Shown: in pieces, positions 1 to 64,000 of the stretch | Layout of the letters: every line of letters starts with the position of its first letter | Position numbering within the stretch: the first letter of the stretch is position 1 | NCBI RefSeq assembly: GCF_032555305.1 | Contig: NZ_JAWGOQ010000024.1 | Coordinates: forward strand, 11,033-75,032 | DNA length: 64,000 nt | DNA from: Enterococcus sp. | GTDB taxonomy: Bacteria; Bacillota; Bacilli; Lactobacillales; Enterococcaceae | Direction: 5' to 3' | Position numbers and translations under genes: made by a program | The notes under the pieces: generated by a model | What the model saw: only the letters and a program-made list of their open reading frames with translations | Databases searched by the model: none | Told to the model about the DNA's origin: nothing

Positions 1-581
1 ACTGCGAGAAGCTGTTTACCAAAATCAATCAGTCGATAGCCTGTCCAGGCTGCGGTCGGGCAAATTCGTCAGAGCTTTGTTCAGATTGTCGGCTATGGCG
101 GCAGAATCTTGGTTTTGTGCTGGAGAATAAAAGCTTATTTCAATACGATGAAGGCTTTCGAGAATGGATTGAAGCCTATAAATTTACAGGAGACTATCGT
201 CTACGGGGGGCTTTTGCGACTGAATTGAAGCAGATGTTGCGGCACTATCAGGATTATTTGATTTGTCCGCTGCCTCTTTCACAGGAGCGATTTGAGCAAA
301 GAGGCTTTAATCAGGTCAGCAGCTGTTTGGCTTTTACGAGGGTTTCTTTTGAACCTTTGCTGAAGCGGAAGGAGCTGTCTCCCCAGTCAGAAAAATCACG
401 GGAAGAGCGGCTAAAAATGGAACAGCCCTTCGAATTGTTGGAATCAAATGGAAAAATTAGAAAACAAAGAGTTTTATTAGTCGATGATGTTTATACGACG
501 GGGCGGACGCTCTTCCATGCGGCCGAATTACTATACGAAAATGGCGCTGAAACGGTGAAGAGCTTGACTTTTGCACGTTAA
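1..581 (+). CDS. comFC: ComF family competence protein (5' truncated by window edge)
   Basis: Frame open from nt 3 (CEKLF...CPGC...CSDC zinc-ribbon cysteines); RGFNQ and LLVDDVYTTGRT PRTase motifs; lies upstream of hpf. Confidence 0.9.
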   Translation, partial: CEKLFTKINQSIACPGCGRANSSELCSDCRLWRQNLGFVLENKSLFQYDEGFREWIEAYKFTGDYRLRGAFATELKQMLRHYQDYLICPLPLSQERFEQRGFNQVSSCLAFTRVSFEPLLKRKELSPQSEKSREERLKMEQPFELLESNGKIRKQRVLLVDDVYTTGRTLFHAAELLYENGAETVKSLTFAR

Positions 582-606
582 AATGCATCGTTTTTACTTA
601 GGAAAT

Positions 607-649
607 TGATAGCGATTTACTTTGCAAAAGGATTAGATTTCGATATAAT
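607..649 (+). promoter_or_regulatory. Putative sigma-A promoter of hpf with adjacent cre-like site
   Basis: TTGCAA (622-627)-N16-TATAAT (644-649); TGATAGCGATTTAC (607-620) resembles the CcpA cre consensus. Confidence 0.5.
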
Positions 650-719
650 AGGGATAAGAAGAAGAGGTAAGAGTGGTCCTTCCTTCTCTTCAGTTGGCAA
701 GACGAAAGGGGCAATACGT

Positions 720-1265
720 ATGTTCAAATATAATGTTCGTGGAGAAAACATCGAAGTTACTGAAGCTATCCGTAATTACGTTGAAAAGAAAGTAGGAAAG
801 TTAGAACGCTACTTCACTGATGTTCCGGACGCAACTGCTTATGTCAATTTGAAAGTTTACACAGAAAAAACGGCAAAAGTTGAAGTAACGATTCCATTAC
901 CTTACTTGGTTCTTCGGGCGGAAGAAACTTCACCAGATTTATATGCAAGTATTGATTTGGTTGTGGATAAATTAGAACGTCAGATCCGCAAATTTAAAAC
1001 AAAAATTAATCGCAAAGCTCGTGAAACGGGCGTGCCTGAACGTGAAGTTGAAGTGTTAGTGAACGCAGAAGGTTCAGAAGAATCTGAATTAGAGATCGTT
1101 CGGACAAAACGCTTATCATTGAAACCAATGGGCAGCGAAGAAGCAGTCTTACAGATGAACATGCTTGGCCATAACTTCTTTATTTTTGAAGATGCTGAAA
1201 CTAACGGCACTAGCATCGTTTATCGTCGTAAAGATGGCAAATATGGTTTAATCGAAACAGATTAA
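720..1265 (+). CDS. hpf: Ribosome hibernation promoting factor (long HPF/RaiA)
   Basis: [18 protein letters not shown]...[19 protein letters not shown]...[25 protein letters not shown] before ATG 720. Confidence 0.95.
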
Positions 1266-1278
1266 TTTGAATTTACGG

Positions 1279-1310
1279 CCTTCCAGCTGATGCTGGAAGG
1301 TTTTTTATTT
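1279..1310 (+). terminator. Intrinsic terminator after hpf
   Basis: CCTTCCAGC-TGAT-GCTGGAAGG followed by T-run. Confidence 0.85.
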
Positions 1311-1531
1311 TCATTGAAAATAAAGTTTTGGAATACAATAGTTTTCCACCAAGGGGTTATTCTTGATATCATGAGCTATTTTAGAAATTCACAAAAAAGA
1401 TTAATCATTATATAAGTCGTTCTTTATTCGCTATGATAAGTTTCTTTTCTCAAGGAGTAATGATAAAATATACTAGCGGGTTTCTATCATAAAATAGAAA
1501 ATGAAAAGAATTAAAGGAGTAAGATAAACGA

Positions 1532-4063
1532 ATGGCAAACTTTCTGAGACGAATGATTGAAAATGATAAAAAAGAATTGAAACGATTAAGCGGGATCGCT
1601 GACAAAATTGAAGAATTTTCTGGCGATATGGAAAAATTGTCGGATGGACAATTACGCGGGAAGACTGAAGAATTCAGAGGACGCTACCAAGCTGGCGAAA
1701 CTCTGGATGATTTACTGCCAGAAGCTTTCGCGGTAGTTCGTGAAGCGGCAAAACGTGTCTTGGGTCTCTATCCATACCACGTCCAATTAATGGGTGGGAT
1801 CGTTTTACACGATGGGAATATTCCTGAGATGAAAACCGGTGAAGGGAAAACGTTGACAGCAACGATGCCGGTTTATTTGAATGCCTTGACAGGTGAAGGT
1901 GTCCATGTTGTAACAGTAAATGAATATTTAGCAACACGTGACTCCACTGAAATGGGTGAATTGTATAACTTCTTAGGCTTAAGTGTCGGATTGAACATCA
2001 ATTCAAAAACATCTGACGAAAAACGAGAAGCTTACAATTGCGACATCACTTACAGTACGAATAACGAGTTAGGATTTGACTATCTGCGTGATAACATGGT
2101 TGTTTATCAGAATCAGATGGTTCAACGCCCATTGAGTTACGCGATCGTCGATGAAGTCGATTCGATCTTGATCGATGAAGCGCGGACACCATTGATTATT
2201 TCTGGTGCCGCTGAAAAATCTACAGCGTTATACACACGGACAGATAATTTTGTCAAACGGTTAAAAGAAGATGAAGATTACAAAATCGATATCCAATCAA
2301 AAACAATCGGTTTGACTGAGCAAGGGATCGAAAAAGCGGAAGAAAACTTCGGCTTGGAAAACTTGTACGACTTGGAAAATACTGCGTTGACTCACCATTT
2401 AGATCAAGCGTTGCGGGCAAATTACATTATGATTCGCGACATTGACTACGTGGTTCAAGAAGGAAAAGTGTTGATCGTTGACCAATTTACTGGACGGATC
2501 ATGGATGGTCGTCGTTATTCTGACGGCTTGCACCAAGGGATCGAAGCCAAAGAAGGCGTTGAGATTGAAGACGAAACGAAGACGATGGCAACCATCACCT
2601 TCCAAAACTACTTCCGGATGTACAAGAAGTTAGCCGGGATGACAGGTACTGCCAAAACGGAAGAAGAAGAATTTCGTGAAATCTACAATATCGAAGTTAT
2701 TCAAATTCCAACAAACCGCCCGATTATTCGGGAAGACAACGCGGATTTGTTATACCCAACACTAGAAAGTAAATTCCATGCGGTCGTTCAAGACATCAAA
2801 GAACGTCATCGTAAAGGACAACCGATCCTGGTCGGTACCGTAGCCGTTGAAACGTCTGAGTTACTTTCAAACATGTTAGATCGCGAAAAAGTTCCACATG
2901 AAGTCTTAAATGCGAAGAACCACTTTAAAGAAGCGGAAATCATTATGAACGCCGGACAAAAAGGCTCTGTTACGATCGCTACCAACATGGCCGGTCGAGG
3001 AACCGATATCAAGTTAGGTCTAGGCGTCATTGAATTAGGCGGACTAGCCGTAATTGGTACGGAACGTCATGAATCACGTCGTATTGATAATCAGCTGCGT
3101 GGACGTTCAGGTCGTCAAGGAGATCCGGGTGTCACACAATTTTATCTTTCATTGGAAGATGATTTGATGAAACGTTTTGGTTCTGAACGAATCAAAGCCT
3201 TCTTGGATCGGATGAAGGTCGAAGACGAAGATGCCGTAATCCAAAGCAAGATGCTGACTCGTCAAGTAGAATCTGCTCAAAAACGCGTGGAAGGAAACAA
3301 CTACGACACACGTAAAAACGTCCTGCAATATGATGATGTGATGCGTGAACAACGGGAAGTTATCTACAAACAACGTCAAGATGTTATCATGGGCGAAAAA
3401 GATTTGACGCCGAACTTATTGAACATGGTACGTCGGACGATCTCACGGGTTGTGGATAGCCATACGCAATTAGAAAAGGAAAACTGGAATCTTGAAGCGT
3501 TGGCTGATTTTGCCGGAACGACTCTAGTTCATGAGGACTCTATCTCAAAAGCGGATTTCGAAGGCAAGACGCCAGAAGAGATGAAAGACTATCTGTATGG
3601 TCGTGCGAAAGCTGTCTTTGATACGAAGGTAGCTCAGTTGCAAAGTCCAGAACAATTATTGGAATTTGAAAAAGTCGTTATCTTGCGTGTCGTGGATACG
3701 AAGTGGACTGATCATATCGATGCGATGGATCAATTACGTCAATCCGTTGGTCTGCGTGCCTATGGACAAAATAATCCATTGGTTGAGTATCAAACAGAAG
3801 GCTACAAGATGTTCGAAGACATGGTTGGGGCGATCGAATTTGAAGTAACACGTCTCTTCATGAAGGCAGAAATACGCCAAAACGTTCAACGTGAACAAGT
3901 GGCGCAAAACCAGCAAGAACATCCGGTAGAAGCCGATGGCGATCCGAAAAACTTGACTCATACGAAACAAAAACCAGTTCATGTAGAAAAAGTTGGACGG
4001 AACGATCCTTGTCCATGCGGCAGTGGTAAAAAATACAAAAACTGCCACGGCAAAGGACAATAG
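1532..4063 (+). CDS. secA: Preprotein translocase ATPase SecA
   Basis: MKTGEGKT Walker [21 protein letters not shown]-terminal [19 protein letters not shown]. Confidence 0.99.
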
Positions 4064-4090
4064 TTTTTTACGATAAAGAGCGGACTTAGG

Positions 4091-4122
4091 ACGAGACATA
4101 GCTACTATGTCTCGTTTGTTTT
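4091..4122 (+). terminator. Intrinsic terminator after secA
   Basis: ACGAGACATAG-CTA-CTATGTCTCGT followed by TTGTTTT. Confidence 0.8.
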
Positions 4123-4125
4123 GCG

Positions 4126-4610
4126 AGTTTTTCTTCCCGCTTTAGCGGGTTAGAAAAATGGTATGCGTGGTGAGAATAAAACTAACTTTTTCGCTTTTTG
4201 AAAAAGTTAATGCTTTAAAACGAATTAGCTGCCAGTTTTCTTAGCAGTTTGATATAGAACGAAATCTAAGTTGATATGTTCTGATGAAATAAGGCACGAA
4301 CTGTTTAGCGTAATCGTACGCGCAGTGAGAATCAGATTCATTTTTCATGGGTTTCGAAAAATGATTACTTTAATATGAGCTAGCTGCCAGTTCAACTTTT
4401 CTCAGCTCTCAAAGTTGGACTGGTAATTAAATGGTTGAAACACAGTATTGACACGTGATGTTTAGTTGGATGGTATGCGCGATGAAAATAAAACTAACTT
4501 TTTCGCTTTTTGAAAAAGTTAATCCTTTAAAACGAATTAGCTGCCAGTTTTGCTTCTCACAGCTTGATTTTTAAAGAGTCTTGGCTTAAAACCATAGCGT
4601 AATCGTATAT
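4126..4610 (+). repeat. Head-to-tail array of about 3.5 copies of a structured intergenic repeat
   Basis: Units 4126-4233, 4234-4388, 4389-4545 and partial 4546-4610, joined at TAGCTGCC|AGTT; 4158-4239 and 4470-4551 are nearly identical. Confidence 0.85.
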
Positions 4611-4789
4611 AGAACAGGATCCGAATCATGTTTTATTAAACCTTTTTTAAAGGTTCATTTTGTAACAAATATTTTTTTATGGTTGACAAAACCTTCAGCA
4701 GAATGGTATGTGTATTGAGATTGAAGTACGATTTTTTTGATTCATGGTTTTACGGGTATTTTTTTACCCGGAAGAAAGAGGGAATAGAT

Positions 4790-5900
4790 GTGGAAAATGC
4801 AGAAATACGAAATTTGTTAGACACGATGCAAGAGCAGGTCGTAAGCTTCAGGGGGTCTCTTTGACCTAGAGCAGTTAGAAGAAGACATCGCGGAGGCGGA
4901 AAATCAAATGACCGCTCCAGGTTTTTGGGATGATTCGGAAAAGGCGCAGGCATTGATCAATAGTAACAATGCAGCAAAGGATACATATGACCAGTTTCAA
5001 GCGATCGCAAATGAAACCGATGAATTGAATGTCATGTGGGAAATGCAGCAGGAAGAATATGACTATGAACTGCACAGTGAACTTGAAGAACGGTTAGGTC
5101 AATTGCAGGAAAAAGTTTCTGGCTTCGAACTGTCTCTTTTACTTGATGAACCTTACGATAAAAATAATGCGATCGTGGAATTGCATCCAGGTGCTGGCGG
5201 AACAGAATCTCAGGACTGGGGTTCGATGCTTTTGCGGATGTATACACGCTGGTCGGAGCAGCATGGATTTTCAGTTGAGACGATCGATTACCAATCAGGT
5301 GACGAGGCGGGTATCAAAAGTGTGACGCTAATGATCAAAGGAACGAATGCTTATGGCTACTTGAAGTCAGAAAAGGGTGTTCATCGTTTAGTGCGAATCT
5401 CACCTTTTGATTCAGCTAGCCGACGCCATACTTCTTTTTGTTCGGTTGAAGTGATGCCGGAATTAGATGAAAATATCGAAGTCGAGATCAATCCAGATGA
5501 TCTGAAGGTCGATGTTTATCGTGCTAGTGGTGCTGGCGGTCAGCATATCAACAAGACTTCATCAGCCGTTCGAATCACGCACCTACCGACCGGCACCGTT
5601 GTCGCCAGTCAAGCACAGCGTTCGCAATTCCATAACCGCGAAACGGCGATGCAGATGCTGAAGGCGAAGCTTTATCAATTAGAGATCGAGAAGAAGGAGC
5701 AGGAAGCTGCTGCATTACGTGGTGAACAAAAGGAAATCGGCTGGGGCTCGCAAATTCGTTCTTATGTATTTCATCCTTACTCGATGGTGAAGGATCATCG
5801 CACCGAACATGAGACAGGAAATGTACAGGCAGTAATGGACGGCGAATTGGATCCTTTCATTGACGCTTACTTGAAATGGCGATTAGCTCAAGAGGGTTAA
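4790..5900 (+). CDS. prfB: Peptide chain release factor 2, programmed +1 frameshift, join(4790..4861,4863..5900)
   Basis: GTG start after GAGGGA; AGGGGG-TCT-CTT-TGA-C slippery site at 4850-4865; SPF and GGQ motifs downstream. Confidence 0.97.
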
Positions 5901-5997
5901 GGCCAAAATGAAATCAAACTGTAAAGTAATGAAAGCCAGTTGCAATGTTGGCATGCTATAATAACAAAGAATTTAAGAGGATTTGGAGAGATAAAGC

Positions 5998-6687
5998 ATG
6001 ATTGAAATGCAGGATGTAACAAAAAAATATCCTAACAAGACAACTGCTGTACGTGGGATTTCGGTCCGTATCGATCAAGGTGAGTTCGTCTATGTCGTTG
6101 GCCCCTCTGGTAGTGGAAAATCTACCTTTATCAAGTTGATGTATCGTGAAGAAAAAGCAACCTCTGGAAAAGTATTAGATGTTGCCCGTCACGATTTATT
6201 AAAAATTAAAAATAAAGAAGTTCCTTATTTGCGTCGTGATGTCGGCGTCGTTTTCCAGGACTTCAAGCTACTGCCCCGCAAGACCGTTTATGAAAATGTT
6301 GCCTATGCAATGCAGGTTATTGGACGTAAACCGCGGGACATCAAAAAACGTGTTATGGAAGTGCTGGACCTTGTTGGGTTGAAGCATAAAGTCCGCGTGT
6401 TCCCAAGTGAACTATCTGGTGGGGAGCAACAACGGGTATCAATTGCACGCGCGATCGTGAATACCCCGAAAGTGTTGATCGCCGATGAACCGACAGGAAA
6501 TTTGGACCCAGATACTTCTTGGGAAATCATGCATCTATTAGAACGAATCAATAATCAAGGAACAACGATCGTCATGGCGACTCATAACAAAACGATCGTA
6601 GATACAATGCGTCATCGCTTGATCGCGATTGAAAATGGCTTGATCGTTCGGGATGAAGCGGAAGGAGAATACGAGTTTGATGATTAG
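5998..6687 (+). CDS. ftsE: Cell division ABC ATPase FtsE
   Basis: GPSGSGKST, LSGGEQQRVSIARAIVN, ADEPTGNLD; followed by ftsX. Confidence 0.95.
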   Translation: MIEMQDVTKKYPNKTTAVRGISVRIDQGEFVYVVGPSGSGKSTFIKLMYREEKATSGKVLDVARHDLLKIKNKEVPYLRRDVGVVFQDFKLLPRKTVYENVAYAMQVIGRKPRDIKKRVMEVLDLVGLKHKVRVFPSELSGGEQQRVSIARAIVNTPKVLIADEPTGNLDPDTSWEIMHLLERINNQGTTIVMATHNKTIVDTMRHRLIAIENGLIVRDEAEGEYEFDD

Positions 6688-7564
6688 AAATTTCTTCCGG
6701 CACTTGTTGGAAAGTATCAAGAGTGTCAAACGTAACGGCTGGATGACGTTAGCTTCAGTCAGCGCGGTAACGATCACCTTGACGATGGCAGGAATTTTCA
6801 TGGCAGTGATCATGAATGCGACGAAACTAGCTCAGGATGTTGAAGGCAATGTCGAGGTAACCGTCTTTGTTGATATCGGTACGAAGGAAAAGGATTTAAA
6901 AGAGTTGAAGACAGATCTGGAAGATATCAGCCATGTAGATAAGGTGACCTTTTCTAGTAAAGAAGAGCAGTTGAAAAAATTACAAAAACAAATGGGAGAT
7001 GCCTGGGACCTATTTGAAGGCGACAGCAACCCGCTTTATGATGTATATGTTGTAAAAGCAACAGACGCACAATATATTCGTCCAGTAACCCGAGAAGCAA
7101 GTCAATTACCAAATGTTTTCCGTGCCAATTATGGCGGAAATTCTGCTGACCGAATCATTCAAATGTCGAAGGTCGTACGGACTTGGGGCTTAGCAGCAGC
7201 TGCTCTATTAGTCTTTGTGGCAATCTTCTTGATTTCGAATACTATTCGGATCACGATCATTTCACGGAAAACCGAGATTCAAATCATGCGCTTAGTTGGT
7301 GCCAAGAATGGATATGTCCGTTGGCCATTCTTCCTTGAGGGTGGTTGGATCGGTTTGATTGGTTCAATCGTGCCGATTCTAGTCTTGACCTATGGCTACT
7401 CGCAAGTGTACGGATTGGCTGCACCGTATCTTTTACAGTCAAATCTAGAACTGCTGCGTCCGAACCAAATCGTTTGGATTTTGGATATCACGATGGCCGT
7501 TGGCGGTTACTTGATTGGTTCATTAGGATCGGTCATTTCAATGCGTCGCTTCTTAAAAATTTAA
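6680..7564 (+). CDS. ftsX: Cell division permease FtsX
   Basis: RNGWMTLAS..., ISNTIRITIISRKTEIQIMRLVGA...PFFLEG; start ATG 6680 overlaps the ftsE end. Confidence 0.95.
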   Translation: MIRNFFRHLLESIKSVKRNGWMTLASVSAVTITLTMAGIFMAVIMNATKLAQDVEGNVEVTVFVDIGTKEKDLKELKTDLEDISHVDKVTFSSKEEQLKKLQKQMGDAWDLFEGDSNPLYDVYVVKATDAQYIRPVTREASQLPNVFRANYGGNSADRIIQMSKVVRTWGLAAAALLVFVAIFLISNTIRITIISRKTEIQIMRLVGAKNGYVRWPFFLEGGWIGLIGSIVPILVLTYGYSQVYGLAAPYLLQSNLELLRPNQIVWILDITMAVGGYLIGSLGSVISMRRFLKI

Positions 7565-7569
7565 TAAAC

Positions 7570-7605
7570 AAAACTTCTTCGAAACAAATTCGGAGAAGTT
7601 TTTTT
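7570..7605 (+). terminator. Intrinsic terminator after ftsX
   Basis: AAAACTTCTTCGAA...TTCGGAGAAGTTTT plus T-run. Confidence 0.8.
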
Positions 7606-7636
7606 GTTCCTTAATAAAATCAGAAAAAGCTCTTCC

Positions 7637-7665
7637 TTGATTTTTTCTTGGAAAGGTTCTAAGAT
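7637..7665 (+). promoter_or_regulatory. Putative sigma-A promoter of the riboswitch-gdx transcript
   Basis: TTGATT-N17-TAAGAT just upstream of the riboswitch. Confidence 0.55.
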
Positions 7666-7671
7666 AGAAAT

Positions 7672-7745
7672 CAATTATATAACGCTACCGAGCAAGGGAG
7701 CCAATTTCGTTAGGTCATTGAAGAAATTGGACTCCCTTATTTTGT
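7672..7745 (+). ncRNA. Guanidine-IV (GGAM-1) riboswitch
   Basis: P1 GCT-ACCG-AGC; terminator-like P2 AAGGGAGCCAATTTC/GAAATTGGACTCCCTT whose loop carries TAGGTC...GAA (ACC/GGT kissing potential); upstream of a Gdx-type SMR gene. Confidence 0.8.
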
Positions 7746-7746
7746 C

Positions 7747-7900
7747 AGTTATGCTTTTTGCAGTCTATTTGGTTTGTGTCGAAGGGATCAATTTTTAACC
7801 AGTTAATAGGCAGGCGATTAGCATAATGATATGCGTAATGAAAATCGAACTCATTTTTCGTGTTTTTGGAAAAATGAATACCTTGAAATGAATTAGCGGT
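7747..7900 (+). repeat. Dispersed copy of the structured repeat
   Basis: AGTTATGCTTTTTGCAGT...TTAGCATAATGATATGCGTAATGAAAAT...TCATTTTTC-N9-GAAAAATGA...AATGAATTAGC. Confidence 0.8.
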
Positions 7901-7919
7901 GTGTTTAGGAGGAATTTTT

Positions 7920-8243
7920 ATGATGGCATGGGTATCTTTAGTCGTAGCAGGAGTGTTTGAAATGTTTTGGGCGACGATGATGAAGCTGAGTGAAGGCTTC
8001 AGTAAAATCAATTATTCACTATTAACGGTGATTGGAATGATCGCAAGTTTCTATTTTTTGGCAAAATCACTTCATTCGTTACCAATGAGTTTGGCGTATC
8101 CGATTTGGACAGGCATCGGAGCGGTAGGCTCAATTTTGATCGGAGTCATTTTCTTTAAAGATCATCTATCGTTATTGACCAGTTTTTTTGTCATACTTTT
8201 GGTCGCAGGAATTATCGGAATCAAGGTTACTAGCGGACATTAA
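7920..8243 (+). CDS. gdx: SMR family exporter, Gdx/SugE (guanidinium) subtype
   Basis: About 107 aa, 4 TM; AGVFEMFWA (G-E-W), ASF, AYPIWTGIG; SD AGGAGG. Confidence 0.8.
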   Translation: MMAWVSLVVAGVFEMFWATMMKLSEGFSKINYSLLTVIGMIASFYFLAKSLHSLPMSLAYPIWTGIGAVGSILIGVIFFKDHLSLLTSFFVILLVAGIIGIKVTSGH

Positions 8244-8292
8244 GCAGAAAGTAAGTTAAACTATTTTTAATATAAAATCCTGGAGGGAATCT

Positions 8293-8730
8293 ATGATCAA
8301 ATCAACGGATGAATTAACACCACAAGAATTAGTAACTATTTTACAGGCTCGCACAGCAGTTTTTGTTGTGGAGCAAAAATGTCCTTATCAAGAAGTCGAT
8401 GAGGCAGATCGTCAGGCGGTTCACGTTTGCATAGCGGAAAATGGAACATTGCAAGCTTATGCGCGTATTTTGGATGAAGAGGACGGGGTTCATTTTGGTC
8501 GAGTTTTAGTGGTGAAAGAGTACCGAGGACAGCAGTTAGGTCGAGAGATTGTAAGGAAGACATTAGGCGAGATTGAAGTCCGCTATCCCAATCGTCCAGT
8601 TATTATTTCAGCGCAAGCGCACCTAGCTGATTTCTATGGTTCATTTGGCTTTGAAAAAACTTCCGATGTTTATTTAGAGGATGAAATCCCTCACATTGAC
8701 ATGTTGTTGCAAAATGAAAAAAAACGCTAA
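8293..8730 (+). CDS. GNAT N-acetyltransferase, ElaA-like
   Basis: RTAVFVVEQKCPYQEVD, FGRVLV, SAQAHLADFYGSFGF, YLEDEIPHIDM. Confidence 0.85.
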   Translation: MIKSTDELTPQELVTILQARTAVFVVEQKCPYQEVDEADRQAVHVCIAENGTLQAYARILDEEDGVHFGRVLVVKEYRGQQLGREIVRKTLGEIEVRYPNRPVIISAQAHLADFYGSFGFEKTSDVYLEDEIPHIDMLLQNEKKR

Positions 8731-8790
8731 AGCACGTGGTTTACAATCAGCTTCTTCTCGGCTATTCTTTAGTAGAAGGAGTGTGGAAAC

Positions 8791-10239
8791 ATGTCTTTTG
8801 TGACAGAGCACTTGGGATTAGTGTTCCTGATTATTAATACGATTTTATCATTTATTATTGTTTTTCGAGAACGGAAGGATACGGTCAATACATGGGCTTG
8901 GTTGTTAGTCTTGACCTTCATTCCAGTTCTCGGCTTTATTTTATATGTCTTTTTTGGAAAGGGAATTTCGAAGGAACGGATCTTTGATTTGAAGATGCAG
9001 ACCAAAATCGGGATGAACGTGGAGGTCCAGCAGCAGCAGCGAGCATTGGCACGAGGCCTTTTTCCCAAGCCAACAACGAATCAAGTCGATCCGAGGCAGC
9101 TGATCTATATGCTGACGATGTTTGAGAGTTCTTTATATACGACCAATAATGAGGTTATTCTATACACTGATGGACGCGAAAAGTTCGACGCGCTGCTTGA
9201 GGATATCAAACAGGCAAAATACCACATCCATATGGAGTACTATATTTATCGTGCAGATGATCTGGGGCTTGAAGTAAGGGAAGCATTAGTAGCCGCAGCC
9301 TCTCGTGGAGTAAAAGTTCGACTGCTTTTAGACGCGTGGGGTTCTACCCAGGTCAATCGGCGTTTTCTCGCCCCACTGATCGAAGCAGGGGGAGAAGTGG
9401 ATTTCTTCTTCCCACTATTTTTACCGTATTTGAATCCGCGTATGAATTATCGCAATCATCGGAAAATCGTGGTGATCGATGGGGAGATCGGCTATACTGG
9501 CGGCTTCAATGTTGGGGATGAATACCTAGGATTAGTCGAAAAGTTCGGCTATTGGCGAGATAATCATTTGCGTATTCACGGTCATGCTGTTTACACGTTG
9601 CAGAACCGTTTTTTGATGGATTGGAATTCCCAGCAAAAACATGAACTGGTTTATCAACCGGATTATTTCCCTGAGATCGAATCAGAAGGGAAGCTGGCCT
9701 TGCAAATGGTCAGCAGCGGACCTGATAGTGAGCACGAGCAAATTAAATTGACCTACCTGAAAATGATCAATTTAGCCAAGAAAGAAATTCTGATTCAAAC
9801 GCCTTACTACATCCCAGACGCACCGATCCATGAAGCGTTGAAACTGGCATTATTATCAGGAGTCAAGGTTCGTATTCAAATTCCGAATAAACCCGATCAT
9901 ATGCTGGTTTATTGGGCGACCTATTCTTTTTCAGCTGAGCTGCTGGAATATGGAGCAATCATCGAGACCTACGAGAATGGTTTTATTCACGCAAAAACGA
10001 TGGTGATTGACGCTGGAATCGCTTCAGTGGGATCAGCCAATATCGATGTTCGTTCCTTCAAACTGGACTTTGAAGTGAATACGATCGTTTACGACGCGGC
10101 GTTTGCCGAGGAGTTGCGTGAAGAATTTTATAAAGACTCCATGAAATCAGAACTTTTGACTCAAGAAAAATACGATCAGCGCGGGATTGTTATTAAGTTC
10201 AAAGAAGGAATTGCACGTTTGATTTCTCCTCTCCTGTAA
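8791..10239 (+). CDS. cls: Cardiolipin synthase
   Basis: Two N-terminal TMs; two HKD motifs (RNHRKIVVIDG, HAKTMVID). Confidence 0.95.
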   Translation: MSFVTEHLGLVFLIINTILSFIIVFRERKDTVNTWAWLLVLTFIPVLGFILYVFFGKGISKERIFDLKMQTKIGMNVEVQQQQRALARGLFPKPTTNQVDPRQLIYMLTMFESSLYTTNNEVILYTDGREKFDALLEDIKQAKYHIHMEYYIYRADDLGLEVREALVAAASRGVKVRLLLDAWGSTQVNRRFLAPLIEAGGEVDFFFPLFLPYLNPRMNYRNHRKIVVIDGEIGYTGGFNVGDEYLGLVEKFGYWRDNHLRIHGHAVYTLQNRFLMDWNSQQKHELVYQPDYFPEIESEGKLALQMVSSGPDSEHEQIKLTYLKMINLAKKEILIQTPYYIPDAPIHEALKLALLSGVKVRIQIPNKPDHMLVYWATYSFSAELLEYGAIIETYENGFIHAKTMVIDAGIASVGSANIDVRSFKLDFEVNTIVYDAAFAEELREEFYKDSMKSELLTQEKYDQRGIVIKFKEGIARLISPLL

Positions 10240-10451
10240 AAATCATTTGCGCTTTCATGGTTTGATAGTATAAAATGAACTAGCTTGTTTAGTAAGTCAA
10301 ACATTTAGAAAATGAATAAGATGTCAGTTGCGAGTCCCAATTTCATTTTTAAGACGTTAGTGGGATCATAGGCAACGACAGTCAGAAAAGTTGATACAAT
10401 TTTTTCATTTTACTAGAGTTGGCTCAATTAATTGAAATAAGGAGCTTTTTC

Positions 10452-11297
10452 ATGAAGAAATGGTTAATTCCTCTATTAGGGACGCTTTTACTTTTGTCCG
10501 GTTGTTCAAAATGGATCGACCGTGGCGAGTCAATTACAGCAGTCGGATCATCTGCTCTGCAGCCGCTTGTTGAAACTGTTGCAGAAGAATATCAAAGTAA
10601 GAATCCTGGCAGATTTATCAATGTCCAGGGTGGCGGAAGCGGGACTGGCTTGAGTCAGGTACAATCGGGAGCAGTTGAGATCGGTAATTCAGATTTGTTT
10701 GCAGAAGAAAAAAATGGGATCGACGCGAAGAAGTTAGTCGATCACAAGGTTGCAGTTGTCGGCATCACTCCGATCGTTAATAAGGGCGTTGGGGTAACGA
10801 ATATTTCATTGGAGAATCTGCGGAAGATTTTTCTTGGTGAGATCAAAAATTGGAAAGATTTGGGAGGTAAGGATCAAGATATCGTCATTTTGAACCGAGC
10901 CAGCGGTAGCGGCACACGCTCGACCTTTGAGCAGTGGGTCTTGGACGGTAAGACAGCGGTTCGCGCGCAAGAGCAGGATTCAAGCGGAATGGTGCGTCAG
11001 ATCGTCGCCGATACACCCGGAGCAATTAGTTATACGGCCTTCTCTTATGTAACGAAAGAAGTACAAACACTGAATATCGATAATATTGAGCCAACAGATG
11101 AGAATGTGACTACCAATCGCTGGAAAATTTGGGCCTATGAGCATATGTATACGAAGGGGCAGCCAACTGAATTGGTGAAGGATTTTCTCGATTATATGCT
11201 TTCAAAAGAAGTTCAAGGAAAAGTTGTGCCTCAACTTGGGTATATTCCTATTTCTGATATGAAGGTCGAACGTGATTGGCAGGGAAATGTAATATAA
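10452..11297 (+). CDS. pstS: Phosphate ABC transporter substrate-binding lipoprotein
   Basis: Lipobox LSGC; GSSALQP, QGGGSGTG, RASGSGTR; SD AAGGAG before ATG 10452. Confidence 0.92.
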   Translation: MKKWLIPLLGTLLLLSGCSKWIDRGESITAVGSSALQPLVETVAEEYQSKNPGRFINVQGGGSGTGLSQVQSGAVEIGNSDLFAEEKNGIDAKKLVDHKVAVVGITPIVNKGVGVTNISLENLRKIFLGEIKNWKDLGGKDQDIVILNRASGSGTRSTFEQWVLDGKTAVRAQEQDSSGMVRQIVADTPGAISYTAFSYVTKEVQTLNIDNIEPTDENVTTNRWKIWAYEHMYTKGQPTELVKDFLDYMLSKEVQGKVVPQLGYIPISDMKVERDWQGNVI

Positions 11298-11308
11298 TAA
11301 TTTTTTGT

Positions 11309-11339
11309 GGACATGGATGAATTTCCATGTCCCTTTTTA
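11309..11339 (+). terminator. Intrinsic terminator after pstS
   Basis: GGACATGGA-TGAATT-TCCATGTCC then CTTTTT. Confidence 0.75.
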
Positions 11340-11376
11340 TATAATTAGCTAATATAGCAATAGGAGGATTAATTCG

Positions 11377-12153
11377 ATGTACTATCCGATTCAATTGCCT
11401 TTTCTTTTGAATGATGATTTTACGCGAGTGATGAGCTATCGCGAAAAAATAATTTCTGACTGCAGTGAGTTTGTCTTGTGTTTTTGGTCGATACAGTCGA
11501 AAACGCAAGAACAGGCATGTGTTAAGAATGTGATCATTGCGGATGGCTGCATTGATCTGATTGTGGATTTCGATCAAAGAATGATCTTTTTTACCGGAAA
11601 TCAGCAGACTGATTTTGATTATGAAATCCAAACCCCGGCACATTTTTTCGGAGCTCGAATGATGCCGGGGGCTTTCCATCAGTTGACAGGTTTACCGGCA
11701 GGAGCAGCCATGGATCAGTTCATCTTACTTTCAGATGTCTTTAACGACTTGGACCAAGAAAATTTATTTGCGGGAACATTTGAAGCAGGGCAAGAAATTT
11801 TTCAAAACTATGTGGTTGGAAAATTTGAAGGGAAGCAGCCCAACGATTTCACTCGACTCTTTCCGCGATTGTCGGAGAAAATTCCGCAAACAACAAAAGA
11901 ATTATACGAGCAGCTCTACTTCAGTCCGAGACAATGTCAGCGAATCTTTGCGAAAAATTTTGGTTTGACACCCAAAATGGTACTGAGTATTCTGCGCTTT
12001 CAAAAATGCTTGCAGATCTTAACTTCAGAACAAGCGCGACCAGCTGATATTTTAGCAGTTACAAATTACTACGATCAACCGCATTTCAATAAGGATTTTA
12101 AACATCATCTGGGAATTACGCCGCTGGAGTTGCTGGCTCGCTATAAAAATTGA
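11377..12153 (+). CDS. AraC-type regulator (DUF6597-like N-domain plus HTH)
   Basis: IIADGCIDLI N-terminal motif; SPRQCQRIF...GLTPK...RFQ...YYDQPHFNKDFK...GITP. Confidence 0.85.
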   Translation: MYYPIQLPFLLNDDFTRVMSYREKIISDCSEFVLCFWSIQSKTQEQACVKNVIIADGCIDLIVDFDQRMIFFTGNQQTDFDYEIQTPAHFFGARMMPGAFHQLTGLPAGAAMDQFILLSDVFNDLDQENLFAGTFEAGQEIFQNYVVGKFEGKQPNDFTRLFPRLSEKIPQTTKELYEQLYFSPRQCQRIFAKNFGLTPKMVLSILRFQKCLQILTSEQARPADILAVTNYYDQPHFNKDFKHHLGITPLELLARYKN

Positions 12154-12222
12154 CGCATTTTTACAATAACTAGCTGTCAGGTCTTGCTAGAATAAGACTA
12201 TAAATTAAAGGAGCTGGTTAAA

Positions 12223-12615
12223 ATGTATAAAAGTATCACAACGAATTTAATGGTGGCAAGCGTGGACGCATCAGTGAAGTTTTATCAAGAAATTCTTGGG
12301 TTAGAAGTGGTGGCTTCCGTTCCAGCAAAAGACCAAACGTTACAATTTGCGATTCTTGGGAAAGAGGCTATGACATTGATGCTGCAGGAAAAAAGCAATT
12401 TAAGTGAAGAGTATCCGATCTTGGCTGCCGAAAAGATTCAGCCGTCAATTACGTTGTATATTAAGGTGGAGAATTTTGAAAAATTTTATGCAGATGTTAA
12501 AAGTAGTTATCCGATTTATACTGAACCACATACCACATTTTATGGTGCGCAAGAATTCGCTATTACAGACCCAGATGGCTATGTATTGACCTTCACTGAA
12601 TATAAGGAAGGATGA
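12223..12615 (+). CDS. VOC family (glyoxalase/bleomycin-resistance-like) protein
   Basis: NLMVASVDASVKFYQEILG...TFYGAQEFAITDPDGYVLTF. Confidence 0.85.
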   Translation: MYKSITTNLMVASVDASVKFYQEILGLEVVASVPAKDQTLQFAILGKEAMTLMLQEKSNLSEEYPILAAEKIQPSITLYIKVENFEKFYADVKSSYPIYTEPHTTFYGAQEFAITDPDGYVLTFTEYKEG

Positions 12616-12621
12616 TTAGTG

Positions 12622-12850
12622 ATGAAAAATGATTTGCAGGTGATTCCCGGTATCGGAAAAAATATGGCGCAGCATTTGATTAATGCGGGCTATCCCGATG
12701 TAGCTTCTTTGAAGCAGCAGGATCCTGAAGAAATCTATTTGAAGGATTGTGTAACGCAAGGGCAAAAAGTTGATCGCTGTGCATTATGCGGATCATGATG
12801 GTGAGCTTCCGCCAGATAAACAAAATTGGTGGGAGTGGCAAGATAAATAG
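12622..12850 (+). pseudogene. Frameshifted helix-hairpin-helix protein (Cdd1 / mitomycin-resistance McrB-like)
   Basis: 12622-12798 reads MKNDLQVIPGIGKNMAQHLINAGY...QDPEEIY...DRCAL then stops; the +1 frame at 12785-12850 reads YADHDGELPPDKQNWWEWQDK*. Confidence 0.75.
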
Positions 12851-12853
12851 TTT

Positions 12854-12907
12854 AAGTCCCCGTTCGACCTTGGTCATTAATTGGCATAGGATTGAACGGG
12901 GACTTTT
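12854..12907 (+). terminator. Terminator-like hairpin closing the AraC-VOC-HhH cassette
   Basis: AAGTCCCCGTTCGA...TTGAACGGGGACTTTT. Confidence 0.7.
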
Positions 12908-12948
12908 GTATTTTCAAGCAGTTCAGTTGCAGTGGGTCTCTAATCTGG

Positions 12949-12985
12949 TTTACACTTTCTTTACAAATGTCATGGAAGCGTTACA
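12949..12985 (+). promoter_or_regulatory. Pho-box-like direct repeats upstream of pstC
   Basis: TTTACA (12949) and TTTACA (12960) 11 bp apart, plus GTTACA at 12980; matches the Firmicute PhoP TT(A/T/C)ACA repeat. Confidence 0.6.
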
Positions 12986-13083
12986 GGAGGTTAAAAGGAA
13001 ATTGATTTTCAACAGGTAAAATGGCTTTGTTGGTTTGTAAAAAACCAAGTGGATTAGTTTGTAGGAATCAGGAGGAGTAGGCC

Positions 13084-14016
13084 TTGGATAATGAAGATGT
13101 AAAAAAAGCGCTCACGACGAAATCAAAGCGTGCGAGGATTGAACAGCGAGGACGATTTGTAAGTTTTGTATGTATAGCGTTGATCGTATTTGTCGTTGGA
13201 GCGATTTTCTATTTTGTAGCAAGCAAAGGGTTGTCGACCTTTTTTGTAGATAAGATTAATGTGTTCGACTTTTTATTTGGAACAGTTTGGAATCCTAGTG
13301 CGACCGGGCCGGATGGCAAGCCGTTAGTTGGTGCATTGCCGATGATTTTAGGTTCATTTATGGTCACATTTTTGTCTGCGATTGTAGCAACACCATTCGC
13401 TATTGGGGCGGCAGTCTTCATGACAGAAATTTCTCCAACCAAAGGACAGAAATTCTTACAACCGGTTATTGAATTGCTGGTTGGAATTCCTTCGGTTGTA
13501 TATGGGTTTATCGGTTTGACGGTAATCGTTCCCTTCATTCGTTCGATCTTCGGCGGAACAGGGTTCGGAATCTTGTCAGGAACTTTCGTTTTGTTCGTTA
13601 TGATCTTACCAACAGTTACAACAATGACAGTAGATACCTTAAAATCAGTACCGCGGCATTATCGTGAAGCGTCATTAGCTTTGGGCGGAACCCGCTGGCA
13701 AACGATTTATAAAGTTGTTTTACGCGCGGCAGTTCCAGGAATTTTAACAGCAGTTGTCTTTGGTATGGCTCGTGCTTTTGGTGAAGCCTTAGCGATCCAA
13801 ATGGTAATCGGGAATGCGGCATTGATGCCGACTAGTTTGACCACGCCTGCGTCAACGTTGACTTCAATCTTGACGATGGGGATCGGGAACACGATTATGG
13901 GCACAGTGGAAAACAATGTCTTGTGGTCATTAGCATTGATTCTGTTGTTCATGTCTTTAGTATTTAACATTTTGATTCGTTACATCGGAAAGAAAGGGGA
14001 GATAACGAATGGATAA
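13084..14016 (+). CDS. pstC: Phosphate ABC transporter permease
   Basis: IELLVGIPSVVYG, REASLALGGTRWQTI, RAFGEALA; TTG start after AGGAGG. Confidence 0.95.
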   Translation: MDNEDVKKALTTKSKRARIEQRGRFVSFVCIALIVFVVGAIFYFVASKGLSTFFVDKINVFDFLFGTVWNPSATGPDGKPLVGALPMILGSFMVTFLSAIVATPFAIGAAVFMTEISPTKGQKFLQPVIELLVGIPSVVYGFIGLTVIVPFIRSIFGGTGFGILSGTFVLFVMILPTVTTMTVDTLKSVPRHYREASLALGGTRWQTIYKVVLRAAVPGILTAVVFGMARAFGEALAIQMVIGNAALMPTSLTTPASTLTSILTMGIGNTIMGTVENNVLWSLALILLFMSLVFNILIRYIGKKGEITNG

Positions 14017-14896
14017 AGCAAAACGCGCAGATAAAATCGCGACTGGAGTCCTATACGCTGTCTCTGGCTTGATCGTTGCGATCCTTGCCTTTCTATTATT
14101 ATATATTTTGATTCGCGGCTTGCCCCACGTATCATGGGAATTCTTGACCTCGCCTTCAAAAGCCTACCAAAAAGGCGGCGGGATCGGGATCCAATTATTC
14201 AACTCAATCTACTTACTGTTGATCACGATGATCATCAGCTTACCTATTTCATTAGGAGCTGGGATTTATTTATCTGAGTATGCAAAGAAAAATTGGGTGA
14301 CGAATGTCATTCGTACATCGATCGAAATTTTGAGTTCTTTACCTTCAGTTGTTGTCGGTTTGTTTGGCTTCTTAATCTTTGTTATTCAGTTTGGTTACGG
14401 CTTCTCGATTCTTTCAGGAGCTTTAGCACTGACCTTGTTCAATTTACCATTACTAACAAGAAATATTGAGGAATCGTTAAGAGCGATTCATTATACTCAG
14501 CGCGAAGCTGGGTTAGCTTTAGGGTTATCACGGTGGGAGACGGTCACAAAAATCGTTGTACCAGATGCATTGCCGGGGATTTTGACTGGGGTCATTTTAA
14601 GCTCTGGTCGGATTTTTGGTGAGGCGGCAGCGTTGATCTATACGGCAGGACAAAGTGCTCCAGCTTTGGATTTTACCAATTTAAATCCACTAAGTGTTTC
14701 AAGTCCATTGAGTATTTTCCGCCAAGCTGAAACATTGGCTGTGCATATCTGGAAAATCAATACAGAAGGCACGATGCCGGATGGAACTTCTGTCTCAGCA
14801 GGCGCTTCAGCAGTTTTGATTTTAGCGGTTCTGTTGTTTAACTTCGGAGCTCGGGCAATCGGTAAACGACTGCATAAAAGAATGACTTCAACATAA
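14009..14896 (+). CDS. pstA: Phosphate ABC transporter permease
   Basis: GIYLSEYA, LSSLPSVVVGLFG, GRIFGEAAAL. Confidence 0.95.
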   Translation: MDKAKRADKIATGVLYAVSGLIVAILAFLLLYILIRGLPHVSWEFLTSPSKAYQKGGGIGIQLFNSIYLLLITMIISLPISLGAGIYLSEYAKKNWVTNVIRTSIEILSSLPSVVVGLFGFLIFVIQFGYGFSILSGALALTLFNLPLLTRNIEESLRAIHYTQREAGLALGLSRWETVTKIVVPDALPGILTGVILSSGRIFGEAAALIYTAGQSAPALDFTNLNPLSVSSPLSIFRQAETLAVHIWKINTEGTMPDGTSVSAGASAVLILAVLLFNFGARAIGKRLHKRMTST

Positions 14897-14946
14897 CCCG
14901 TTGAGGCTAAGACATTGAAACTGAGAACGAATATAGGAGAACTTTA

Positions 14947-15747
14947 ATGAAAGAATACAATTGGGATGAACGAAACCTGATAAAAATGCCAGGCGAAATT
15001 GCGTTGCATACGGAAGATTTGCACGTTTATTACGGCGACAACGAAGCAATCAAAGGTGTTGACCTGGAATTTGAAAAAAATAAAATCACGGCTTTAATCG
15101 GGCCTTCAGGCTGCGGCAAGTCGACATATCTGCGTTCGTTGAATCGGATGAATGACGGTATCGCTAGTGCTCGTGTGACAGGAAAGATCGTGTATAAAGA
15201 TGTTGATGTTAATGCAGCAAACATCGATGTTTATGAAATGCGGAAACGAATCGGGATGGTATTTCAACGACCAAATCCCTTCAGTAAATCAATTCGCGAT
15301 AATATTACCTTTGCCCTGAAGCAGCATGGAATGCGTGATAAGCATCAACTAGAGGAAACTGTTGAAACCAGCTTGAAGCAAGCGGCTCTATGGGATCAAG
15401 TCAAAGATAATCTGGATAAAAGCGCCTTAGCTCTTTCTGGCGGACAGCAACAACGTCTTTGTATCGCGCGAGCAATCGCTATGAAACCGGATATTTTATT
15501 ATTGGATGAACCTGCCAGTGCGTTGGATCCAATCTCGACTGGTAAAGTAGAAGAGACGTTGGTTCAATTAAAAGAAAACTACACAATCATCATCGTGACT
15601 CATAACATGCAGCAAGCTGCGCGGATCAGTGACTACACGGCCTTCTTCTATTTAGGCCATGTTATTGAGTATGATGAAACAGCTAAAATCTTCACACGGC
15701 CGAAAATCCAGGCGACCGAAGATTATGTGTCTGGACATTTTGGTTAA
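14947..15747 (+). CDS. pstB: Phosphate ABC transporter ATPase
   Basis: [42 protein letters not shown]. Confidence 0.95.
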
Positions 15748-15764
15748 GAGACGGGGGAAATTGA

Positions 15765-16520
15765 ATGTCGAAGATTATTACTTCCAAAGACCTTCATTTG
15801 TATTATGGTAAAAAAGAAGCCTTAAAAGGCATTGATATGGAAATTGAAAAAGGTGAAATCACCGCGATGATCGGACCTTCTGGTTGTGGAAAATCGACTT
15901 ATTTACGTTCCTTGAATCGGATGAATGATTTGATCCCCGGTGTGACAATCACTGGCAGCGTCATGTATAAGGACAAAGATATCTATAGCCCTAAGACGGA
16001 TACAGTTAAGTTGCGCAAAGAAATCGGGATGGTTTTTCAACAACCGAATCCTTTTCCATTTTCGATTTACGAGAACGTCATCTATGGGTTAAAATTAAAA
16101 GGTGAGAAGGATAAAAACAAACTGGATCAAGTGGTGGAGCAGAGCTTGAAGGCAGCTTCGGTCTGGAACGATGTCAAAGATAAGCTGCATGAAAGTGCGT
16201 TGTCTTTATCTGGTGGGCAGCAACAGCGGGTATGTATCGCACGTGTTTTAGCCGTGAATCCTGAAGTTATCCTAATGGATGAACCGACTAGTGCTCTAGA
16301 TCCTGTATCAACAGGGAAGATCGAAAACATGCTGCTGGAGCTAAAAGAAAATTATACGATTATTATCGTGACGCATAATATGTCGCAGGCTTCACGAATA
16401 TCAGATCGTACGGCTTTCTTTTTACAAGGCGAGCTGATTGAGTTCGACAAGACGAAGAAAATATTCTTAGATCCAGCAAAACAAGAAACCGAAGATTATA
16501 TCTCAGGAAAATTTGGGTAG
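15765..16520 (+). CDS. pstB: Phosphate ABC transporter ATPase (second copy)
   Basis: [32 protein letters not shown]. Confidence 0.95.
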
Positions 16521-16547
16521 AAATTAATTCATTTAAGGAGGGCAACG

Positions 16548-17225
16548 ATGTTACGTACACAATTTGAAGAAGATTTGCTGAATCTTCACAATCAGTTTTA
16601 TGAAATGGGTATGATGGTTTCCAGCGCTGTGCATAAATCGGTCCGTTCATATATTGACCATGATAAAAAACTAGCACAAGAGGTGATTGATCACGACATC
16701 GAGATCAATGACATGGAAGTCCGTTTAGAGAAAAAAAGCTTTGAAATGATTGCTTTACAGCAGCCAGTCACAACGGATTTGCGGACGATCATTACGATCA
16801 TGAAGGCTAGCTCTGACTTGGAGCGCATGGGCGACCACGCTGTTTCAGTCGCAAAATCAACGATTCGCTTAAAAGGACTTCCTCGAATCTTAGAGGTCGA
16901 AAAAGAAATCAATGAAATGTCCAACTACGTGAAAAAGATGGTGGACAATGTCTTGATCGCTTACGTAAAGACCGATGAAAAAGATGCTCGAATGATCGCG
17001 AAGATGGATGAACGCGTGAATGATTATTTCCAAAAAATCTATGATATGACTACCAACACGATGGAGAAGGAATCCGATACGATTATCAGCGGAACCGATT
17101 ATCTGCATGTTGCGGGTTACTTAGAACGCGTAGGGGATTATGTCACAAACATCTGTGAATGGATCGTTTACTTGGCGACTGGGAAAATCACGGAACTTAA
17201 TAGCAATCGAAATGAAACATTTTAA
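16548..17225 (+). CDS. phoU: Phosphate signalling protein PhoU
   Basis: ALQQPVTTDLR, DLERMGDHA, LERVGDYVTNICE. Confidence 0.95.
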   Translation: MLRTQFEEDLLNLHNQFYEMGMMVSSAVHKSVRSYIDHDKKLAQEVIDHDIEINDMEVRLEKKSFEMIALQQPVTTDLRTIITIMKASSDLERMGDHAVSVAKSTIRLKGLPRILEVEKEINEMSNYVKKMVDNVLIAYVKTDEKDARMIAKMDERVNDYFQKIYDMTTNTMEKESDTIISGTDYLHVAGYLERVGDYVTNICEWIVYLATGKITELNSNRNETF

Positions 17226-17241
17226 TAAGAGATTAGATGGG

Positions 17242-17273
17242 CCAGATAGAAAATGATTCTATCTGGTTTTTTT
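17242..17273 (+). terminator. Intrinsic terminator after phoU
   Basis: CCAGATAGAA-N5-TTCTATCTGG plus T7. Confidence 0.85.
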
Positions 17274-17304
17274 GTCTGCTGGGATATTCCTTCTTTACTT
17301 TTAA

Positions 17305-17332
17305 CAATATAGTTAGTAAACTAACTATATTG
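17305..17332. promoter_or_regulatory. Perfect palindrome, probable MarR operator
   Basis: CAATATAGTTAGT-AA-ACTAACTATATTG, 13 bp perfect inverted repeat ending 16 nt before the MarR start. Confidence 0.75.
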
Positions 17333-17348
17333 CATTGGAGGATTATTT

Positions 17349-17765
17349 ATGGAAAATACAGGTTATCTAATCATGAACAGTTCCAAAAAACTAACCTATG
17401 AGTTAAATAAAGCCTTACGTGAAAAAAATTTGACTGCGCCTCAATGGGCAGTTATTCAACAACTGAAACGATTCGAAGACACCAATCAGTCGATTACCGC
17501 TATTCAATTAACGAAATTTTTGGAAATGGATAAGCCGACAATTTCGGCCATCATTAAACGATTGGAGCAAAAAAACCTTATTAATAGAAGAAAAAGTCAT
17601 CATGACAATCGATCATACGATTTGTATTTAACAAAAACGGGAAAAGAAGCTTATGAATTCGCAAAGAACACAAGTGATAAGGTGCTTAAAAATTTTATAC
17701 TGCCATTGTCGGCAGAGGAACAAGAATCGTTAAATACTTTGCTGCAAAAACTGAATCAGGAGTGA
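17349..17765 (+). CDS. MarR family transcriptional regulator
   Basis: LTAPQWAVI, MDKPTISAIIKRLEQKNLI, DNRSYDLYLTKTG. Confidence 0.92.
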   Translation: MENTGYLIMNSSKKLTYELNKALREKNLTAPQWAVIQQLKRFEDTNQSITAIQLTKFLEMDKPTISAIIKRLEQKNLINRRKSHHDNRSYDLYLTKTGKEAYEFAKNTSDKVLKNFILPLSAEEQESLNTLLQKLNQE

Positions 17766-17769
17766 GGAC

Positions 17770-18654
17770 ATGGAAAAAATATTGGTTATTGGAGCTACAG
17801 GAAATATCGGCTGGCCATTGATAGAAAATTTAAGTATGAAAGAAGTAGAAATTATCGCTGGTGTACGAAATCCTAATAAAGTCCAAGAGAACTTCAGACC
17901 ATTTTCAAATGTACAGGTCAAAGCTTTTGATTTTACGGATGCTTCGACATTCGCAGCAGCACTTGCTAGTGTGGATCGGATTTTTTTCGTTCGTCCTCCG
18001 CAGTTAGCGAATCCCCAAGAGGACATGTATCCTTTTTTAGAGACAGCCAAAGCTGAAAAGGTAAAGCAAATCGTTTTTGTATCTTTGATTGGTGTGGAGA
18101 AGAATCCGATGACGCCTCATCATAAAATCGAGAAAAAAATTCTTGAACTAGGAATTCTCCATACCTTTATCCGACCAAGTTTTTTCATGCAGAATTTGAG
18201 TACGACTCATTTAGAGGATATCCAAAAAAATCATGATCTCTTTGTTCCTGCCGGAAATTCAAAAACTAGTTTTATTGATACGCGAGATATTGGTGCAGTG
18301 GGAGCGGAGTGTTTACTGAATAGGCAGTATTTAAATCAAGAATTAGAGATCACTGGTGCCCAAGCATTGACTTACGGTGAAGCAAGTCAAATTATGACTG
18401 AGGAATTACAGACACCGATAACTTACAGTAAACCTAGTCTGTTTAAATTTCGTAAAACGATGCTGCGACGGGGCATGAAAAAGGACTATGTGAATGTGAT
18501 GGTCATGCTTTATCTGATTACTCAGTTAGGCAATGCGAAAAAAGTTACTTATACAGTCCAAGAGCTTCTTTCACGAGAACCGATTTCATTCGCAAAATTT
18601 GTGGAAGATCATAAAAAAGTTTTCCTGAATGAGCACAAAGATTCTACATTATAA
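17770..18654 (+). CDS. NmrA-like NAD(P)-binding atypical SDR oxidoreductase
   Basis: ILVIGATGNIG Rossmann motif, RPSFFMQN, SFIDTRDIG. Confidence 0.88.
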   Translation: MEKILVIGATGNIGWPLIENLSMKEVEIIAGVRNPNKVQENFRPFSNVQVKAFDFTDASTFAAALASVDRIFFVRPPQLANPQEDMYPFLETAKAEKVKQIVFVSLIGVEKNPMTPHHKIEKKILELGILHTFIRPSFFMQNLSTTHLEDIQKNHDLFVPAGNSKTSFIDTRDIGAVGAECLLNRQYLNQELEITGAQALTYGEASQIMTEELQTPITYSKPSLFKFRKTMLRRGMKKDYVNVMVMLYLITQLGNAKKVTYTVQELLSREPISFAKFVEDHKKVFLNEHKDSTL

Positions 18655-18693
18655 TAGGGAGAAACACGCTCTTCAAGAAGTCGGATAAAAAGA

Positions 18694-18737
18694 TGGGTCT
18701 TTAGTCCTATGACAAACTCACAAAAACCATGCATAAT
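18694..18737 (+). promoter_or_regulatory. LiaR box and promoter of liaXYZ
   Basis: TGGGTCTTTAGTCCTA (18694-18709) fits T(N)4C(N)4G(N)4A; ATGACA-N17-CATAAT. Confidence 0.7.
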
Positions 18738-18787
18738 ATGAATGTAAACAAAAGTAATGTATTTGCTTTTTGAAGGAGGCAATTTCT

Positions 18788-20338
18788 ATGAATGAAAGAC
18801 AACGAATTTTGGAATTAGTTAAAAAAGGTATTTTATCAACTGAAGAAGGTTTAGATTTATTAGAAAGCATGGCCAAGGCGAAGGATGAAGCGCAGATCAA
18901 ACAGGCTGCCGACAAAGTGGATTCTTATCACCGCGACCAAGCAACGAATTTAGTTGATGAGTGGGAAACAGGAAAAGACACAGAAGATGCTAAAGGATCT
19001 GAAGAACAGGACTTGGAAGATCTTGAAGCATACTTTGATGACTTAGCAACAGAAGCCAACCAGATTTCTGCTCATATCGATGAAATCAATCAAAAGAAAA
19101 AAGAACTAAAGGCTGCACTTCATGAAAAACAAGAAGTCTTGATGGAGTTAGACACGAAGGAAGAATTGGATACATTATCAGATGAAGATGATGACATCCG
19201 TGAAGCAGTTGAAGAAGCAATCGATGAGTTGAAAGAACAAATCGCTGACTTAGATGAACAGGTCGAAGAGCAAGAAGAGGAATTAAAGAACGTGCAGGAC
19301 AACCAAGATGAGTCTCGTAAAGCACGTAAAGGCACACGCTTTGATATTCCTGATGATTTGAAGGACCAAGCGAGTGAAACTTTCTCGCAAGTTGGTGAAA
19401 AATTGGGAGAAGCCGGCGTTCAATTAGGGCGCTTGATGAAGAAAACTTGGAAAACTGTTTCTGACACAGTCGAAGAAAATGTTGATTGGAAAGACTTCAA
19501 TGTCAAAGTTCCTGGTCTAGTAACGTCCAAGTTTGAACATCAATTCCTATATACAGATGTTGAACCAACGTTGATCGATATCAAGCTAGCGAATGGTAAA
19601 GTAACCTTAAAAGCTTGGGATGACGCGGCTATCAAAGTAGATGCGAAAATCAAACTTTATGGTAAAATGAATGAAGCAACACCACTACAATCATTGATGG
19701 AACGCAGCCAGATCGAAGTGAATGATGAACATATCTCATTCCAAATTCCGAATAAACGTGTTCAAGCAGAATTAATTTTCTACTTGCCAAAACGGACTTA
19801 CGATCATGTAGCTGTTAAATTACTGAATGGTGATTTGACTGTTGAAGAGATGGATGCCAAGGATGTATATGCGAAATCAACCAACGGCAATATCAACTTC
19901 AAACATATCGATGCAACAATGCTTGAGATTCAAGGTGTTAATGGCAATATCACTATCAATGAAGGCGCGATCTTAGACTCAATCATCGAAACAGTTAATG
20001 GAAACATCACGACTAAAGCAGCTATTCAAAATTACGGCATCTCATTAGTTAATGGTGATGTGAAGTTAACGGCTGGACATGCCAGCTTACAAAAAATCAA
20101 AGCAAGCTCAGTTAACGGAAATGTCAAAGTTTCTGTAGGAAAAACGATTGGCTTGGAAGGATTGGCGAAAACCAGCTTGGGTAGTATCAATGATCGTCTA
20201 TCAAATTATGAAGTGATCAGAGAGAAAAAAGAAAAAACGAACCGCTTATTGCAATTCCGTCGGGTAGCCGAGGATATGGCGAAAATTGAGGTCTCAACGA
20301 CCACAGGTAGTATTTTCTTGAAAGATTTTGACAATTAG
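18788..20338 (+). CDS. liaX: Cell-envelope stress / daptomycin-sensing protein LiaX (YvlB/DUF4097)
   Basis: MNERQRILELVKKGILSTEEGLDLL N-terminus, acidic coiled coil, NG-repeat beta domain; followed by PspC and holin-like genes. Confidence 0.9.
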   Translation: MNERQRILELVKKGILSTEEGLDLLESMAKAKDEAQIKQAADKVDSYHRDQATNLVDEWETGKDTEDAKGSEEQDLEDLEAYFDDLATEANQISAHIDEINQKKKELKAALHEKQEVLMELDTKEELDTLSDEDDDIREAVEEAIDELKEQIADLDEQVEEQEEELKNVQDNQDESRKARKGTRFDIPDDLKDQASETFSQVGEKLGEAGVQLGRLMKKTWKTVSDTVEENVDWKDFNVKVPGLVTSKFEHQFLYTDVEPTLIDIKLANGKVTLKAWDDAAIKVDAKIKLYGKMNEATPLQSLMERSQIEVNDEHISFQIPNKRVQAELIFYLPKRTYDHVAVKLLNGDLTVEEMDAKDVYAKSTNGNINFKHIDATMLEIQGVNGNITINEGAILDSIIETVNGNITTKAAIQNYGISLVNGDVKLTAGHASLQKIKASSVNGNVKVSVGKTIGLEGLAKTSLGSINDRLSNYEVIREKKEKTNRLLQFRRVAEDMAKIEVSTTTGSIFLKDFDN

Positions 20339-20363
20339 GAAATAATAAGGAAGGAAGATTCAT

Positions 20364-20699
20364 ATGCAAAAGAGATTACAGAAGTCACGAACAAATGTGG
20401 TGCTGACAGGTACCTTAGCCGGGATTGCCGAATACTTCGGGATCGATGCGACGATCGTACGTGTGATTTATGTTTTCTTGAGTTTCGTCTTGATCGGCTC
20501 ACCGATTGTACTATATGTCTTGTTAGCATTAGTGATTCCAGCGGGCCCAAGAGGAGGCCGGGATTCTTATGGACACAACAATCCATATTACGGAAACAAT
20601 GACTACGGTAGCAGCGACTATGACAACTATGAGAGAAAAACGTCCCCTAAACGCAAAAAAGCGGACAAAATCGACGAAGATGACTGGAGCGACTTTTAA
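20364..20699 (+). CDS. liaY: PspC-domain protein LiaY
   Basis: KSRTNVVLTGTLAGIAEYFGIDATIVR...LYVLLALVIP; C-terminal DDWSDF. Confidence 0.88.
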   Translation: MQKRLQKSRTNVVLTGTLAGIAEYFGIDATIVRVIYVFLSFVLIGSPIVLYVLLALVIPAGPRGGRDSYGHNNPYYGNNDYGSSDYDNYERKTSPKRKKADKIDEDDWSDF

Positions 20700-21061
20700 T
20701 GACTTACTTACAGCGCTTAATAGCTAATGCACTGATTTTTATTTCACTATCAGTGCTCTTTCCTAACCAGGTATATGTGGAAAGTCTGACGATGGCTATA
20801 TTCGCAAGCTTTATCCTATCAATCTTGAATACCTTAGTGAAACCAATCTTAGTATTGCTTTCATTACCGTTGAATATTTTGACTTTAGGGTTATTCAGTT
20901 TTGTGATCAGCGCTGGTATGTTGCAATTGACTTCCAACCTAATAGGAAATTATCGTTTTGGCTTTTCAAGCTTTGCCATCTCAATCATGGTGGCAGTCGT
21001 CATGGCGATTGTCAATGCGATCGTTTCAGATCATAATATCGACAAGTACACGGATAGGTAA
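20699..21061 (+). CDS. liaZ: YvlD/holin-like membrane protein LiaZ
   Basis: LNTLVKPILVLLSLPLNILTLGLFSFVI; third gene of the operon. Confidence 0.85.
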   Translation: MTYLQRLIANALIFISLSVLFPNQVYVESLTMAIFASFILSILNTLVKPILVLLSLPLNILTLGLFSFVISAGMLQLTSNLIGNYRFGFSSFAISIMVAVVMAIVNAIVSDHNIDKYTDR

Positions 21062-21078
21062 ATTTACCTATCCGTTTT
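21050..21078 (+). terminator. Terminator after liaZ
   Basis: ACGGATAGGTAA-AT-TTACCTATCCGT-TTT. Confidence 0.8.
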
Positions 21079-21093
21079 GCGTGTTTCATTAAT

Positions 21094-21144
21094 TGCGATG
21101 AAAACAAAACATTTTTCACAGGTTTGGAAAAAATAAATACTTTA
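21094..21144 (+). repeat. Degenerate partial copy of the structured repeat
   Basis: TGCGATGAAAACAAAACATTTTTC-ACAGGTTTG-GAAAAAATAAATACTTTA resembles the second half of the unit. Confidence 0.5.
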
Positions 21145-21360
21145 CTCTCGACCTGGCCTTCAGTTGCTAATCTGTTTTATTTTGCAAGCAAGTGTGTCAC
21201 GAAAAGTTTTCGAAAAACCAATTAAATGATCCCTATCCCTTGGACTTTATGAATTATTTGTAAAGGCTTTTTTTATTCTGTCCTGAGATGGTTGTCTCAA
21301 CCTAGTCACTCCATGGATAAAATGATAAAATAGAGCGGAAGTGTAGAAAAGAGGGATTAA

Positions 21361-22296
21361 ATGGCTGAAACAGTAAAAGTAAAAGAACTAGTTGATAAAC
21401 TTTCATTGGAAGTAGTAACAGGTGATGAAGAAAGTCTTGAGCGGGTCATTACCACTGGCGATATTTCTCGTCCAGGTTTAGAATTGACCGGCTATTTTAA
21501 TTACTATTCCCATGATCGTTTGCAGCTTTTTGGAAATAAAGAAATCACCTTCGCTGAACGGATGATGCCGGAAGAGCGTTTGATGGTCTTGCGCCGGATG
21601 TGCAGTGACGATACACCAGCTTTCATCGTTTCACGTGGATTAACTCCACCAAAGGAAATGATCGAAGCCGCTAGCGAACGGAATATTCCGGTGTTGAGTT
21701 CGCCGATTTCGACCTCGCGTTTGTTAGGCGAGATATCAAGCTTTTTAAATGGCGGTCTGGCACCGCGGACGAGTGTTCACGGCGTATTGGTCGACGTTTA
21801 TGGCTTGGGCGTTTTGATCCAAGGGGACAGCGGAATTGGTAAGAGTGAAACAGCATTAGAACTAGTTAAACGCGGGCATCGTTTGATTGCGGATGATCGT
21901 GTAGATGTCTATCAACAAGATGAATTGACGATTGTGGGTGAACCGCCAAAAATTTTACAGCACTTAATCGAAATTCGCGGGATCGGGATCATTGATGTGA
22001 TGAATCTTTTCGGTGCCAGTGCCGTTCGCGGCTCAATGCCCGTCCAATTAGTCGTCTATTTGGAAAGCTGGTCTAAAGATAAGAAATATGACCGACTAGG
22101 CAGCGGCAACACAGAAGTGGAAATCGCGGAAGTAAAAATCCCGCAAGTAAAGATTCCGGTAAAAACTGGACGAAATGTCGCGATCATTATTGAAGTTGCG
22201 GCAATGAATTTCCGTGCACGGACAATGGGGTACGACGCGACGAAGACCTTTGAAGATCGTCTGACCCAATTAATTGAAGAAAACTCTGGACAATAA
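21361..22296 (+). CDS. hprK: HPr kinase/phosphorylase
   Basis: [39 protein letters not shown]. Confidence 0.98.
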
Positions 22297-22297
22297 G

Positions 22298-23128
22298 ATG
22301 GCGGGTCAAATTAATCGCGTGGCCTTTGATTTGTTTGGTCTACAAATTTATTGGTACGCGATCATTATTGTTTCAGCGATCGCGATCGCTTTGTGGTTGT
22401 CTAACCGCGAAGCATTACGAGTTGGTCTAAAGGAAGATGACATGACCAACTTCATTTTGTGGGCGCTGCCGATCGCGATCATCGGAGCTCGTCTGTATTA
22501 TATTTTGTTTGATTTAGAACCGTATCTTGCTGATCCCATCCAGATATTTAACACAAGAAGCGGCGGCCTAGCTATTTATGGCGGTCTGATTGCGGCAGTG
22601 ATTGTTTTAATCGTATACACGCGCCACAATTTTATTGATCCGTGGTTGTTTTTAGATGTCGTATCCCCTAGTGTGATGTTGGCGCAGGCGATGGGACGTT
22701 GGGGAAACTTCACCAACCATGAAGCGTTTGGCGGAGAAACGACGCGTCAGTTTTTAGAGAGTATCCATCTGCCACAGTTTATTATCAATAATATGTATAT
22801 TGATGGCGCCTTTCGTCAACCGACCTTTTTCTATGAATCCATGTGGAGCCTGCTGGGTTTCATCTTGATTTTGATTATCCGAAAAAGAGTGACGGTCAAA
22901 CGTGGCGAACTCTTTTTAGGATATGTGACTTGGTATAGCTTCGGGCGCTTCTTTATCGAAGGAATGCGGACAGACAGTCTCTATTTCTTTGGCGGATTGC
23001 GAGTATCCCAAGTATTATCACTGGTACTTTTTGTTGGAGGGATTGCTTTGTTGATCTATCGGCGAAAAAAACGCACGGATATCAAACAATATGAACGAGA
23101 TAAAGGTACTAATCAAGCGTTAATATAA
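22298..23128 (+). CDS. lgt: Prolipoprotein diacylglyceryl transferase
   Basis: GGLAIYGG, GRWGNF, PTFFYES, RFFIEGMRTD. Confidence 0.97.
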   Translation: MAGQINRVAFDLFGLQIYWYAIIIVSAIAIALWLSNREALRVGLKEDDMTNFILWALPIAIIGARLYYILFDLEPYLADPIQIFNTRSGGLAIYGGLIAAVIVLIVYTRHNFIDPWLFLDVVSPSVMLAQAMGRWGNFTNHEAFGGETTRQFLESIHLPQFIINNMYIDGAFRQPTFFYESMWSLLGFILILIIRKRVTVKRGELFLGYVTWYSFGRFFIEGMRTDSLYFFGGLRVSQVLSLVLFVGGIALLIYRRKKRTDIKQYERDKGTNQALI

Positions 23129-23281
23129 TAACGGATTGATGGCTTTCTATGCTATGATAGTAAATAGAAATGTTGTTAATCGGATCAATTTCACGTCATT
23201 CGCTGCCGGCTTTAAAGAGTCTGCTGGATGAAAGAATAAATTCCAATTAAATGCTCTATTATGAACTAGGAGGAAATCTCT

Positions 23282-24301
23282 GTGAAGCAAAAAGTTGCAG
23301 TATTAGGCCCGGGCTCTTGGGGGACGGCACTAGCACAAACATTAGCTGAAAATGGCCACGAGGTAAAACTTTGGGGAAATCATGAAGCGCAAATTGACGA
23401 AATCAATACCTATCATACGAACCGTCATTATTTGCCAGATTTAAAAATTCCCGAGAGTATTAAGGGCGAGAAAAACTTGAAGGATGCGGTGAAGGATGCG
23501 GCTGCAGTTTTATTCGTTGTTCCAACCAAAGCAATCCGTTCGGTTGCGCAGGAATTTGCTCAAGTAGCGGAAAACAAGCCTGTCATCATACATGCAAGTA
23601 AAGGATTAGAACAAGAAACACATAAACGAATCTCTGAAATCTTGATTGAAGAGATTCCAGAAGAACGTCGCCAAGGCGTGGTCGTACTATCTGGGCCAAG
23701 CCATGCGGAAGAGGTAGCGGTACACGATATTACTACGATCACGGCTGCCTGCGAAGATGAAAAGCTGGCAGCATATGTTCAGAAGCTGTTTATGAATGAG
23801 TATCTTAGAATCTACACAAATCCAGATGTGATCGGTGTTGAAATGGGAGCGGCATTGAAAAATATTATCGCCTTAGGTGCCGGCGCCTTAGCAGGTCTTT
23901 CTTACGGAGATGATGCGAAAGCAGCAATCATGACCCGCGGACTAGCGGAAATCAGTCGCTTAGGAGTCAAGATGGGTGCTAATCCATTGACTTTCATCGG
24001 TTTGAGCGGTGTCGGTGATTTAATTGTAACCTGTACTTCTGTTCATTCACGGAATTGGCGTGCGGGTAATCTTTTAGGTAAAGGGCATAAGCTAGGTGAG
24101 GTTCTAGACAATATGGGTATGATCGTCGAAGGTGTCTCTACGACGAAAGCAGCAAAAGAGCTGGCTGACAGTATGGATGTCAGCATGCCGATCACTGAAA
24201 CAATCTATGATGTGTTATATAATGATAAAGACGTGCGTCAGGCTTGTCGCGAGTTGATGATGCGTGAAGGTACGTTTGAAAATGAATTTACTTTAGAATA
24301 G
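23282..24301 (+). CDS. gpsA: NAD(P)H-dependent glycerol-3-phosphate dehydrogenase
   Basis: [43 protein letters not shown]. Confidence 0.97.
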
Positions 24302-24320
24302 AAAGAGTGGGACAAGATTC

Positions 24321-25214
24321 ATGCGAGTAAAAAAAGCAGTTATTCCAGCCGCTGGGTTGGGAACAAGATTTTTACCAGCTACAAAAGCGATGGCCAAAGA
24401 AATGTTGCCAATCGTCGACAAACCAACGATCCAATTTATCGTTGAAGAAGCATTAAAATCTGGGATCGAAGATATTTTGATTGTGACTGGAAAAGCAAAA
24501 CGCCCAATTGAAGATCATTTCGACTCAAACATTGAATTGGAAACGAATTTGCGAGAAAAAGGCAAGACAGAACTATTAAAATTAGTCGAAGAAACGACAG
24601 ATGTGAATCTGCACTTTATTCGTCAGTCACATCCAATGGGCCTTGGACATGCTGTATTACAAGCCCGCGCCTTCGTTGGCAATGAACCATTTGTTGTCAT
24701 GCTGGGTGATGATTTAATGGAAGATCAGGTACCTTTAACGAAGCAATTGATGAACGATTATGAACAAACTCATGCATCAACTATTGCGGTAATGCGCGTA
24801 CCGAAACAAGATACATCTAAATACGGGATCATTAATCCAGGCGAGGAAGTTTCTAAAGGCTTGTTCAATGTGAAGAACTTTGTGGAAAAACCAAAGCCAG
24901 AAGAAGCACCAAGTAATTTGGCGATCATCGGCCGCTATTTACTGACGCCTGAAATCTTTGATGTATTGGCAACACAAAAACCAGGTGCTGGTAACGAGAT
25001 CCAACTGACAGATGCCATTGATACCTTGAACAAGACACAACGCGTCTTTGCACAAGAATTCAACGGAAAACGTTTTGATGTCGGCGATAAATTCGGCTTC
25101 ATGACAACCAGCATTGAATATGGCTTAAAACACCCAGAAATCAAAGATAAATTACATGATTACATCATCGCATTAGGCAAAGAACTAAGCGGTCAAAATA
25201 AAACAAAAAAATAA
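24321..25214 (+). CDS. galU: UTP-glucose-1-phosphate uridylyltransferase
   Basis: [35 protein letters not shown]. Confidence 0.98.
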
Positions 25215-25220
25215 TTATTG

Positions 25221-25247
25221 AAGCGCAGAATTGATTCTGCGCTTTTT
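25221..25247 (+). terminator. Terminator after galU
   Basis: AAGCGCAGAAT-TG-ATTCTGCGCTT-TTT. Confidence 0.8.
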
Positions 25248-25379
25248 ATATTGTCAGTTATTTTAAACGAAAGAATTATTGGATTTTTTAATGCTAATTA
25301 TCACTATAATTAATAGAAAATATTAGTTATTTTGTTATATAATGTTTTTTGAAAATAACGATTAAAAAAAGGAGATTGA

Positions 25380-25940
25380 ATGAAAACTTCTCGACTAAAT
25401 AAAGAAATCGTCATCGAATGTGCGATGGATCTGGTTTGCGAGTCTGGCATCAATGGACTACGATTAAATAAAATCGCTGATCGCTTGGATGTGAAGTCCC
25501 CTTCTTTGTATACGCATACAGGTAGTGTTACAGAATTACGCCAAACAGTCATCGGACGTGCAATGGAAGGATTTCGTGAGCAATTAGTAGACTCCTTATT
25601 AGGCAGAGCAGATCTCTGTGCTTTTGTAGAATTAGGGAAAACCTGGGCAGCTTATGCCAAAAATCAACATGCTTTTTATACTGTTTTTTACGAAAAAGAA
25701 TACATAGACTCTTATGAAAAGAGTATTTCGGTTTTTCTAAGAGCCGCCTTTGAACGAATCTTCTTAAAATGCAACCTGACTGATCAGGAACTGATTCAAG
25801 TTGAACGTGTGATGACCAATTATTTCCGCGGTCATGCTGATGGGTTCGCAGACACAAATTTCAAAGAAGCTGAGCTGATCAGCGATTTAGAAATCCTTTA
25901 TAATGGCATCCTGCAAAATTTTTCGAAAGTATCTCAATAA
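25380..25940 (+). CDS. TetR/AcrR family regulator
   Basis: GINGLRLNKIADRLDVKSPSLYTH HTH motif. Confidence 0.85.
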   Translation: MKTSRLNKEIVIECAMDLVCESGINGLRLNKIADRLDVKSPSLYTHTGSVTELRQTVIGRAMEGFREQLVDSLLGRADLCAFVELGKTWAAYAKNQHAFYTVFYEKEYIDSYEKSISVFLRAAFERIFLKCNLTDQELIQVERVMTNYFRGHADGFADTNFKEAELISDLEILYNGILQNFSKVSQ

Positions 25941-26058
25941 TTTATTTGAGATATTTTTTTTATTAGAATTGATTAGAACTCTTTCTCTTTCATTAATTTC
26001 TATGGGAATGGTATAATTTAAGTTAGCATTATGAGTGAAAAATGAGAGGAGCGATTGA

Positions 26059-26496
26059 ATGAGTTTAGGCGGCATTGCAGCAATTATTGCAGCACTCGCA
26101 TTTGTTGTTTTGGTCATCTTTTTAGTTCGTGTTTTGAGCCAAGTCTCAAAAACGGTCGAAAAGGTTGAGACAACAGTGACTGAGGCTAATACTACGATTG
26201 ACGTCCTTACCAAGGATGTAGATTTGCTCATGCAACAGGTAGAAGGATTGCTAGTTAAGGGCAATCACCTGCTGAATGATATCAATGGGAAAGTGGAGAC
26301 GATTGATCCACTGTTTACAGCGGTAGCTGATTTGAGTCAGAGTGTTTCTGATTTAAATACTACGAGTCGAAATCTGGCAGGAAAAGTTGGCGGTGTTGGT
26401 AAGAATGCAGCGAAAGCGAGTGTTGCAGGAAAAGTTGGCGCAACAACTATGAGATTCTTTAGAGATCGTAACAAAACAACGAAAACGGAGGGATAA
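26059..26496 (+). CDS. DUF948 (YtxG-like) general stress membrane protein
   Basis: N-terminal TM plus coiled coil; paired with a YtxH gene. Confidence 0.85.
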
Positions 26497-26498
26497 GA

Positions 26499-27065
26499 AT
26501 GGCAAAACGTGGAGGATTTTTAGCAGGTGCCTTGATTGGCGGAACAGCAGCGGCAGTAGTCGCATTGCTATTGGCACCAAAATCAGGAAAAGAATTACGT
26601 GAAGATTTGGCAGAAAAAACAGATGAGTGGTTAGATTTAGCGTCAGATTATACAGATGATTTTGTTTCTAAGACTGGCGAAATGGGTTCAATCGTAAAAG
26701 ATCGGGCCTCTGACTTGGGAGATCAAGCAAGTGATCTCGCTTCAAGTGTAAAAGGAAAGGTCAGCGATTCAATGGATGACATGGATGATATTACTTCTGA
26801 TACTTTAGAAGATCTAAAACGTCAAAGTTCTGATCTGTCTGATCGTTTCCGTAAAGCTGCCGGCGATGCCAGAGATGTTGCTGAAGATGCTTCAGAAGAT
26901 ATCGTGATCGATGCTAAAGAAACAAAAGAAGAAGCAAAAGCGACAGTCGCTGAAGGTGCCGATGATCTAGCGGATAAAGCGAATGAAATCAATGAAGAAA
27001 AGCCTGCTTTTGAAGAAGTCAAAGAAGAGCTGAAAGAAGAAGTAGAAAAAAACAATCCGGAATAA
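26499..27065 (+). CDS. YtxH-domain general stress protein
   Basis: [28 protein letters not shown]. Confidence 0.9.
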
Positions 27066-27255
27066 AAACGATTCTATTGTAGTCCTCTGTAAGGAGGGCT
27101 ATTTTTTTGTCCTTTTTTGCCAAAGTGATGTTTGGGAGGATGCTGATTTAGAAAAACAAGGATAAGTAGCTTGCAACCTGCAACCATTGCGTGCGCAACG
27201 CCTGCCGTTGCTGTATTCTTGAGTCAAAGTAATCAATAATAGGGGTGTAACAAAA

Positions 27256-27732
27256 ATGGAGATAGGCAAAATGATTCGTGCACAAAGAGAAGAACTGAAG
27301 ATGACTCAACAGCAGCTAGCAGATCAACTCTACGTTACTAGACAAACAATTTCTAAATGGGAATTGGGAAAAAGTGAGCCTGATCTTATTTCAAGAAAAA
27401 ATCTGGAAACTATTTTAGCTGTTCGATTCGTCGAGGAGTCTTCTTCAACAAAGAAGGAGGAAGGTTTTATGAAAAAAATTCAATGGTTTGCTGGAGTTGT
27501 GTTGTTTGGTGTTTTATTTTTCCCGCTGCGTTTCCTATGGGTCATGCTTCGTCGAAATTGGGAGCATACGTTGATTCGTTTTGTTTTGGTACCTGTGAGT
27601 ATAGCATTTTCATTATGGTATCTGCATATACTTAAGGATAATGTGTTCTATCTATTCTTAGGTTTGATCTTAGTGGCTTATTTGATCACAAGTTATTACT
27701 TTTTCAGTGATAAGAAAACAGCGAGCAACTAA
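27256..27732 (+). CDS. XRE-family HTH protein with C-terminal 3-TM domain
   Basis: MTQQQLADQLYVTRQTISKWELGKSEPD plus hydrophobic C-terminal half. Confidence 0.85.
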   Translation: MEIGKMIRAQREELKMTQQQLADQLYVTRQTISKWELGKSEPDLISRKNLETILAVRFVEESSSTKKEEGFMKKIQWFAGVVLFGVLFFPLRFLWVMLRRNWEHTLIRFVLVPVSIAFSLWYLHILKDNVFYLFLGLILVAYLITSYYFFSDKKTASN

Positions 27733-27770
27733 TAAATCCCCCTATTCAAATAAGAATAGGGGGATTTATT
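27731..27770. terminator. Bidirectional terminator between the XRE gene and pepQ
   Basis: AATAAATCCCCCTATTC-N6-GAATAGGGGGATTTATT. Confidence 0.85.
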
Positions 27771-27771
27771 A

Positions 27772-28872
27772 TTATAAGACGATCAGTTCTTTTGAAGTCT
27801 TAGTGAATGGAACGCAACTATCTTTGGTTACGAACAAGCAGTCTTCAATTCTGACGCCGACATCATTTGGCAAATAGATGCCTGGTTCGATCGAGAAGCA
27901 CATGCCTTCTTTAACTTCCAGGTCATTGCCGCCAACGATTTGCGGAAATTCATGGATCGTTGTACCGATTCCATGGCCTAGACGGTGATTGAAGTATTCT
28001 CCATAGCCTTGTTTTTCGATCACATCACGAGCTAGCTTATCCAGCTGTCCACAAGTGACACCAGGTTTCACAGCATCTAGTGCAGCCATATGTGCTTCTA
28101 ATACGATGTTATAGATATCTTTTTGGTGATCGGTTGGTTTGCCGCAAGCAACAGTCCGAGTCGCATCACTGCAATAGCCATTAACAATCGTACCAAGGTC
28201 AAATAGTACAAGTTCGTTTTCTTTACAAGTGTTCTTTCCGGGTGTTCCGTGAGGACTAGCAGCATTTGGCCCAGCTAAAACTTCTGTCGGGAAGGACATT
28301 TGTTTGATGCCCTTTTTCTTCAATTCGTACTCGATCTCTGCTACGATCTCCTCTTCAGTCATGCCTGGTTTCACATGTCTAAAACCAATTTCAAAAGCAA
28401 GATCAGCGGTTGAGCCGGCTTCGATTAAGCGTTGGCATTCCTCTTCGGTCTTATATAATTGTAATTCTTGAACTAGCGGAGTTAGGTCAGCTGAGAAATC
28501 AGCAGCTGGGAAGGCTTCACTTAAGCGCAGGTAACGATCCAACACTAATTGATTCTTCTCTAAGGCGATTTTTTTAGGCGAACCGTAACGTTTTTTGATT
28601 TCATCCACGATAATGGCGAATGGGTCCTGACTATCTAAGTATCCCACCACGTCATATTCAAAACTGCTGGCCTTCGCATCTTCTACCTCCAGACCAGGTG
28701 CAAATAGAAATGGGTCTTTTTCAAGTGGAATGAATAACGCTAATACACGTTCCATTGGATTACTGTCAAATCCAGAGAAGTAGCCGATATGGCTTGCATC
28801 CGATACATAAGCTAAATCTACTTCGTTTGATTGCATCCATTTACGTAATTCTGAAACTTTTTCTTGGTTCAT
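27772..28872 (-). CDS. pepQ: Xaa-Pro dipeptidase (M24)
   Basis: DLGT, SDATRT, HRLGHGIG, EPGIY, GVRIED; divergent from ccpA. Confidence 0.95.
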   Translation of the reverse strand: MNQEKVSELRKWMQSNEVDLAYVSDASHIGYFSGFDSNPMERVLALFIPLEKDPFLFAPGLEVEDAKASSFEYDVVGYLDSQDPFAIIVDEIKKRYGSPKKIALEKNQLVLDRYLRLSEAFPAADFSADLTPLVQELQLYKTEEECQRLIEAGSTADLAFEIGFRHVKPGMTEEEIVAEIEYELKKKGIKQMSFPTEVLAGPNAASPHGTPGKNTCKENELVLFDLGTIVNGYCSDATRTVACGKPTDHQKDIYNIVLEAHMAALDAVKPGVTCGQLDKLARDVIEKQGYGEYFNHRLGHGIGTTIHEFPQIVGGNDLEVKEGMCFSIEPGIYLPNDVGVRIEDCLFVTKDSCVPFTKTSKELIVL

Positions 28873-28943
28873 TAAAACATCCTTCTTTCCTTCAGCGTTA
28901 TTATCATTGTAACACTAATAAATTTTATTGAAAAACGATTCTT

Positions 28944-28957
28944 ATAAAACGCTTACA
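28944..28957 (-). promoter_or_regulatory. cre site in the pepQ-ccpA divergent region
   Basis: Minus strand TGTAAGCGTTTTAT; pepQ-cre-ccpA is the typical lactic acid bacteria arrangement. Confidence 0.7.
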
Positions 28958-29067
28958 AAAATTTAAGAAAAAATGTGTAAAACGGTTGCAATCAGTGAAA
29001 CAACGTGCTATTATCTTTTAGAAATGTAAATGATATTTTCTGAAAACAATTTTAAAGGAGCATATCC

Positions 29068-30072
29068 ATGGAAAAGCAAACAATTACGATTTATGATGTT
29101 GCCCGCGAAGCAAACGTTTCAATGGCAACCGTTTCTCGTGTGGTCAACGGCAACCCCAATGTGAAACCAACAACACGTAAAAAGGTGTTAGAAGTTATTG
29201 AACGTCTAGATTATCGTCCAAACGCTGTCGCACGAGGACTAGCAAGCAAGAAAACAACGACAGTCGGTGTCATCATTCCTGATGTCAGCAACATGTTTTT
29301 CGCATCATTAGCTCGCGGAATCGACGATATTGCGACGATGTACAAATATAATATTATTTTAGCCAACTCTGACGGCGAAGCACAAAAAGAAGTCAACGTG
29401 CTGAACAACTTATTAGCGAAACAAGTAGACGGCGTGATCTTCATGGGTCACCGAATCACTGATGAGATCCGTGCGGAATTCTCTCGTTCAAAAACACCGA
29501 TCGTTTTGGCTGGTTCAATTGACCCTGACGAACAAGTTGGGAGTGTAAACATTGACTACAAAGCAGCAACAAAAGAATCAATCGACTTATTAGCTAAACA
29601 CGGCAATAAGAAAATTGCTTTCATCAGCGGTGCGTTGATCGACGCGATCAACGGACAAGCTCGTATGGGCGGATACAAAGAAGCTTTAGCTGAAAATGGT
29701 TTAGACTATAATGAAGGTTTGATCTTTGAAGCACCGTACAACTTCAAAGAAGGCTTGGCATTGACTGACCGTATCTTGAACAGCGGTGCGACAGCAGCTT
29801 ATGTGACTGATGATGAATTAGCAATCGGTTTATTGGATGGCTTGATCGACAAAGGCGTGAAAGTGCCAGAAGACTTCGAAATCATCACAAGCAATGACTC
29901 ATTGCTTACTGAAGTGGCTCGTCCACGTCTAAGCAGTGTGACTCAACCATTGTATGATATCGGTGCCGTAGCAATGCGTCTATTGACAAAAATGATGAAC
30001 AAAGAAGAAATCGAACAAAAAACGATTGAATTGCCTCATGGCATCTTCGAAAAAGGGTCAACAAAAGAATAA
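29068..30072 (+). CDS. ccpA: Catabolite control protein A
   Basis: TIYDVAREANVSMATVSRVVNGNPNVK; QPLYDIGAVAMRLLTK. Confidence 0.99.
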   Translation: MEKQTITIYDVAREANVSMATVSRVVNGNPNVKPTTRKKVLEVIERLDYRPNAVARGLASKKTTTVGVIIPDVSNMFFASLARGIDDIATMYKYNIILANSDGEAQKEVNVLNNLLAKQVDGVIFMGHRITDEIRAEFSRSKTPIVLAGSIDPDEQVGSVNIDYKAATKESIDLLAKHGNKKIAFISGALIDAINGQARMGGYKEALAENGLDYNEGLIFEAPYNFKEGLALTDRILNSGATAAYVTDDELAIGLLDGLIDKGVKVPEDFEIITSNDSLLTEVARPRLSSVTQPLYDIGAVAMRLLTKMMNKEEIEQKTIELPHGIFEKGSTKE

Positions 30073-30076
30073 AGGT

Positions 30077-30115
30077 AAAGTGCCAAAATCAAAAAGTGAT
30101 TTTGGCACTTTTTTT
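30077..30115. terminator. Terminator between ccpA and treR
   Basis: AAAGTGCCAAAATCA...TGATTTTGGCACTTT plus T-run. Confidence 0.85.
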
Positions 30116-30137
30116 GATACTCAATAGAACTTGGCGG

Positions 30138-30860
30138 CTACATGGTAGAAGGATGACGTCTCGCAAAATCGAAGAAGCGGAATTTATCAACCTGATGCCG
30201 GCTCTCGGTATATTGAAACTGACGGGCGTCACTGATAAAGACACGACTTTTTACTGAAACGATATTGATATCGTGTTGATTAAGATCCAGCAGATCACGG
30301 TCTTCGTCCGTTAAGGCATCGATCGTGATTTCTTTTTCTGCAAAAGAAATATTCAATCCTAATTGGTTCTCAAAATAGCGATAGATCGAATCCTTAGCAA
30401 TCTCAGTATCTAACTCCGGTACGATCGTAGTTAATAGGATGTCTTTGTCGAGGATGACTTTTTTTTGATCGATCGCTCGAGTACGAATCAATTCCCAGCA
30501 GACAGAACCTACTTCGAAGCCGGTCACCTGGGCGTCTCGTTCATTGATTGTAATTTTTTTCAGGCTGACGACATTCGTACTGCTTTCATAACCATAAGAA
30601 TTCTGCAGCTCCTTGAAGCTGGTCAGACCAGAAACGGGAAAACGTAGTTGTTCTCGCTTCAAGACAAGCGAACCCTTTCCTTGAATTTTTTGAATGTAGC
30701 CATTCGCCATTAATAGAGACAAAGCTTTCCGAATAGTATCTCTTGATACATGGTAGGTTTGTCGCAGTTTATTCTCGCTCGGCAGGTAAGAGCCCGCTTC
30801 ATAAACGCCTTTTAAAATCCCACGCTCGATTGCTTGATAGATCACTTCATAATTTTTCAT
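30138..30860 (-). CDS. treR: Trehalose operon repressor (GntR/HutC)
   Basis: LPSENKL...SRDTIRKAL...QGKGSLV; FPVSGLTSFKEL; FQYTESRH..DKFRF. Confidence 0.92.
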   Translation of the reverse strand: MKNYEVIYQAIERGILKGVYEAGSYLPSENKLRQTYHVSRDTIRKALSLLMANGYIQKIQGKGSLVLKREQLRFPVSGLTSFKELQNSYGYESSTNVVSLKKITINERDAQVTGFEVGSVCWELIRTRAIDQKKVILDKDILLTTIVPELDTEIAKDSIYRYFENQLGLNISFAEKEITIDALTDEDRDLLDLNQHDINIVSVKSRVFISDARQFQYTESRHQVDKFRFFDFARRHPSTM

Positions 30861-30871
30861 CGTATCCTCCT

Positions 30872-30889
30872 AACTTGTCCGTATATGTA
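30872..30889. promoter_or_regulatory. Putative TreR operator at the treR promoter
   Basis: AACTTGTCCGTATATGTA, similar to the palindrome at 31146. Confidence 0.5.
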
Positions 30890-31093
30890 TATTCATTATA
30901 CAAATAAGAAAACCAAAAGTAAAACGCTTTCTAATGGATGCTGAAAGATAAAATGAGAAAACTTTTATTTTTTGGTAGACTTGTTGGGTTATTAGCCAAC
31001 CTGTTGGTACACATAATACCGACATTTAGTTTATAAAACTTGTTACACTCTCTTTAGATTAGAAAGTTCTCATATTTGGTGAGATGCCGAAAA

Positions 31094-31108
31094 TGTAAGC
31101 GATTTACA
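31094..31108. promoter_or_regulatory. cre site upstream of treP
   Basis: TGTAAGCGATTTACA. Confidence 0.65.
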
Positions 31109-31145
31109 AAAAAGCTTCTACCCTTTATAGTAAATGTATCAGCTG

Positions 31146-31163
31146 AACTTATCCATACAAGTT
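31146..31163. promoter_or_regulatory. Putative TreR operator
   Basis: AACTTATCCATACAAGTT imperfect palindrome of HutC-subfamily type, 23 nt before treP. Confidence 0.65.
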
Positions 31164-31186
31164 AAAATTATTCGGAGGGAAAAAAG

Positions 31187-33133
31187 ATGGGAAAATATGA
31201 GAAGGACACAAAGGACCTGCTGGCGGCCATTGGTGGCAAGGAAAATATCTCCGCAGTCACTCACTGTGCCACACGGATGCGTTTTGTTTTGAATGATCCG
31301 AAAAAGGCAGATGAGGAGCGGATCGAGGATATTCCCAGTGTTAAAGGAATGTTTACGAACGCAGGTCAGTTTCAAGTAATTATCGGAAATGATGTCGCAG
31401 TATTTTACAACGAGTTTGCCGCAGTTTCAGGTATCGAAGGAGTCTCTAAAGAAGCTGCCAAGTCAGCCGCGAAACAAAATCAAAATCCAATTCAACGCGC
31501 CATTACTGTTTTAGCAGAAATTTTTACACCATTGTTACCAGCAATTATTGTCGGTGGTTTGATTTTAGGATTTCGGAATATATTAGAAGCTGTACCGATG
31601 GGCTGGCTCAATGGGCAGACGATTGTTGAGGCTTCAACTTTTTGGAACGGTGTAAATGGGTTCTTGTGGCTGCCGGGTGAAGCGATCTTCCACTTCTTGC
31701 CAGTCGGTATTACGTGGAGCATCGCCCGTAAGATGGGAGCGACAGAGATTCTCGGTATCGTTTTAGGGATCACGTTAGTTTCGCCGCAATTATTGAATGC
31801 TTACGCGGTGAATGGTACGGCTGCCGCAGAGATCGCAAAGAATTGGACTTGGGACTTTGGGTTCTTCACCGTTGATAAGATTGGTTACCAAGCACAAGTT
31901 ATTCCAGCAATGCTGGCTGGCTTCTTACTCGTTTATCTAGAGCGCTTCTTCCGTAAACATATACCAGAAGCAGTCTCAATGATTTTTGTCCCATTCTTCT
32001 CATTGATTCCGACGATATTAGCCGCACATATCATTTTAGGACCAATCGGCTGGAAAATCGGAACGGCGATTTCCGCAGTTGTGAATGCTGGTTTAACCTC
32101 CAGCTTCAGTTGGTTGTTCGGCGGTATATTCGGAGCATTGTATTCGCCGCTGGTTATAACCGGGCTGCATCATACAACACTAGCAATCGATTCTCAATTA
32201 ATTGCGGACTTTGGCTCAACAAACTTATGGCCGATGATCTGTTTGTCAAATATCGCTCAAGGAGCGGCAGTTCTAGCGGTCGTATTTGCTCATCGCGGCA
32301 ATAAAAAAGAAGAACAAGTATCAATTCCATCCGTTATCTCTGCTTGGTTAGGGGTGACTGAACCTGCGATGTTCGGGATCAACCTGAAATATACCTATCC
32401 ATTTATCGCAGCCATGATCGGTAGTGGTGCCGCAGGCTTATTCGTGACACTATTCAAAGTAAGAGCATTGTCAATCGGAGTCGGCGGGTTGCCAGGGATT
32501 TTAGCCATTCGCCCGCAAGACTATTTGATCTTTGCCATCGGTATGGTAATCGCGATTGCTGTTCCATTTTTATTAACCTTAACCTTCCGCCGAATTGGCT
32601 TATTCAACAAGCTTGATCGTATGGAAGAAGGCAATGTTCCAACATTAGGTAGTGAAACAACAAAAAAAGCCGGAACAATCGTTGAACTATTCTCACCGAT
32701 CGCTGGCATGCTGCATCCATTAAGCAGTGCTAAAGATCCAGTTTTTGCCGAAGGAATGATGGGGCAAGGCGTCGTAATCGATCCAAGTGAGGGGAAATTG
32801 TATGCACCGTTTGACGGACAGATCAGCCTACTTTTCCCAACCAAGCATGCTATTGGATTAGTCAGCACGGAAGGAACGGAAGTGTTGATCCACATCGGGA
32901 TCGACACTGTACAGCTGGAAGGGAAACATTTTACCAGCCATGTGAAACAGGGGGACAGCGTGAAAAAAGGTCAGCTATTGATGGAGTTCGATGTTGAGGC
33001 GATCAAAGCAGCAGGTTATGAAGTGCAAACACCGATCATCGTGACAAATTCAACTGATTTCCAAGTAGATCCTTTAATGGAAGAAGCAGCTGTTACAAAC
33101 AATGAAAAAATCTTACTTGCGACAGAACTATAG
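31187..33133 (+). CDS. treP: PTS trehalose-specific EIIBCA
   Basis: HCATRMRF (EIIB), GVTEPAMFG (EIIC), PTKHAIG / LIHIGIDTV (EIIA). Confidence 0.93.
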   Translation: MGKYEKDTKDLLAAIGGKENISAVTHCATRMRFVLNDPKKADEERIEDIPSVKGMFTNAGQFQVIIGNDVAVFYNEFAAVSGIEGVSKEAAKSAAKQNQNPIQRAITVLAEIFTPLLPAIIVGGLILGFRNILEAVPMGWLNGQTIVEASTFWNGVNGFLWLPGEAIFHFLPVGITWSIARKMGATEILGIVLGITLVSPQLLNAYAVNGTAAAEIAKNWTWDFGFFTVDKIGYQAQVIPAMLAGFLLVYLERFFRKHIPEAVSMIFVPFFSLIPTILAAHIILGPIGWKIGTAISAVVNAGLTSSFSWLFGGIFGALYSPLVITGLHHTTLAIDSQLIADFGSTNLWPMICLSNIAQGAAVLAVVFAHRGNKKEEQVSIPSVISAWLGVTEPAMFGINLKYTYPFIAAMIGSGAAGLFVTLFKVRALSIGVGGLPGILAIRPQDYLIFAIGMVIAIAVPFLLTLTFRRIGLFNKLDRMEEGNVPTLGSETTKKAGTIVELFSPIAGMLHPLSSAKDPVFAEGMMGQGVVIDPSEGKLYAPFDGQISLLFPTKHAIGLVSTEGTEVLIHIGIDTVQLEGKHFTSHVKQGDSVKKGQLLMEFDVEAIKAAGYEVQTPIIVTNSTDFQVDPLMEEAAVTNNEKILLATEL

Positions 33134-33149
33134 AAAGCTGGAGGACAAC

Positions 33150-34772
33150 ATGAGTTTTAAAGAGAAGGTAATTTACCAAATTTATCCTAAATCATTTTTG
33201 GATACGGATCAGGACGGAATAGGTGATCTGCCGGGAATTGAACAAAAAATGCCATACTTAAAGCGATTAGGCGTGGATATGGTTTGGTTGAGCCCAATCT
33301 ATCCAAGTCCACAAAATGACAATGGCTATGATGTCGCTGATTATACATCAATTAACCCAGTCTTCGGAACGATGAGTGACTTTGAAAGCTTGATGGCAAC
33401 AGCAAAAGAGCACAACATTGAAATTATGCTGGATATGGTGTTCAATCATGTTTCTACTGAACATGAATGGTTTCAAAAGGCATTAGCCGGTGATAAGAAG
33501 TATCAAGATTACTTTATTTTAAGGGATGGGCCCACCGATTGGGTCTCTAAATTTGGTGGAAATGCCTGGGCACCCTTTGGCGATACTGGAAAATACTATC
33601 TCCATTTATATGATGTTACACAAGCTGATTTGAACTGGCGAAATCCACAGGTACGTGAAGAATTGTTTGAAGTACTGCGTTTTTGGATGGATAAGGGCAT
33701 TAAAGGCTTCCGTTTTGACGTGATCAATGTAATCGGCAAGGATGAAGTATTGGAGGATTGTCCAGAATATGATGGCAAACCAGCGTATACTGATCGTCCA
33801 ATCGCTCATGAGTTCATTCACATGATGAATCAAGCCACTTACGGGAAGGATAATGAAATCATTACGGTTGGTGAAATGAGCTTTACCACTATAGAGGATT
33901 GTATATTATACACAAATCCTGAGCGCGAAGAATTGAATATGACCTTCAATTTCCATCATTTAAAGGTGGATTACGAAAACGGGAAAAAATGGACCCAAAT
34001 GCCATTTGATTTTGCTAAGCTGAAAGAATTGTTTCATACGTGGGGAACGCAGATGAGCGAGGGAAGCGGCTGGAACGCACTTTTCTGGAATAATCACGAT
34101 CAGCCGCGAGCACTAAACCGTTTCATTGATGTGGATAACTATCGAGTCGCTGGCGCTAAAATGTTGGCTAGCTCGATTCATTTAAATCGCGGAACTCCTT
34201 ATATTTACATGGGAGAAGAGATTGGCATGCTGGATCCGGACTTCGACACAATGGAACAATATGTCGATGTTGAAAGCCTAAATGCCTATCAGGAGCTGCT
34301 AGCCGCTGGAAAATCAGAACAAGAAGCTTTTAAGATTGTCAAAGCGAAGTCTCGTGACAATTCTCGCACACCGATGCAATGGGACAGCGGAGAATACAGC
34401 GGTTTTTCAAAGGCTACTCCATGGTTAGGGGTTGGAAAGTCTGCTGATGAAATAAATGTAGCGAAAGAATTACAAGAAGGTTCGATCTTTAATTATTATC
34501 AACGGTTGATCAAGCTGAGAAAAGAGTACCCGGTGATTGCGAGTGGCAGCTATGAAGCCTTTTTACCGGAGCATCCACAGATTTACGGTTATGTTCGTCG
34601 ACTAGAAGATCATTCATTATTGGTTCTTAATAATTTCTTTCCACAGGAGACGACGATTGCACTGCCCGAGGAGTTTTTATCAGGTAAAGTACTGATTGGA
34701 AATTATGATACAGAAACTCCTGAACAAAAAATGACATTAAAACCCTATCAAACGATTGCAATCTATCGTTAA
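33150..34772 (+). CDS. treC: Trehalose-6-phosphate hydrolase (GH13)
   Basis: YQIYPKSF, DNGYDV, GFRFDVIN, TVGEM, NHDQPR, SRDNSRTPMQW; SD GGAGG before 33150. Confidence 0.93.
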   Translation: MSFKEKVIYQIYPKSFLDTDQDGIGDLPGIEQKMPYLKRLGVDMVWLSPIYPSPQNDNGYDVADYTSINPVFGTMSDFESLMATAKEHNIEIMLDMVFNHVSTEHEWFQKALAGDKKYQDYFILRDGPTDWVSKFGGNAWAPFGDTGKYYLHLYDVTQADLNWRNPQVREELFEVLRFWMDKGIKGFRFDVINVIGKDEVLEDCPEYDGKPAYTDRPIAHEFIHMMNQATYGKDNEIITVGEMSFTTIEDCILYTNPEREELNMTFNFHHLKVDYENGKKWTQMPFDFAKLKELFHTWGTQMSEGSGWNALFWNNHDQPRALNRFIDVDNYRVAGAKMLASSIHLNRGTPYIYMGEEIGMLDPDFDTMEQYVDVESLNAYQELLAAGKSEQEAFKIVKAKSRDNSRTPMQWDSGEYSGFSKATPWLGVGKSADEINVAKELQEGSIFNYYQRLIKLRKEYPVIASGSYEAFLPEHPQIYGYVRRLEDHSLLVLNNFFPQETTIALPEEFLSGKVLIGNYDTETPEQKMTLKPYQTIAIYR

Positions 34773-34804
34773 AAAACGCGTGAGCAAAAATGCTCGCGCG
34801 TTTT
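34771..34804. terminator. Bidirectional terminator between treC and queT
   Basis: AAAAAACGCGTGAGCA-AAAA-TGCTCGCGCGTTTT. Confidence 0.8.
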
Positions 34805-35309
34805 ATTTCGTTAAATCGACTCGTTTATTCACCAAGTAAATCAGTATGCCACCTAATGACATAGAAAGTAATTCACCTAAACCGATAATCAGCCAATTGA
34901 AGAAAAATGGTGCTTGATAGAAGAAGGTCAATTGACCTGCGACTGTAAACATCGAAAAGGCGAAAATCAAAGCGGTGATGATCATTTTTTTCTTAAGACT
35001 GGTGATATTTTTAGTAACACCACGACAGATCAGCAAAACAATCAGTGTGGAGATACTGCCGAATAATACATCGACGATACCAAGTGGGGAAGCCAAGTTT
35101 GCGATTGCTACTCCTAGGGTTACTGCGATGGTATAGCGTTTGTTGAAAAGTGGTAGGAAGTTGAACATTTCCGCAAGGCGGAATTGAATCGCGCCAAAAC
35201 TAATGACGGATAGAACGATCGTAACAGCGACATAAAGTCCTGTCACAACAGCCATTTTGGCTGTGTCAGTGGTAGTCCAGCGTTGTGCTGTACTTTTTTC
35301 AAGATGCAT
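34803..35309 (-). CDS. queT: QueT family ECF S-component (queuosine precursor transporter)
   Basis: SFGAIQFRLAE, GVAIANLASPLGIVDVLFG, GLGE; preQ1 riboswitch upstream. Confidence 0.92.
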   Translation of the reverse strand: MHLEKSTAQRWTTTDTAKMAVVTGLYVAVTIVLSVISFGAIQFRLAEMFNFLPLFNKRYTIAVTLGVAIANLASPLGIVDVLFGSISTLIVLLICRGVTKNITSLKKKMIITALIFAFSMFTVAGQLTFFYQAPFFFNWLIIGLGELLSMSLGGILIYLVNKRVDLTK

Positions 35310-35317
35310 TTTATCAT

Positions 35318-35392
35318 TCTCCTTTACAAGACAGCGTCTCGTTAATAACTGCGACCAAAGGATTGAAGTGCCGCAGTGCGAATTTCTCGCTA
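35318..35392 (-). ncRNA. PreQ1-II riboswitch
   Basis: Minus strand: ACTGCGGC-ACTTCAA-TCCTTT-G-GTCGCAGT-TATTA-ACGAGAC-GCT-GTCTTGT-AAAGGAG; loop TCCTTT pairs with the SD AAAGGA (pseudoknot), matching class II architecture. Confidence 0.88.
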
Positions 35393-35427
35393 ACCTATAT
35401 CTTAGAGGATTTTAAAATAATTGCAAG

Positions 35428-36180
35428 CTATTTTAGCAACCAACCGCCGTCGACTGGTAAAATATTTCCCTGCATATAACGAGCCTCTGCACTTGCTAAG
35501 AACAGGGTTGCATAGGCTACTTCTTCAGGCTTTGCCCAGCGTTTGACAGGTGTTTCTTCAGCGACCCATTTGGCCATCTGACCATCACCGATAAAGTCAG
35601 CCTGATTCATCGGGGTCCTAATCGCTCCAGGTGCGATTGCATTGATATGGAGCCCTTTGTCCGCGTAATCCAAAGCGAGTTGCTTAGTAAATCCGACGAT
35701 CGCATGCTTGCTAGTGGTGTAGGCGATGCCGCCACCGCCTGCCACTAGACCTGCGATTGAAGCCATATTGATGACTGTTCCATGATTATCCAGCAGATCA
35801 GGTAGTAATAATTTAGTCAGTGTGAACATACTTCTCACATTAATCTCGTAAATTTGCTCCCACAGCTCTTCGCCTGTTTGGTCCAGCGGCAAGTAGTCAT
35901 CCAATACGCCAGCAGTATTTAGCAGGATATCGACTGTGCCAAATACTTCGTGACATTTTTTGATTGCAGATTGCAGTCGTTTTTTGTCTCGAACATCTCC
36001 AATCAAGAATTCAAAACGATCGGGAAAACTATCCTTTAATGTTTGTAGACCCGCTGTTTGTTGGTCAAAAGCGAAGACCAGTGCGCCGGATTCCAAGAAA
36101 GTGGAAGCTTGAGCCGCGCCAATACCGGAGGCTGCACCTGTGACAAAAACGATTTTATTCGAAAAATCGAAGCTCATCAT
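35428..36180 (-). CDS. SDR oxidoreductase (FabG-like)
   Basis: TGAASGIG, NTAG, YTTSK catalytic motif, PGAIRT, VDGG. Confidence 0.9.
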   Translation of the reverse strand: MMSFDFSNKIVFVTGAASGIGAAQASTFLESGALVFAFDQQTAGLQTLKDSFPDRFEFLIGDVRDKKRLQSAIKKCHEVFGTVDILLNTAGVLDDYLPLDQTGEELWEQIYEINVRSMFTLTKLLLPDLLDNHGTVINMASIAGLVAGGGGIAYTTSKHAIVGFTKQLALDYADKGLHINAIAPGAIRTPMNQADFIGDGQMAKWVAEETPVKRWAKPEEVAYATLFLASAEARYMQGNILPVDGGWLLK

Positions 36181-36398
36181 TCAACGATCTTCCAATCTTC
36201 TGCCAAGATATCGCAAACTGTTGGAGCAAAGCTTGAGAAGCCTTCGTCTGCCGTTTTGATCAAGAAATAGGGAGTAACTGGTGAACCGTCAAAAACTTCT
36301 CCTTCAACCAAGGTCACGTATAATTCAAAACCACCCCAGCCTGCGCGGATAATCTTCGCGCCTTTTTTTAATTCAGGTAAAATTTCTTCAAATGTCAT
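36177..36398 (-). CDS. DUF2829 / Tad2-like small protein
   Basis: MTFEEILPELKKGAKIIRAGWGG...PYFLIKT...APTVCDILAEDW; SD GGAGG; 4-nt overlap with the SDR start. Confidence 0.8.
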   Translation of the reverse strand: MTFEEILPELKKGAKIIRAGWGGFELYVTLVEGEVFDGSPVTPYFLIKTADEGFSSFAPTVCDILAEDWKIVE

Positions 36399-36508
36399 TT
36401 TTTTTCCTCCATTTCAAAATGATTTCTTTTGCTAGAATACCAAAAAGCAGGACCGGCTACAAGACGGTCGTCAGAAGTGGGCCATGCTGCTAATTAGTAA
36501 AGGGAAAG

Positions 36509-36546
36509 AAAAAAGGCAAAAAGCTGATTGTTCAGCTTTTTGCCTT
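36509..36546 (-). terminator. Terminator after pbp1B
   Basis: AAGGCAAAAAGCTGA...TCAGCTTTTTGCCTT with A-run on the left. Confidence 0.8.
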
Positions 36547-36553
36547 GAGAAGA

Positions 36554-38953
36554 TTAGTCATCTGTCTTTGCATCTTCATCTTCTTTGTCTTCTTTTTCTT
36601 TGGCATTTAGTTTGTTACGGGTGTTCCAATATGTCTTGTAATCATCGTCATTGCCGCCGATACCAAATTCATAGGAGTTTTCTGCCGGACCGTCTTTCGC
36701 CCAAAGGGAAGTAGCTTCGCCGCTTGGTACTTGATAGTTTGTTCCATTATGGCTGACTTTTCCAGGTTTCAAGCCGGTGAAATCAGATACCTTGATTTGT
36801 TTGACATCATCCGATAATTCAAATTTTTCGTCTTCTCCAAAGACACTTGGATTGACTTGATAGATACGACCAGCCAGATACGCCATGTAAGTCGCTGTCC
36901 GATTTCCTGCATTATCACCCAACATCGGTTTATTATCATCCCGACCAGTCCAGGTACCTAATGTGATGGTAGGTGTTGAGACAATCAACCAGTTGTCGGT
37001 ATAGTTATCAGTCGTCCCGGTTTTACCAACCCAGTCAGCCGTACTTAGCGAATAATTTACGCCGCTTAGAATAGATTTGAATGGGGTGGTATGCTGTTCA
37101 TTTATGACACTGCGCATCATGTCGTTCATGATGGATGCAGTTGCTTTTGAATACACTTGAACGGGTGCTTCCTTATGCTTATAAATTTCTTTTCCGGTAC
37201 TATCAGTGATCGATTCGATTAGGTAGCCCTGCTGATAGACACCGCCATTAGCTAACGTTTGGAAGCCGTTGACTTCAGTTAAGGTTGAAACATTGGTTGT
37301 TCCTAAAGGTGCGGCTTCAACACCCCAGTCATGAGAAGAAGGATAGTTCATTTTCTTCAAGTAATTGTCATAGGCAAATTGATCAGAGCCTTTGTTCGAC
37401 AGCAGGTCTTGATAGACATGGTAGGCGGTAATGTTTGTCGATTGAACCAAGGCCTGACGGGCTGTTTGGAAAGTCTTAGACCCTTTATTCTCGGCATTTT
37501 CTAATTCCTTACCAGCATCTTCACCGTGTTGATACTTCATAGGGAAATCGGCGATTCTTGTTTGACTGCCTAATAAGCCTTGATCGATTGCTGGTCCGTA
37601 GACTAACACTGGCTTGATCGATGAACCAGCTTGTCGCGCCGTATCAAAGGCATGATTGTTTTGGTTCGTGTTGTAATCGCGACTGCCGATGAAACCATAA
37701 ATGCGGCCGGTTTTGTTGTCCATCATGACCGTACCTGGTTCGATCGTAGCACCGGAGCCATCATCCAAGTACTGGCCATATTCAGCGACCCCTAGTTGCA
37801 TCGCGTCATAAATATTTTTATCAATCGTTGATTTAACCACTAAACCTTGATTTTGCATTTTGACTTTGGCTTGTTCGACGTAGCGATTGCGAACGTCTTC
37901 TTTGTTGTAGTCGGCATCACTGACGCCATCTTCCTTCGCCTGCTGCTTCGCTACGATGCTGATTGCTTCATTATAAACAGTGTAGTATAGGAAGCCATGT
38001 TGCTGAACTTCTACATCTTGACGTCCTTGGAAATCTTTTGCCAGATCGTAATTTTTAGCATCTTCATATTCTTTCTTGGAAATCATTTGTTCTCGGTACA
38101 TATTGAAGAGCACATCATCTTTTCGATCCATTCCCAGTGAATAGTCTTGTTTCAAATCTCCCGTGTTGGTATAGGGACTATAAGATATAGGACTTTGCGG
38201 CAATCCAGCGATAAATGCGGATTGTGGTAAATTTAAATCCTTTGCATGGACACCAAAAATACCAATAGCTGCTTCTTCAACACCAGCAATATTCTGACCT
38301 TTGTTATTACGGCCAAAGGGTGAGACATTCAAGTAGGCAGTTAAAATTTCATCTTTGCTTAGATATTTCTCTAAATCTAAAGATAAGACGATCTCATTTG
38401 CTTTTCGCTTGAAGGAAGTTTCATTGGTCAATACTTGTTGTTTAATCAATTGCTGCGTTATTGTTGAACCACCAGAACCAGCACCAAATCCAACGACCTC
38501 CCCTAACAAGGCACGTACGACAGCTTTTGGAACAACTCCTTGGTGCTCATAAAAGTTTTCATCCTCGGTCGCTACTAACGCTTTTTTTACCCACGGAGAA
38601 ATTTCATCAGAATTGATTTTTTCGCGAATTGGATCTGCTTGGATCGTCGCAATTTCGCGATCATCTGAATAGAGTAATTTTGACGATTCCGCGATATCGC
38701 CGACTTTTTGCTTCATTTCTGATTTTGTCGGCGTCGGTGTCCCTTCGACAAGATGAGCAAAATACCCAGCGCCGATCCCGACGACGAGCATGCCGCCTAA
38801 AAAGAGCACGACAATGAAGCCCAGTAACAAGGACTTAATCACTCGTAAAGAGACGTTAAGTGCAAAAGGCCCTCCAAGACTAGTTCTTGATTTGCTTTTG
38901 CTGCTCTTTTTCGATTGCTTATTTATTTTTTTCTTGTGAGCCAAAAAGTCCAC
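36554..38953 (-). CDS. pbp1B: Class A penicillin-binding protein 1B
   Basis: ATEDENF, GGSTITQQLIKQ, RKANE (transglycosylase); SSIK, STN, KTGT (transpeptidase). Confidence 0.92.
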   Translation of the reverse strand: MDFLAHKKKINKQSKKSSKSKSRTSLGGPFALNVSLRVIKSLLLGFIVVLFLGGMLVVGIGAGYFAHLVEGTPTPTKSEMKQKVGDIAESSKLLYSDDREIATIQADPIREKINSDEISPWVKKALVATEDENFYEHQGVVPKAVVRALLGEVVGFGAGSGGSTITQQLIKQQVLTNETSFKRKANEIVLSLDLEKYLSKDEILTAYLNVSPFGRNNKGQNIAGVEEAAIGIFGVHAKDLNLPQSAFIAGLPQSPISYSPYTNTGDLKQDYSLGMDRKDDVLFNMYREQMISKKEYEDAKNYDLAKDFQGRQDVEVQQHGFLYYTVYNEAISIVAKQQAKEDGVSDADYNKEDVRNRYVEQAKVKMQNQGLVVKSTIDKNIYDAMQLGVAEYGQYLDDGSGATIEPGTVMMDNKTGRIYGFIGSRDYNTNQNNHAFDTARQAGSSIKPVLVYGPAIDQGLLGSQTRIADFPMKYQHGEDAGKELENAENKGSKTFQTARQALVQSTNITAYHVYQDLLSNKGSDQFAYDNYLKKMNYPSSHDWGVEAAPLGTTNVSTLTEVNGFQTLANGGVYQQGYLIESITDSTGKEIYKHKEAPVQVYSKATASIMNDMMRSVINEQHTTPFKSILSGVNYSLSTADWVGKTGTTDNYTDNWLIVSTPTITLGTWTGRDDNKPMLGDNAGNRTATYMAYLAGRIYQVNPSVFGEDEKFELSDDVKQIKVSDFTGLKPGKVSHNGTNYQVPSGEATSLWAKDGPAENSYEFGIGGNDDDYKTYWNTRNKLNAKEKEDKEDEDAKTDD

Positions 38954-39273
38954 CTCATTAGATTCTACATTTTAATTATCTGTTGAATTATAGCAAAGTT
39001 TTACTTCTATTAACAAGCGGATGCAATGTTTGTAATCAAAACTTCAACTAATTGTTAAGTAAAACAAAACAAGCATTATTATATTGTGAGTGATCATTTT
39101 AGAATATGTCCGATTCTAATGGGCTAGAACTTGGAATAAATCTGACGAATGGCTTTTATTTCCGTGTTTTTTCAGTTAATATGGGAAAGTATAAATCATT
39201 TAGGAATGATATGCGTAATGAGCATATGCCTAACATTTTGTTAGCGCATCAAGAATAATTAGGAGGAAAAAAC

Positions 39274-40536
39274 ATGCATTCAGACTTTTTTCAAGAACTA
39301 AAAGCCCGTGGAATAATTTTTCAAGTAACAGATGAAGCAGCTCTAGAAAAACAATTAAACGAAGAGTCTGTTAAACTATATATCGGCTTTGACCCGACCG
39401 CAGACAGCCTGCACATTGGTCATTTACTACCGATTTTGACGTTGCGTCGTTTCCAACAGAACGGACACGTGCCGATCGCTTTGGTTGGTGGTGGTACTGG
39501 AATGATCGGAGACCCTTCATTTAAGGATGTAGAACGTCAATTGAATACGTTAGATACTGTTCAAAGCTGGTCGCAAAATATTAAGAGTCAGCTTTCAGGG
39601 ATTATAGACTTTGAAAGCAAGGAAAACCCTGCAATTATCGCGAATAACTACGATTGGCTTAGTGAATTAAAAATGATTGATTTTTTACGTGATGTTGGTA
39701 AAAACTTTACGATCAATTACATGATGAGTAAGGAAAGTGTTAAACGCCGGATCGAATCGGGGATTTCTTACACAGAATTTGCGTACCAATTGTTACAGGC
39801 TTACGACTTTTACGAACTAAATAAACGCTATGGCTGTTTATTACAGTTGGGCGGCAGTGATCAATGGGGCAATATCACCTCAGGAATCGAATTGATCCGT
39901 CGTGAAGAAGGCAAACAAGCTTTTGGTTTTACCATGCCTTTGATCACAAAAGCCGATGGGACTAAATTCGGTAAAACAGAAGGAAATGCGGTTTGGTTAG
40001 ATGGAGAAAAAACTTCACCATACGAATTTTACCAATTCTGGATCAACACCGATGATCGTGATGCCGTCAAATTCTTGAAATTCTTCACGTTCCTAAGCTT
40101 AGAAGAGATTGACGCAATTGAAGCTGAATTCACTGCGGCGCCTGAGCAACGAGCAGCCCAAAAAGCGTTGGCTAAAGAAGTGACTGTTTTGGTTCATGGT
40201 GAAGAAGCGTATAATCAAGCTGTGCATATTTCTGAAGCACTATTTAGTGGTAATGTAAAAAACTTGAACGCTGATGAAATCAAACAAGGATTCAAAAATG
40301 TACCAAGCTACCAGGTTCAAGCGGAAGATGACTTGAATTTAGTTGAAATCCTATTGACAGCAGGGATTGAAAAATCCAAACGTCAAGCACGTGAAGACAT
40401 CAATAATGGAGCAATCTATGTCAATGGCGATCGTGTACAGGATGTAACTTATACATTAAGTGATCAAGATAAGCTGTCAGATGAGTACATCGTTATTCGT
40501 CGCGGCAAGAAGAAATATTTTGTCTTACAATTTTAG
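39274..40536 (+). CDS. tyrS: Tyrosine--tRNA ligase
   Basis: [28 protein letters not shown]-terminal S4 domain. Confidence 0.98.
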
Positions 40537-40705
40537 TTAAAATTATGGAAGGGATTGTACCATTTTTTGGAGCAATCCTCTTTCTATGTAGTAATAGAAA
40601 GCGTTTTAAAGATTAGATGAGTCTTAGTTTCTTTTTTTGCAACCTATTAGGATAAAAAGAATCAAGCTATAGGCAAGTCACTTAATACGATATAGGAGTG
40701 AGTGT

Positions 40706-41611
40706 GTGGGAGCAGTTTTATTAAATTCGTTGGGATTATTTGTTATTATCGTAATAGGCTATTTAACGAAGCGCTTCAACGTTTTGATGAAGGCAGATGG
40801 TTCGATGATCTCGAAAATCGTTGTCAATGTCACGTTGCCGGCAGCGATCATTGTGAATCTGCAATCCTTGGTGGTAAAGAATCAATTGCTGTTGCTGATT
40901 TTAGCTGGATTACTGTTAAATCTCGTGATGATCATTATTGGCCATTTGTTATCAAAGAAGCAGGAACGAGTCGAGCGAGAGTTCTTAATGTATGGAGTTT
41001 CTGGCTATAATATTGGAAATTTTGCAATCCCCTTTGTCCAAAGCTTCATGCCGCAAGCGATTCCGATCTTATCCTTTTTTGATATCGGTAATAGTGTCAT
41101 GCTGGCAGGTGGGTCAAATGTAGTGATCGAGGGTATCAGCGGGAGCAACATGGGAAGTCCCGGTGCTAAAAAGGTTCTCAGTCGTTTGTTTCGTTCGGTT
41201 CCGTTTCTTTGCTATTTGATCATGCTGTCTTTACGAATCTTGCAGATAGATCTGCCACAAGCGTTCTTTCAGATGGCACAGCCGATCGCAAATGCGAATA
41301 CCTTTTTATCGATGTTTATGATTGGCTTGTTTTTGGAGCTTCGTTTACCGAAAAAGGATCTAACTTTAGTGGCTCGTGTCTTAGCGATTAAGTATGGGGC
41401 TGGATTACTACTGACAGTTCTATTCATGCTGCTGCCATTACCGGCTATCATCAAAGTCGTTTTATGTCTTGTTTCAGTCGGACCGATTCCGACATTTGGC
41501 GTGATCAATAGTGTGGCTGCAGGAATGCGAGCGGAAGTGGTTGGGTTTACCTCGTCTCTAAGTTTTCTGATCAGTTTGCCGTTGATGACGAGTCTAATGT
41601 TATTCCTATAA
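40706..41611 (+). CDS. AEC (auxin efflux carrier) family transporter
   Basis: About 10 TMs; [28 protein letters not shown]. Confidence 0.85.
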
Positions 41612-41633
41612 AATAAAAAATCTGGAGGTTTTT

Positions 41634-42524
41634 ATGTTAATTGGTTCTCATGTAAGTATGAAAGGAAAAGAAATGCTACTGGGCGCAGCGCAGGAGGCAG
41701 CCAGCTATGAAGCATCAACGTTTATGATCTATAGCGGCGCACCGCAAAATACCCGCCGCAAGCCGGTTGATGAAATGAATATTCCTGCGGGAGAGGCATT
41801 CATGAAGGAGCACGGTCTGTCGAATATCGTCATGCATGCCCCGTATATCATTAATCTGGGCAATACGAAAAAGCCGGAGATGTTTCCATTCGCTATTCAA
41901 TTTTTACGGGATGAAATCATGCGAGCAGAGGCTTTAGGGGCGATGCAGATTACTTTGCATCCTGGAGCGCACGTTGGCGCAGGCGAAAAGGCTGGTTTGG
42001 ATCAAATCATCAAAGGATTAAATGAAGTACTGACCAAAGATCAACGCGCGCAAATCGCTTTGGAAACTATGGCAGGAAAAGGAACAGAGCTAGGCAAAAC
42101 CTTTGAAGAGCTGGCGTATATCATTGATGGGGTGACGTTGAATGAAAAGCTTTCGGTCACGTTTGATACCTGCCACACAAATGATGCAGGTTATAATGTG
42201 AAGGATGATTTCGATGGTGTACTAGAAGAATTTGATCGCGTGATTGGCTTGGATCGTTTAAAAGTGGTTCACGTAAATGATTCGAAAAATCCGATGGGTT
42301 CCCACAAGGATCGTCATGCGAATATTGGTTTTGGCACGATTGGCTTTGACGCGCTGAATTATATCGTGCATCATGGAAAATTGACCGATCTAGCCAAGAT
42401 CCTGGAAACACCATATGTTGGAGAAGATAAAAAGAATACTAAACCGCCTTATGGCTTTGAGATCGCGATGCTGCGATCACAGCAGTTTGACCCTGATCTA
42501 CTAGCGAAAATACAGGCACAATAA
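41634..42524 (+). CDS. nfo: Endonuclease IV
   Basis: [40 protein letters not shown]. Confidence 0.97.
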
Positions 42525-42569
42525 TGATAAAAGCACCTACTCAATGTGACGAGCAGGTGCTTTTATCAT
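42524..42569. terminator. Bidirectional terminator between nfo and proA
   Basis: ATGATAAAAGCACCT...AGGTGCTTTTATCAT. Confidence 0.8.
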
Positions 42570-43816
42570 TATTCTCTGATTTGTCCATCACCATAAATGA
42601 TGTATTTGCTTGAAGTCAAATGCTCTAAGCCCATCGGTCCGCGGGCGTGCAGCTTCTGAGTAGAGATTCCGATCTCCGCACCAAAGCCGAACTTAAAGCC
42701 GTCGGTAAAGCGTGTGGAGGCATTGATGTAAACCGCCGCCGCATCAACTTCTTTTAAGAATTTTTGACCGTTATGATAGCTGTCCGTCACGATTGCTTCG
42801 GAATGCTTGGAGTTATAGTGGTTGATATGCTCAATCGCTTCGTCAATGGAGGCAACGACTTTGATCGCCAGAATATAATCTAAAAATTCCGTTGTCCAAT
42901 CCGCATCGGTTGCCAACTCTGCTTGTTCTAAATAGTTCAACGCTTGAGCATCGCCTCGTAAAGTGACTAGCGGTGTCAGTTCTTTTTCAACCAGCGGTAA
43001 GAACTCCGCTGCCACGTCTTCATGAACTAATAGTGTTTCAATCGCGTTGCAAACGGAAGGGCGTTGCACCTTGGCATTCTTGACGATAGCAAGCGCCATA
43101 TCTAGTTGTGCAGCAGAATCAACATACACGTGGTTGTTTCCGGTGCCGGTTTCGATCACTGGCACGGTCGCGCTGTTTTTGACGCGATTGATCAAGCCAG
43201 CACCGCCGCGAGGAATTAGAACATCCAGATATTCGTTCAAGCGCATCATTTCGTTTGCCACATCATGGGAGGTGTCGCTGACGAATTGAATCATCGCAGG
43301 ATTCAGCTGACAGTTTTGCAGTGTCTGCTGCATTAGCTCGACTAATGCTTGATTTGAATGGAAGGCTTCTTTGCCGCCTCGCAGGATGACCGCGTTGCCT
43401 GATTTAAAGCACAGGCTAGCGGCGTCAGTGGTTACGTTTGGACGGGATTCAAAGATGATCCCGATCACCCCTAAGGGAACACGTTGCTGACCAACCATTA
43501 GCTGATCTTCGGTACGCCACATTTTTTCTACTACACCGATTGGATCTGGTAGAGCAGCCACTTGACGAATCCCTTCAGCCATCTCTTTGATTCTGTCATC
43601 AGTCAAACGTAAGCGGTCAATCATTGGATCTGGAATGCCATTTTCCTTCGCTTGATCTAAATCTTTTTGGTTGGCTGTTAAGATGTCTGCTGCATTCTTT
43701 TCTAAATCTTTAGCCATCTGGAGCAAACATTCATTCTTTTGAGCCGTCTCCAGCTGTCCCAACTGTTGAGCCGCTGCTCGGCTTTGCTGCCCTAAGGTGT
43801 TCATTAAATTACCCAT
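42569..43816 (-). CDS. proA: Gamma-glutamyl phosphate reductase
   Basis: [40 protein letters not shown]; start 43816 after SD AGGAGGG. Confidence 0.97.
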
Positions 43817-44618
43817 GTTTTCCCTCCTTAAATAATGTTCCGACTTCAACTCCAGCTAAAATATCAAAAATTATTCTGGGAGGTTTCCCATTGGCTAACA
43901 CCATCGCGCTTTTTGCTTCCAAGATTCTTTGTGCTGCTTTCAATTTACTGACCATGCCACCAGTGCCGAAACGACTGCCTTCACCGCCAGCCTGATCCAT
44001 CAAGGTTTGATTGATGGTAGAGACGGTAGAGTAGAGAATGGCTTGTTTATTGGTTGAGGGATTATCTGAATAGAAACCGTCAATGTCGCTCAACATGATC
44101 AGCACATCTGCATCCATTAATTGTGCGACGATCGCGGATAACTCGTCATTGTCCCCAAATTTACGTGTGTGGTCCATTTCATCGACTGCCACTGTATCGT
44201 TTTCATTAATGATCGGAACGATCCCCATCGAGATAAGCTGCTCCAATGTATTGATTACGTTTTTGCGGCTTTCAGGAAAATCTACCACATCCCGCGTCAA
44301 TAAAACCTGCGCGGTCTGTTGACTGTAAACTAAAAAGCGTTGATTGTAGATATGCATCAGTTCGGATTGACCGACTGCTGCAACGGCCTGCTGCACAGGA
44401 ATTTCCTGCGGCCGTTCAGGTATTCGAAGCTTGTCCATCCCAACGCCAATCGCGCCAGATGAGACCAATATTATTTCTTTGCCTTGATTTTGAAGGTCAG
44501 TTAATACGAATGCTAGTTGATCAATTCCATCAAAATTGATCTTGCCATTTGGGTGGATCAAGGAACTCGTCCCAATCTTCACCACGATCCGGTTGACGGA
44601 TCTTAAAAAGTCTCTCAT
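43809..44618 (-). CDS. proB: Glutamate 5-kinase (no PUA domain)
   Basis: [38 protein letters not shown]. Confidence 0.97.
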
Positions 44619-44906
44619 GATTGCACCTCTTCACTTAGCCACCAGCGAGGAAGATATTGTTTTGCATTTTACCATATTCTCATCAATATTTCATCATTTG
44701 TTTAATATTAATTGAAAATCTTTTGATAGTTACACAAATTCAGGCATTCAGAATTTCCAAAAATCTTGATAATTTATTGATAAGAGAAAAAAATGAGTTT
44801 AAGATTGAACTAAAAATTCCTAGTATGGATTTGAAGTTTCTTAAAACAGCTTTTCTTTTAGGGGAACTTTTAGTAAAATGTATAAGAATGTGTCAGGAAA
44901 GGAGCG

Positions 44907-45131
44907 GTGAAAATGGTATCAACTGGAATCGTAGTATTGATCGCAGTAATCGCTGCACTATTAGGTGCTGTCGGCGGTTTCTTCTTAGCCCGTAAATATA
45001 TGCAAGACTATTTCAAAAAGAATCCTCCAATCAACGAGGATATGTTACGTCAAATGATGATGTCGATGGGGCAAAAACCTTCAGAGAAAAAAGTTCGTCA
45101 AATGATGCAGCAAATGAAAAACCAACAATAA
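44907..45131 (+). CDS. YneF (UPF0154) family protein
   Basis: GFFLARKYM...[24 protein letters not shown]; start may be 44913. Confidence 0.9.
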
Positions 45132-45137
45132 TCTTAC

Positions 45138-45174
45138 AAGGACAATCGTCGCAGGATGATTGCCCTTCTTTTTT
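45138..45174 (+). terminator. Terminator after the yneF-like gene
   Basis: AAGGACAATCGTC-GCAG-GATGATTGCCCTT then CTTTTTT. Confidence 0.7.
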
Positions 45175-45177
45175 GCC

Positions 45178-45338
45178 TGTTCTGCTTTTCGCAGTATGAA
45201 AGGACGAAGTTTGTTAGTGATCAAAAGAAATGCTTGAAGTGTGATATCTAGCAGAAAGATATACGTACGAAAACACGCTCATTTTCCCTGATTTTGGGAA
45301 AATGAATTTCTTTATTACTTAATTAGTGAGTTAGCTGT
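45178..45338 (+). repeat. Dispersed copy of the structured repeat
   Basis: GTTCTGCTTTTCGCAGT...TAGCAGAAAGATATACGTACGAAAAC...TCATTTTCCC-N7-GGGAAAATGA...TGAGTTAGCTG. Confidence 0.75.
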
Positions 45339-45462
45339 GCATTTGCAGAGCTGATCAGCTCAGAAGACGCGTAGTTTTATGAGAAGGTTACAATTAGTAA
45401 GCAGATTTGTCGACAGAATATCATCTTGGATGTAAAGTAAAGCCGAATGGGGGAATGACTGA

Positions 45463-46377
45463 ATGTATGATGTAATAATTATCGGTGCGGGTCCAGCAGG
45501 GATGACCGCAGCCTTATATGCTTCACGCTCAAACTTAAAAGTGCTTTTAATTGAACGCGGGGCACCAGGCGGACAAATGAACAATACCGCTGAAGTTGAG
45601 AACTATCCAGGGTTTGAATCGATCATGGGTCCAGAGCTTGCCATGAAAATGTATGATGGTGTCACAAAATTCGGTACGGAAAATGCGTATGGAATCGTGC
45701 AAGATATCAAGGATCATGGCGATTACAAGGAAGTTATCACGGAAGATAAAAGCTATCAAGCCAAAACGATCATCGTTGCGACTGGCTGTGTCCATCGCAA
45801 GCTAGGCGTGCCAGGTGAAGAATCATTCGCAGGTCGTGGTGTCTCTTATTGTGCGGTATGTGACGGTGCTTTTTTCCGCAACAAACGCTTAATCGTTGTT
45901 GGTGGCGGCGACTCAGCAGTTGAGGAAGCCATCTATCTAACACGTTTTGCTTCTGAAGTCGTGATCGTTCACCGTCGTGATGAATTGCGCGCACAAAAGA
46001 TCATTCAAGATCGTGCATTTGCCAATGGAAAAATTTCATTTATCTGGGACAGCGTGGTAGAAGAAATCGTTGGGAACGAAATGGTCGTGACTGGCGCACA
46101 AATCCGTAACGTAAAAACTGGTGAAGTCCACTTGGAACCAGCTGATGGCGCCTTTATCTATGTTGGCTTGGAACCATTGACGGAACCATTTAAAAACAGC
46201 GGCATCACAAATGCTGCCGGCTGGATCGAAACAGACCACGAAATGAAAACAAAAATCCCTGGTGTCTTCGCTATCGGAGATGCTCGTGAGAAGGATCTAC
46301 GTCAAATCACAACAGCAGTCGGTGAAGGCGGGATCGCAGGTCAACAAGTCTATAAATATATCGAAGCACAAAATTAA
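45463..46377 (+). CDS. trxB: Thioredoxin reductase
   Basis: GAGPAG, GVSYCAVCDG, GGGDSA, HRRD. Confidence 0.98.
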   Translation: MYDVIIIGAGPAGMTAALYASRSNLKVLLIERGAPGGQMNNTAEVENYPGFESIMGPELAMKMYDGVTKFGTENAYGIVQDIKDHGDYKEVITEDKSYQAKTIIVATGCVHRKLGVPGEESFAGRGVSYCAVCDGAFFRNKRLIVVGGGDSAVEEAIYLTRFASEVVIVHRRDELRAQKIIQDRAFANGKISFIWDSVVEEIVGNEMVVTGAQIRNVKTGEVHLEPADGAFIYVGLEPLTEPFKNSGITNAAGWIETDHEMKTKIPGVFAIGDAREKDLRQITTAVGEGGIAGQQVYKYIEAQN

Positions 46378-46554
46378 TTGTTTATGGAAGGCAGATTTCA
46401 TTTGCCTTCTTTTTTTCTAGGTAAAATAGATTCACCTTCACAAAATGAGGTTAAATATTTTTTTCAAGCATGATAAAATACAAGTTTTCTTTGCTGAATA
46501 TAACAGTAATGGTATACTTAAATGGTAAGAAAATTTTTGAAAGAGGTGTGTTTC

Positions 46555-48279
46555 ATGTCTTGGGAACAAGTTTATGAACAATGGATTGATTCAGATAAAT
46601 TAGATGAAAAAATGCGTAAAGAATTACAAGACTTAGGTAAAGATCCAGAGTTGAAAAAAGATGCGTTTTATAAACCACTAGAATTTGGAACTGCAGGTAT
46701 GCGTGGTATCTTAGGTCCTGGTGTCAATCGGATGAACATTTTTACCATTCGTCAAGCAACTGAAGGTTTGGCTCGTTTCATGGATACGCAAGATCCTGAG
46801 ACAAAACGTCGTGGAGTGGCGATTGCGTATGACTCACGCCATATGTCACCAGAATTTGCGATGGAAGCAGCGAAAACATTAGCAAAGCATGATATTCCAT
46901 CCTATGTTTTCGAAAGCTTACGCCCAACACCGGAATTATCTTTTGCCGTTCGTTTTGAAAATGCCTTCACCGGAATTATGATTACGGCGTCTCACAATCC
47001 AGCAGAATATAATGGCTACAAAGTGTACGGAGAAGATGGTGGGCAAATGCCACCAGAAGATGCGGATGCATTGACTAAATTCGTTCGTGATGTAGAAAAT
47101 CCGTTAGAGGTTCCAGTGTTATCAGATGAAGAAGTTAAAAATAGCGCGTTAATCAATATCATAGGTGAAGAAGTTGATTCTGAATACTTGAAGGAAATCA
47201 AATCCGTAACGATCAACCAAGAATTAATCAACGAAATGGGTAAAGAACTGAAACTAGTTTATACGCCATTGCACGGAACAGGTAAAATGCTAGGCGAAAA
47301 GGCCTTGAAGCAAGCTGGCTTCGAAAAATTTGTTTTAGTACCAGAACAAGCTGTTGCCGATCCAAACTTTTCAACAGTAAAATCACCAAATCCAGAAGAA
47401 CACTCTGCTTTTGAATATGCAATCAAATTAGGTGAAGAAGAAGGGGCCGATCTGTTGATCGCAACTGATCCAGATGCCGATCGTCTTGGCGCGGCCGTTC
47501 GTTTGCCAGATGGACGTTACGAAGTATTGACTGGGAACCAAATCGGTGCCATCATGATTCGCTACATCTTAGAGGCTCACAAACAAGCAGGCACATTGCC
47601 AGCCAATGCAGTGGTACTGAAATCAATCGTATCGAGCGAATTAGCGACAACGATCGCCGATGCCTATAATGTGAAGATGGTCGATGTATTGACCGGCTTC
47701 AAGTTCATCGCTGAAAAGATCCAGCAATATGAAGACGACAATTCGCAAACCTTCATGTTCGGCTTTGAAGAAAGCTATGGCTACTTGATTAAATCCTTTG
47801 TACGTGACAAAGATGCGATCCAAGCGTTAGTCTTGTTAGCAGAAGTTGCGGCTTACTACAAAAAACAAGGCAAGACTTTATATGATGGTTTGCAAGATAT
47901 CTTCGAAGAGTACGGTTATTATGCTGAAAAAACCATTTCAGTGACCTTGAGCGGGGCTGAAGGAGCGGAACAAATCAAGACTATCATGGGCAATCTGCGT
48001 AACGAAGCACCAAAGGCATTCGCTGATGTAGCGGTTAGTTTGACTGAAGACTTCAAAACATCGAAAGCGATCGATGCTGAAGGAAATGAAACGGCGATCG
48101 AAATGCCAGCTTCTGATGTCTTAAAATACACGTTAGCAGATGAAACATGGGTTGCGGTTCGACCTTCCGGAACAGAACCAAAAATCAAATTCTACATCGG
48201 TGTAAAAGGTGATTCTCATGATGCCGCTGCAGAAAAAATCGCAACCTACGAAGAAGCAATTCGTAAAATTGCCGAATAG
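46555..48279 (+). CDS. pgm: Phosphoglucomutase / phospho-sugar mutase
   Basis: FGTAGMRG, TASHNP, DPDADR, FEESYG, RPSGTEPKIK; SD GAGGTG before 46555. Confidence 0.93.
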   Translation: MSWEQVYEQWIDSDKLDEKMRKELQDLGKDPELKKDAFYKPLEFGTAGMRGILGPGVNRMNIFTIRQATEGLARFMDTQDPETKRRGVAIAYDSRHMSPEFAMEAAKTLAKHDIPSYVFESLRPTPELSFAVRFENAFTGIMITASHNPAEYNGYKVYGEDGGQMPPEDADALTKFVRDVENPLEVPVLSDEEVKNSALINIIGEEVDSEYLKEIKSVTINQELINEMGKELKLVYTPLHGTGKMLGEKALKQAGFEKFVLVPEQAVADPNFSTVKSPNPEEHSAFEYAIKLGEEEGADLLIATDPDADRLGAAVRLPDGRYEVLTGNQIGAIMIRYILEAHKQAGTLPANAVVLKSIVSSELATTIADAYNVKMVDVLTGFKFIAEKIQQYEDDNSQTFMFGFEESYGYLIKSFVRDKDAIQALVLLAEVAAYYKKQGKTLYDGLQDIFEEYGYYAEKTISVTLSGAEGAEQIKTIMGNLRNEAPKAFADVAVSLTEDFKTSKAIDAEGNETAIEMPASDVLKYTLADETWVAVRPSGTEPKIKFYIGVKGDSHDAAAEKIATYEEAIRKIAE

Positions 48280-48297
48280 AGTAAATGAGGGCTATAA

Positions 48298-48585
48298 ATG
48301 AAGGAACACGAAGAATTTCAAGCGGTCAGTCAATTTTTCAAGATTTTGAGTGATCCGACACGGTTAAAAATTTTAATGTTTCTAAAAGAAGGGGAGCGCA
48401 ATGTTTCGTCGATTAGTGACACGCTGGCGATGGAGCAGTCGGCTGTTTCTCATCAATTAAAATTATTGCGTGACAACCGTTTGGTTAAAGCGCGTCGTGA
48501 TGGGAAGGCAATGCTTTACAGTTTAGACGATCAGCATGTCTTAGATGTTTTAGAGCAAACCTTTCGCCACGTCACGCATCAATAA
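48298..48585 (+). CDS. ArsR/SmtB metalloregulator (CzrA-like alpha5 site)
   Basis: FKILSDPTRLKI, QSAVSHQLKLLR, DDQHV...RHVTH. Confidence 0.88.
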   Translation: MKEHEEFQAVSQFFKILSDPTRLKILMFLKEGERNVSSISDTLAMEQSAVSHQLKLLRDNRLVKARRDGKAMLYSLDDQHVLDVLEQTFRHVTHQ

Positions 48586-48712
48586 AAGTGAGCTTTTCCA
48601 AAATTTTTGGAAAAGCTCTTTTTTTTTACAGAAATTTTGTTATACTGATAGCTAACTATTAGAATACGATGAAATTAGTTTTAATATGAATGTAATTTAA
48701 TGGAGGCGGAAT

Positions 48713-50002
48713 ATGGAAAAAGCAGTCAAGGTAGGTCTATTAGGTTTAGGTGTAGTCGGTACCGGTGTCCTGGAAATTTTGGCAGATCACAAAGATAAAA
48801 TCGAAAAAAGTATTGGCGGCCCCTTGGTTGTGACGAAAGCCTTGATCCGGCCACAGGAAGATAAACAAGCAGTCGCAGAAAAGTATGGTCTGGAGTTAGT
48901 TACCGAACTGGACGCGATTTTAAATGATCCGGAAATCTCTATTGTTGTAGAAGTAATGGGGCGGATCGAACCAGCGAAAACCTTCATCAAAGAAGCCTTG
49001 ATGGCAGGAAAAAATGTTGTCACTGCGAATAAGGATCTGTTAGCGCAGCACGGCACTGAGTTAGTCAATCTGGCACGGGAGCAGCAGCGTAATTTGTATT
49101 ATGAAGCGAGTGTTGCCGGTGGTATCCCGATCTTGCGGACGATCGCCAATAGTTTAGCAGCGGACGATATTACTGAAGTTTTGGGGATCGTCAATGGGAC
49201 GACCAACTATATGCTGACCAAAATGGTCCAAGAGCATCGGACTTATGATGAAACATTGAAGGAAGCCCAAGAGCTTGGCTTTGCGGAAAGTGATCCGACC
49301 AATGATGTGGACGGAATCGATGCCGCATACAAGATGGTCATCTTGAGTAAATTTGCTTTTGGGATGTCTATCACGATGGACCAAGTCAAGATCAAAGGAA
49401 TTCGCGGATTGGCGGCGGAAGATGTGACGATCGCTGATCAACTAGGCTATACAGTGAAGCTGATCGGTTCAACAATCAAAAAAGACGACACGATCTCTGT
49501 TGAAGTCGGACCAGTCTTAGTCCCTTCTGAGCATCCGCTTGCTTCGATCCATAATGAAATGAATGCTGTTTTTGTTAAGAGCTCAGGGATTGGTGAATCA
49601 ATGTATTATGGCCCAGGAGCTGGCGCACGTCCAACAGCGACCAGTATCGTGGCGGACCTAATGACGATTGTTAACAAGATGAAGAAAAATACGGTTGGTC
49701 ATCGTTTTACCGGTTATACGCAACCGACAAAAATCACTTCGTCGGATGAAAACATCAGCAAATACTTCTTATCACTAGAAATGCCGGATGAACCAGGTCA
49801 ATTCTTAAAGTTGGCTGAGATCATGACTGAAACGCAAGTGGGATTTGAACAGGTCGTTCAAGAAAAAGGCGATGGTGAAAGTGCCAGAGTCGTGCTGATC
49901 ACGCATGAAACGAGCGAAACGAAAATTGTGCAGATCCAAGAGAAAATCAAGGAAAAAACGAGTTATCAACTATTGTCATTGATGAAAGTTATGGGGGAAT
50001 AA
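48713..50002 (+). CDS. hom: Homoserine dehydrogenase
   Basis: [39 protein letters not shown]-terminal ACT domain. Confidence 0.97.
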
Positions 50003-50004
50003 AC

Positions 50005-51063
50005 ATGTACGAAGGTCTATTAAAGCAATATAAAGAGTATTTACCAATCACTGATAAGACACCACAAATCGCATTGGCTGAAGGAAACACACCATTGATT
50101 CCTTTGAAGAATTTATCAAAAGAATTGGGCATTACACTTTATGGAAAATATGAAGGCTTAAATCCAACTGGTTCGTTTAAGGACCGCGGGATGGTAATGG
50201 CTGTCGCAAAAGCTGTAGAAGACGGCGCGAAGGCGATTATTTGTGCATCGACTGGAAATACAAGTGCCGCTGCTGCTGCTTATGCAACACGCGCAGGTAT
50301 CAAGGCTTATGTTGTAATCCCTGATGGAAGGATTGCGATGGGCAAGTTGGCGCAAGCAATTGCTTATGGCGCGGACATCATTTCAATCCCGGGTAACTTC
50401 GATGAAGCGTTGAAAGCAGTTCGTGATATTGCAGAGACGGAAGCAGTTGCTTTAGTAAACTCTGTTAATCCATATCGTTTAGAAGGACAAAAAACAGCAG
50501 CTTTTGAAATCTGTGAACAATTAGAAAAAGCACCAGATGTATTGGCGATTCCTGTCGGTAATGCCGGCAATATTTCGGCCTACTGGAAAGGCTTCAAAGA
50601 ATGGCATGAGAAAAAGGGAACGGAATTACCGCGAATGCATGGCTTCGAGGCAGAAGGTGCGGCAGCGATCGTTCAAGGTAAAGTGATTGAAGAACCAGAA
50701 ACAGTGGCAACAGCTATCCGGATCGGAAACCCAGCAAGCTGGAAATTAGCGGAAGCAGCACGTGATGAGTCTAACGGTTATATCGATTCCGTGACAGATG
50801 AAGAAATTTTGAACGCCTATCGCAAAGTCGCTTCTCAAGAAGGAGTCTTTGTGGAGCCTGGTTCGGCTGCTTCTTTAGCCGGTGTGATTCAGCATGTGAA
50901 GAATGGACGGATCAAACCAGGGGAAACAGTCGTCACTGTCTTTACCGGTAACGGCTTGAAGGATCCTGATACAGCGATCAACGAAACAGATATTAAAATC
51001 AATAAGATGAGTGATTTGGAGGATATGCGCCGACACTTACGTGAAGGAGTGGCTTCCCTATGA
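50005..51063 (+). CDS. thrC: Threonine synthase
   Basis: [37 protein letters not shown]. Confidence 0.97.
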
Positions 51064-51923
51064 AAATTCGCGTCCCAGCAACCAGCGCCAACCTAGGCCC
51101 CGGCTTTGATTCGTGTGGGATCGCGTTGTCTCAGTATTTGACGATCGATATCGGTCCGGAAACCAAGAAATGGCAGATCAAGCATCAATTGGGCAGTGAT
51201 ATTCCGTCGGATGAAAAGAATCTATTGATTCAAACAGCGCTAGATTTGGCTCCTAATTTAACTCCACATCAGCTGACGATGACATCAGACATCCCGATTG
51301 CTCGCGGTTTGGGAAGCAGCTCTTCAGTTGTCGTAGCAGGGATCGAATTAGCCAATCGTTTAGGCAGCTTAGGAATGACCCCACAGCAAAAAGTAGATTA
51401 TGCAACCAAGATTGAAGGACATCCTGATAATGTGGCTCCAGCGATCTGTGGAGATTTTGTCGTGGCAAGCTACAATAACAATGAAGTGAACTTCGTGAAG
51501 CATATGTTTCCTGATTGTGACGTGATTGCCTTTATTCCGAATCATGAGCTACTGACATCAGAAAGCCGTGCTGTTTTACCGAAAGAATTGTCTTATCGCG
51601 ATGCAGTGACAGCCAGTTCGATCGGCAATGTGATGATCGCAGCTGTTTTAAATGGTAACTTACCATTAGCAGGAAAAATGATGGAAAAAGATATCTTGCA
51701 CGAGAGTCATCGTCAGCATCTTGTTCCTCACCTGAAAAAGATTCGTGAATTTTGCAGGGCTTATGGCGGCTATGGCAGCTTTTTAAGTGGGGCTGGACCG
51801 ACCGTCTTAGTATTAAGTCCATCTGAAAATACGGAAAAATTAGTCACAGCCATGAAAGCATATGATCATGAAGCATTGATTGATGTACTTTCTGTTGAAA
51901 AAGAAGGCGTGCAAATATTTTAA
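51060..51923 (+). CDS. thrB: Homoserine kinase
   Basis: [34 protein letters not shown]. Confidence 0.97.
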
Positions 51924-52166
51924 TTGCGTTGAAGAGAAGAGTACAACTGATCGGACTTGACAGAGAGCTTCGGTAATTGAGAAGAAGCAGCAGCGATTCG
52001 TTGGAAGATGGCCTTGGAGCAATTGTCCTTACGACACGGGAATGCCCGTTACAGCAGTTCGCAGCAATGCGACAAAAGTTCAGTCTTGTAAGAGGCTGTT
52101 AAACTAAGGTGGTACCACGGCACTCCCGTCCTTTCAGATATGAAAAGACAGGAGTGTCCTTTTTTT
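51924..52166 (+). ncRNA. T-box riboswitch, Met specifier
   Basis: Stem I with AGTA, AGAGA and TTGAGA motifs; specifier ATG at 52008-52010; T-box AAGGTGGTACCACGG at 52106-52120; terminator GCACTCC...GGAGTGT plus T-run. Confidence 0.93.
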
Positions 52167-52224
52167 ATCATACTGAGACAATAGACTATTTACCATATTG
52201 AAAAAAATATTAGGAGGAACGATC

Positions 52225-53496
52225 ATGGAATTTGAAACAAAATGTTTACATGCAGGTTATGAACCGGAAAACGGAGGTCCACGGGTATTGCCGATCGTCC
52301 AAAGTACGACTTATGCCTATGACTCTACAGATGAGATCGGAAAGCTTTTTGACTTGGAGGCGGCAGGCTATTTTTACACACGGCTAGCGAATCCAACGAC
52401 AGGTGCGGTAGAAGAGAAGATCGCTGCACTTGAAGGCGGTGTGGGAGCCTTATGTACCTCATCAGGTCAGGCAGCGACCTTCTATGCGGTATTGAACATC
52501 CTGGAGGCAGGCGATCATTTGATTTCTTCCAGCTATATTTATGGCGGAACCTATAATTTGTTTGCGCATACTCTGAGAAAAATGGGTATTGAAGTAACCT
52601 TTGTCGATCAAGATGCATCAAAAGAGGAATTGTTGAAAGCGGCGAAACCAAATACGAAAGCGATTTTTGGGGAAACGATCGCTAATCCAGCAGTGAAGGT
52701 CTTAGACCAAGAAAAATTTGCGGCAGTGGCAAAAGAATTGGATATTCCGTTTCTAATTGATAATACCTTTGCGACGCCATATTTCTGTCGCCCATTCGAA
52801 TTTGGCGCCGACATCGTTATTCATAGTACGACGAAGTATCTGGATGGACATGCAGTGCAAACAGGTGGCGTCATCGTTGATGGAGGAAGCTTTAATTGGA
52901 ATAATGGAAAATTCCCACAGCTTTCGGAGCCTGATGAAACCTACCACGGCATTGTTTATACTGAAAAATTTGGACAGGCTGCTTATATTACCAAGGCACG
53001 AGTTCAGTTGATGCGTGATCTAGGTGCGACGCCTTCACCGCAAAATTCATTCCTGCTTAATCTCGGTATGGAGACATTGCCAGTTCGGATGGATCGTCAT
53101 TATGAGAATGCAATGACAGTAGCCAAATATCTAATGGAACAAAAGGCGATTGCAAAAGTTAATTATCCTGGTTTGGAAAGTAATGCCGATTACGCTTTGA
53201 CGCAAAAATATGTACCTAATGGCTTGTGCGGTGTTATTTCAGTCGAATTTGCAGAGGGTAAGGAAGTGGCTGCAAAATGGTTGGATGCACTAGAACTAGT
53301 TTCACTGGAAGTCCACGTAGCGGATATTCGTACCTGTGCGCTGCATCCCGCAACTTCGACTCACCGTCAATTGACTGATGAAGAGCTGCGCCAGGCGGGA
53401 ATCTCGCCTGGTCTGGTCCGCATATCCTGCGGGATCGAAAACGTGAAGGATATTCTTGCTGACCTGCAACAGGCCTTTGACAAATTGGAGGGATAA
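52225..53496 (+). CDS. metY: O-acetylhomoserine aminocarboxypropyltransferase (sulfhydrylase)
   Basis: YTRLANPT, SSGQAA, ETIANP, DNTFATP, HSTTKY, HPATSTHRQL. Confidence 0.9.
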   Translation: MEFETKCLHAGYEPENGGPRVLPIVQSTTYAYDSTDEIGKLFDLEAAGYFYTRLANPTTGAVEEKIAALEGGVGALCTSSGQAATFYAVLNILEAGDHLISSSYIYGGTYNLFAHTLRKMGIEVTFVDQDASKEELLKAAKPNTKAIFGETIANPAVKVLDQEKFAAVAKELDIPFLIDNTFATPYFCRPFEFGADIVIHSTTKYLDGHAVQTGGVIVDGGSFNWNNGKFPQLSEPDETYHGIVYTEKFGQAAYITKARVQLMRDLGATPSPQNSFLLNLGMETLPVRMDRHYENAMTVAKYLMEQKAIAKVNYPGLESNADYALTQKYVPNGLCGVISVEFAEGKEVAAKWLDALELVSLEVHVADIRTCALHPATSTHRQLTDEELRQAGISPGLVRISCGIENVKDILADLQQAFDKLEG

Positions 53497-53499
53497 CTC

Positions 53500-54429
53500 A
53501 TGCCGATTCGTTTAGAGCCTGATTTTCCAGCGAAGTCAGTTTTGGAATCAGAGGATATTTTCGCCATCGATAACTCGAGAGCGGAGCATCAAGACATTCG
53601 TCCACTGAAGCTGTTAATTTTAAATTTGATGCCGAATAAGATTGACACGGAGATTCATCTGTTGCGCCTGATCAGCCAAAGCCCGTTGCAGATTGATGTT
53701 GATTTTTTGAAAGTAGCTAGCCATGAACATAAGCACACGAGCAAGAATCATTTGGATAAGTTCTATTTGGACTTTTCTCAGGTGAAGGAAACCTGTTATG
53801 ACGGATTGATCATTACTGGTGCACCTGTGGAGCAAATGGCGTTCGAGGAAGTCGATTACTGGCCTGAACTAGTTGAGATTATGGAGTGGAGCCAGTCATC
53901 AGTGACCTCAGTCGTGCATATTTGCTGGGGCGCGCAAGCTGGACTCTATTATCATTTTGGCGTGGATAAGGTTCCATTCAAGGAAAAATTATTTGGAATC
54001 TACAAGCAGGATATCGAACATCACTTCCGTTTGTTCAGAGGTTTTGATGACCGATTTTGGATGCCACAGTCACGTTATACCGGCATCAATGAAGAACAGG
54101 TACGTGATGCGAAAATCAAAGTGATCGCGAAGGACGAGGCAGAGCGTTCCGCTATTTTGATTTCAGAGGATGAGCACGATGTCTTTTTGATGGGGCATTT
54201 TGAATATGCGACCGATACCTTGGAAAAGGAATATCTGCGTGATCACGAGCGAGGATTGGACACAGCGAAGCCCGCAAATTATTACGAGGATGGTAAGATC
54301 TTTAATTATTGGCGAGCGCAGGCCCATCTGTTTTATCACAACTGGTTGAATGACGTATATCAAATAACACCCTATCGCTTAGAAAGAATAAGGGAATTGC
54401 AAAAAGAAAGAAAGCTGAGATCGATTTGA
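53500..54429 (+). CDS. metA: Homoserine O-acyltransferase (MetA family, probably acetyl-specific)
   Basis: QDIRPL, NLMPNK, TGAPVE (Glu at the specificity position), ICWGAQ, GHFEY. Confidence 0.92.
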   Translation: MPIRLEPDFPAKSVLESEDIFAIDNSRAEHQDIRPLKLLILNLMPNKIDTEIHLLRLISQSPLQIDVDFLKVASHEHKHTSKNHLDKFYLDFSQVKETCYDGLIITGAPVEQMAFEEVDYWPELVEIMEWSQSSVTSVVHICWGAQAGLYYHFGVDKVPFKEKLFGIYKQDIEHHFRLFRGFDDRFWMPQSRYTGINEEQVRDAKIKVIAKDEAERSAILISEDEHDVFLMGHFEYATDTLEKEYLRDHERGLDTAKPANYYEDGKIFNYWRAQAHLFYHNWLNDVYQITPYRLERIRELQKERKLRSI

Positions 54430-54442
54430 TCTCAGCTTTCTT
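54408..54442. terminator. Bidirectional hairpin overlapping the metA and yqfL-like 3' ends
   Basis: AAGAAAGCTGAGATC-GATTT-GATCTCAGCTTTCTT, perfect 15 bp inverted repeat. Confidence 0.7.
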
Positions 54443-55286
54443 CTTCCATAAAGTAATAGCTATGGTCTTCTAAATCCAAAGCACTCATAATCATTGCCGC
54501 TGTTTCTTCAATCGAAAGTGTTGCGACATTAATGATCTCACAGCCTAATTTTTGATACAGGTCATTGGCAAATTTCAACTCTGCTTGAATCTTTTCACGA
54601 TCAGAATAGGCAGTTTCAGGATTCAATCCATATGCCCGCATCCGCTCTTTTCGGATACCGATCAATACTTCCGGATCATTGGTCAATCCGACGATTTTTT
54701 TCGGGTCGATCTCAAACAGCTGTTTAGGAATATGTGCTTGCGGGATCAATGGCAAGTTCGCAACCTTCAAATTTTTGTTTGCTAAGTATAAGCTAAGCGG
54801 CGTTTTTGAGGTTCTTGAAACACCAAGCAGTACTACGTCAGCCTCTAGGAAACCACGTGGATCTTTTCCATCATCATACTTAACCGCAAATTCCATTGCT
54901 TTGATTCGTTTGAAATAATTTTCATTTAAGTGGTGTAATGCCCCACGTTCTCCGGTTGGCTCCATGTGGGCACGTTGTCCGATCTCACTAACGACCGGAT
55001 TCAACAAATCCATCGTGAAGAGGTCCTCATTTTCACAAAACTCTTTCGCAATTTTCGATAATTTTGGATCAATCAATGTATAGATGATCATGCCATTTTC
55101 GGCTTTGGCGTCGTTTAAGGCTTTCATCAATAATTCTTCCGTGTGCACGAAGGTACGGCGGAAGAGACAGAATTCTACAGTAGGATACTGCGCCATAGAG
55201 GCTTGTGCCAGCTTAGAAGCAGTTTCTCCAGCAGAATCGGAGATGATGAAAATAGTGACTAACTCGTTTTGTTTTTCGCTATCCAT
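54432..55286 (-). CDS. Pyruvate, phosphate/water dikinase regulatory protein (DUF299/YqfL)
   Basis: ISDSAGETA, YFKRIKAMEFAVKYDDG, GVSRTSKTPLSLYLA, SIEETA. Confidence 0.93.
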   Translation of the reverse strand: MDSEKQNELVTIFIISDSAGETASKLAQASMAQYPTVEFCLFRRTFVHTEELLMKALNDAKAENGMIIYTLIDPKLSKIAKEFCENEDLFTMDLLNPVVSEIGQRAHMEPTGERGALHHLNENYFKRIKAMEFAVKYDDGKDPRGFLEADVVLLGVSRTSKTPLSLYLANKNLKVANLPLIPQAHIPKQLFEIDPKKIVGLTNDPEVLIGIRKERMRAYGLNPETAYSDREKIQAELKFANDLYQKLGCEIINVATLSIEETAAMIMSALDLEDHSYYFMEEES

Positions 55287-55372
55287 AAAGAAAATCTCCC
55301 TTGCAATCAGTAATAATTTATTATACCATACTGTTTATTCGGAATCATTACACTTTGAAATGAGGAAATAAC

Positions 55373-55810
55373 ATGACTCAGACGACTTTATTAGAAAAGG
55401 CTTTGGCAAAGGTAAAAGAAAATGGCTTCAAGTATACGAAAAAACGTGAGACTTTATTAGACTATTTGATCAAATCCAATCGTTATGTTTCAGCACGCGA
55501 AGTTTATGATCACTTGAATAATCAATTTCCCGGGCTGAGCTATGATACCGTATATCGTAATCTTAGAGAGTTTTGTGAAATCGGTCTGATCGAAGATACC
55601 GAATTACAGGGGGAGATGAAATTTCGCTTTAGCTGTAGCGAAAATTTCGAGCATCACCATCACTTTATCTGTACGGTTTGTGGCACGACAAAGGAGATCC
55701 ATATGTGTCCAATGAACTTTTTTAAAGAACAACTAGATGGCTGTGAAATCGAAGGACACCGCTTTGAATTGTATGGGCGATGTGAAAAATGTCAAAAAGT
55801 TAATGGATAA
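55373..55810 (+). CDS. zur: Fur family regulator, Zur-like
   Basis: LSYDTVYRNL, HHHHFICTVCG, CPM, GRCEKC. Confidence 0.8.
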   Translation: MTQTTLLEKALAKVKENGFKYTKKRETLLDYLIKSNRYVSAREVYDHLNNQFPGLSYDTVYRNLREFCEIGLIEDTELQGEMKFRFSCSENFEHHHHFICTVCGTTKEIHMCPMNFFKEQLDGCEIEGHRFELYGRCEKCQKVNG

Positions 55811-55948
55811 ATTAAGAATTAAAATTCTTCAGTACCTTGACTCAAAATAGCCCATTAGATATAATGACTTATGGACGGTCTTGTTTATTGAAAGCACATT
55901 TCAATAACAAAAACGGTTACATTTCAAGCCCGGAGGGAGGGAATTTAC

Positions 55949-56125
55949 ATGTCAAAAACAGTGGTTCGTAAAAATGAATCTCTTGACGATGCTCTTCGTC
56001 GCTTCAAACGTTCCGTTTCAAAAGCAGGGACTCTGCAAGAATCTCGCAAACGTGAATTTTATGAAAAACCAAGCGTGAAACGTAAGAAAAAATCAGAAGC
56101 AGCTAGAAAACGTAAGAAATTCTAG
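55949..56125 (+). CDS. rpsU: 30S ribosomal protein S21 (58 aa, absent from ORF track)
   Basis: [69 protein letters not shown]. Confidence 0.98.
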
Positions 56126-56146
56126 TCTGTGAACGGAGTGATTCTA

Positions 56147-56593
56147 TTGTCACTACTTACTACCTTGAATGAAGACATGAAGCAAGCGATGCGAGCAAAA
56201 GATAAAGAGACTTTGCAAGTGATCCGGATGCTTAAAGCTTCGATTCAAAATGAGCAGATCAAAAAAGGTCAGGACTTGAATGACGAAGAAGAATTGACTG
56301 TCTTATCTCGCGAGATGAAACAGCGACGCGATTCTCTAACTGAGTTTGAAAAAGCTGATCGCACCGATTTGGCTGATAAGGTCAAAAAGGAAATCGTAAT
56401 TGTTGAAAAATACTTGCCGGCTCAGCTTTCCGAAGATGAGATCCGCGCGATCGTTACAGATGCAATTGCAACAACAGGAGCGACTTCACCAAAAGAATTT
56501 GGTAAAGTGATGGGTGCAGTGATGCCGAAAGTCAAAGGCAAAGCCGATGGCAATCAAGTCAACGCAATCGTCAAGGAGCTTCTGAACAAATAA
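56147..56593 (+). CDS. GatB/YqeY domain protein
   Basis: DMKQAMRAKDK, KQRRDS, YLPAQLSE, GKVMG...KGKADG; TTG start inferred. Confidence 0.93.
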   Translation: MSLLTTLNEDMKQAMRAKDKETLQVIRMLKASIQNEQIKKGQDLNDEEELTVLSREMKQRRDSLTEFEKADRTDLADKVKKEIVIVEKYLPAQLSEDEIRAIVTDAIATTGATSPKEFGKVMGAVMPKVKGKADGNQVNAIVKELLNK

Positions 56594-56604
56594 GCAATAT
56601 TGAA

Positions 56605-56634
56605 GGCCGAGAGAAATTTCTCTCGGCTTTTTTT
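56605..56634 (+). terminator. Terminator after the yqeY-like gene
   Basis: GGCCGAGAGAA-AT-TTCTCTCGGCT plus T-run. Confidence 0.85.
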
Positions 56635-56637
56635 GCG

Positions 56638-56791
56638 AGTTATGCTTTTTGCAGTTTGTCGAGTTTGCGCTTTTGTTACCAACTTTTACAATATAAATGG
56701 ACAAGCAGTTTAGCAGAATCGTATGCGTACGAAAATAGAATCATTTTTCCCTCTCTTGGAAAAATGAACTCATTTAAATGAGCTAGCTGCC
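56638..56791 (+). repeat. Dispersed copy of the structured repeat
   Basis: AGTTATGCTTTTTGCAGT (identical to 7747-7764)...TTTAGCAGAATCGTATGCGTACGAAAAT...TCATTTTTCC-N7-GGAAAAATGA...AATGAGCTAGCTGCC. Confidence 0.85.
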
Positions 56792-57123
56792 ATCAAGGTT
56801 CAACAGCTCACAGAACTCGAATCACTGGATTTAGTCGTAGTATGCAAGTCGAGTTTAAAACTCATTACCCAATAAAAAAGCTTTCGTCAAAGCAAAATGT
56901 ACTTATGTCATTAAATGTTTTCAATTTTGTATTATTGAACTATATCTGCCGTTGCTGCGGGGAAATTACATAGTTGTTAAGCTTATTCAAATATAAAAGT
57001 AGTAATTTATTTTTTGATTTGTTCATCGGGTTCTTTTGTGCTTTTTAGCGAAAGTTTAGACAATTTTTCTTTTATTTAGAGTGTGGTATTATAAGAAGGA
57101 ATGATTTATGAAGGGATGAGCGC

Positions 57124-58107
57124 TTGTTGAATAGCAACGATTTTGAGTCGTTAGAAATAAAGCTTGATGGCAAAGATGACATCAGTATGCTTTTAGGTAC
57201 CCATGATAAACACGTAAAATTTTTAGAAGAAAATACAGAGACAACGATCAACACTCGCGGTGAAATGATTCAGATCATTGGACCGAAGGAAGAGGCGAAA
57301 TTAGTAGGAGACATTATTCGTACTTTACAGATTTTGATTGATCGTGGGATCAAGGTAGCTACACCAGATGTCATGACGGCATTGCGTTTAGGTCGTGAGA
57401 ATCACCTTGACGAATTCGTTATGATGTATGAAGAAGAATTGCTGAAAGACCGTAATGGCAAACCGATTCGACCAAAAAACATCGGACAAAGCCGCTACAT
57501 CGCAGCGATCCGCAAGTCTGACGTAGTTTTTGGCGTTGGACCAGCCGGAACTGGTAAAACGTATTTAGCGATCGTTATGGCAATCGCCGCGTTGAAAAAG
57601 GGTGAGGTTCAACGGATTATTTTGACGCGCCCAGCGGTAGAAGCTGGTGAAAGCTTAGGGTTCTTACCGGGGGATTTGAAGGAGAAGGTTGATCCTTATT
57701 TGCGTCCGATGTATGATGCTTTGCACCAAATTTTCGGTGTAGAACACACGAATCGCTTATTAGAGCGTGGAGTGATCGAGATTGCTCCGTTAGCTTACAT
57801 GCGTGGACGTACACTTGATGATGCTTTTGTCATTTTAGACGAGGCGCAGAATACGACGATTTCGCAAATGAAGATGTTTTTGACGCGTCTTGGGTTTAAT
57901 TCTAAGATGATCGTCAATGGAGATACTTCTCAGGTGGATCTGCCGCGAGGACAAGTGAGCGGATTGATTCATGCGGAGAGAACGTTAAAGGGAATTAAAA
58001 AAATTCGTTTTGTAAACTTTGAGGCAGGAGATGTTGTTCGACATCCTGTCGTTGCAGAGATTATCGAAGCTTATGAACATGAGAACCTACGACATCAAGA
58101 AAAGTAG
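57124..58107 (+). CDS. phoH: PhoH family ATPase
   Basis: GPAGTGKT, RPAVEAGE.LGFLPG, YMRGRT, DEAQN, VRHP. Confidence 0.95.
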   Translation: MLNSNDFESLEIKLDGKDDISMLLGTHDKHVKFLEENTETTINTRGEMIQIIGPKEEAKLVGDIIRTLQILIDRGIKVATPDVMTALRLGRENHLDEFVMMYEEELLKDRNGKPIRPKNIGQSRYIAAIRKSDVVFGVGPAGTGKTYLAIVMAIAALKKGEVQRIILTRPAVEAGESLGFLPGDLKEKVDPYLRPMYDALHQIFGVEHTNRLLERGVIEIAPLAYMRGRTLDDAFVILDEAQNTTISQMKMFLTRLGFNSKMIVNGDTSQVDLPRGQVSGLIHAERTLKGIKKIRFVNFEAGDVVRHPVVAEIIEAYEHENLRHQEK

Positions 58108-58122
58108 TCAGGAGGGAATTGG

Positions 58123-60327
58123 ATGTTAAATCGACCCATCAATAACTTGCTGAAAAAGTTAGGTTCAAAATTAATACCGATTATTATAGGCTCGTTTACA
58201 GTTGTTTTAGTTTTGACGATGCTGACTAGTGTGATCCAAAAAAGTGTGGATTACAAAGAAGGTCAGGTTGCCACAGAGAGTATCCGTGCCAATAAAACAA
58301 TCGAAAATAAAGCTGAAACAACACAAAAACGTCAGCTTGCTGCGGAAGCCGTTACGCCAGAATATACCTATCAGGCGGATTTGGCTCAAACTCAGCATGA
58401 TCGTGTCAGTCAATTAATTCAATTGATTAAAACTGCCAATAGTGATCTAGATAAAAGCTATCAAGCCAAAGTGTCGCAGGCTAAAGATGGCGAAAAGGTT
58501 CCTCAGCCAACTGTCGATGAACGCATAGCGGCTGTCAAAAAGAACTTTGAGGGGTTAGACCCAGATACAGTGACCTTTTATCAACAATTGCCAGAAGAGT
58601 TTTATGAAGCAGTCGTACAGCTGAGCTCGTCTGATTTGACGAAGGTTGGAACAGAAACGCTGAAACTGCTGGATGAACAAATGGCGAAACGAATCCGCCA
58701 AAGTGATCTGGCTGAGTACAAGCAGCAGGCTATTGATAAGATTCAAGGATTGGGCTTATCAGATGAGGCCAATCAAGCTATCCGATATTTGCTAGAAGAG
58801 GGAGTCGTGATTAATGATTCCTTAAATCAGAAGCGAACGGATGAACTAAAAGAACAAGCTCGTGATTCTGTTCAGCCCGTGATGATCTATCAAGGGGAAG
58901 TCATTGTTCGTGAAGGAAGTCAAATTGATGCCAATGCGATCAATAAATTGAAGCTATTGGGCTTGACCAGTTCTAGCACGTCTGTTTTCCCATTAATTGC
59001 CATGGTTTTGGCAACAATCCTACAAGGGGTGCTGTTATGGTTCTACAGTCGACAATTTGAAGTTGAATTTCAACGTGTCCGATTTATTTTGTTCTATAGC
59101 GCAACGATGACCATCGGTATCTTTATTATGAAGATATTGCAGGCCTTCCAAGGCAGCAACTCCAATAGCTTGGCGTTGTTCTTCCCAGCAGCCTTTATGC
59201 CATTGATCCTGACGGTCTTTGTCAATCGTCGTGCAGGAGCTATGTCGGCCGTCTTCCAAACGGTTTTTGCATTGTTCATTTATTACAATGCAATCGGAAC
59301 GAACATGCTGCCAGTCATTTTGATGACGTATCTATTTTCTGGTACGTTAGCGGTTATGGTAAAGCAAAGACGATTATCCGATCAAGTAAAACAAGCGATG
59401 CTTTGGGTCGTTGCCTTTCCGATCGCTTGGTCAATCATTTTAAGTATCTATCAAGGAATGTCCTTTTCTGATTCGCAGACATGGACGTTATTGCTAGCTG
59501 CATTTGCTGCCAGTATTCTATCCTTTATTATGGGGATGGGGCTGCAGCCGTACATTGAAATTTTGGTGACAGATAGCGGTGTGATCACCTTGAATGAGTT
59601 GAGTAATCCAAACCATCCGTTGCTGAAGCAATTGTTAGAGGAAGCGCCAGGAACCTATCATCATTCAATGATGGTGGCAAACTTGAGTGCCAATGCGGTA
59701 GCGGAGATCGGCGGACGGTCGCTTTTGACACGAGTTGCTTGTTATTATCATGATATTGGGAAAATCCGTCATGCAAATTTCTTCGTTGAAAACCTGCCGG
59801 CTGGGGCTGAAAATCCTCATAACTTCCTATTGCCGGAGGACAGCAAGCAGATCATCTTCGGTCACGTGATTGAAGGAGCGAAGATTTTAAAAGAGTACAA
59901 GATGCCTCAAATGGTGATTGATATTTGTTACCAGCATCATGGCACGACTTTGATGAAATTCTTTTATATCAAAGCAAAAGAACGCAATCCGGAAACGACG
60001 GAAGCAGATTTTCGTTATCCGGGTCCAAAACCGCAAACACGTGAAGCTGGGGTCGTAAATATCGCAGACAGTTGTGAAGCAGCGGTTCGGGCGATGGATC
60101 ATCCATCAATCGATAAAATTACAGAGTTTGTTCATAATCTGATTGAAGAACGGATCAATGATGGTCAACTCGATGATTCTGGTTTGACATTAAAGGAAAT
60201 CCGCATTGTTGAAAAATCCTTGATCAGTGGATTAGGCTCGACTTTCCATACAAGGATCAAGTATCCGAAAATGCAATCAGAGGCTGAGAAAATGAAAGAA
60301 GAGCAAGAGAAAAAAGGGGCAGAGTAA
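58123..60327 (+). CDS. pgpH: 7TM HD-domain phosphohydrolase (PgpH-type c-di-AMP phosphodiesterase)
   Basis: Extracellular domain, 7 TMs, [25 protein letters not shown]; phoH-x-ybeY context. Confidence 0.85.
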
Positions 60328-60800
60328 TGGATATTACTTTTATTGACGAAACAGAGCATGTCTCTGATGAAAAAATTCAAGAAATCGATGGTGTACTGCA
60401 ATTTGCGGCTGACTACTTAGAGCTGCCTAAGGATACAGAGATGTCCGTTACTTTCATGGATAATGCTGCGATCCAAGTCATCAATCGTGATTATCGCGGC
60501 AAGGACGCACCGACTGATGTGATCAGCTTTGCACTGGAAGAAGAAGGTGAAGACGAAGTTCCGATCATCATGGATGAAGAAGATCCGATGCCGCGGAACT
60601 TAGGCGATATCATGATCTCTACAGAACGGGCCGCTGAACAAGCAGAGGAATATGGGCATAGTTTTGATCGTGAATTAGGTTTTTTAGCCGTACATGGTTT
60701 TTTACATATCAATGGGTACGACCATATGACACCTGAGGATGAAAAAGAGATGTTTGGTCTACAGAAAGAGATATTAGATGCCTATGGACTCAAAAGATAA
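60327..60800 (+). CDS. ybeY: rRNA maturation endoribonuclease YbeY
   Basis: [30 protein letters not shown]. Confidence 0.97.
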
Positions 60801-61173
60801 GACAGAAAAGAATAAACATTTTGTCACTTCCTTAGAATTCGCGATTCAAGGAATCAAGACGGTTTTTGAAGAAGAGCGTAATATGCGTGCCCATGTAGCT
60901 TTTGGATTGATGGCTATTCTTGTCGCGTTTTTGCTAGGTGTTTCTGTGGTGGAATGGCTATGGATTTTTCTAGCGGTTTTTCTTGTCTGGATCGTGGAGA
61001 TCATCAACACGGTATTCGAAAATGTCGTGGATATGGTGACGGATTGCCATTTCCATCCAATCGGAAAAAAAATCAAGGATATGGCAGCTGGTGCGGTCTT
61101 AGTGACTTCAGTGTTTGCGATAATCGTTGGAGTGATTATCTTTTTACCAAAAATTATTGAGCTTTTTCTTTAG
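60778..61173 (+). CDS. dgkA: DgkA family diacylglycerol/undecaprenol kinase
   Basis: [29 protein letters not shown]; start may be 60784. Confidence 0.92.
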
Positions 61174-61194
61174 TTATCAGAAGGGAATTTTTAC

Positions 61195-62094
61195 ATGACA
61201 GAACATAAATCTGGTTTTGTGGCAATTGTTGGTCGACCCAATGTAGGGAAATCAACACTACTGAACCGTATCGTAGGGCAAAAGATTGCGATTATGAGTG
61301 ATAAGGCTCAAACTACAAGAAATAAAATTCAAGGTGTATACACGACACCGGAAGCGCAAATTATTTTCATTGATACTCCCGGCATCCACAAGCCTAAACA
61401 TCGCTTAGGGGACTACATGGTGGAAATGGCATACAGCGCGTTGCGTGAAGTCGATGCGATCATGTTTATGGTCAGTGCTGATCAAAAGCGCGGACGCGGT
61501 GATGATTTTATTTTAGAACGTTTGAGCAAACAAGATGTTCCAGTTTACTTAATCATCAATAAAATTGACACCATTCATCCAGATGAGCTGCTGGCGATCA
61601 TTGATGATTACCGCACAATCATGGAGTTCAAAGAGATCATCCCGATCTCAGCGACGGAAGGCAATAATGTGGAGCATCTGCTAGAGGTGTTAGTAGACCA
61701 AATGGATGAAGGTCCGCAGTATTTCCCAGAGGATCAAATCACTGACCACCCAGAATACTTTATCGTCTCCGAGTTAATCCGTGAGAAGGTATTGAGTCTA
61801 ACTCGCGATGAAGTACCCCATTCAGTAGCGGTCGTGACCGAATCCATGAAGCGAGATGAGAATGACAAGGTTCATATTCAAGCGACGATCATCGTGGAAC
61901 GGACGAGTCAAAAAGGCATTATCATTGGAAAAGGCGGTAAGATGCTGAAAAATATCGGTACACAAGCCCGTAAAGATATTGAGACGCTTTTAGCCGATAA
62001 AGTTTATTTAGAGCTTTGGGTTAAGGTCCAAAAAGATTGGCGTGACAAGCAGACGTATCTGCAGGATTACGGCTATCGTAAAGACGATTATTAA
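61195..62094 (+). CDS. era: GTPase Era
   Basis: [23 protein letters not shown]-domain IIIGKGG. Confidence 0.98.
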
Positions 62095-62184
62095 CATTTT
62101 AAGGTGTTTTAGACACCTTTCATTTAAAAAAGGGTGTGGCAGTAGTCCACAACCCTTTTTCTTATCGAAGAGAGGTGAGGATGG

Positions 62185-62964
62185 ATGGCACAGGTTGGAG
62201 AAACAAAGGGACTCATTTTATTCAGTCGTGATTACAAAGAAAAGGACAAGCTGATCAAGATTTTTACTGAATCAGCAGGCAAGGTGATGTTTTTCGCTAA
62301 AGGCATCCATCGACCGAATAATCCATTACAGACGGCGGTTCAGCCATTTACGGAAGCGGTCTTCATCGGGAATTTGAAAACTGACGGACTTTCTTTTTTG
62401 AATAGCGCGAAGGATGTCCGGCCTATGCGAAAGCTGCAGGAGGATATTTTTCTGAATGCTTATGGCTCCTACATTCTAGGTTTAACTGATGCGGCGATTG
62501 AAGACCACATATATGATCCAGCACTCTATGGATTTACACGCGAGGCACTGCAGCGAATGAATGACGGTGCCGATGGTGAGACGATCATGAATATCTTTGA
62601 AGTTCAGATCATGCAGCGCTTTGGTATATCCTTGAACTGGCAAGCCTGCGGAGTCTGTGGAAAGAAAACAGGCGCCTTCGATTTCTCCTCGAAGTATAAT
62701 GGCGTGCTTTGTCAGGATCACTGGCATTTAGACCAGCATCGCTATCATGCCGATCCGCGTGCAATTTATTTTATCCGCTTGTTCAACAGTGTAACCTATG
62801 AGAATATCAACACAATCAATTTGAAGCCTGAAACAAAAAAAGCGATCCGGCAAACGCTGGATCAACTGTATGAAGAATATATCGGCTTACATCTAAAGAG
62901 TAAAAAGTTCATCGATCAAATGAGCGAGTGGCAAGATGTGTTAAAGCCGAAAAATGAAGAATAA
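62185..62964 (+). CDS. recO: DNA repair protein RecO
   Basis: DYKEKDKLIKIFTE, CGVCG...GVLC zinc finger, LHLKSKKFIDQM; follows era. Confidence 0.95.
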   Translation: MAQVGETKGLILFSRDYKEKDKLIKIFTESAGKVMFFAKGIHRPNNPLQTAVQPFTEAVFIGNLKTDGLSFLNSAKDVRPMRKLQEDIFLNAYGSYILGLTDAAIEDHIYDPALYGFTREALQRMNDGADGETIMNIFEVQIMQRFGISLNWQACGVCGKKTGAFDFSSKYNGVLCQDHWHLDQHRYHADPRAIYFIRLFNSVTYENINTINLKPETKKAIRQTLDQLYEEYIGLHLKSKKFIDQMSEWQDVLKPKNEE

Positions 62965-63002
62965 GCTGCAGAACCATCAATTGGGCTGCAGCTTATTTTT
63001 TT
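62960..63002. terminator. Bidirectional terminator after recO
   Basis: AATAAGCTGCAG...CTGCAGCTTATT plus T-run. Confidence 0.75.
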
Positions 63003-63367
63003 GTCTTTAATTGTTTGCAGATGAATAGCCAGGCTAGACTGCCAATGAAAGATAGAAAAATGTAAAGGAAAATCATTTGACCGTTTAGCTGGTTCTGATG
63101 AATGACTGCCGACGCAAATGTCCCGATGACAAAAAAGTATAGGAAATAAAAAAGTATTCGGAACTTATTTGATAAGCTTGTTTTCATTTCAATAACATAG
63201 GAGCAAACCAGGAACAGTAACACGATGAGGATATTAAAGGAACTTTTTAGTGACCAGCCGTTTATGAAATGGTCTCGCAACCAGTTAAAGAGAAGTGTTC
63301 CAACAGCTACACTCAAAATAAGCAAATCATTACTGAAATTTTTTGGTTTAAGATTTCGTTGTGCCAT
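62993..63367 (-). CDS. Hypothetical 4-TM membrane protein
   Basis: ATG 63367 after SD GAGGAGGGAG; four hydrophobic segments. Confidence 0.65.
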   Translation of the reverse strand: MAQRNLKPKNFSNDLLILSVAVGTLLFNWLRDHFINGWSLKSSFNILIVLLFLVCSYVIEMKTSLSNKFRILFYFLYFFVIGTFASAVIHQNQLNGQMIFLYIFLSFIGSLAWLFICKQLKTKK

Positions 63368-63776
63368 TGCTAGAGTCTCCCTCCTCATAGCTTTTATTAA
63401 ACAGGGTAAACAAACAAAGGAAGGAAACACTTCCTAAGAATCCTGCCACCACAGCTATTATGATGATAGAGGTGTAATCTACGATGCTTTTCTGAACAAT
63501 ACTCTCAATCAATAGAGGAATAAAATTTAGAATTAAACATAATAGAAATCGCAAACCATTTCTAACAGGTATCCGAGAAGCAAGATAACCAACTATGTAA
63601 ATCCAGAACATAGTAAAGCCAGTGTCAAGATTAGAAAACAAAGGCTGGTGTCTGTAAACATTTAATACTATTGAAGTAATCATGAACGCCGCTAAAAGTA
63701 GCAATAAATAAAGATGTACTTTTTTCCTCAGCAACAAATCCAACTTTCGATAATTCTCACCCAATTTTTGAAACAT
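63348..63776 (-). CDS. Hypothetical 4-TM membrane protein
   Basis: ATG 63776 after GAGGGG; four hydrophobic segments; overlaps the next gene by 20 nt. Confidence 0.6.
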   Translation of the reverse strand: MFQKLGENYRKLDLLLRKKVHLYLLLLLAAFMITSIVLNVYRHQPLFSNLDTGFTMFWIYIVGYLASRIPVRNGLRFLLCLILNFIPLLIESIVQKSIVDYTSIIIIAVVAGFLGSVSFLCLFTLFNKSYEEGDSSNGTTKS

Positions 63777-64000
63777 TTCGCATCCCCTCGCTTTTTCCAT
63801 TTTATATAACCAAAAGTATATCAGATTTTTTTTGCAAATTTTTCTAAATGTGGGTTCTTTCCCAGATTACCATTGCTAATTTATGGCAAAACGATTAATA
63901 TTGTTAGAAAACACTAAGGATTTTTCAATGAAACTGGTATATGAAATGAAAACCAGACACAAATTTTTCAATTTTGAAAAATTTACTCAAAAACGAATTA

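Follow-up and report, generated by a model that had tools for sequence, protein, structure and literature searches.

A non-coding repeat unit of 105–155 bases occupies about 170 places in the Enterococcus genome studied here, and the family to which it belongs comprises three lineages, T, R and N, that are distinct in their 3' end and in their target. T units end in TAGC and target the T-run of terminators; R units end in AGGA, target AGGA|G of Shine-Dalgarno sites and rebuild the site; N units end in GAC and target the hairpin loop of other copies, with no duplication. Our leading, tentative reading is that this is a non-coding mobile family placed at exact junctions, whose units probably move as folded single-stranded DNA with the help of a trans-acting HUH transposase, either IS200-like (Y1) or IS91-like (Y2); we give a mobile element a better chance than a stand-alone functional RNA.

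Copies in the window and distribution of the family

The window, i.e. the whole 64-kb stretch of DNA that was analysed, holds the near-complete copies that a first-pass annotation had placed at 4126, 4234, 4389, 7747, 45178 and 56638 (Table 1); their covariance model E-values of 2.6e-25 to 2.6e-9 are those of copies in or close to the training data of the model. The AGTT described as the start of a copy is present, but the true 5' end lies 4 nt earlier, at TG[CT][CG]AGT (4122, 4230, 4385, 7743, 45174 and 56634). The fragment reported near 39200 is supported, whereas that at 21094 is not significant (E 0.59), and the earlier list lacked the decayed composite that precedes a phosphate-binding-protein-like gene as well as the remnant at the end of the window. 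A full R unit starts 4 nt beyond the window (G000:C24, about 75036–75190) and ends TAGGA|G before the start codon. All copies in the window are indeed on the + strand, but 75 forward and 70 reverse copies were counted genome-wide; the window copies share a strand because they are co-oriented with the genes, with no absolute strand. The secA terminator hairpin is also found in the closest congeners, with remnants of the unit 5' end behind it at L002–L010, L013 and L014, and with no such remnant behind it at L011, L012 and L015–L019.

Table 1. Repeat units, remnants and the secA terminator in the window
Position	Strand	Feature	Basis
4091..4121	+	Predicted intrinsic terminator of secA (hairpin and T-run), left target of the array	Sequence; secA by Pfam
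4122..4229	+	T-type short unit: domain 1 with GC-TTTA-GC hairpin, domain 2, 3' end TAGC	113.5 bits
4230..4384	+	T-type long unit 2, stem A partly broken	Covariance model
4385..4541	+	T-type long unit 3	Covariance model
4542..4640	+	Decayed distal unit, 5' arm recognisable, 3' limit approximate	Sequence
7743..7897	+	T-type long unit behind terminator of a conserved leader, upstream of SMR-family gene	Covariance model, Pfam
10322..10444	+	Decayed composite: R-type start, nested T-short unit, AAGGAG end; limits approximate	E 6e-5 for 10329–10424
39170..39264	+	Decayed copy, ends at TAGGAGG Shine-Dalgarno of tyrS	E 4e-4
45174..45335	+	T-type long unit behind predicted terminator, upstream of thioredoxin-reductase-like gene	Covariance model
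56634..56787	+	T-type long unit behind predicted terminator of YqeY-like gene	Covariance model
63935..64000	+	5'-truncated R-type remnant	E 0.1

Across the genome, 171 repeat loci total 31 kb, the R lineage making up about 40% of loci, and 192 matches at E<=1e-3 were obtained against 0 in the reversed genome. The repeat is common in 19 of 24 congeners and patchy among other Enterococcaceae; covariance model R1 had no match in 19 genomes of family f3. Rfam gave no gathering-score match for the window, its E-value matches being chance only, and no match to the repeat was found in the phage collection. A pattern scan of the genome-contig collection yielded 92 chance-like stretches with no Enterococcus named among the 80 listed, near relatives being perhaps absent there. 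Literature searches turned up no description of the family.

Predicted fold and covariation

The predicted fold of every copy consists of two neighbouring stem domains and places the two ends of the unit next to each other. The pairs first quoted for stems A and B are correct as written; stem A extends to 12 bp, more than first described, and contains a bulged G, and further covarying pairs are found in domain 2 beyond stem B. In the fold alignment 91.7% of cells are paired and two-sided changes occur in 17 of 32 pairs (0 of 500 shuffles). Among 103 held-out copies picked without a pairing filter, 96–103 of 103 are paired at six stem A positions, and the pairs around a tandem GA are formed in 95 of 103, 72 of 97 and 88 of 103 (0 of 2000 permutations in each case). 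The tandem GA is invariant with covarying pairs on both sides, and a G.U pair occupies position 2 in 125 of 143. This covariation, held-out copies included, supports the earlier proposal of selection on a single-stranded fold; tandem GA and G.T pairs fit RNA equally. At the foot of domain 2, internal bases vary with the 3' end (GC/GC, AC/GG and GTC/GAC), and no internal segment covaries with the target beyond this terminal pairing.

The insert in stem A had been called hairpin-rich, a description that fails for the long form, in which 102 inserts have a mean fold z of −0.31 and contain neither hairpins nor covariation; a hairpin is present there only in the short form. A kink-turn at the tandem GA was rejected, since the flanking pair covaries without a 3-nt bulge, and so was the idea that the TTTCGCAG motif pairs instead with the junction, for which no covariation was found. 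Units have no terminal inverted repeats, the 5' end pairing with an internal segment and not with the 3' end; together with the lack of duplication at N and T junctions, this sets aside a classical MITE of the DDE type.

Structure is kept while identity among copies drifts to a median of 65%, the long insert is held to 66–69 nt in 89 of 102 cases, and many copies lie in leaders, all of which would suit a host-selected cis-regulatory or stabilising RNA module that ordinary recombination has dispersed and that is retained because it affects the neighbouring gene. We consider such a module quite improbable, however, because orthologous sites across congeners are randomly empty, filled or decayed, the neighbouring genes are functionally unrelated, copies nest in one another, and whole units are gained or lost in arrays within the species.

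Insertion sites, junctions and alleles

T units stand behind terminator T-runs in 62 of 73 cases, compared with 361 of 1067 matched control sites, and the terminator hairpin is intact in T-filled sites. Terminator-targeted spread, as first proposed, describes the T lineage but is incomplete for the family, given the Shine-Dalgarno targets of R and the use of other copies by N. R units lead into a gene in 66 of 68 cases, as against 59–75% of intergenic AGGAG, and at four loci an N unit is preceded by GCTT (or G/GTT) and followed by TAGC or CAGC, both from the host hairpin loop, with nothing repeated. Nested cargo is carried in the domain-1 loop.

Mobility was borne out in relatives by empty alleles, both at T sites (in G005, G016, G006, G001 and G002) and between gyrB and gyrA, where G005 and G001 carry the empty allele TGAGGA|GGATC and the genome studied here and G006 carry the filled allele TGAGGA[TG...TAGGA]GGATC. 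In the sister genomes G005 and G016 (support 100/100), one is cleanly empty and the other has a decayed copy, which points to precise loss or to repeated use of the same junction. The check for target duplications gave none in T and N insertions, and R insertion repeats AGGA, shared with the target and also the unit's own end in tandem junctions.

The base following the last T unit is T in 56 of 70 cases, then G in 50, and it is C after nested T units and after an N unit. These junctions bear on a conservative recombinase (of the IS110/IS1111 type, or an integron-like tyrosine recombinase) that would join the folded end junction to a short-core target, AGGA for R and T or TG for T. The AGGA that R shares with its target on both sides and the T and G after T units would agree with this, as would the bulged bases of the paired junction, which recall the bulged bases in the otherwise paired structure of attC sites, and the presence of IS110 genes in 13 of 25 congeners. 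We nevertheless regard a recombinase as unlikely: T, R and N junctions have no common core, given the C after N and nested T units; the genome studied here has no IS110 gene; the non-coding ends of IS110 elements do not match the repeat; and the absence of an internal segment that covaries with the target, noted above, also counts against it. An IS110/IS1111 bridge or seek RNA element was likewise rejected, with no homology to the non-coding ends and no target-matching guides.

Arrays are polar and tandem. R arrays contain 5'-truncated remnants of 4–42 nt, which resemble the adjacent unit more than others (score 12.9 vs 6.9 permuted, maximum 8.0 in 300), and T arrays are truncated at the opposite end. 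Between co-oriented genes, 114 loci lie in sense and 4 in antisense. Several of these features would be expected if units were cut from host transcripts, possibly as rod-like circular RNA, and copied back at transcript landmarks by a reverse transcriptase in trans. Terminator ends and ribosome-binding sites are transcript features chosen beyond sequence expectation, the sense orientation and the adjacent-unit likeness of the R remnants fit, the tandem GA and G.U pairs are typical of RNA, and the same genome has a group IIC intron in sense behind an intrinsic terminator (G000:C30). Like T units, this one example is inserted directly behind the terminator; the repeat, in contrast, has no intron domains, ORF or visible splicing signal and is a fraction of the size. 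An RNA route keeps a low probability, since no reverse transcriptase was found in the carriers G002, G004 and G015, the repeat has no Rfam ribozyme or intron match, model R1 has no match to the intron locus, 105 nt is far below the size of a group II ribozyme, the truncation of T arrays runs the other way, and a cleanly empty sister allele is easier to obtain by DNA excision.

Candidate enzymes and proposed mechanism

As the first-pass annotation held, no mobilising gene was found within the window. An autonomous copy, with the 5' arm and domain 2 around an ORF, was found neither among the own-genome matches listed nor in the metagenomes, where 91 distinct copies were inspected, 78 of which have a normal arm. 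Y1 transposases, present in 92 of 134 Enterococcaceae, show no visible relation to repeat carriage and are missing from the rich carriers G001, G013, G036, G015, G035 and G195; Y2 occurs in only 4 of 25 congeners (the IS91-like element in G005, G009, G016 and G036) and not in the genome studied here. About 30 Y1 loci of the genus were covered by end scans with covariance and hidden Markov models, and the ends of the fetched IS200, IS91-like and IS110 elements do not match the repeat models (best covariance model E 0.046–1.6; HMM likewise). A likeness by eye between the left end of IS200c and the short unit is not significant (11.2 bits, E 1.6).

Transposition by an HUH enzyme would nonetheless fit the fixed unit ends (TG at 5'; AGC, AGGA or GAC at 3'). 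A mild surplus of copies in leading-sense orientation (133 of 159 loci vs 3010 of 3919 genes, p 0.044) points the same way, but it is weak, and arrays and loci are not independent. The two domains would stack across a 1-nt linker, which would bring both ends into contact; the enzyme would read this end junction, and the unit may leave and re-enter as a circle, inserted on the 3' side of a short target (AGGA in the R lineage, ..TT in the other two). Since a target would be regenerated at one end with each insertion, arrays would become polar. Because the R unit ends in AGGA, it restores the site that it splits and can thus precede essential genes such as gyrA.

IS200/IS605 elements, their non-autonomous derivatives and the REP/BIME/REPIN repeats moved by RAYT have no terminal inverted repeats or target duplication, carry strand-specific bulged hairpins, and insert 3' of T-rich targets and in tandem. 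The present repeat resembles them in these traits: it lacks terminal inverted repeats, N and nested T insertions leave no duplicated bases, and terminators precede IS200-type elements of the same genus as they do T units, a hairpin and T-run standing before the left junction in 15 of 15 cases. In IS200/IS605 right ends a guide pairs with the cleavage site, which the domain-2 foot bases that change with the 3' end recall. An IS608-type left end, however, is expected to have a linker and guide, whereas domain 1 of the repeat starts at base 1 without them; T units end in TAGC, unlike the ..TT target; repeat ends are not homologous to local IS200 ends, and no transposase was found flanked by them; and literature searches found no Shine-Dalgarno target for IS200/IS605-type elements. 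The choice of Shine-Dalgarno sites beyond sequence expectation suggests that plain recognition of single-stranded DNA would be insufficient without selection or transcription coupling.

The IS91 family (Y2, rolling circle) has one precise and one ragged end, forms multimers and has an end equal to the target tetranucleotide. The repeat is similar in its precise and ragged ends, its multimers and the identity of the R end with the target tetranucleotide, and IS91-like elements lie behind terminators in 8 of 9 cases. The repeat differs in that its ends have no similarity to oriIS or terIS of the Y2 element and in that the enzyme is present in so few congeners. A bolder and rather doubtful version is that in these rod-folding units a handful of bases at the termini, with the internal bases they pair with, re-program the target, so that one lineage would read terminator ends, one would read and rebuild Shine-Dalgarno sites and one would read its own hairpin loop. 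The units would insert where paused RNA polymerase exposes a strand, tolerate cargo in the loop and depend on an enzyme that has yet to be linked with a described element.

Comparison with other modular repeats

Efa-1 of Enterococcus faecalis is described, in the available part of Cozzuto 2008 (PMC2267715), as an intergenic, modular repeat of about 160 nt with two adjacent stem-loops, nested parts and an association with terminators. The present repeat works like EFAR in all these respects except that it also has a Shine-Dalgarno lineage, none being described for Efa-1 in that part of PMC2267715. A relation to EFAR, which had been raised earlier, found no support in sequence. G174 alone among 134 genomes carries the Efa-1 motif, and it has no match to the repeat pattern; when three HMMs and model R1 were run on this genome and on 29 EFAR loci, nothing scored better than E 0.09. 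One EFAR module has the hairpin top of the repeat, CTT-NNN-GC-TTTA-GC-NN-TTAG, a weak likeness (E 0.61), and the single match of the EFAR HMM in the genome studied here is a separate EFAR-like locus. EFAR differs in ending in its own terminator-like hairpin, and most of the stem-loop at its target is deleted on insertion; at T insertions the terminator stays intact. We know of no partner enzyme for EFAR.

According to the available part of PMC3049150, BOX and SPRITE of Streptococcus pneumoniae are small, structured, parasitic-looking intergenic repeats, modular or of about 105 nt, that are overrepresented where genes converge; terminal repeats and duplications are features of BOX. By that description they are set apart from the present repeat, which lies in sense between co-oriented genes.

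Significance

Placement of the R unit in the ribosome-binding sites of about 65 genes per genome, together with rebuilding of the site, amounts to a 'safe-harbour' strategy, of which literature searches turned up no instance for bacterial miniature elements. Across an enterococcal clade the repeat remodels 5' leaders and the junctions between leader and terminator, and it may thereby tune expression. Its three lineages provide natural pairs of end and target with which to search for the enzyme that moves EFAR-like modular repeats in Lactobacillales. The tolerance of the loop for cargo hints at use as a compact insertion tool. If the reading with re-programmable targets were true, the family would represent a new scar-free, expression-preserving insertion system of Lactobacillales.

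Copies, units and fold

The first-pass annotation had claimed six near-complete copies of a repeat, and all six were present where it had placed them; its start points did not stand, since the true 5' end lies 4 nt further left (see table). A profile of the unit's 3' half recovered 192 copies at E<=1e-3 in the 4.72-Mb, 40% GC genome (the window lies within its contig C24) and none in the reversed genome, and merging with full-length profiles gave 171 loci spanning 31,232 bp. Comparison with Rfam, as had been proposed, revealed no family matching the repeat.

Coordinates of repeat units and associated features
Feature	Sequence	Position	Remark
Repeat unit	window	4122	5' end TG[CT][CG]AGT
Repeat unit	window	4230	5' end TG[CT][CG]AGT
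Repeat unit	window	4385	5' end TG[CT][CG]AGT
Repeat unit	window	7743	5' end TG[CT][CG]AGT
Repeat unit	window	45174	5' end TG[CT][CG]AGT
Repeat unit	window	56634	5' end TG[CT][CG]AGT
Conserved leader	window	7683-7742	
EFAR-like copy	G000:C5	20203-20322	own genome
Group IIC intron	L034 (G000:C30)	~56900-58780	own genome
Retron-like RT and two ORFs	L035	1225-3535	
IS110-type element	L101 (G031)	2150-2420	
T-short unit	L197	4001-4110	Lactococcus plasmid

Of the 192 matches, 143 counted as complete units, with both ends present at the expected spacing and at least four of seven stem A pairs; 102 of them are long (~155 nt) and 41 short (~105 nt). In domain 1, TGYSA-G-TNNNNCT pairs with AGNNNNA-TSRTA to form a stem of 12 bp from which a G bulges out; position 2 is a G.T pair in 125 of 143 units. 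A hairpin-rich insert had been described; the loop of long units instead consists of TTTCGCAG and ~55 unstructured bases (fold z -0.31; 66-69 nt in 89/102), and it is the short units whose loop carries a hairpin, GC-TTYA-GC. One unpaired T leads to domain 2. Its two basal pairs close on the last bases of the unit; above them a small internal loop is followed by three pairs, then by the invariant GA facing GA with a single pair beyond it, and finally by a large internal loop and stem B.

The pairs flanking the tandem GA were kept in 104/113, 53/77 and 91/113 units, compared to 79.6, 31.7 and 59.5 in permutations, with 30 of the 143 units left out for missing anchors. In 18 short copies, 91.7% of cells were paired over the whole structure and 17 of 32 pairs had changed on both sides (0/500 shuffles), a control that kinship among the sequences alone can beat. 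Because our own selection of units had used pairing, the test was repeated on 103 distinct held-out copies from other genomes and metagenomes, chosen by motif alone. The six stem A positions were paired in 96-103 of these 103, and the pairs around GA in 95/103, 72/97 and 88/103 (0/2000 permutations for each pair), which bears out the covarying stems first suspected. As modelled, the two-domain fold would set the first and last bases of the unit side by side; treated as circles, 29 of the 41 short units are predicted to fold as a rod with both ends adjoining.

Lineages and their targets

Three lineages, T, R and N, were set apart by 3' end and target. T units end in TAGC, and 62 of the 73 T loci with a T-rich left flank have a predicted hairpin and T-run directly upstream, as against 361/1067 matched T-rich sites and 32/471 random intergenic sites (p 4e-18), in agreement with the terminator-adjoining starts noted at first. 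R units begin after AGGA and end with AGGA. Of the 68 loci with an AGGAG-like site at their end, 66 have an open frame that starts 3-12 nt downstream (background, 59-75% of intergenic AGGAG sites). Among the held-out copies, AGGA precedes 70 of 76 R units, and 16 of 27 T units come after a terminator and 6 after another T unit. N units (3' end GAC, internal partner GTC) are doubly nested: each occupies a short T unit's loop, and that T unit in turn interrupts an R unit in its stem A arm; four such three-layer composites occur in the own genome and one in another genome, G035. Since the next base is C in one composite and T in the others, the N boundaries are fixed and nothing is duplicated.

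With neighbours called by a crude ORF rule, both flanking genes ran in the unit's direction at 114 loci and against it at 4 (background 498 and 633); a further 44 lay between divergent or convergent genes, and 9 were without a neighbour. The loci lie in sense with neighbouring genes.

The 7743 unit sits directly behind the terminator that ends a leader; this leader precedes an SMR/SugE-like gene and is conserved among congeners. By context, going by the accessible part of PMC7736828, this leader is a guanidine-IV-type riboswitch candidate; it had no Rfam match.

Mobility and arrays

Empty-site alleles, which had been proposed as a check, were found clean in gyrB-gyrA: in genomes G005 and G001, TAGTGAGGA is followed directly by GGATC, with no unit, and a full R unit stands at that bond in the own genome and G006, slightly altered in G002 and decayed in G016. 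That G005 (empty) and G016 (decayed) are sisters (100/100 on prfB-ftsEX, 11 rows) implies either a clean loss of the unit or more than one insertion. Elsewhere, too, sites were empty in several of five congeners, with spacers too diverged to fix junctions. In contigs of sequencing run X2 (~97% identical), a T array was one unit longer and an R array two units shorter. Median likeness was 91% for tandem units (32 pairs) versus 65% for dispersed units (5939 pairs), indicating that the family is old and the arrays young.

The arrays are polar. R arrays stop sharply at the Shine-Dalgarno site in 39/40, with upstream remnants of 4-42 nt that resemble their own neighbour unit (33 arrays; score 12.9 vs 6.9); in T arrays the sharp edge is the start, at the terminator (64/68), and the downstream remnants are weaker (3.8 vs 3.0). 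This polarity would follow from repeated insertion at a regenerated target and later decay, or from rolling-circle overshoot.

Route of movement

The best reading, a tentative one, is that the unit is moved as single-stranded DNA by an HUH enzyme: there are no inverted repeats and no duplication, the hairpins are bulged and strand-specific, the empty alleles are clean, there is a weak excess in leading sense (133/159 loci vs 3010/3919 genes, p 0.044, leaving aside 12 loci that had no strand call) and the terminator site is shared. A hairpin and T-run precede the left junction in 15/15 IS200-type and 8/9 IS91-like elements of the genus; these HUH elements share their site with T units, a point given weight for this reading. 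Movement through RNA is unlikely, and what speaks for it is the selective use of transcript landmarks as targets. The tandem GA and G.T occur on the sense strand only, and simple folding energy gave the sense strand of copy 1 no advantage and cannot tell RNA from single-stranded DNA. Where polymerase pauses, at terminators and start sites, the sense strand might become exposed.

No mobilising enzyme for the single-stranded DNA route or any other was found in the own genome or in surveys of related genomes for Y1 (IS200-like) and Y2 (IS91-like) HUH transposases, IS110 and reverse transcriptases (RT). The own genome carries three IS200-type Y1 genes, a group IIC intron and a retron-like RT, and neither IS110 nor Y2. 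Carriage was 92/134 genomes for Y1, 4/25 for Y2, 13/25 for IS110 and 18/25 for RT; no class was present in every rich carrier, and rich carriers G001, G013, G015 and G035 have neither Y1 nor Y2. The ends of the fetched elements did not match the unit models.

Several of these elements were observed in their own right. An IS91-like Y2 element (~435 aa; loci L391-L400 in G005, G009, G016 and G036) has a terminator-like hairpin as its own end, and 8/9 copies lie behind a terminator T-run. Three IS200-type kinds (L032, L059-L083), all behind terminators, insert behind one another's right ends. The group IIC intron encodes a 445-aa RT and lies directly behind a terminator; its 5' end appears to be GTTTG (usually GTGYG). 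The retron-like RT (350 aa) and adjoining ORFs (109 and 228 aa) are a possible defence locus. In G031 (L101), an R-type tandem unit appears to have its stem B interrupted by an inserted IS110-type element.

Range and relation to described repeats

At least 10 matches to a 17-nt diagnostic pattern were found in 19/24 congeners and 7/109 other Enterococcaceae (control, at most 3), and both lineages, T and R, occur in other genera. Domain 1 alone, with other 3' parts, extends to two more families of the order and to 4/7 genomes of family f3; the domain-1 hairpin is therefore a module common to several repeats. In f3 (L288-L290, L294, L295), this hairpin is part of a larger repeat that occurs together with remnants of rpsI-like attachment sites. 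On Lactococcus plasmids (L196, L197), a T-short unit accompanies a P-type ATPase leader and gene between IS6 copies, and units also occur at this locus in the own genome and G035.

The nearest described kind, judging from the accessible parts of the sources, is Efa-1/EFAR, a 163-bp double hairpin in 65 copies (PMC2267715; also treated in PMC3733652). Membership of EFAR, a relation raised by the first reading, was rejected, as there was no match in either direction beyond a 22-nt hairpin top (E 0.61). The own genome holds one EFAR-like copy, separate from the family. In congeners, spacers of this kind also contain other, unrelated modular repeats (L373, L374, L376 (pgk-tpiA spacer), L004, L393), one of which begins like the IS91-like left end and sits right behind an IS91-like copy. 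BOX and SPRITE differ from the family in placement, as far as the accessible parts of PMC3049150 and PMC3184786 go. A literature search that reached few subscription journals returned no description of the family or of a miniature element rebuilding Shine-Dalgarno sites. This is a real family, apparently undescribed; its way of working resembles that of EFAR and of non-autonomous HUH elements, and its Shine-Dalgarno lineage is unusual.
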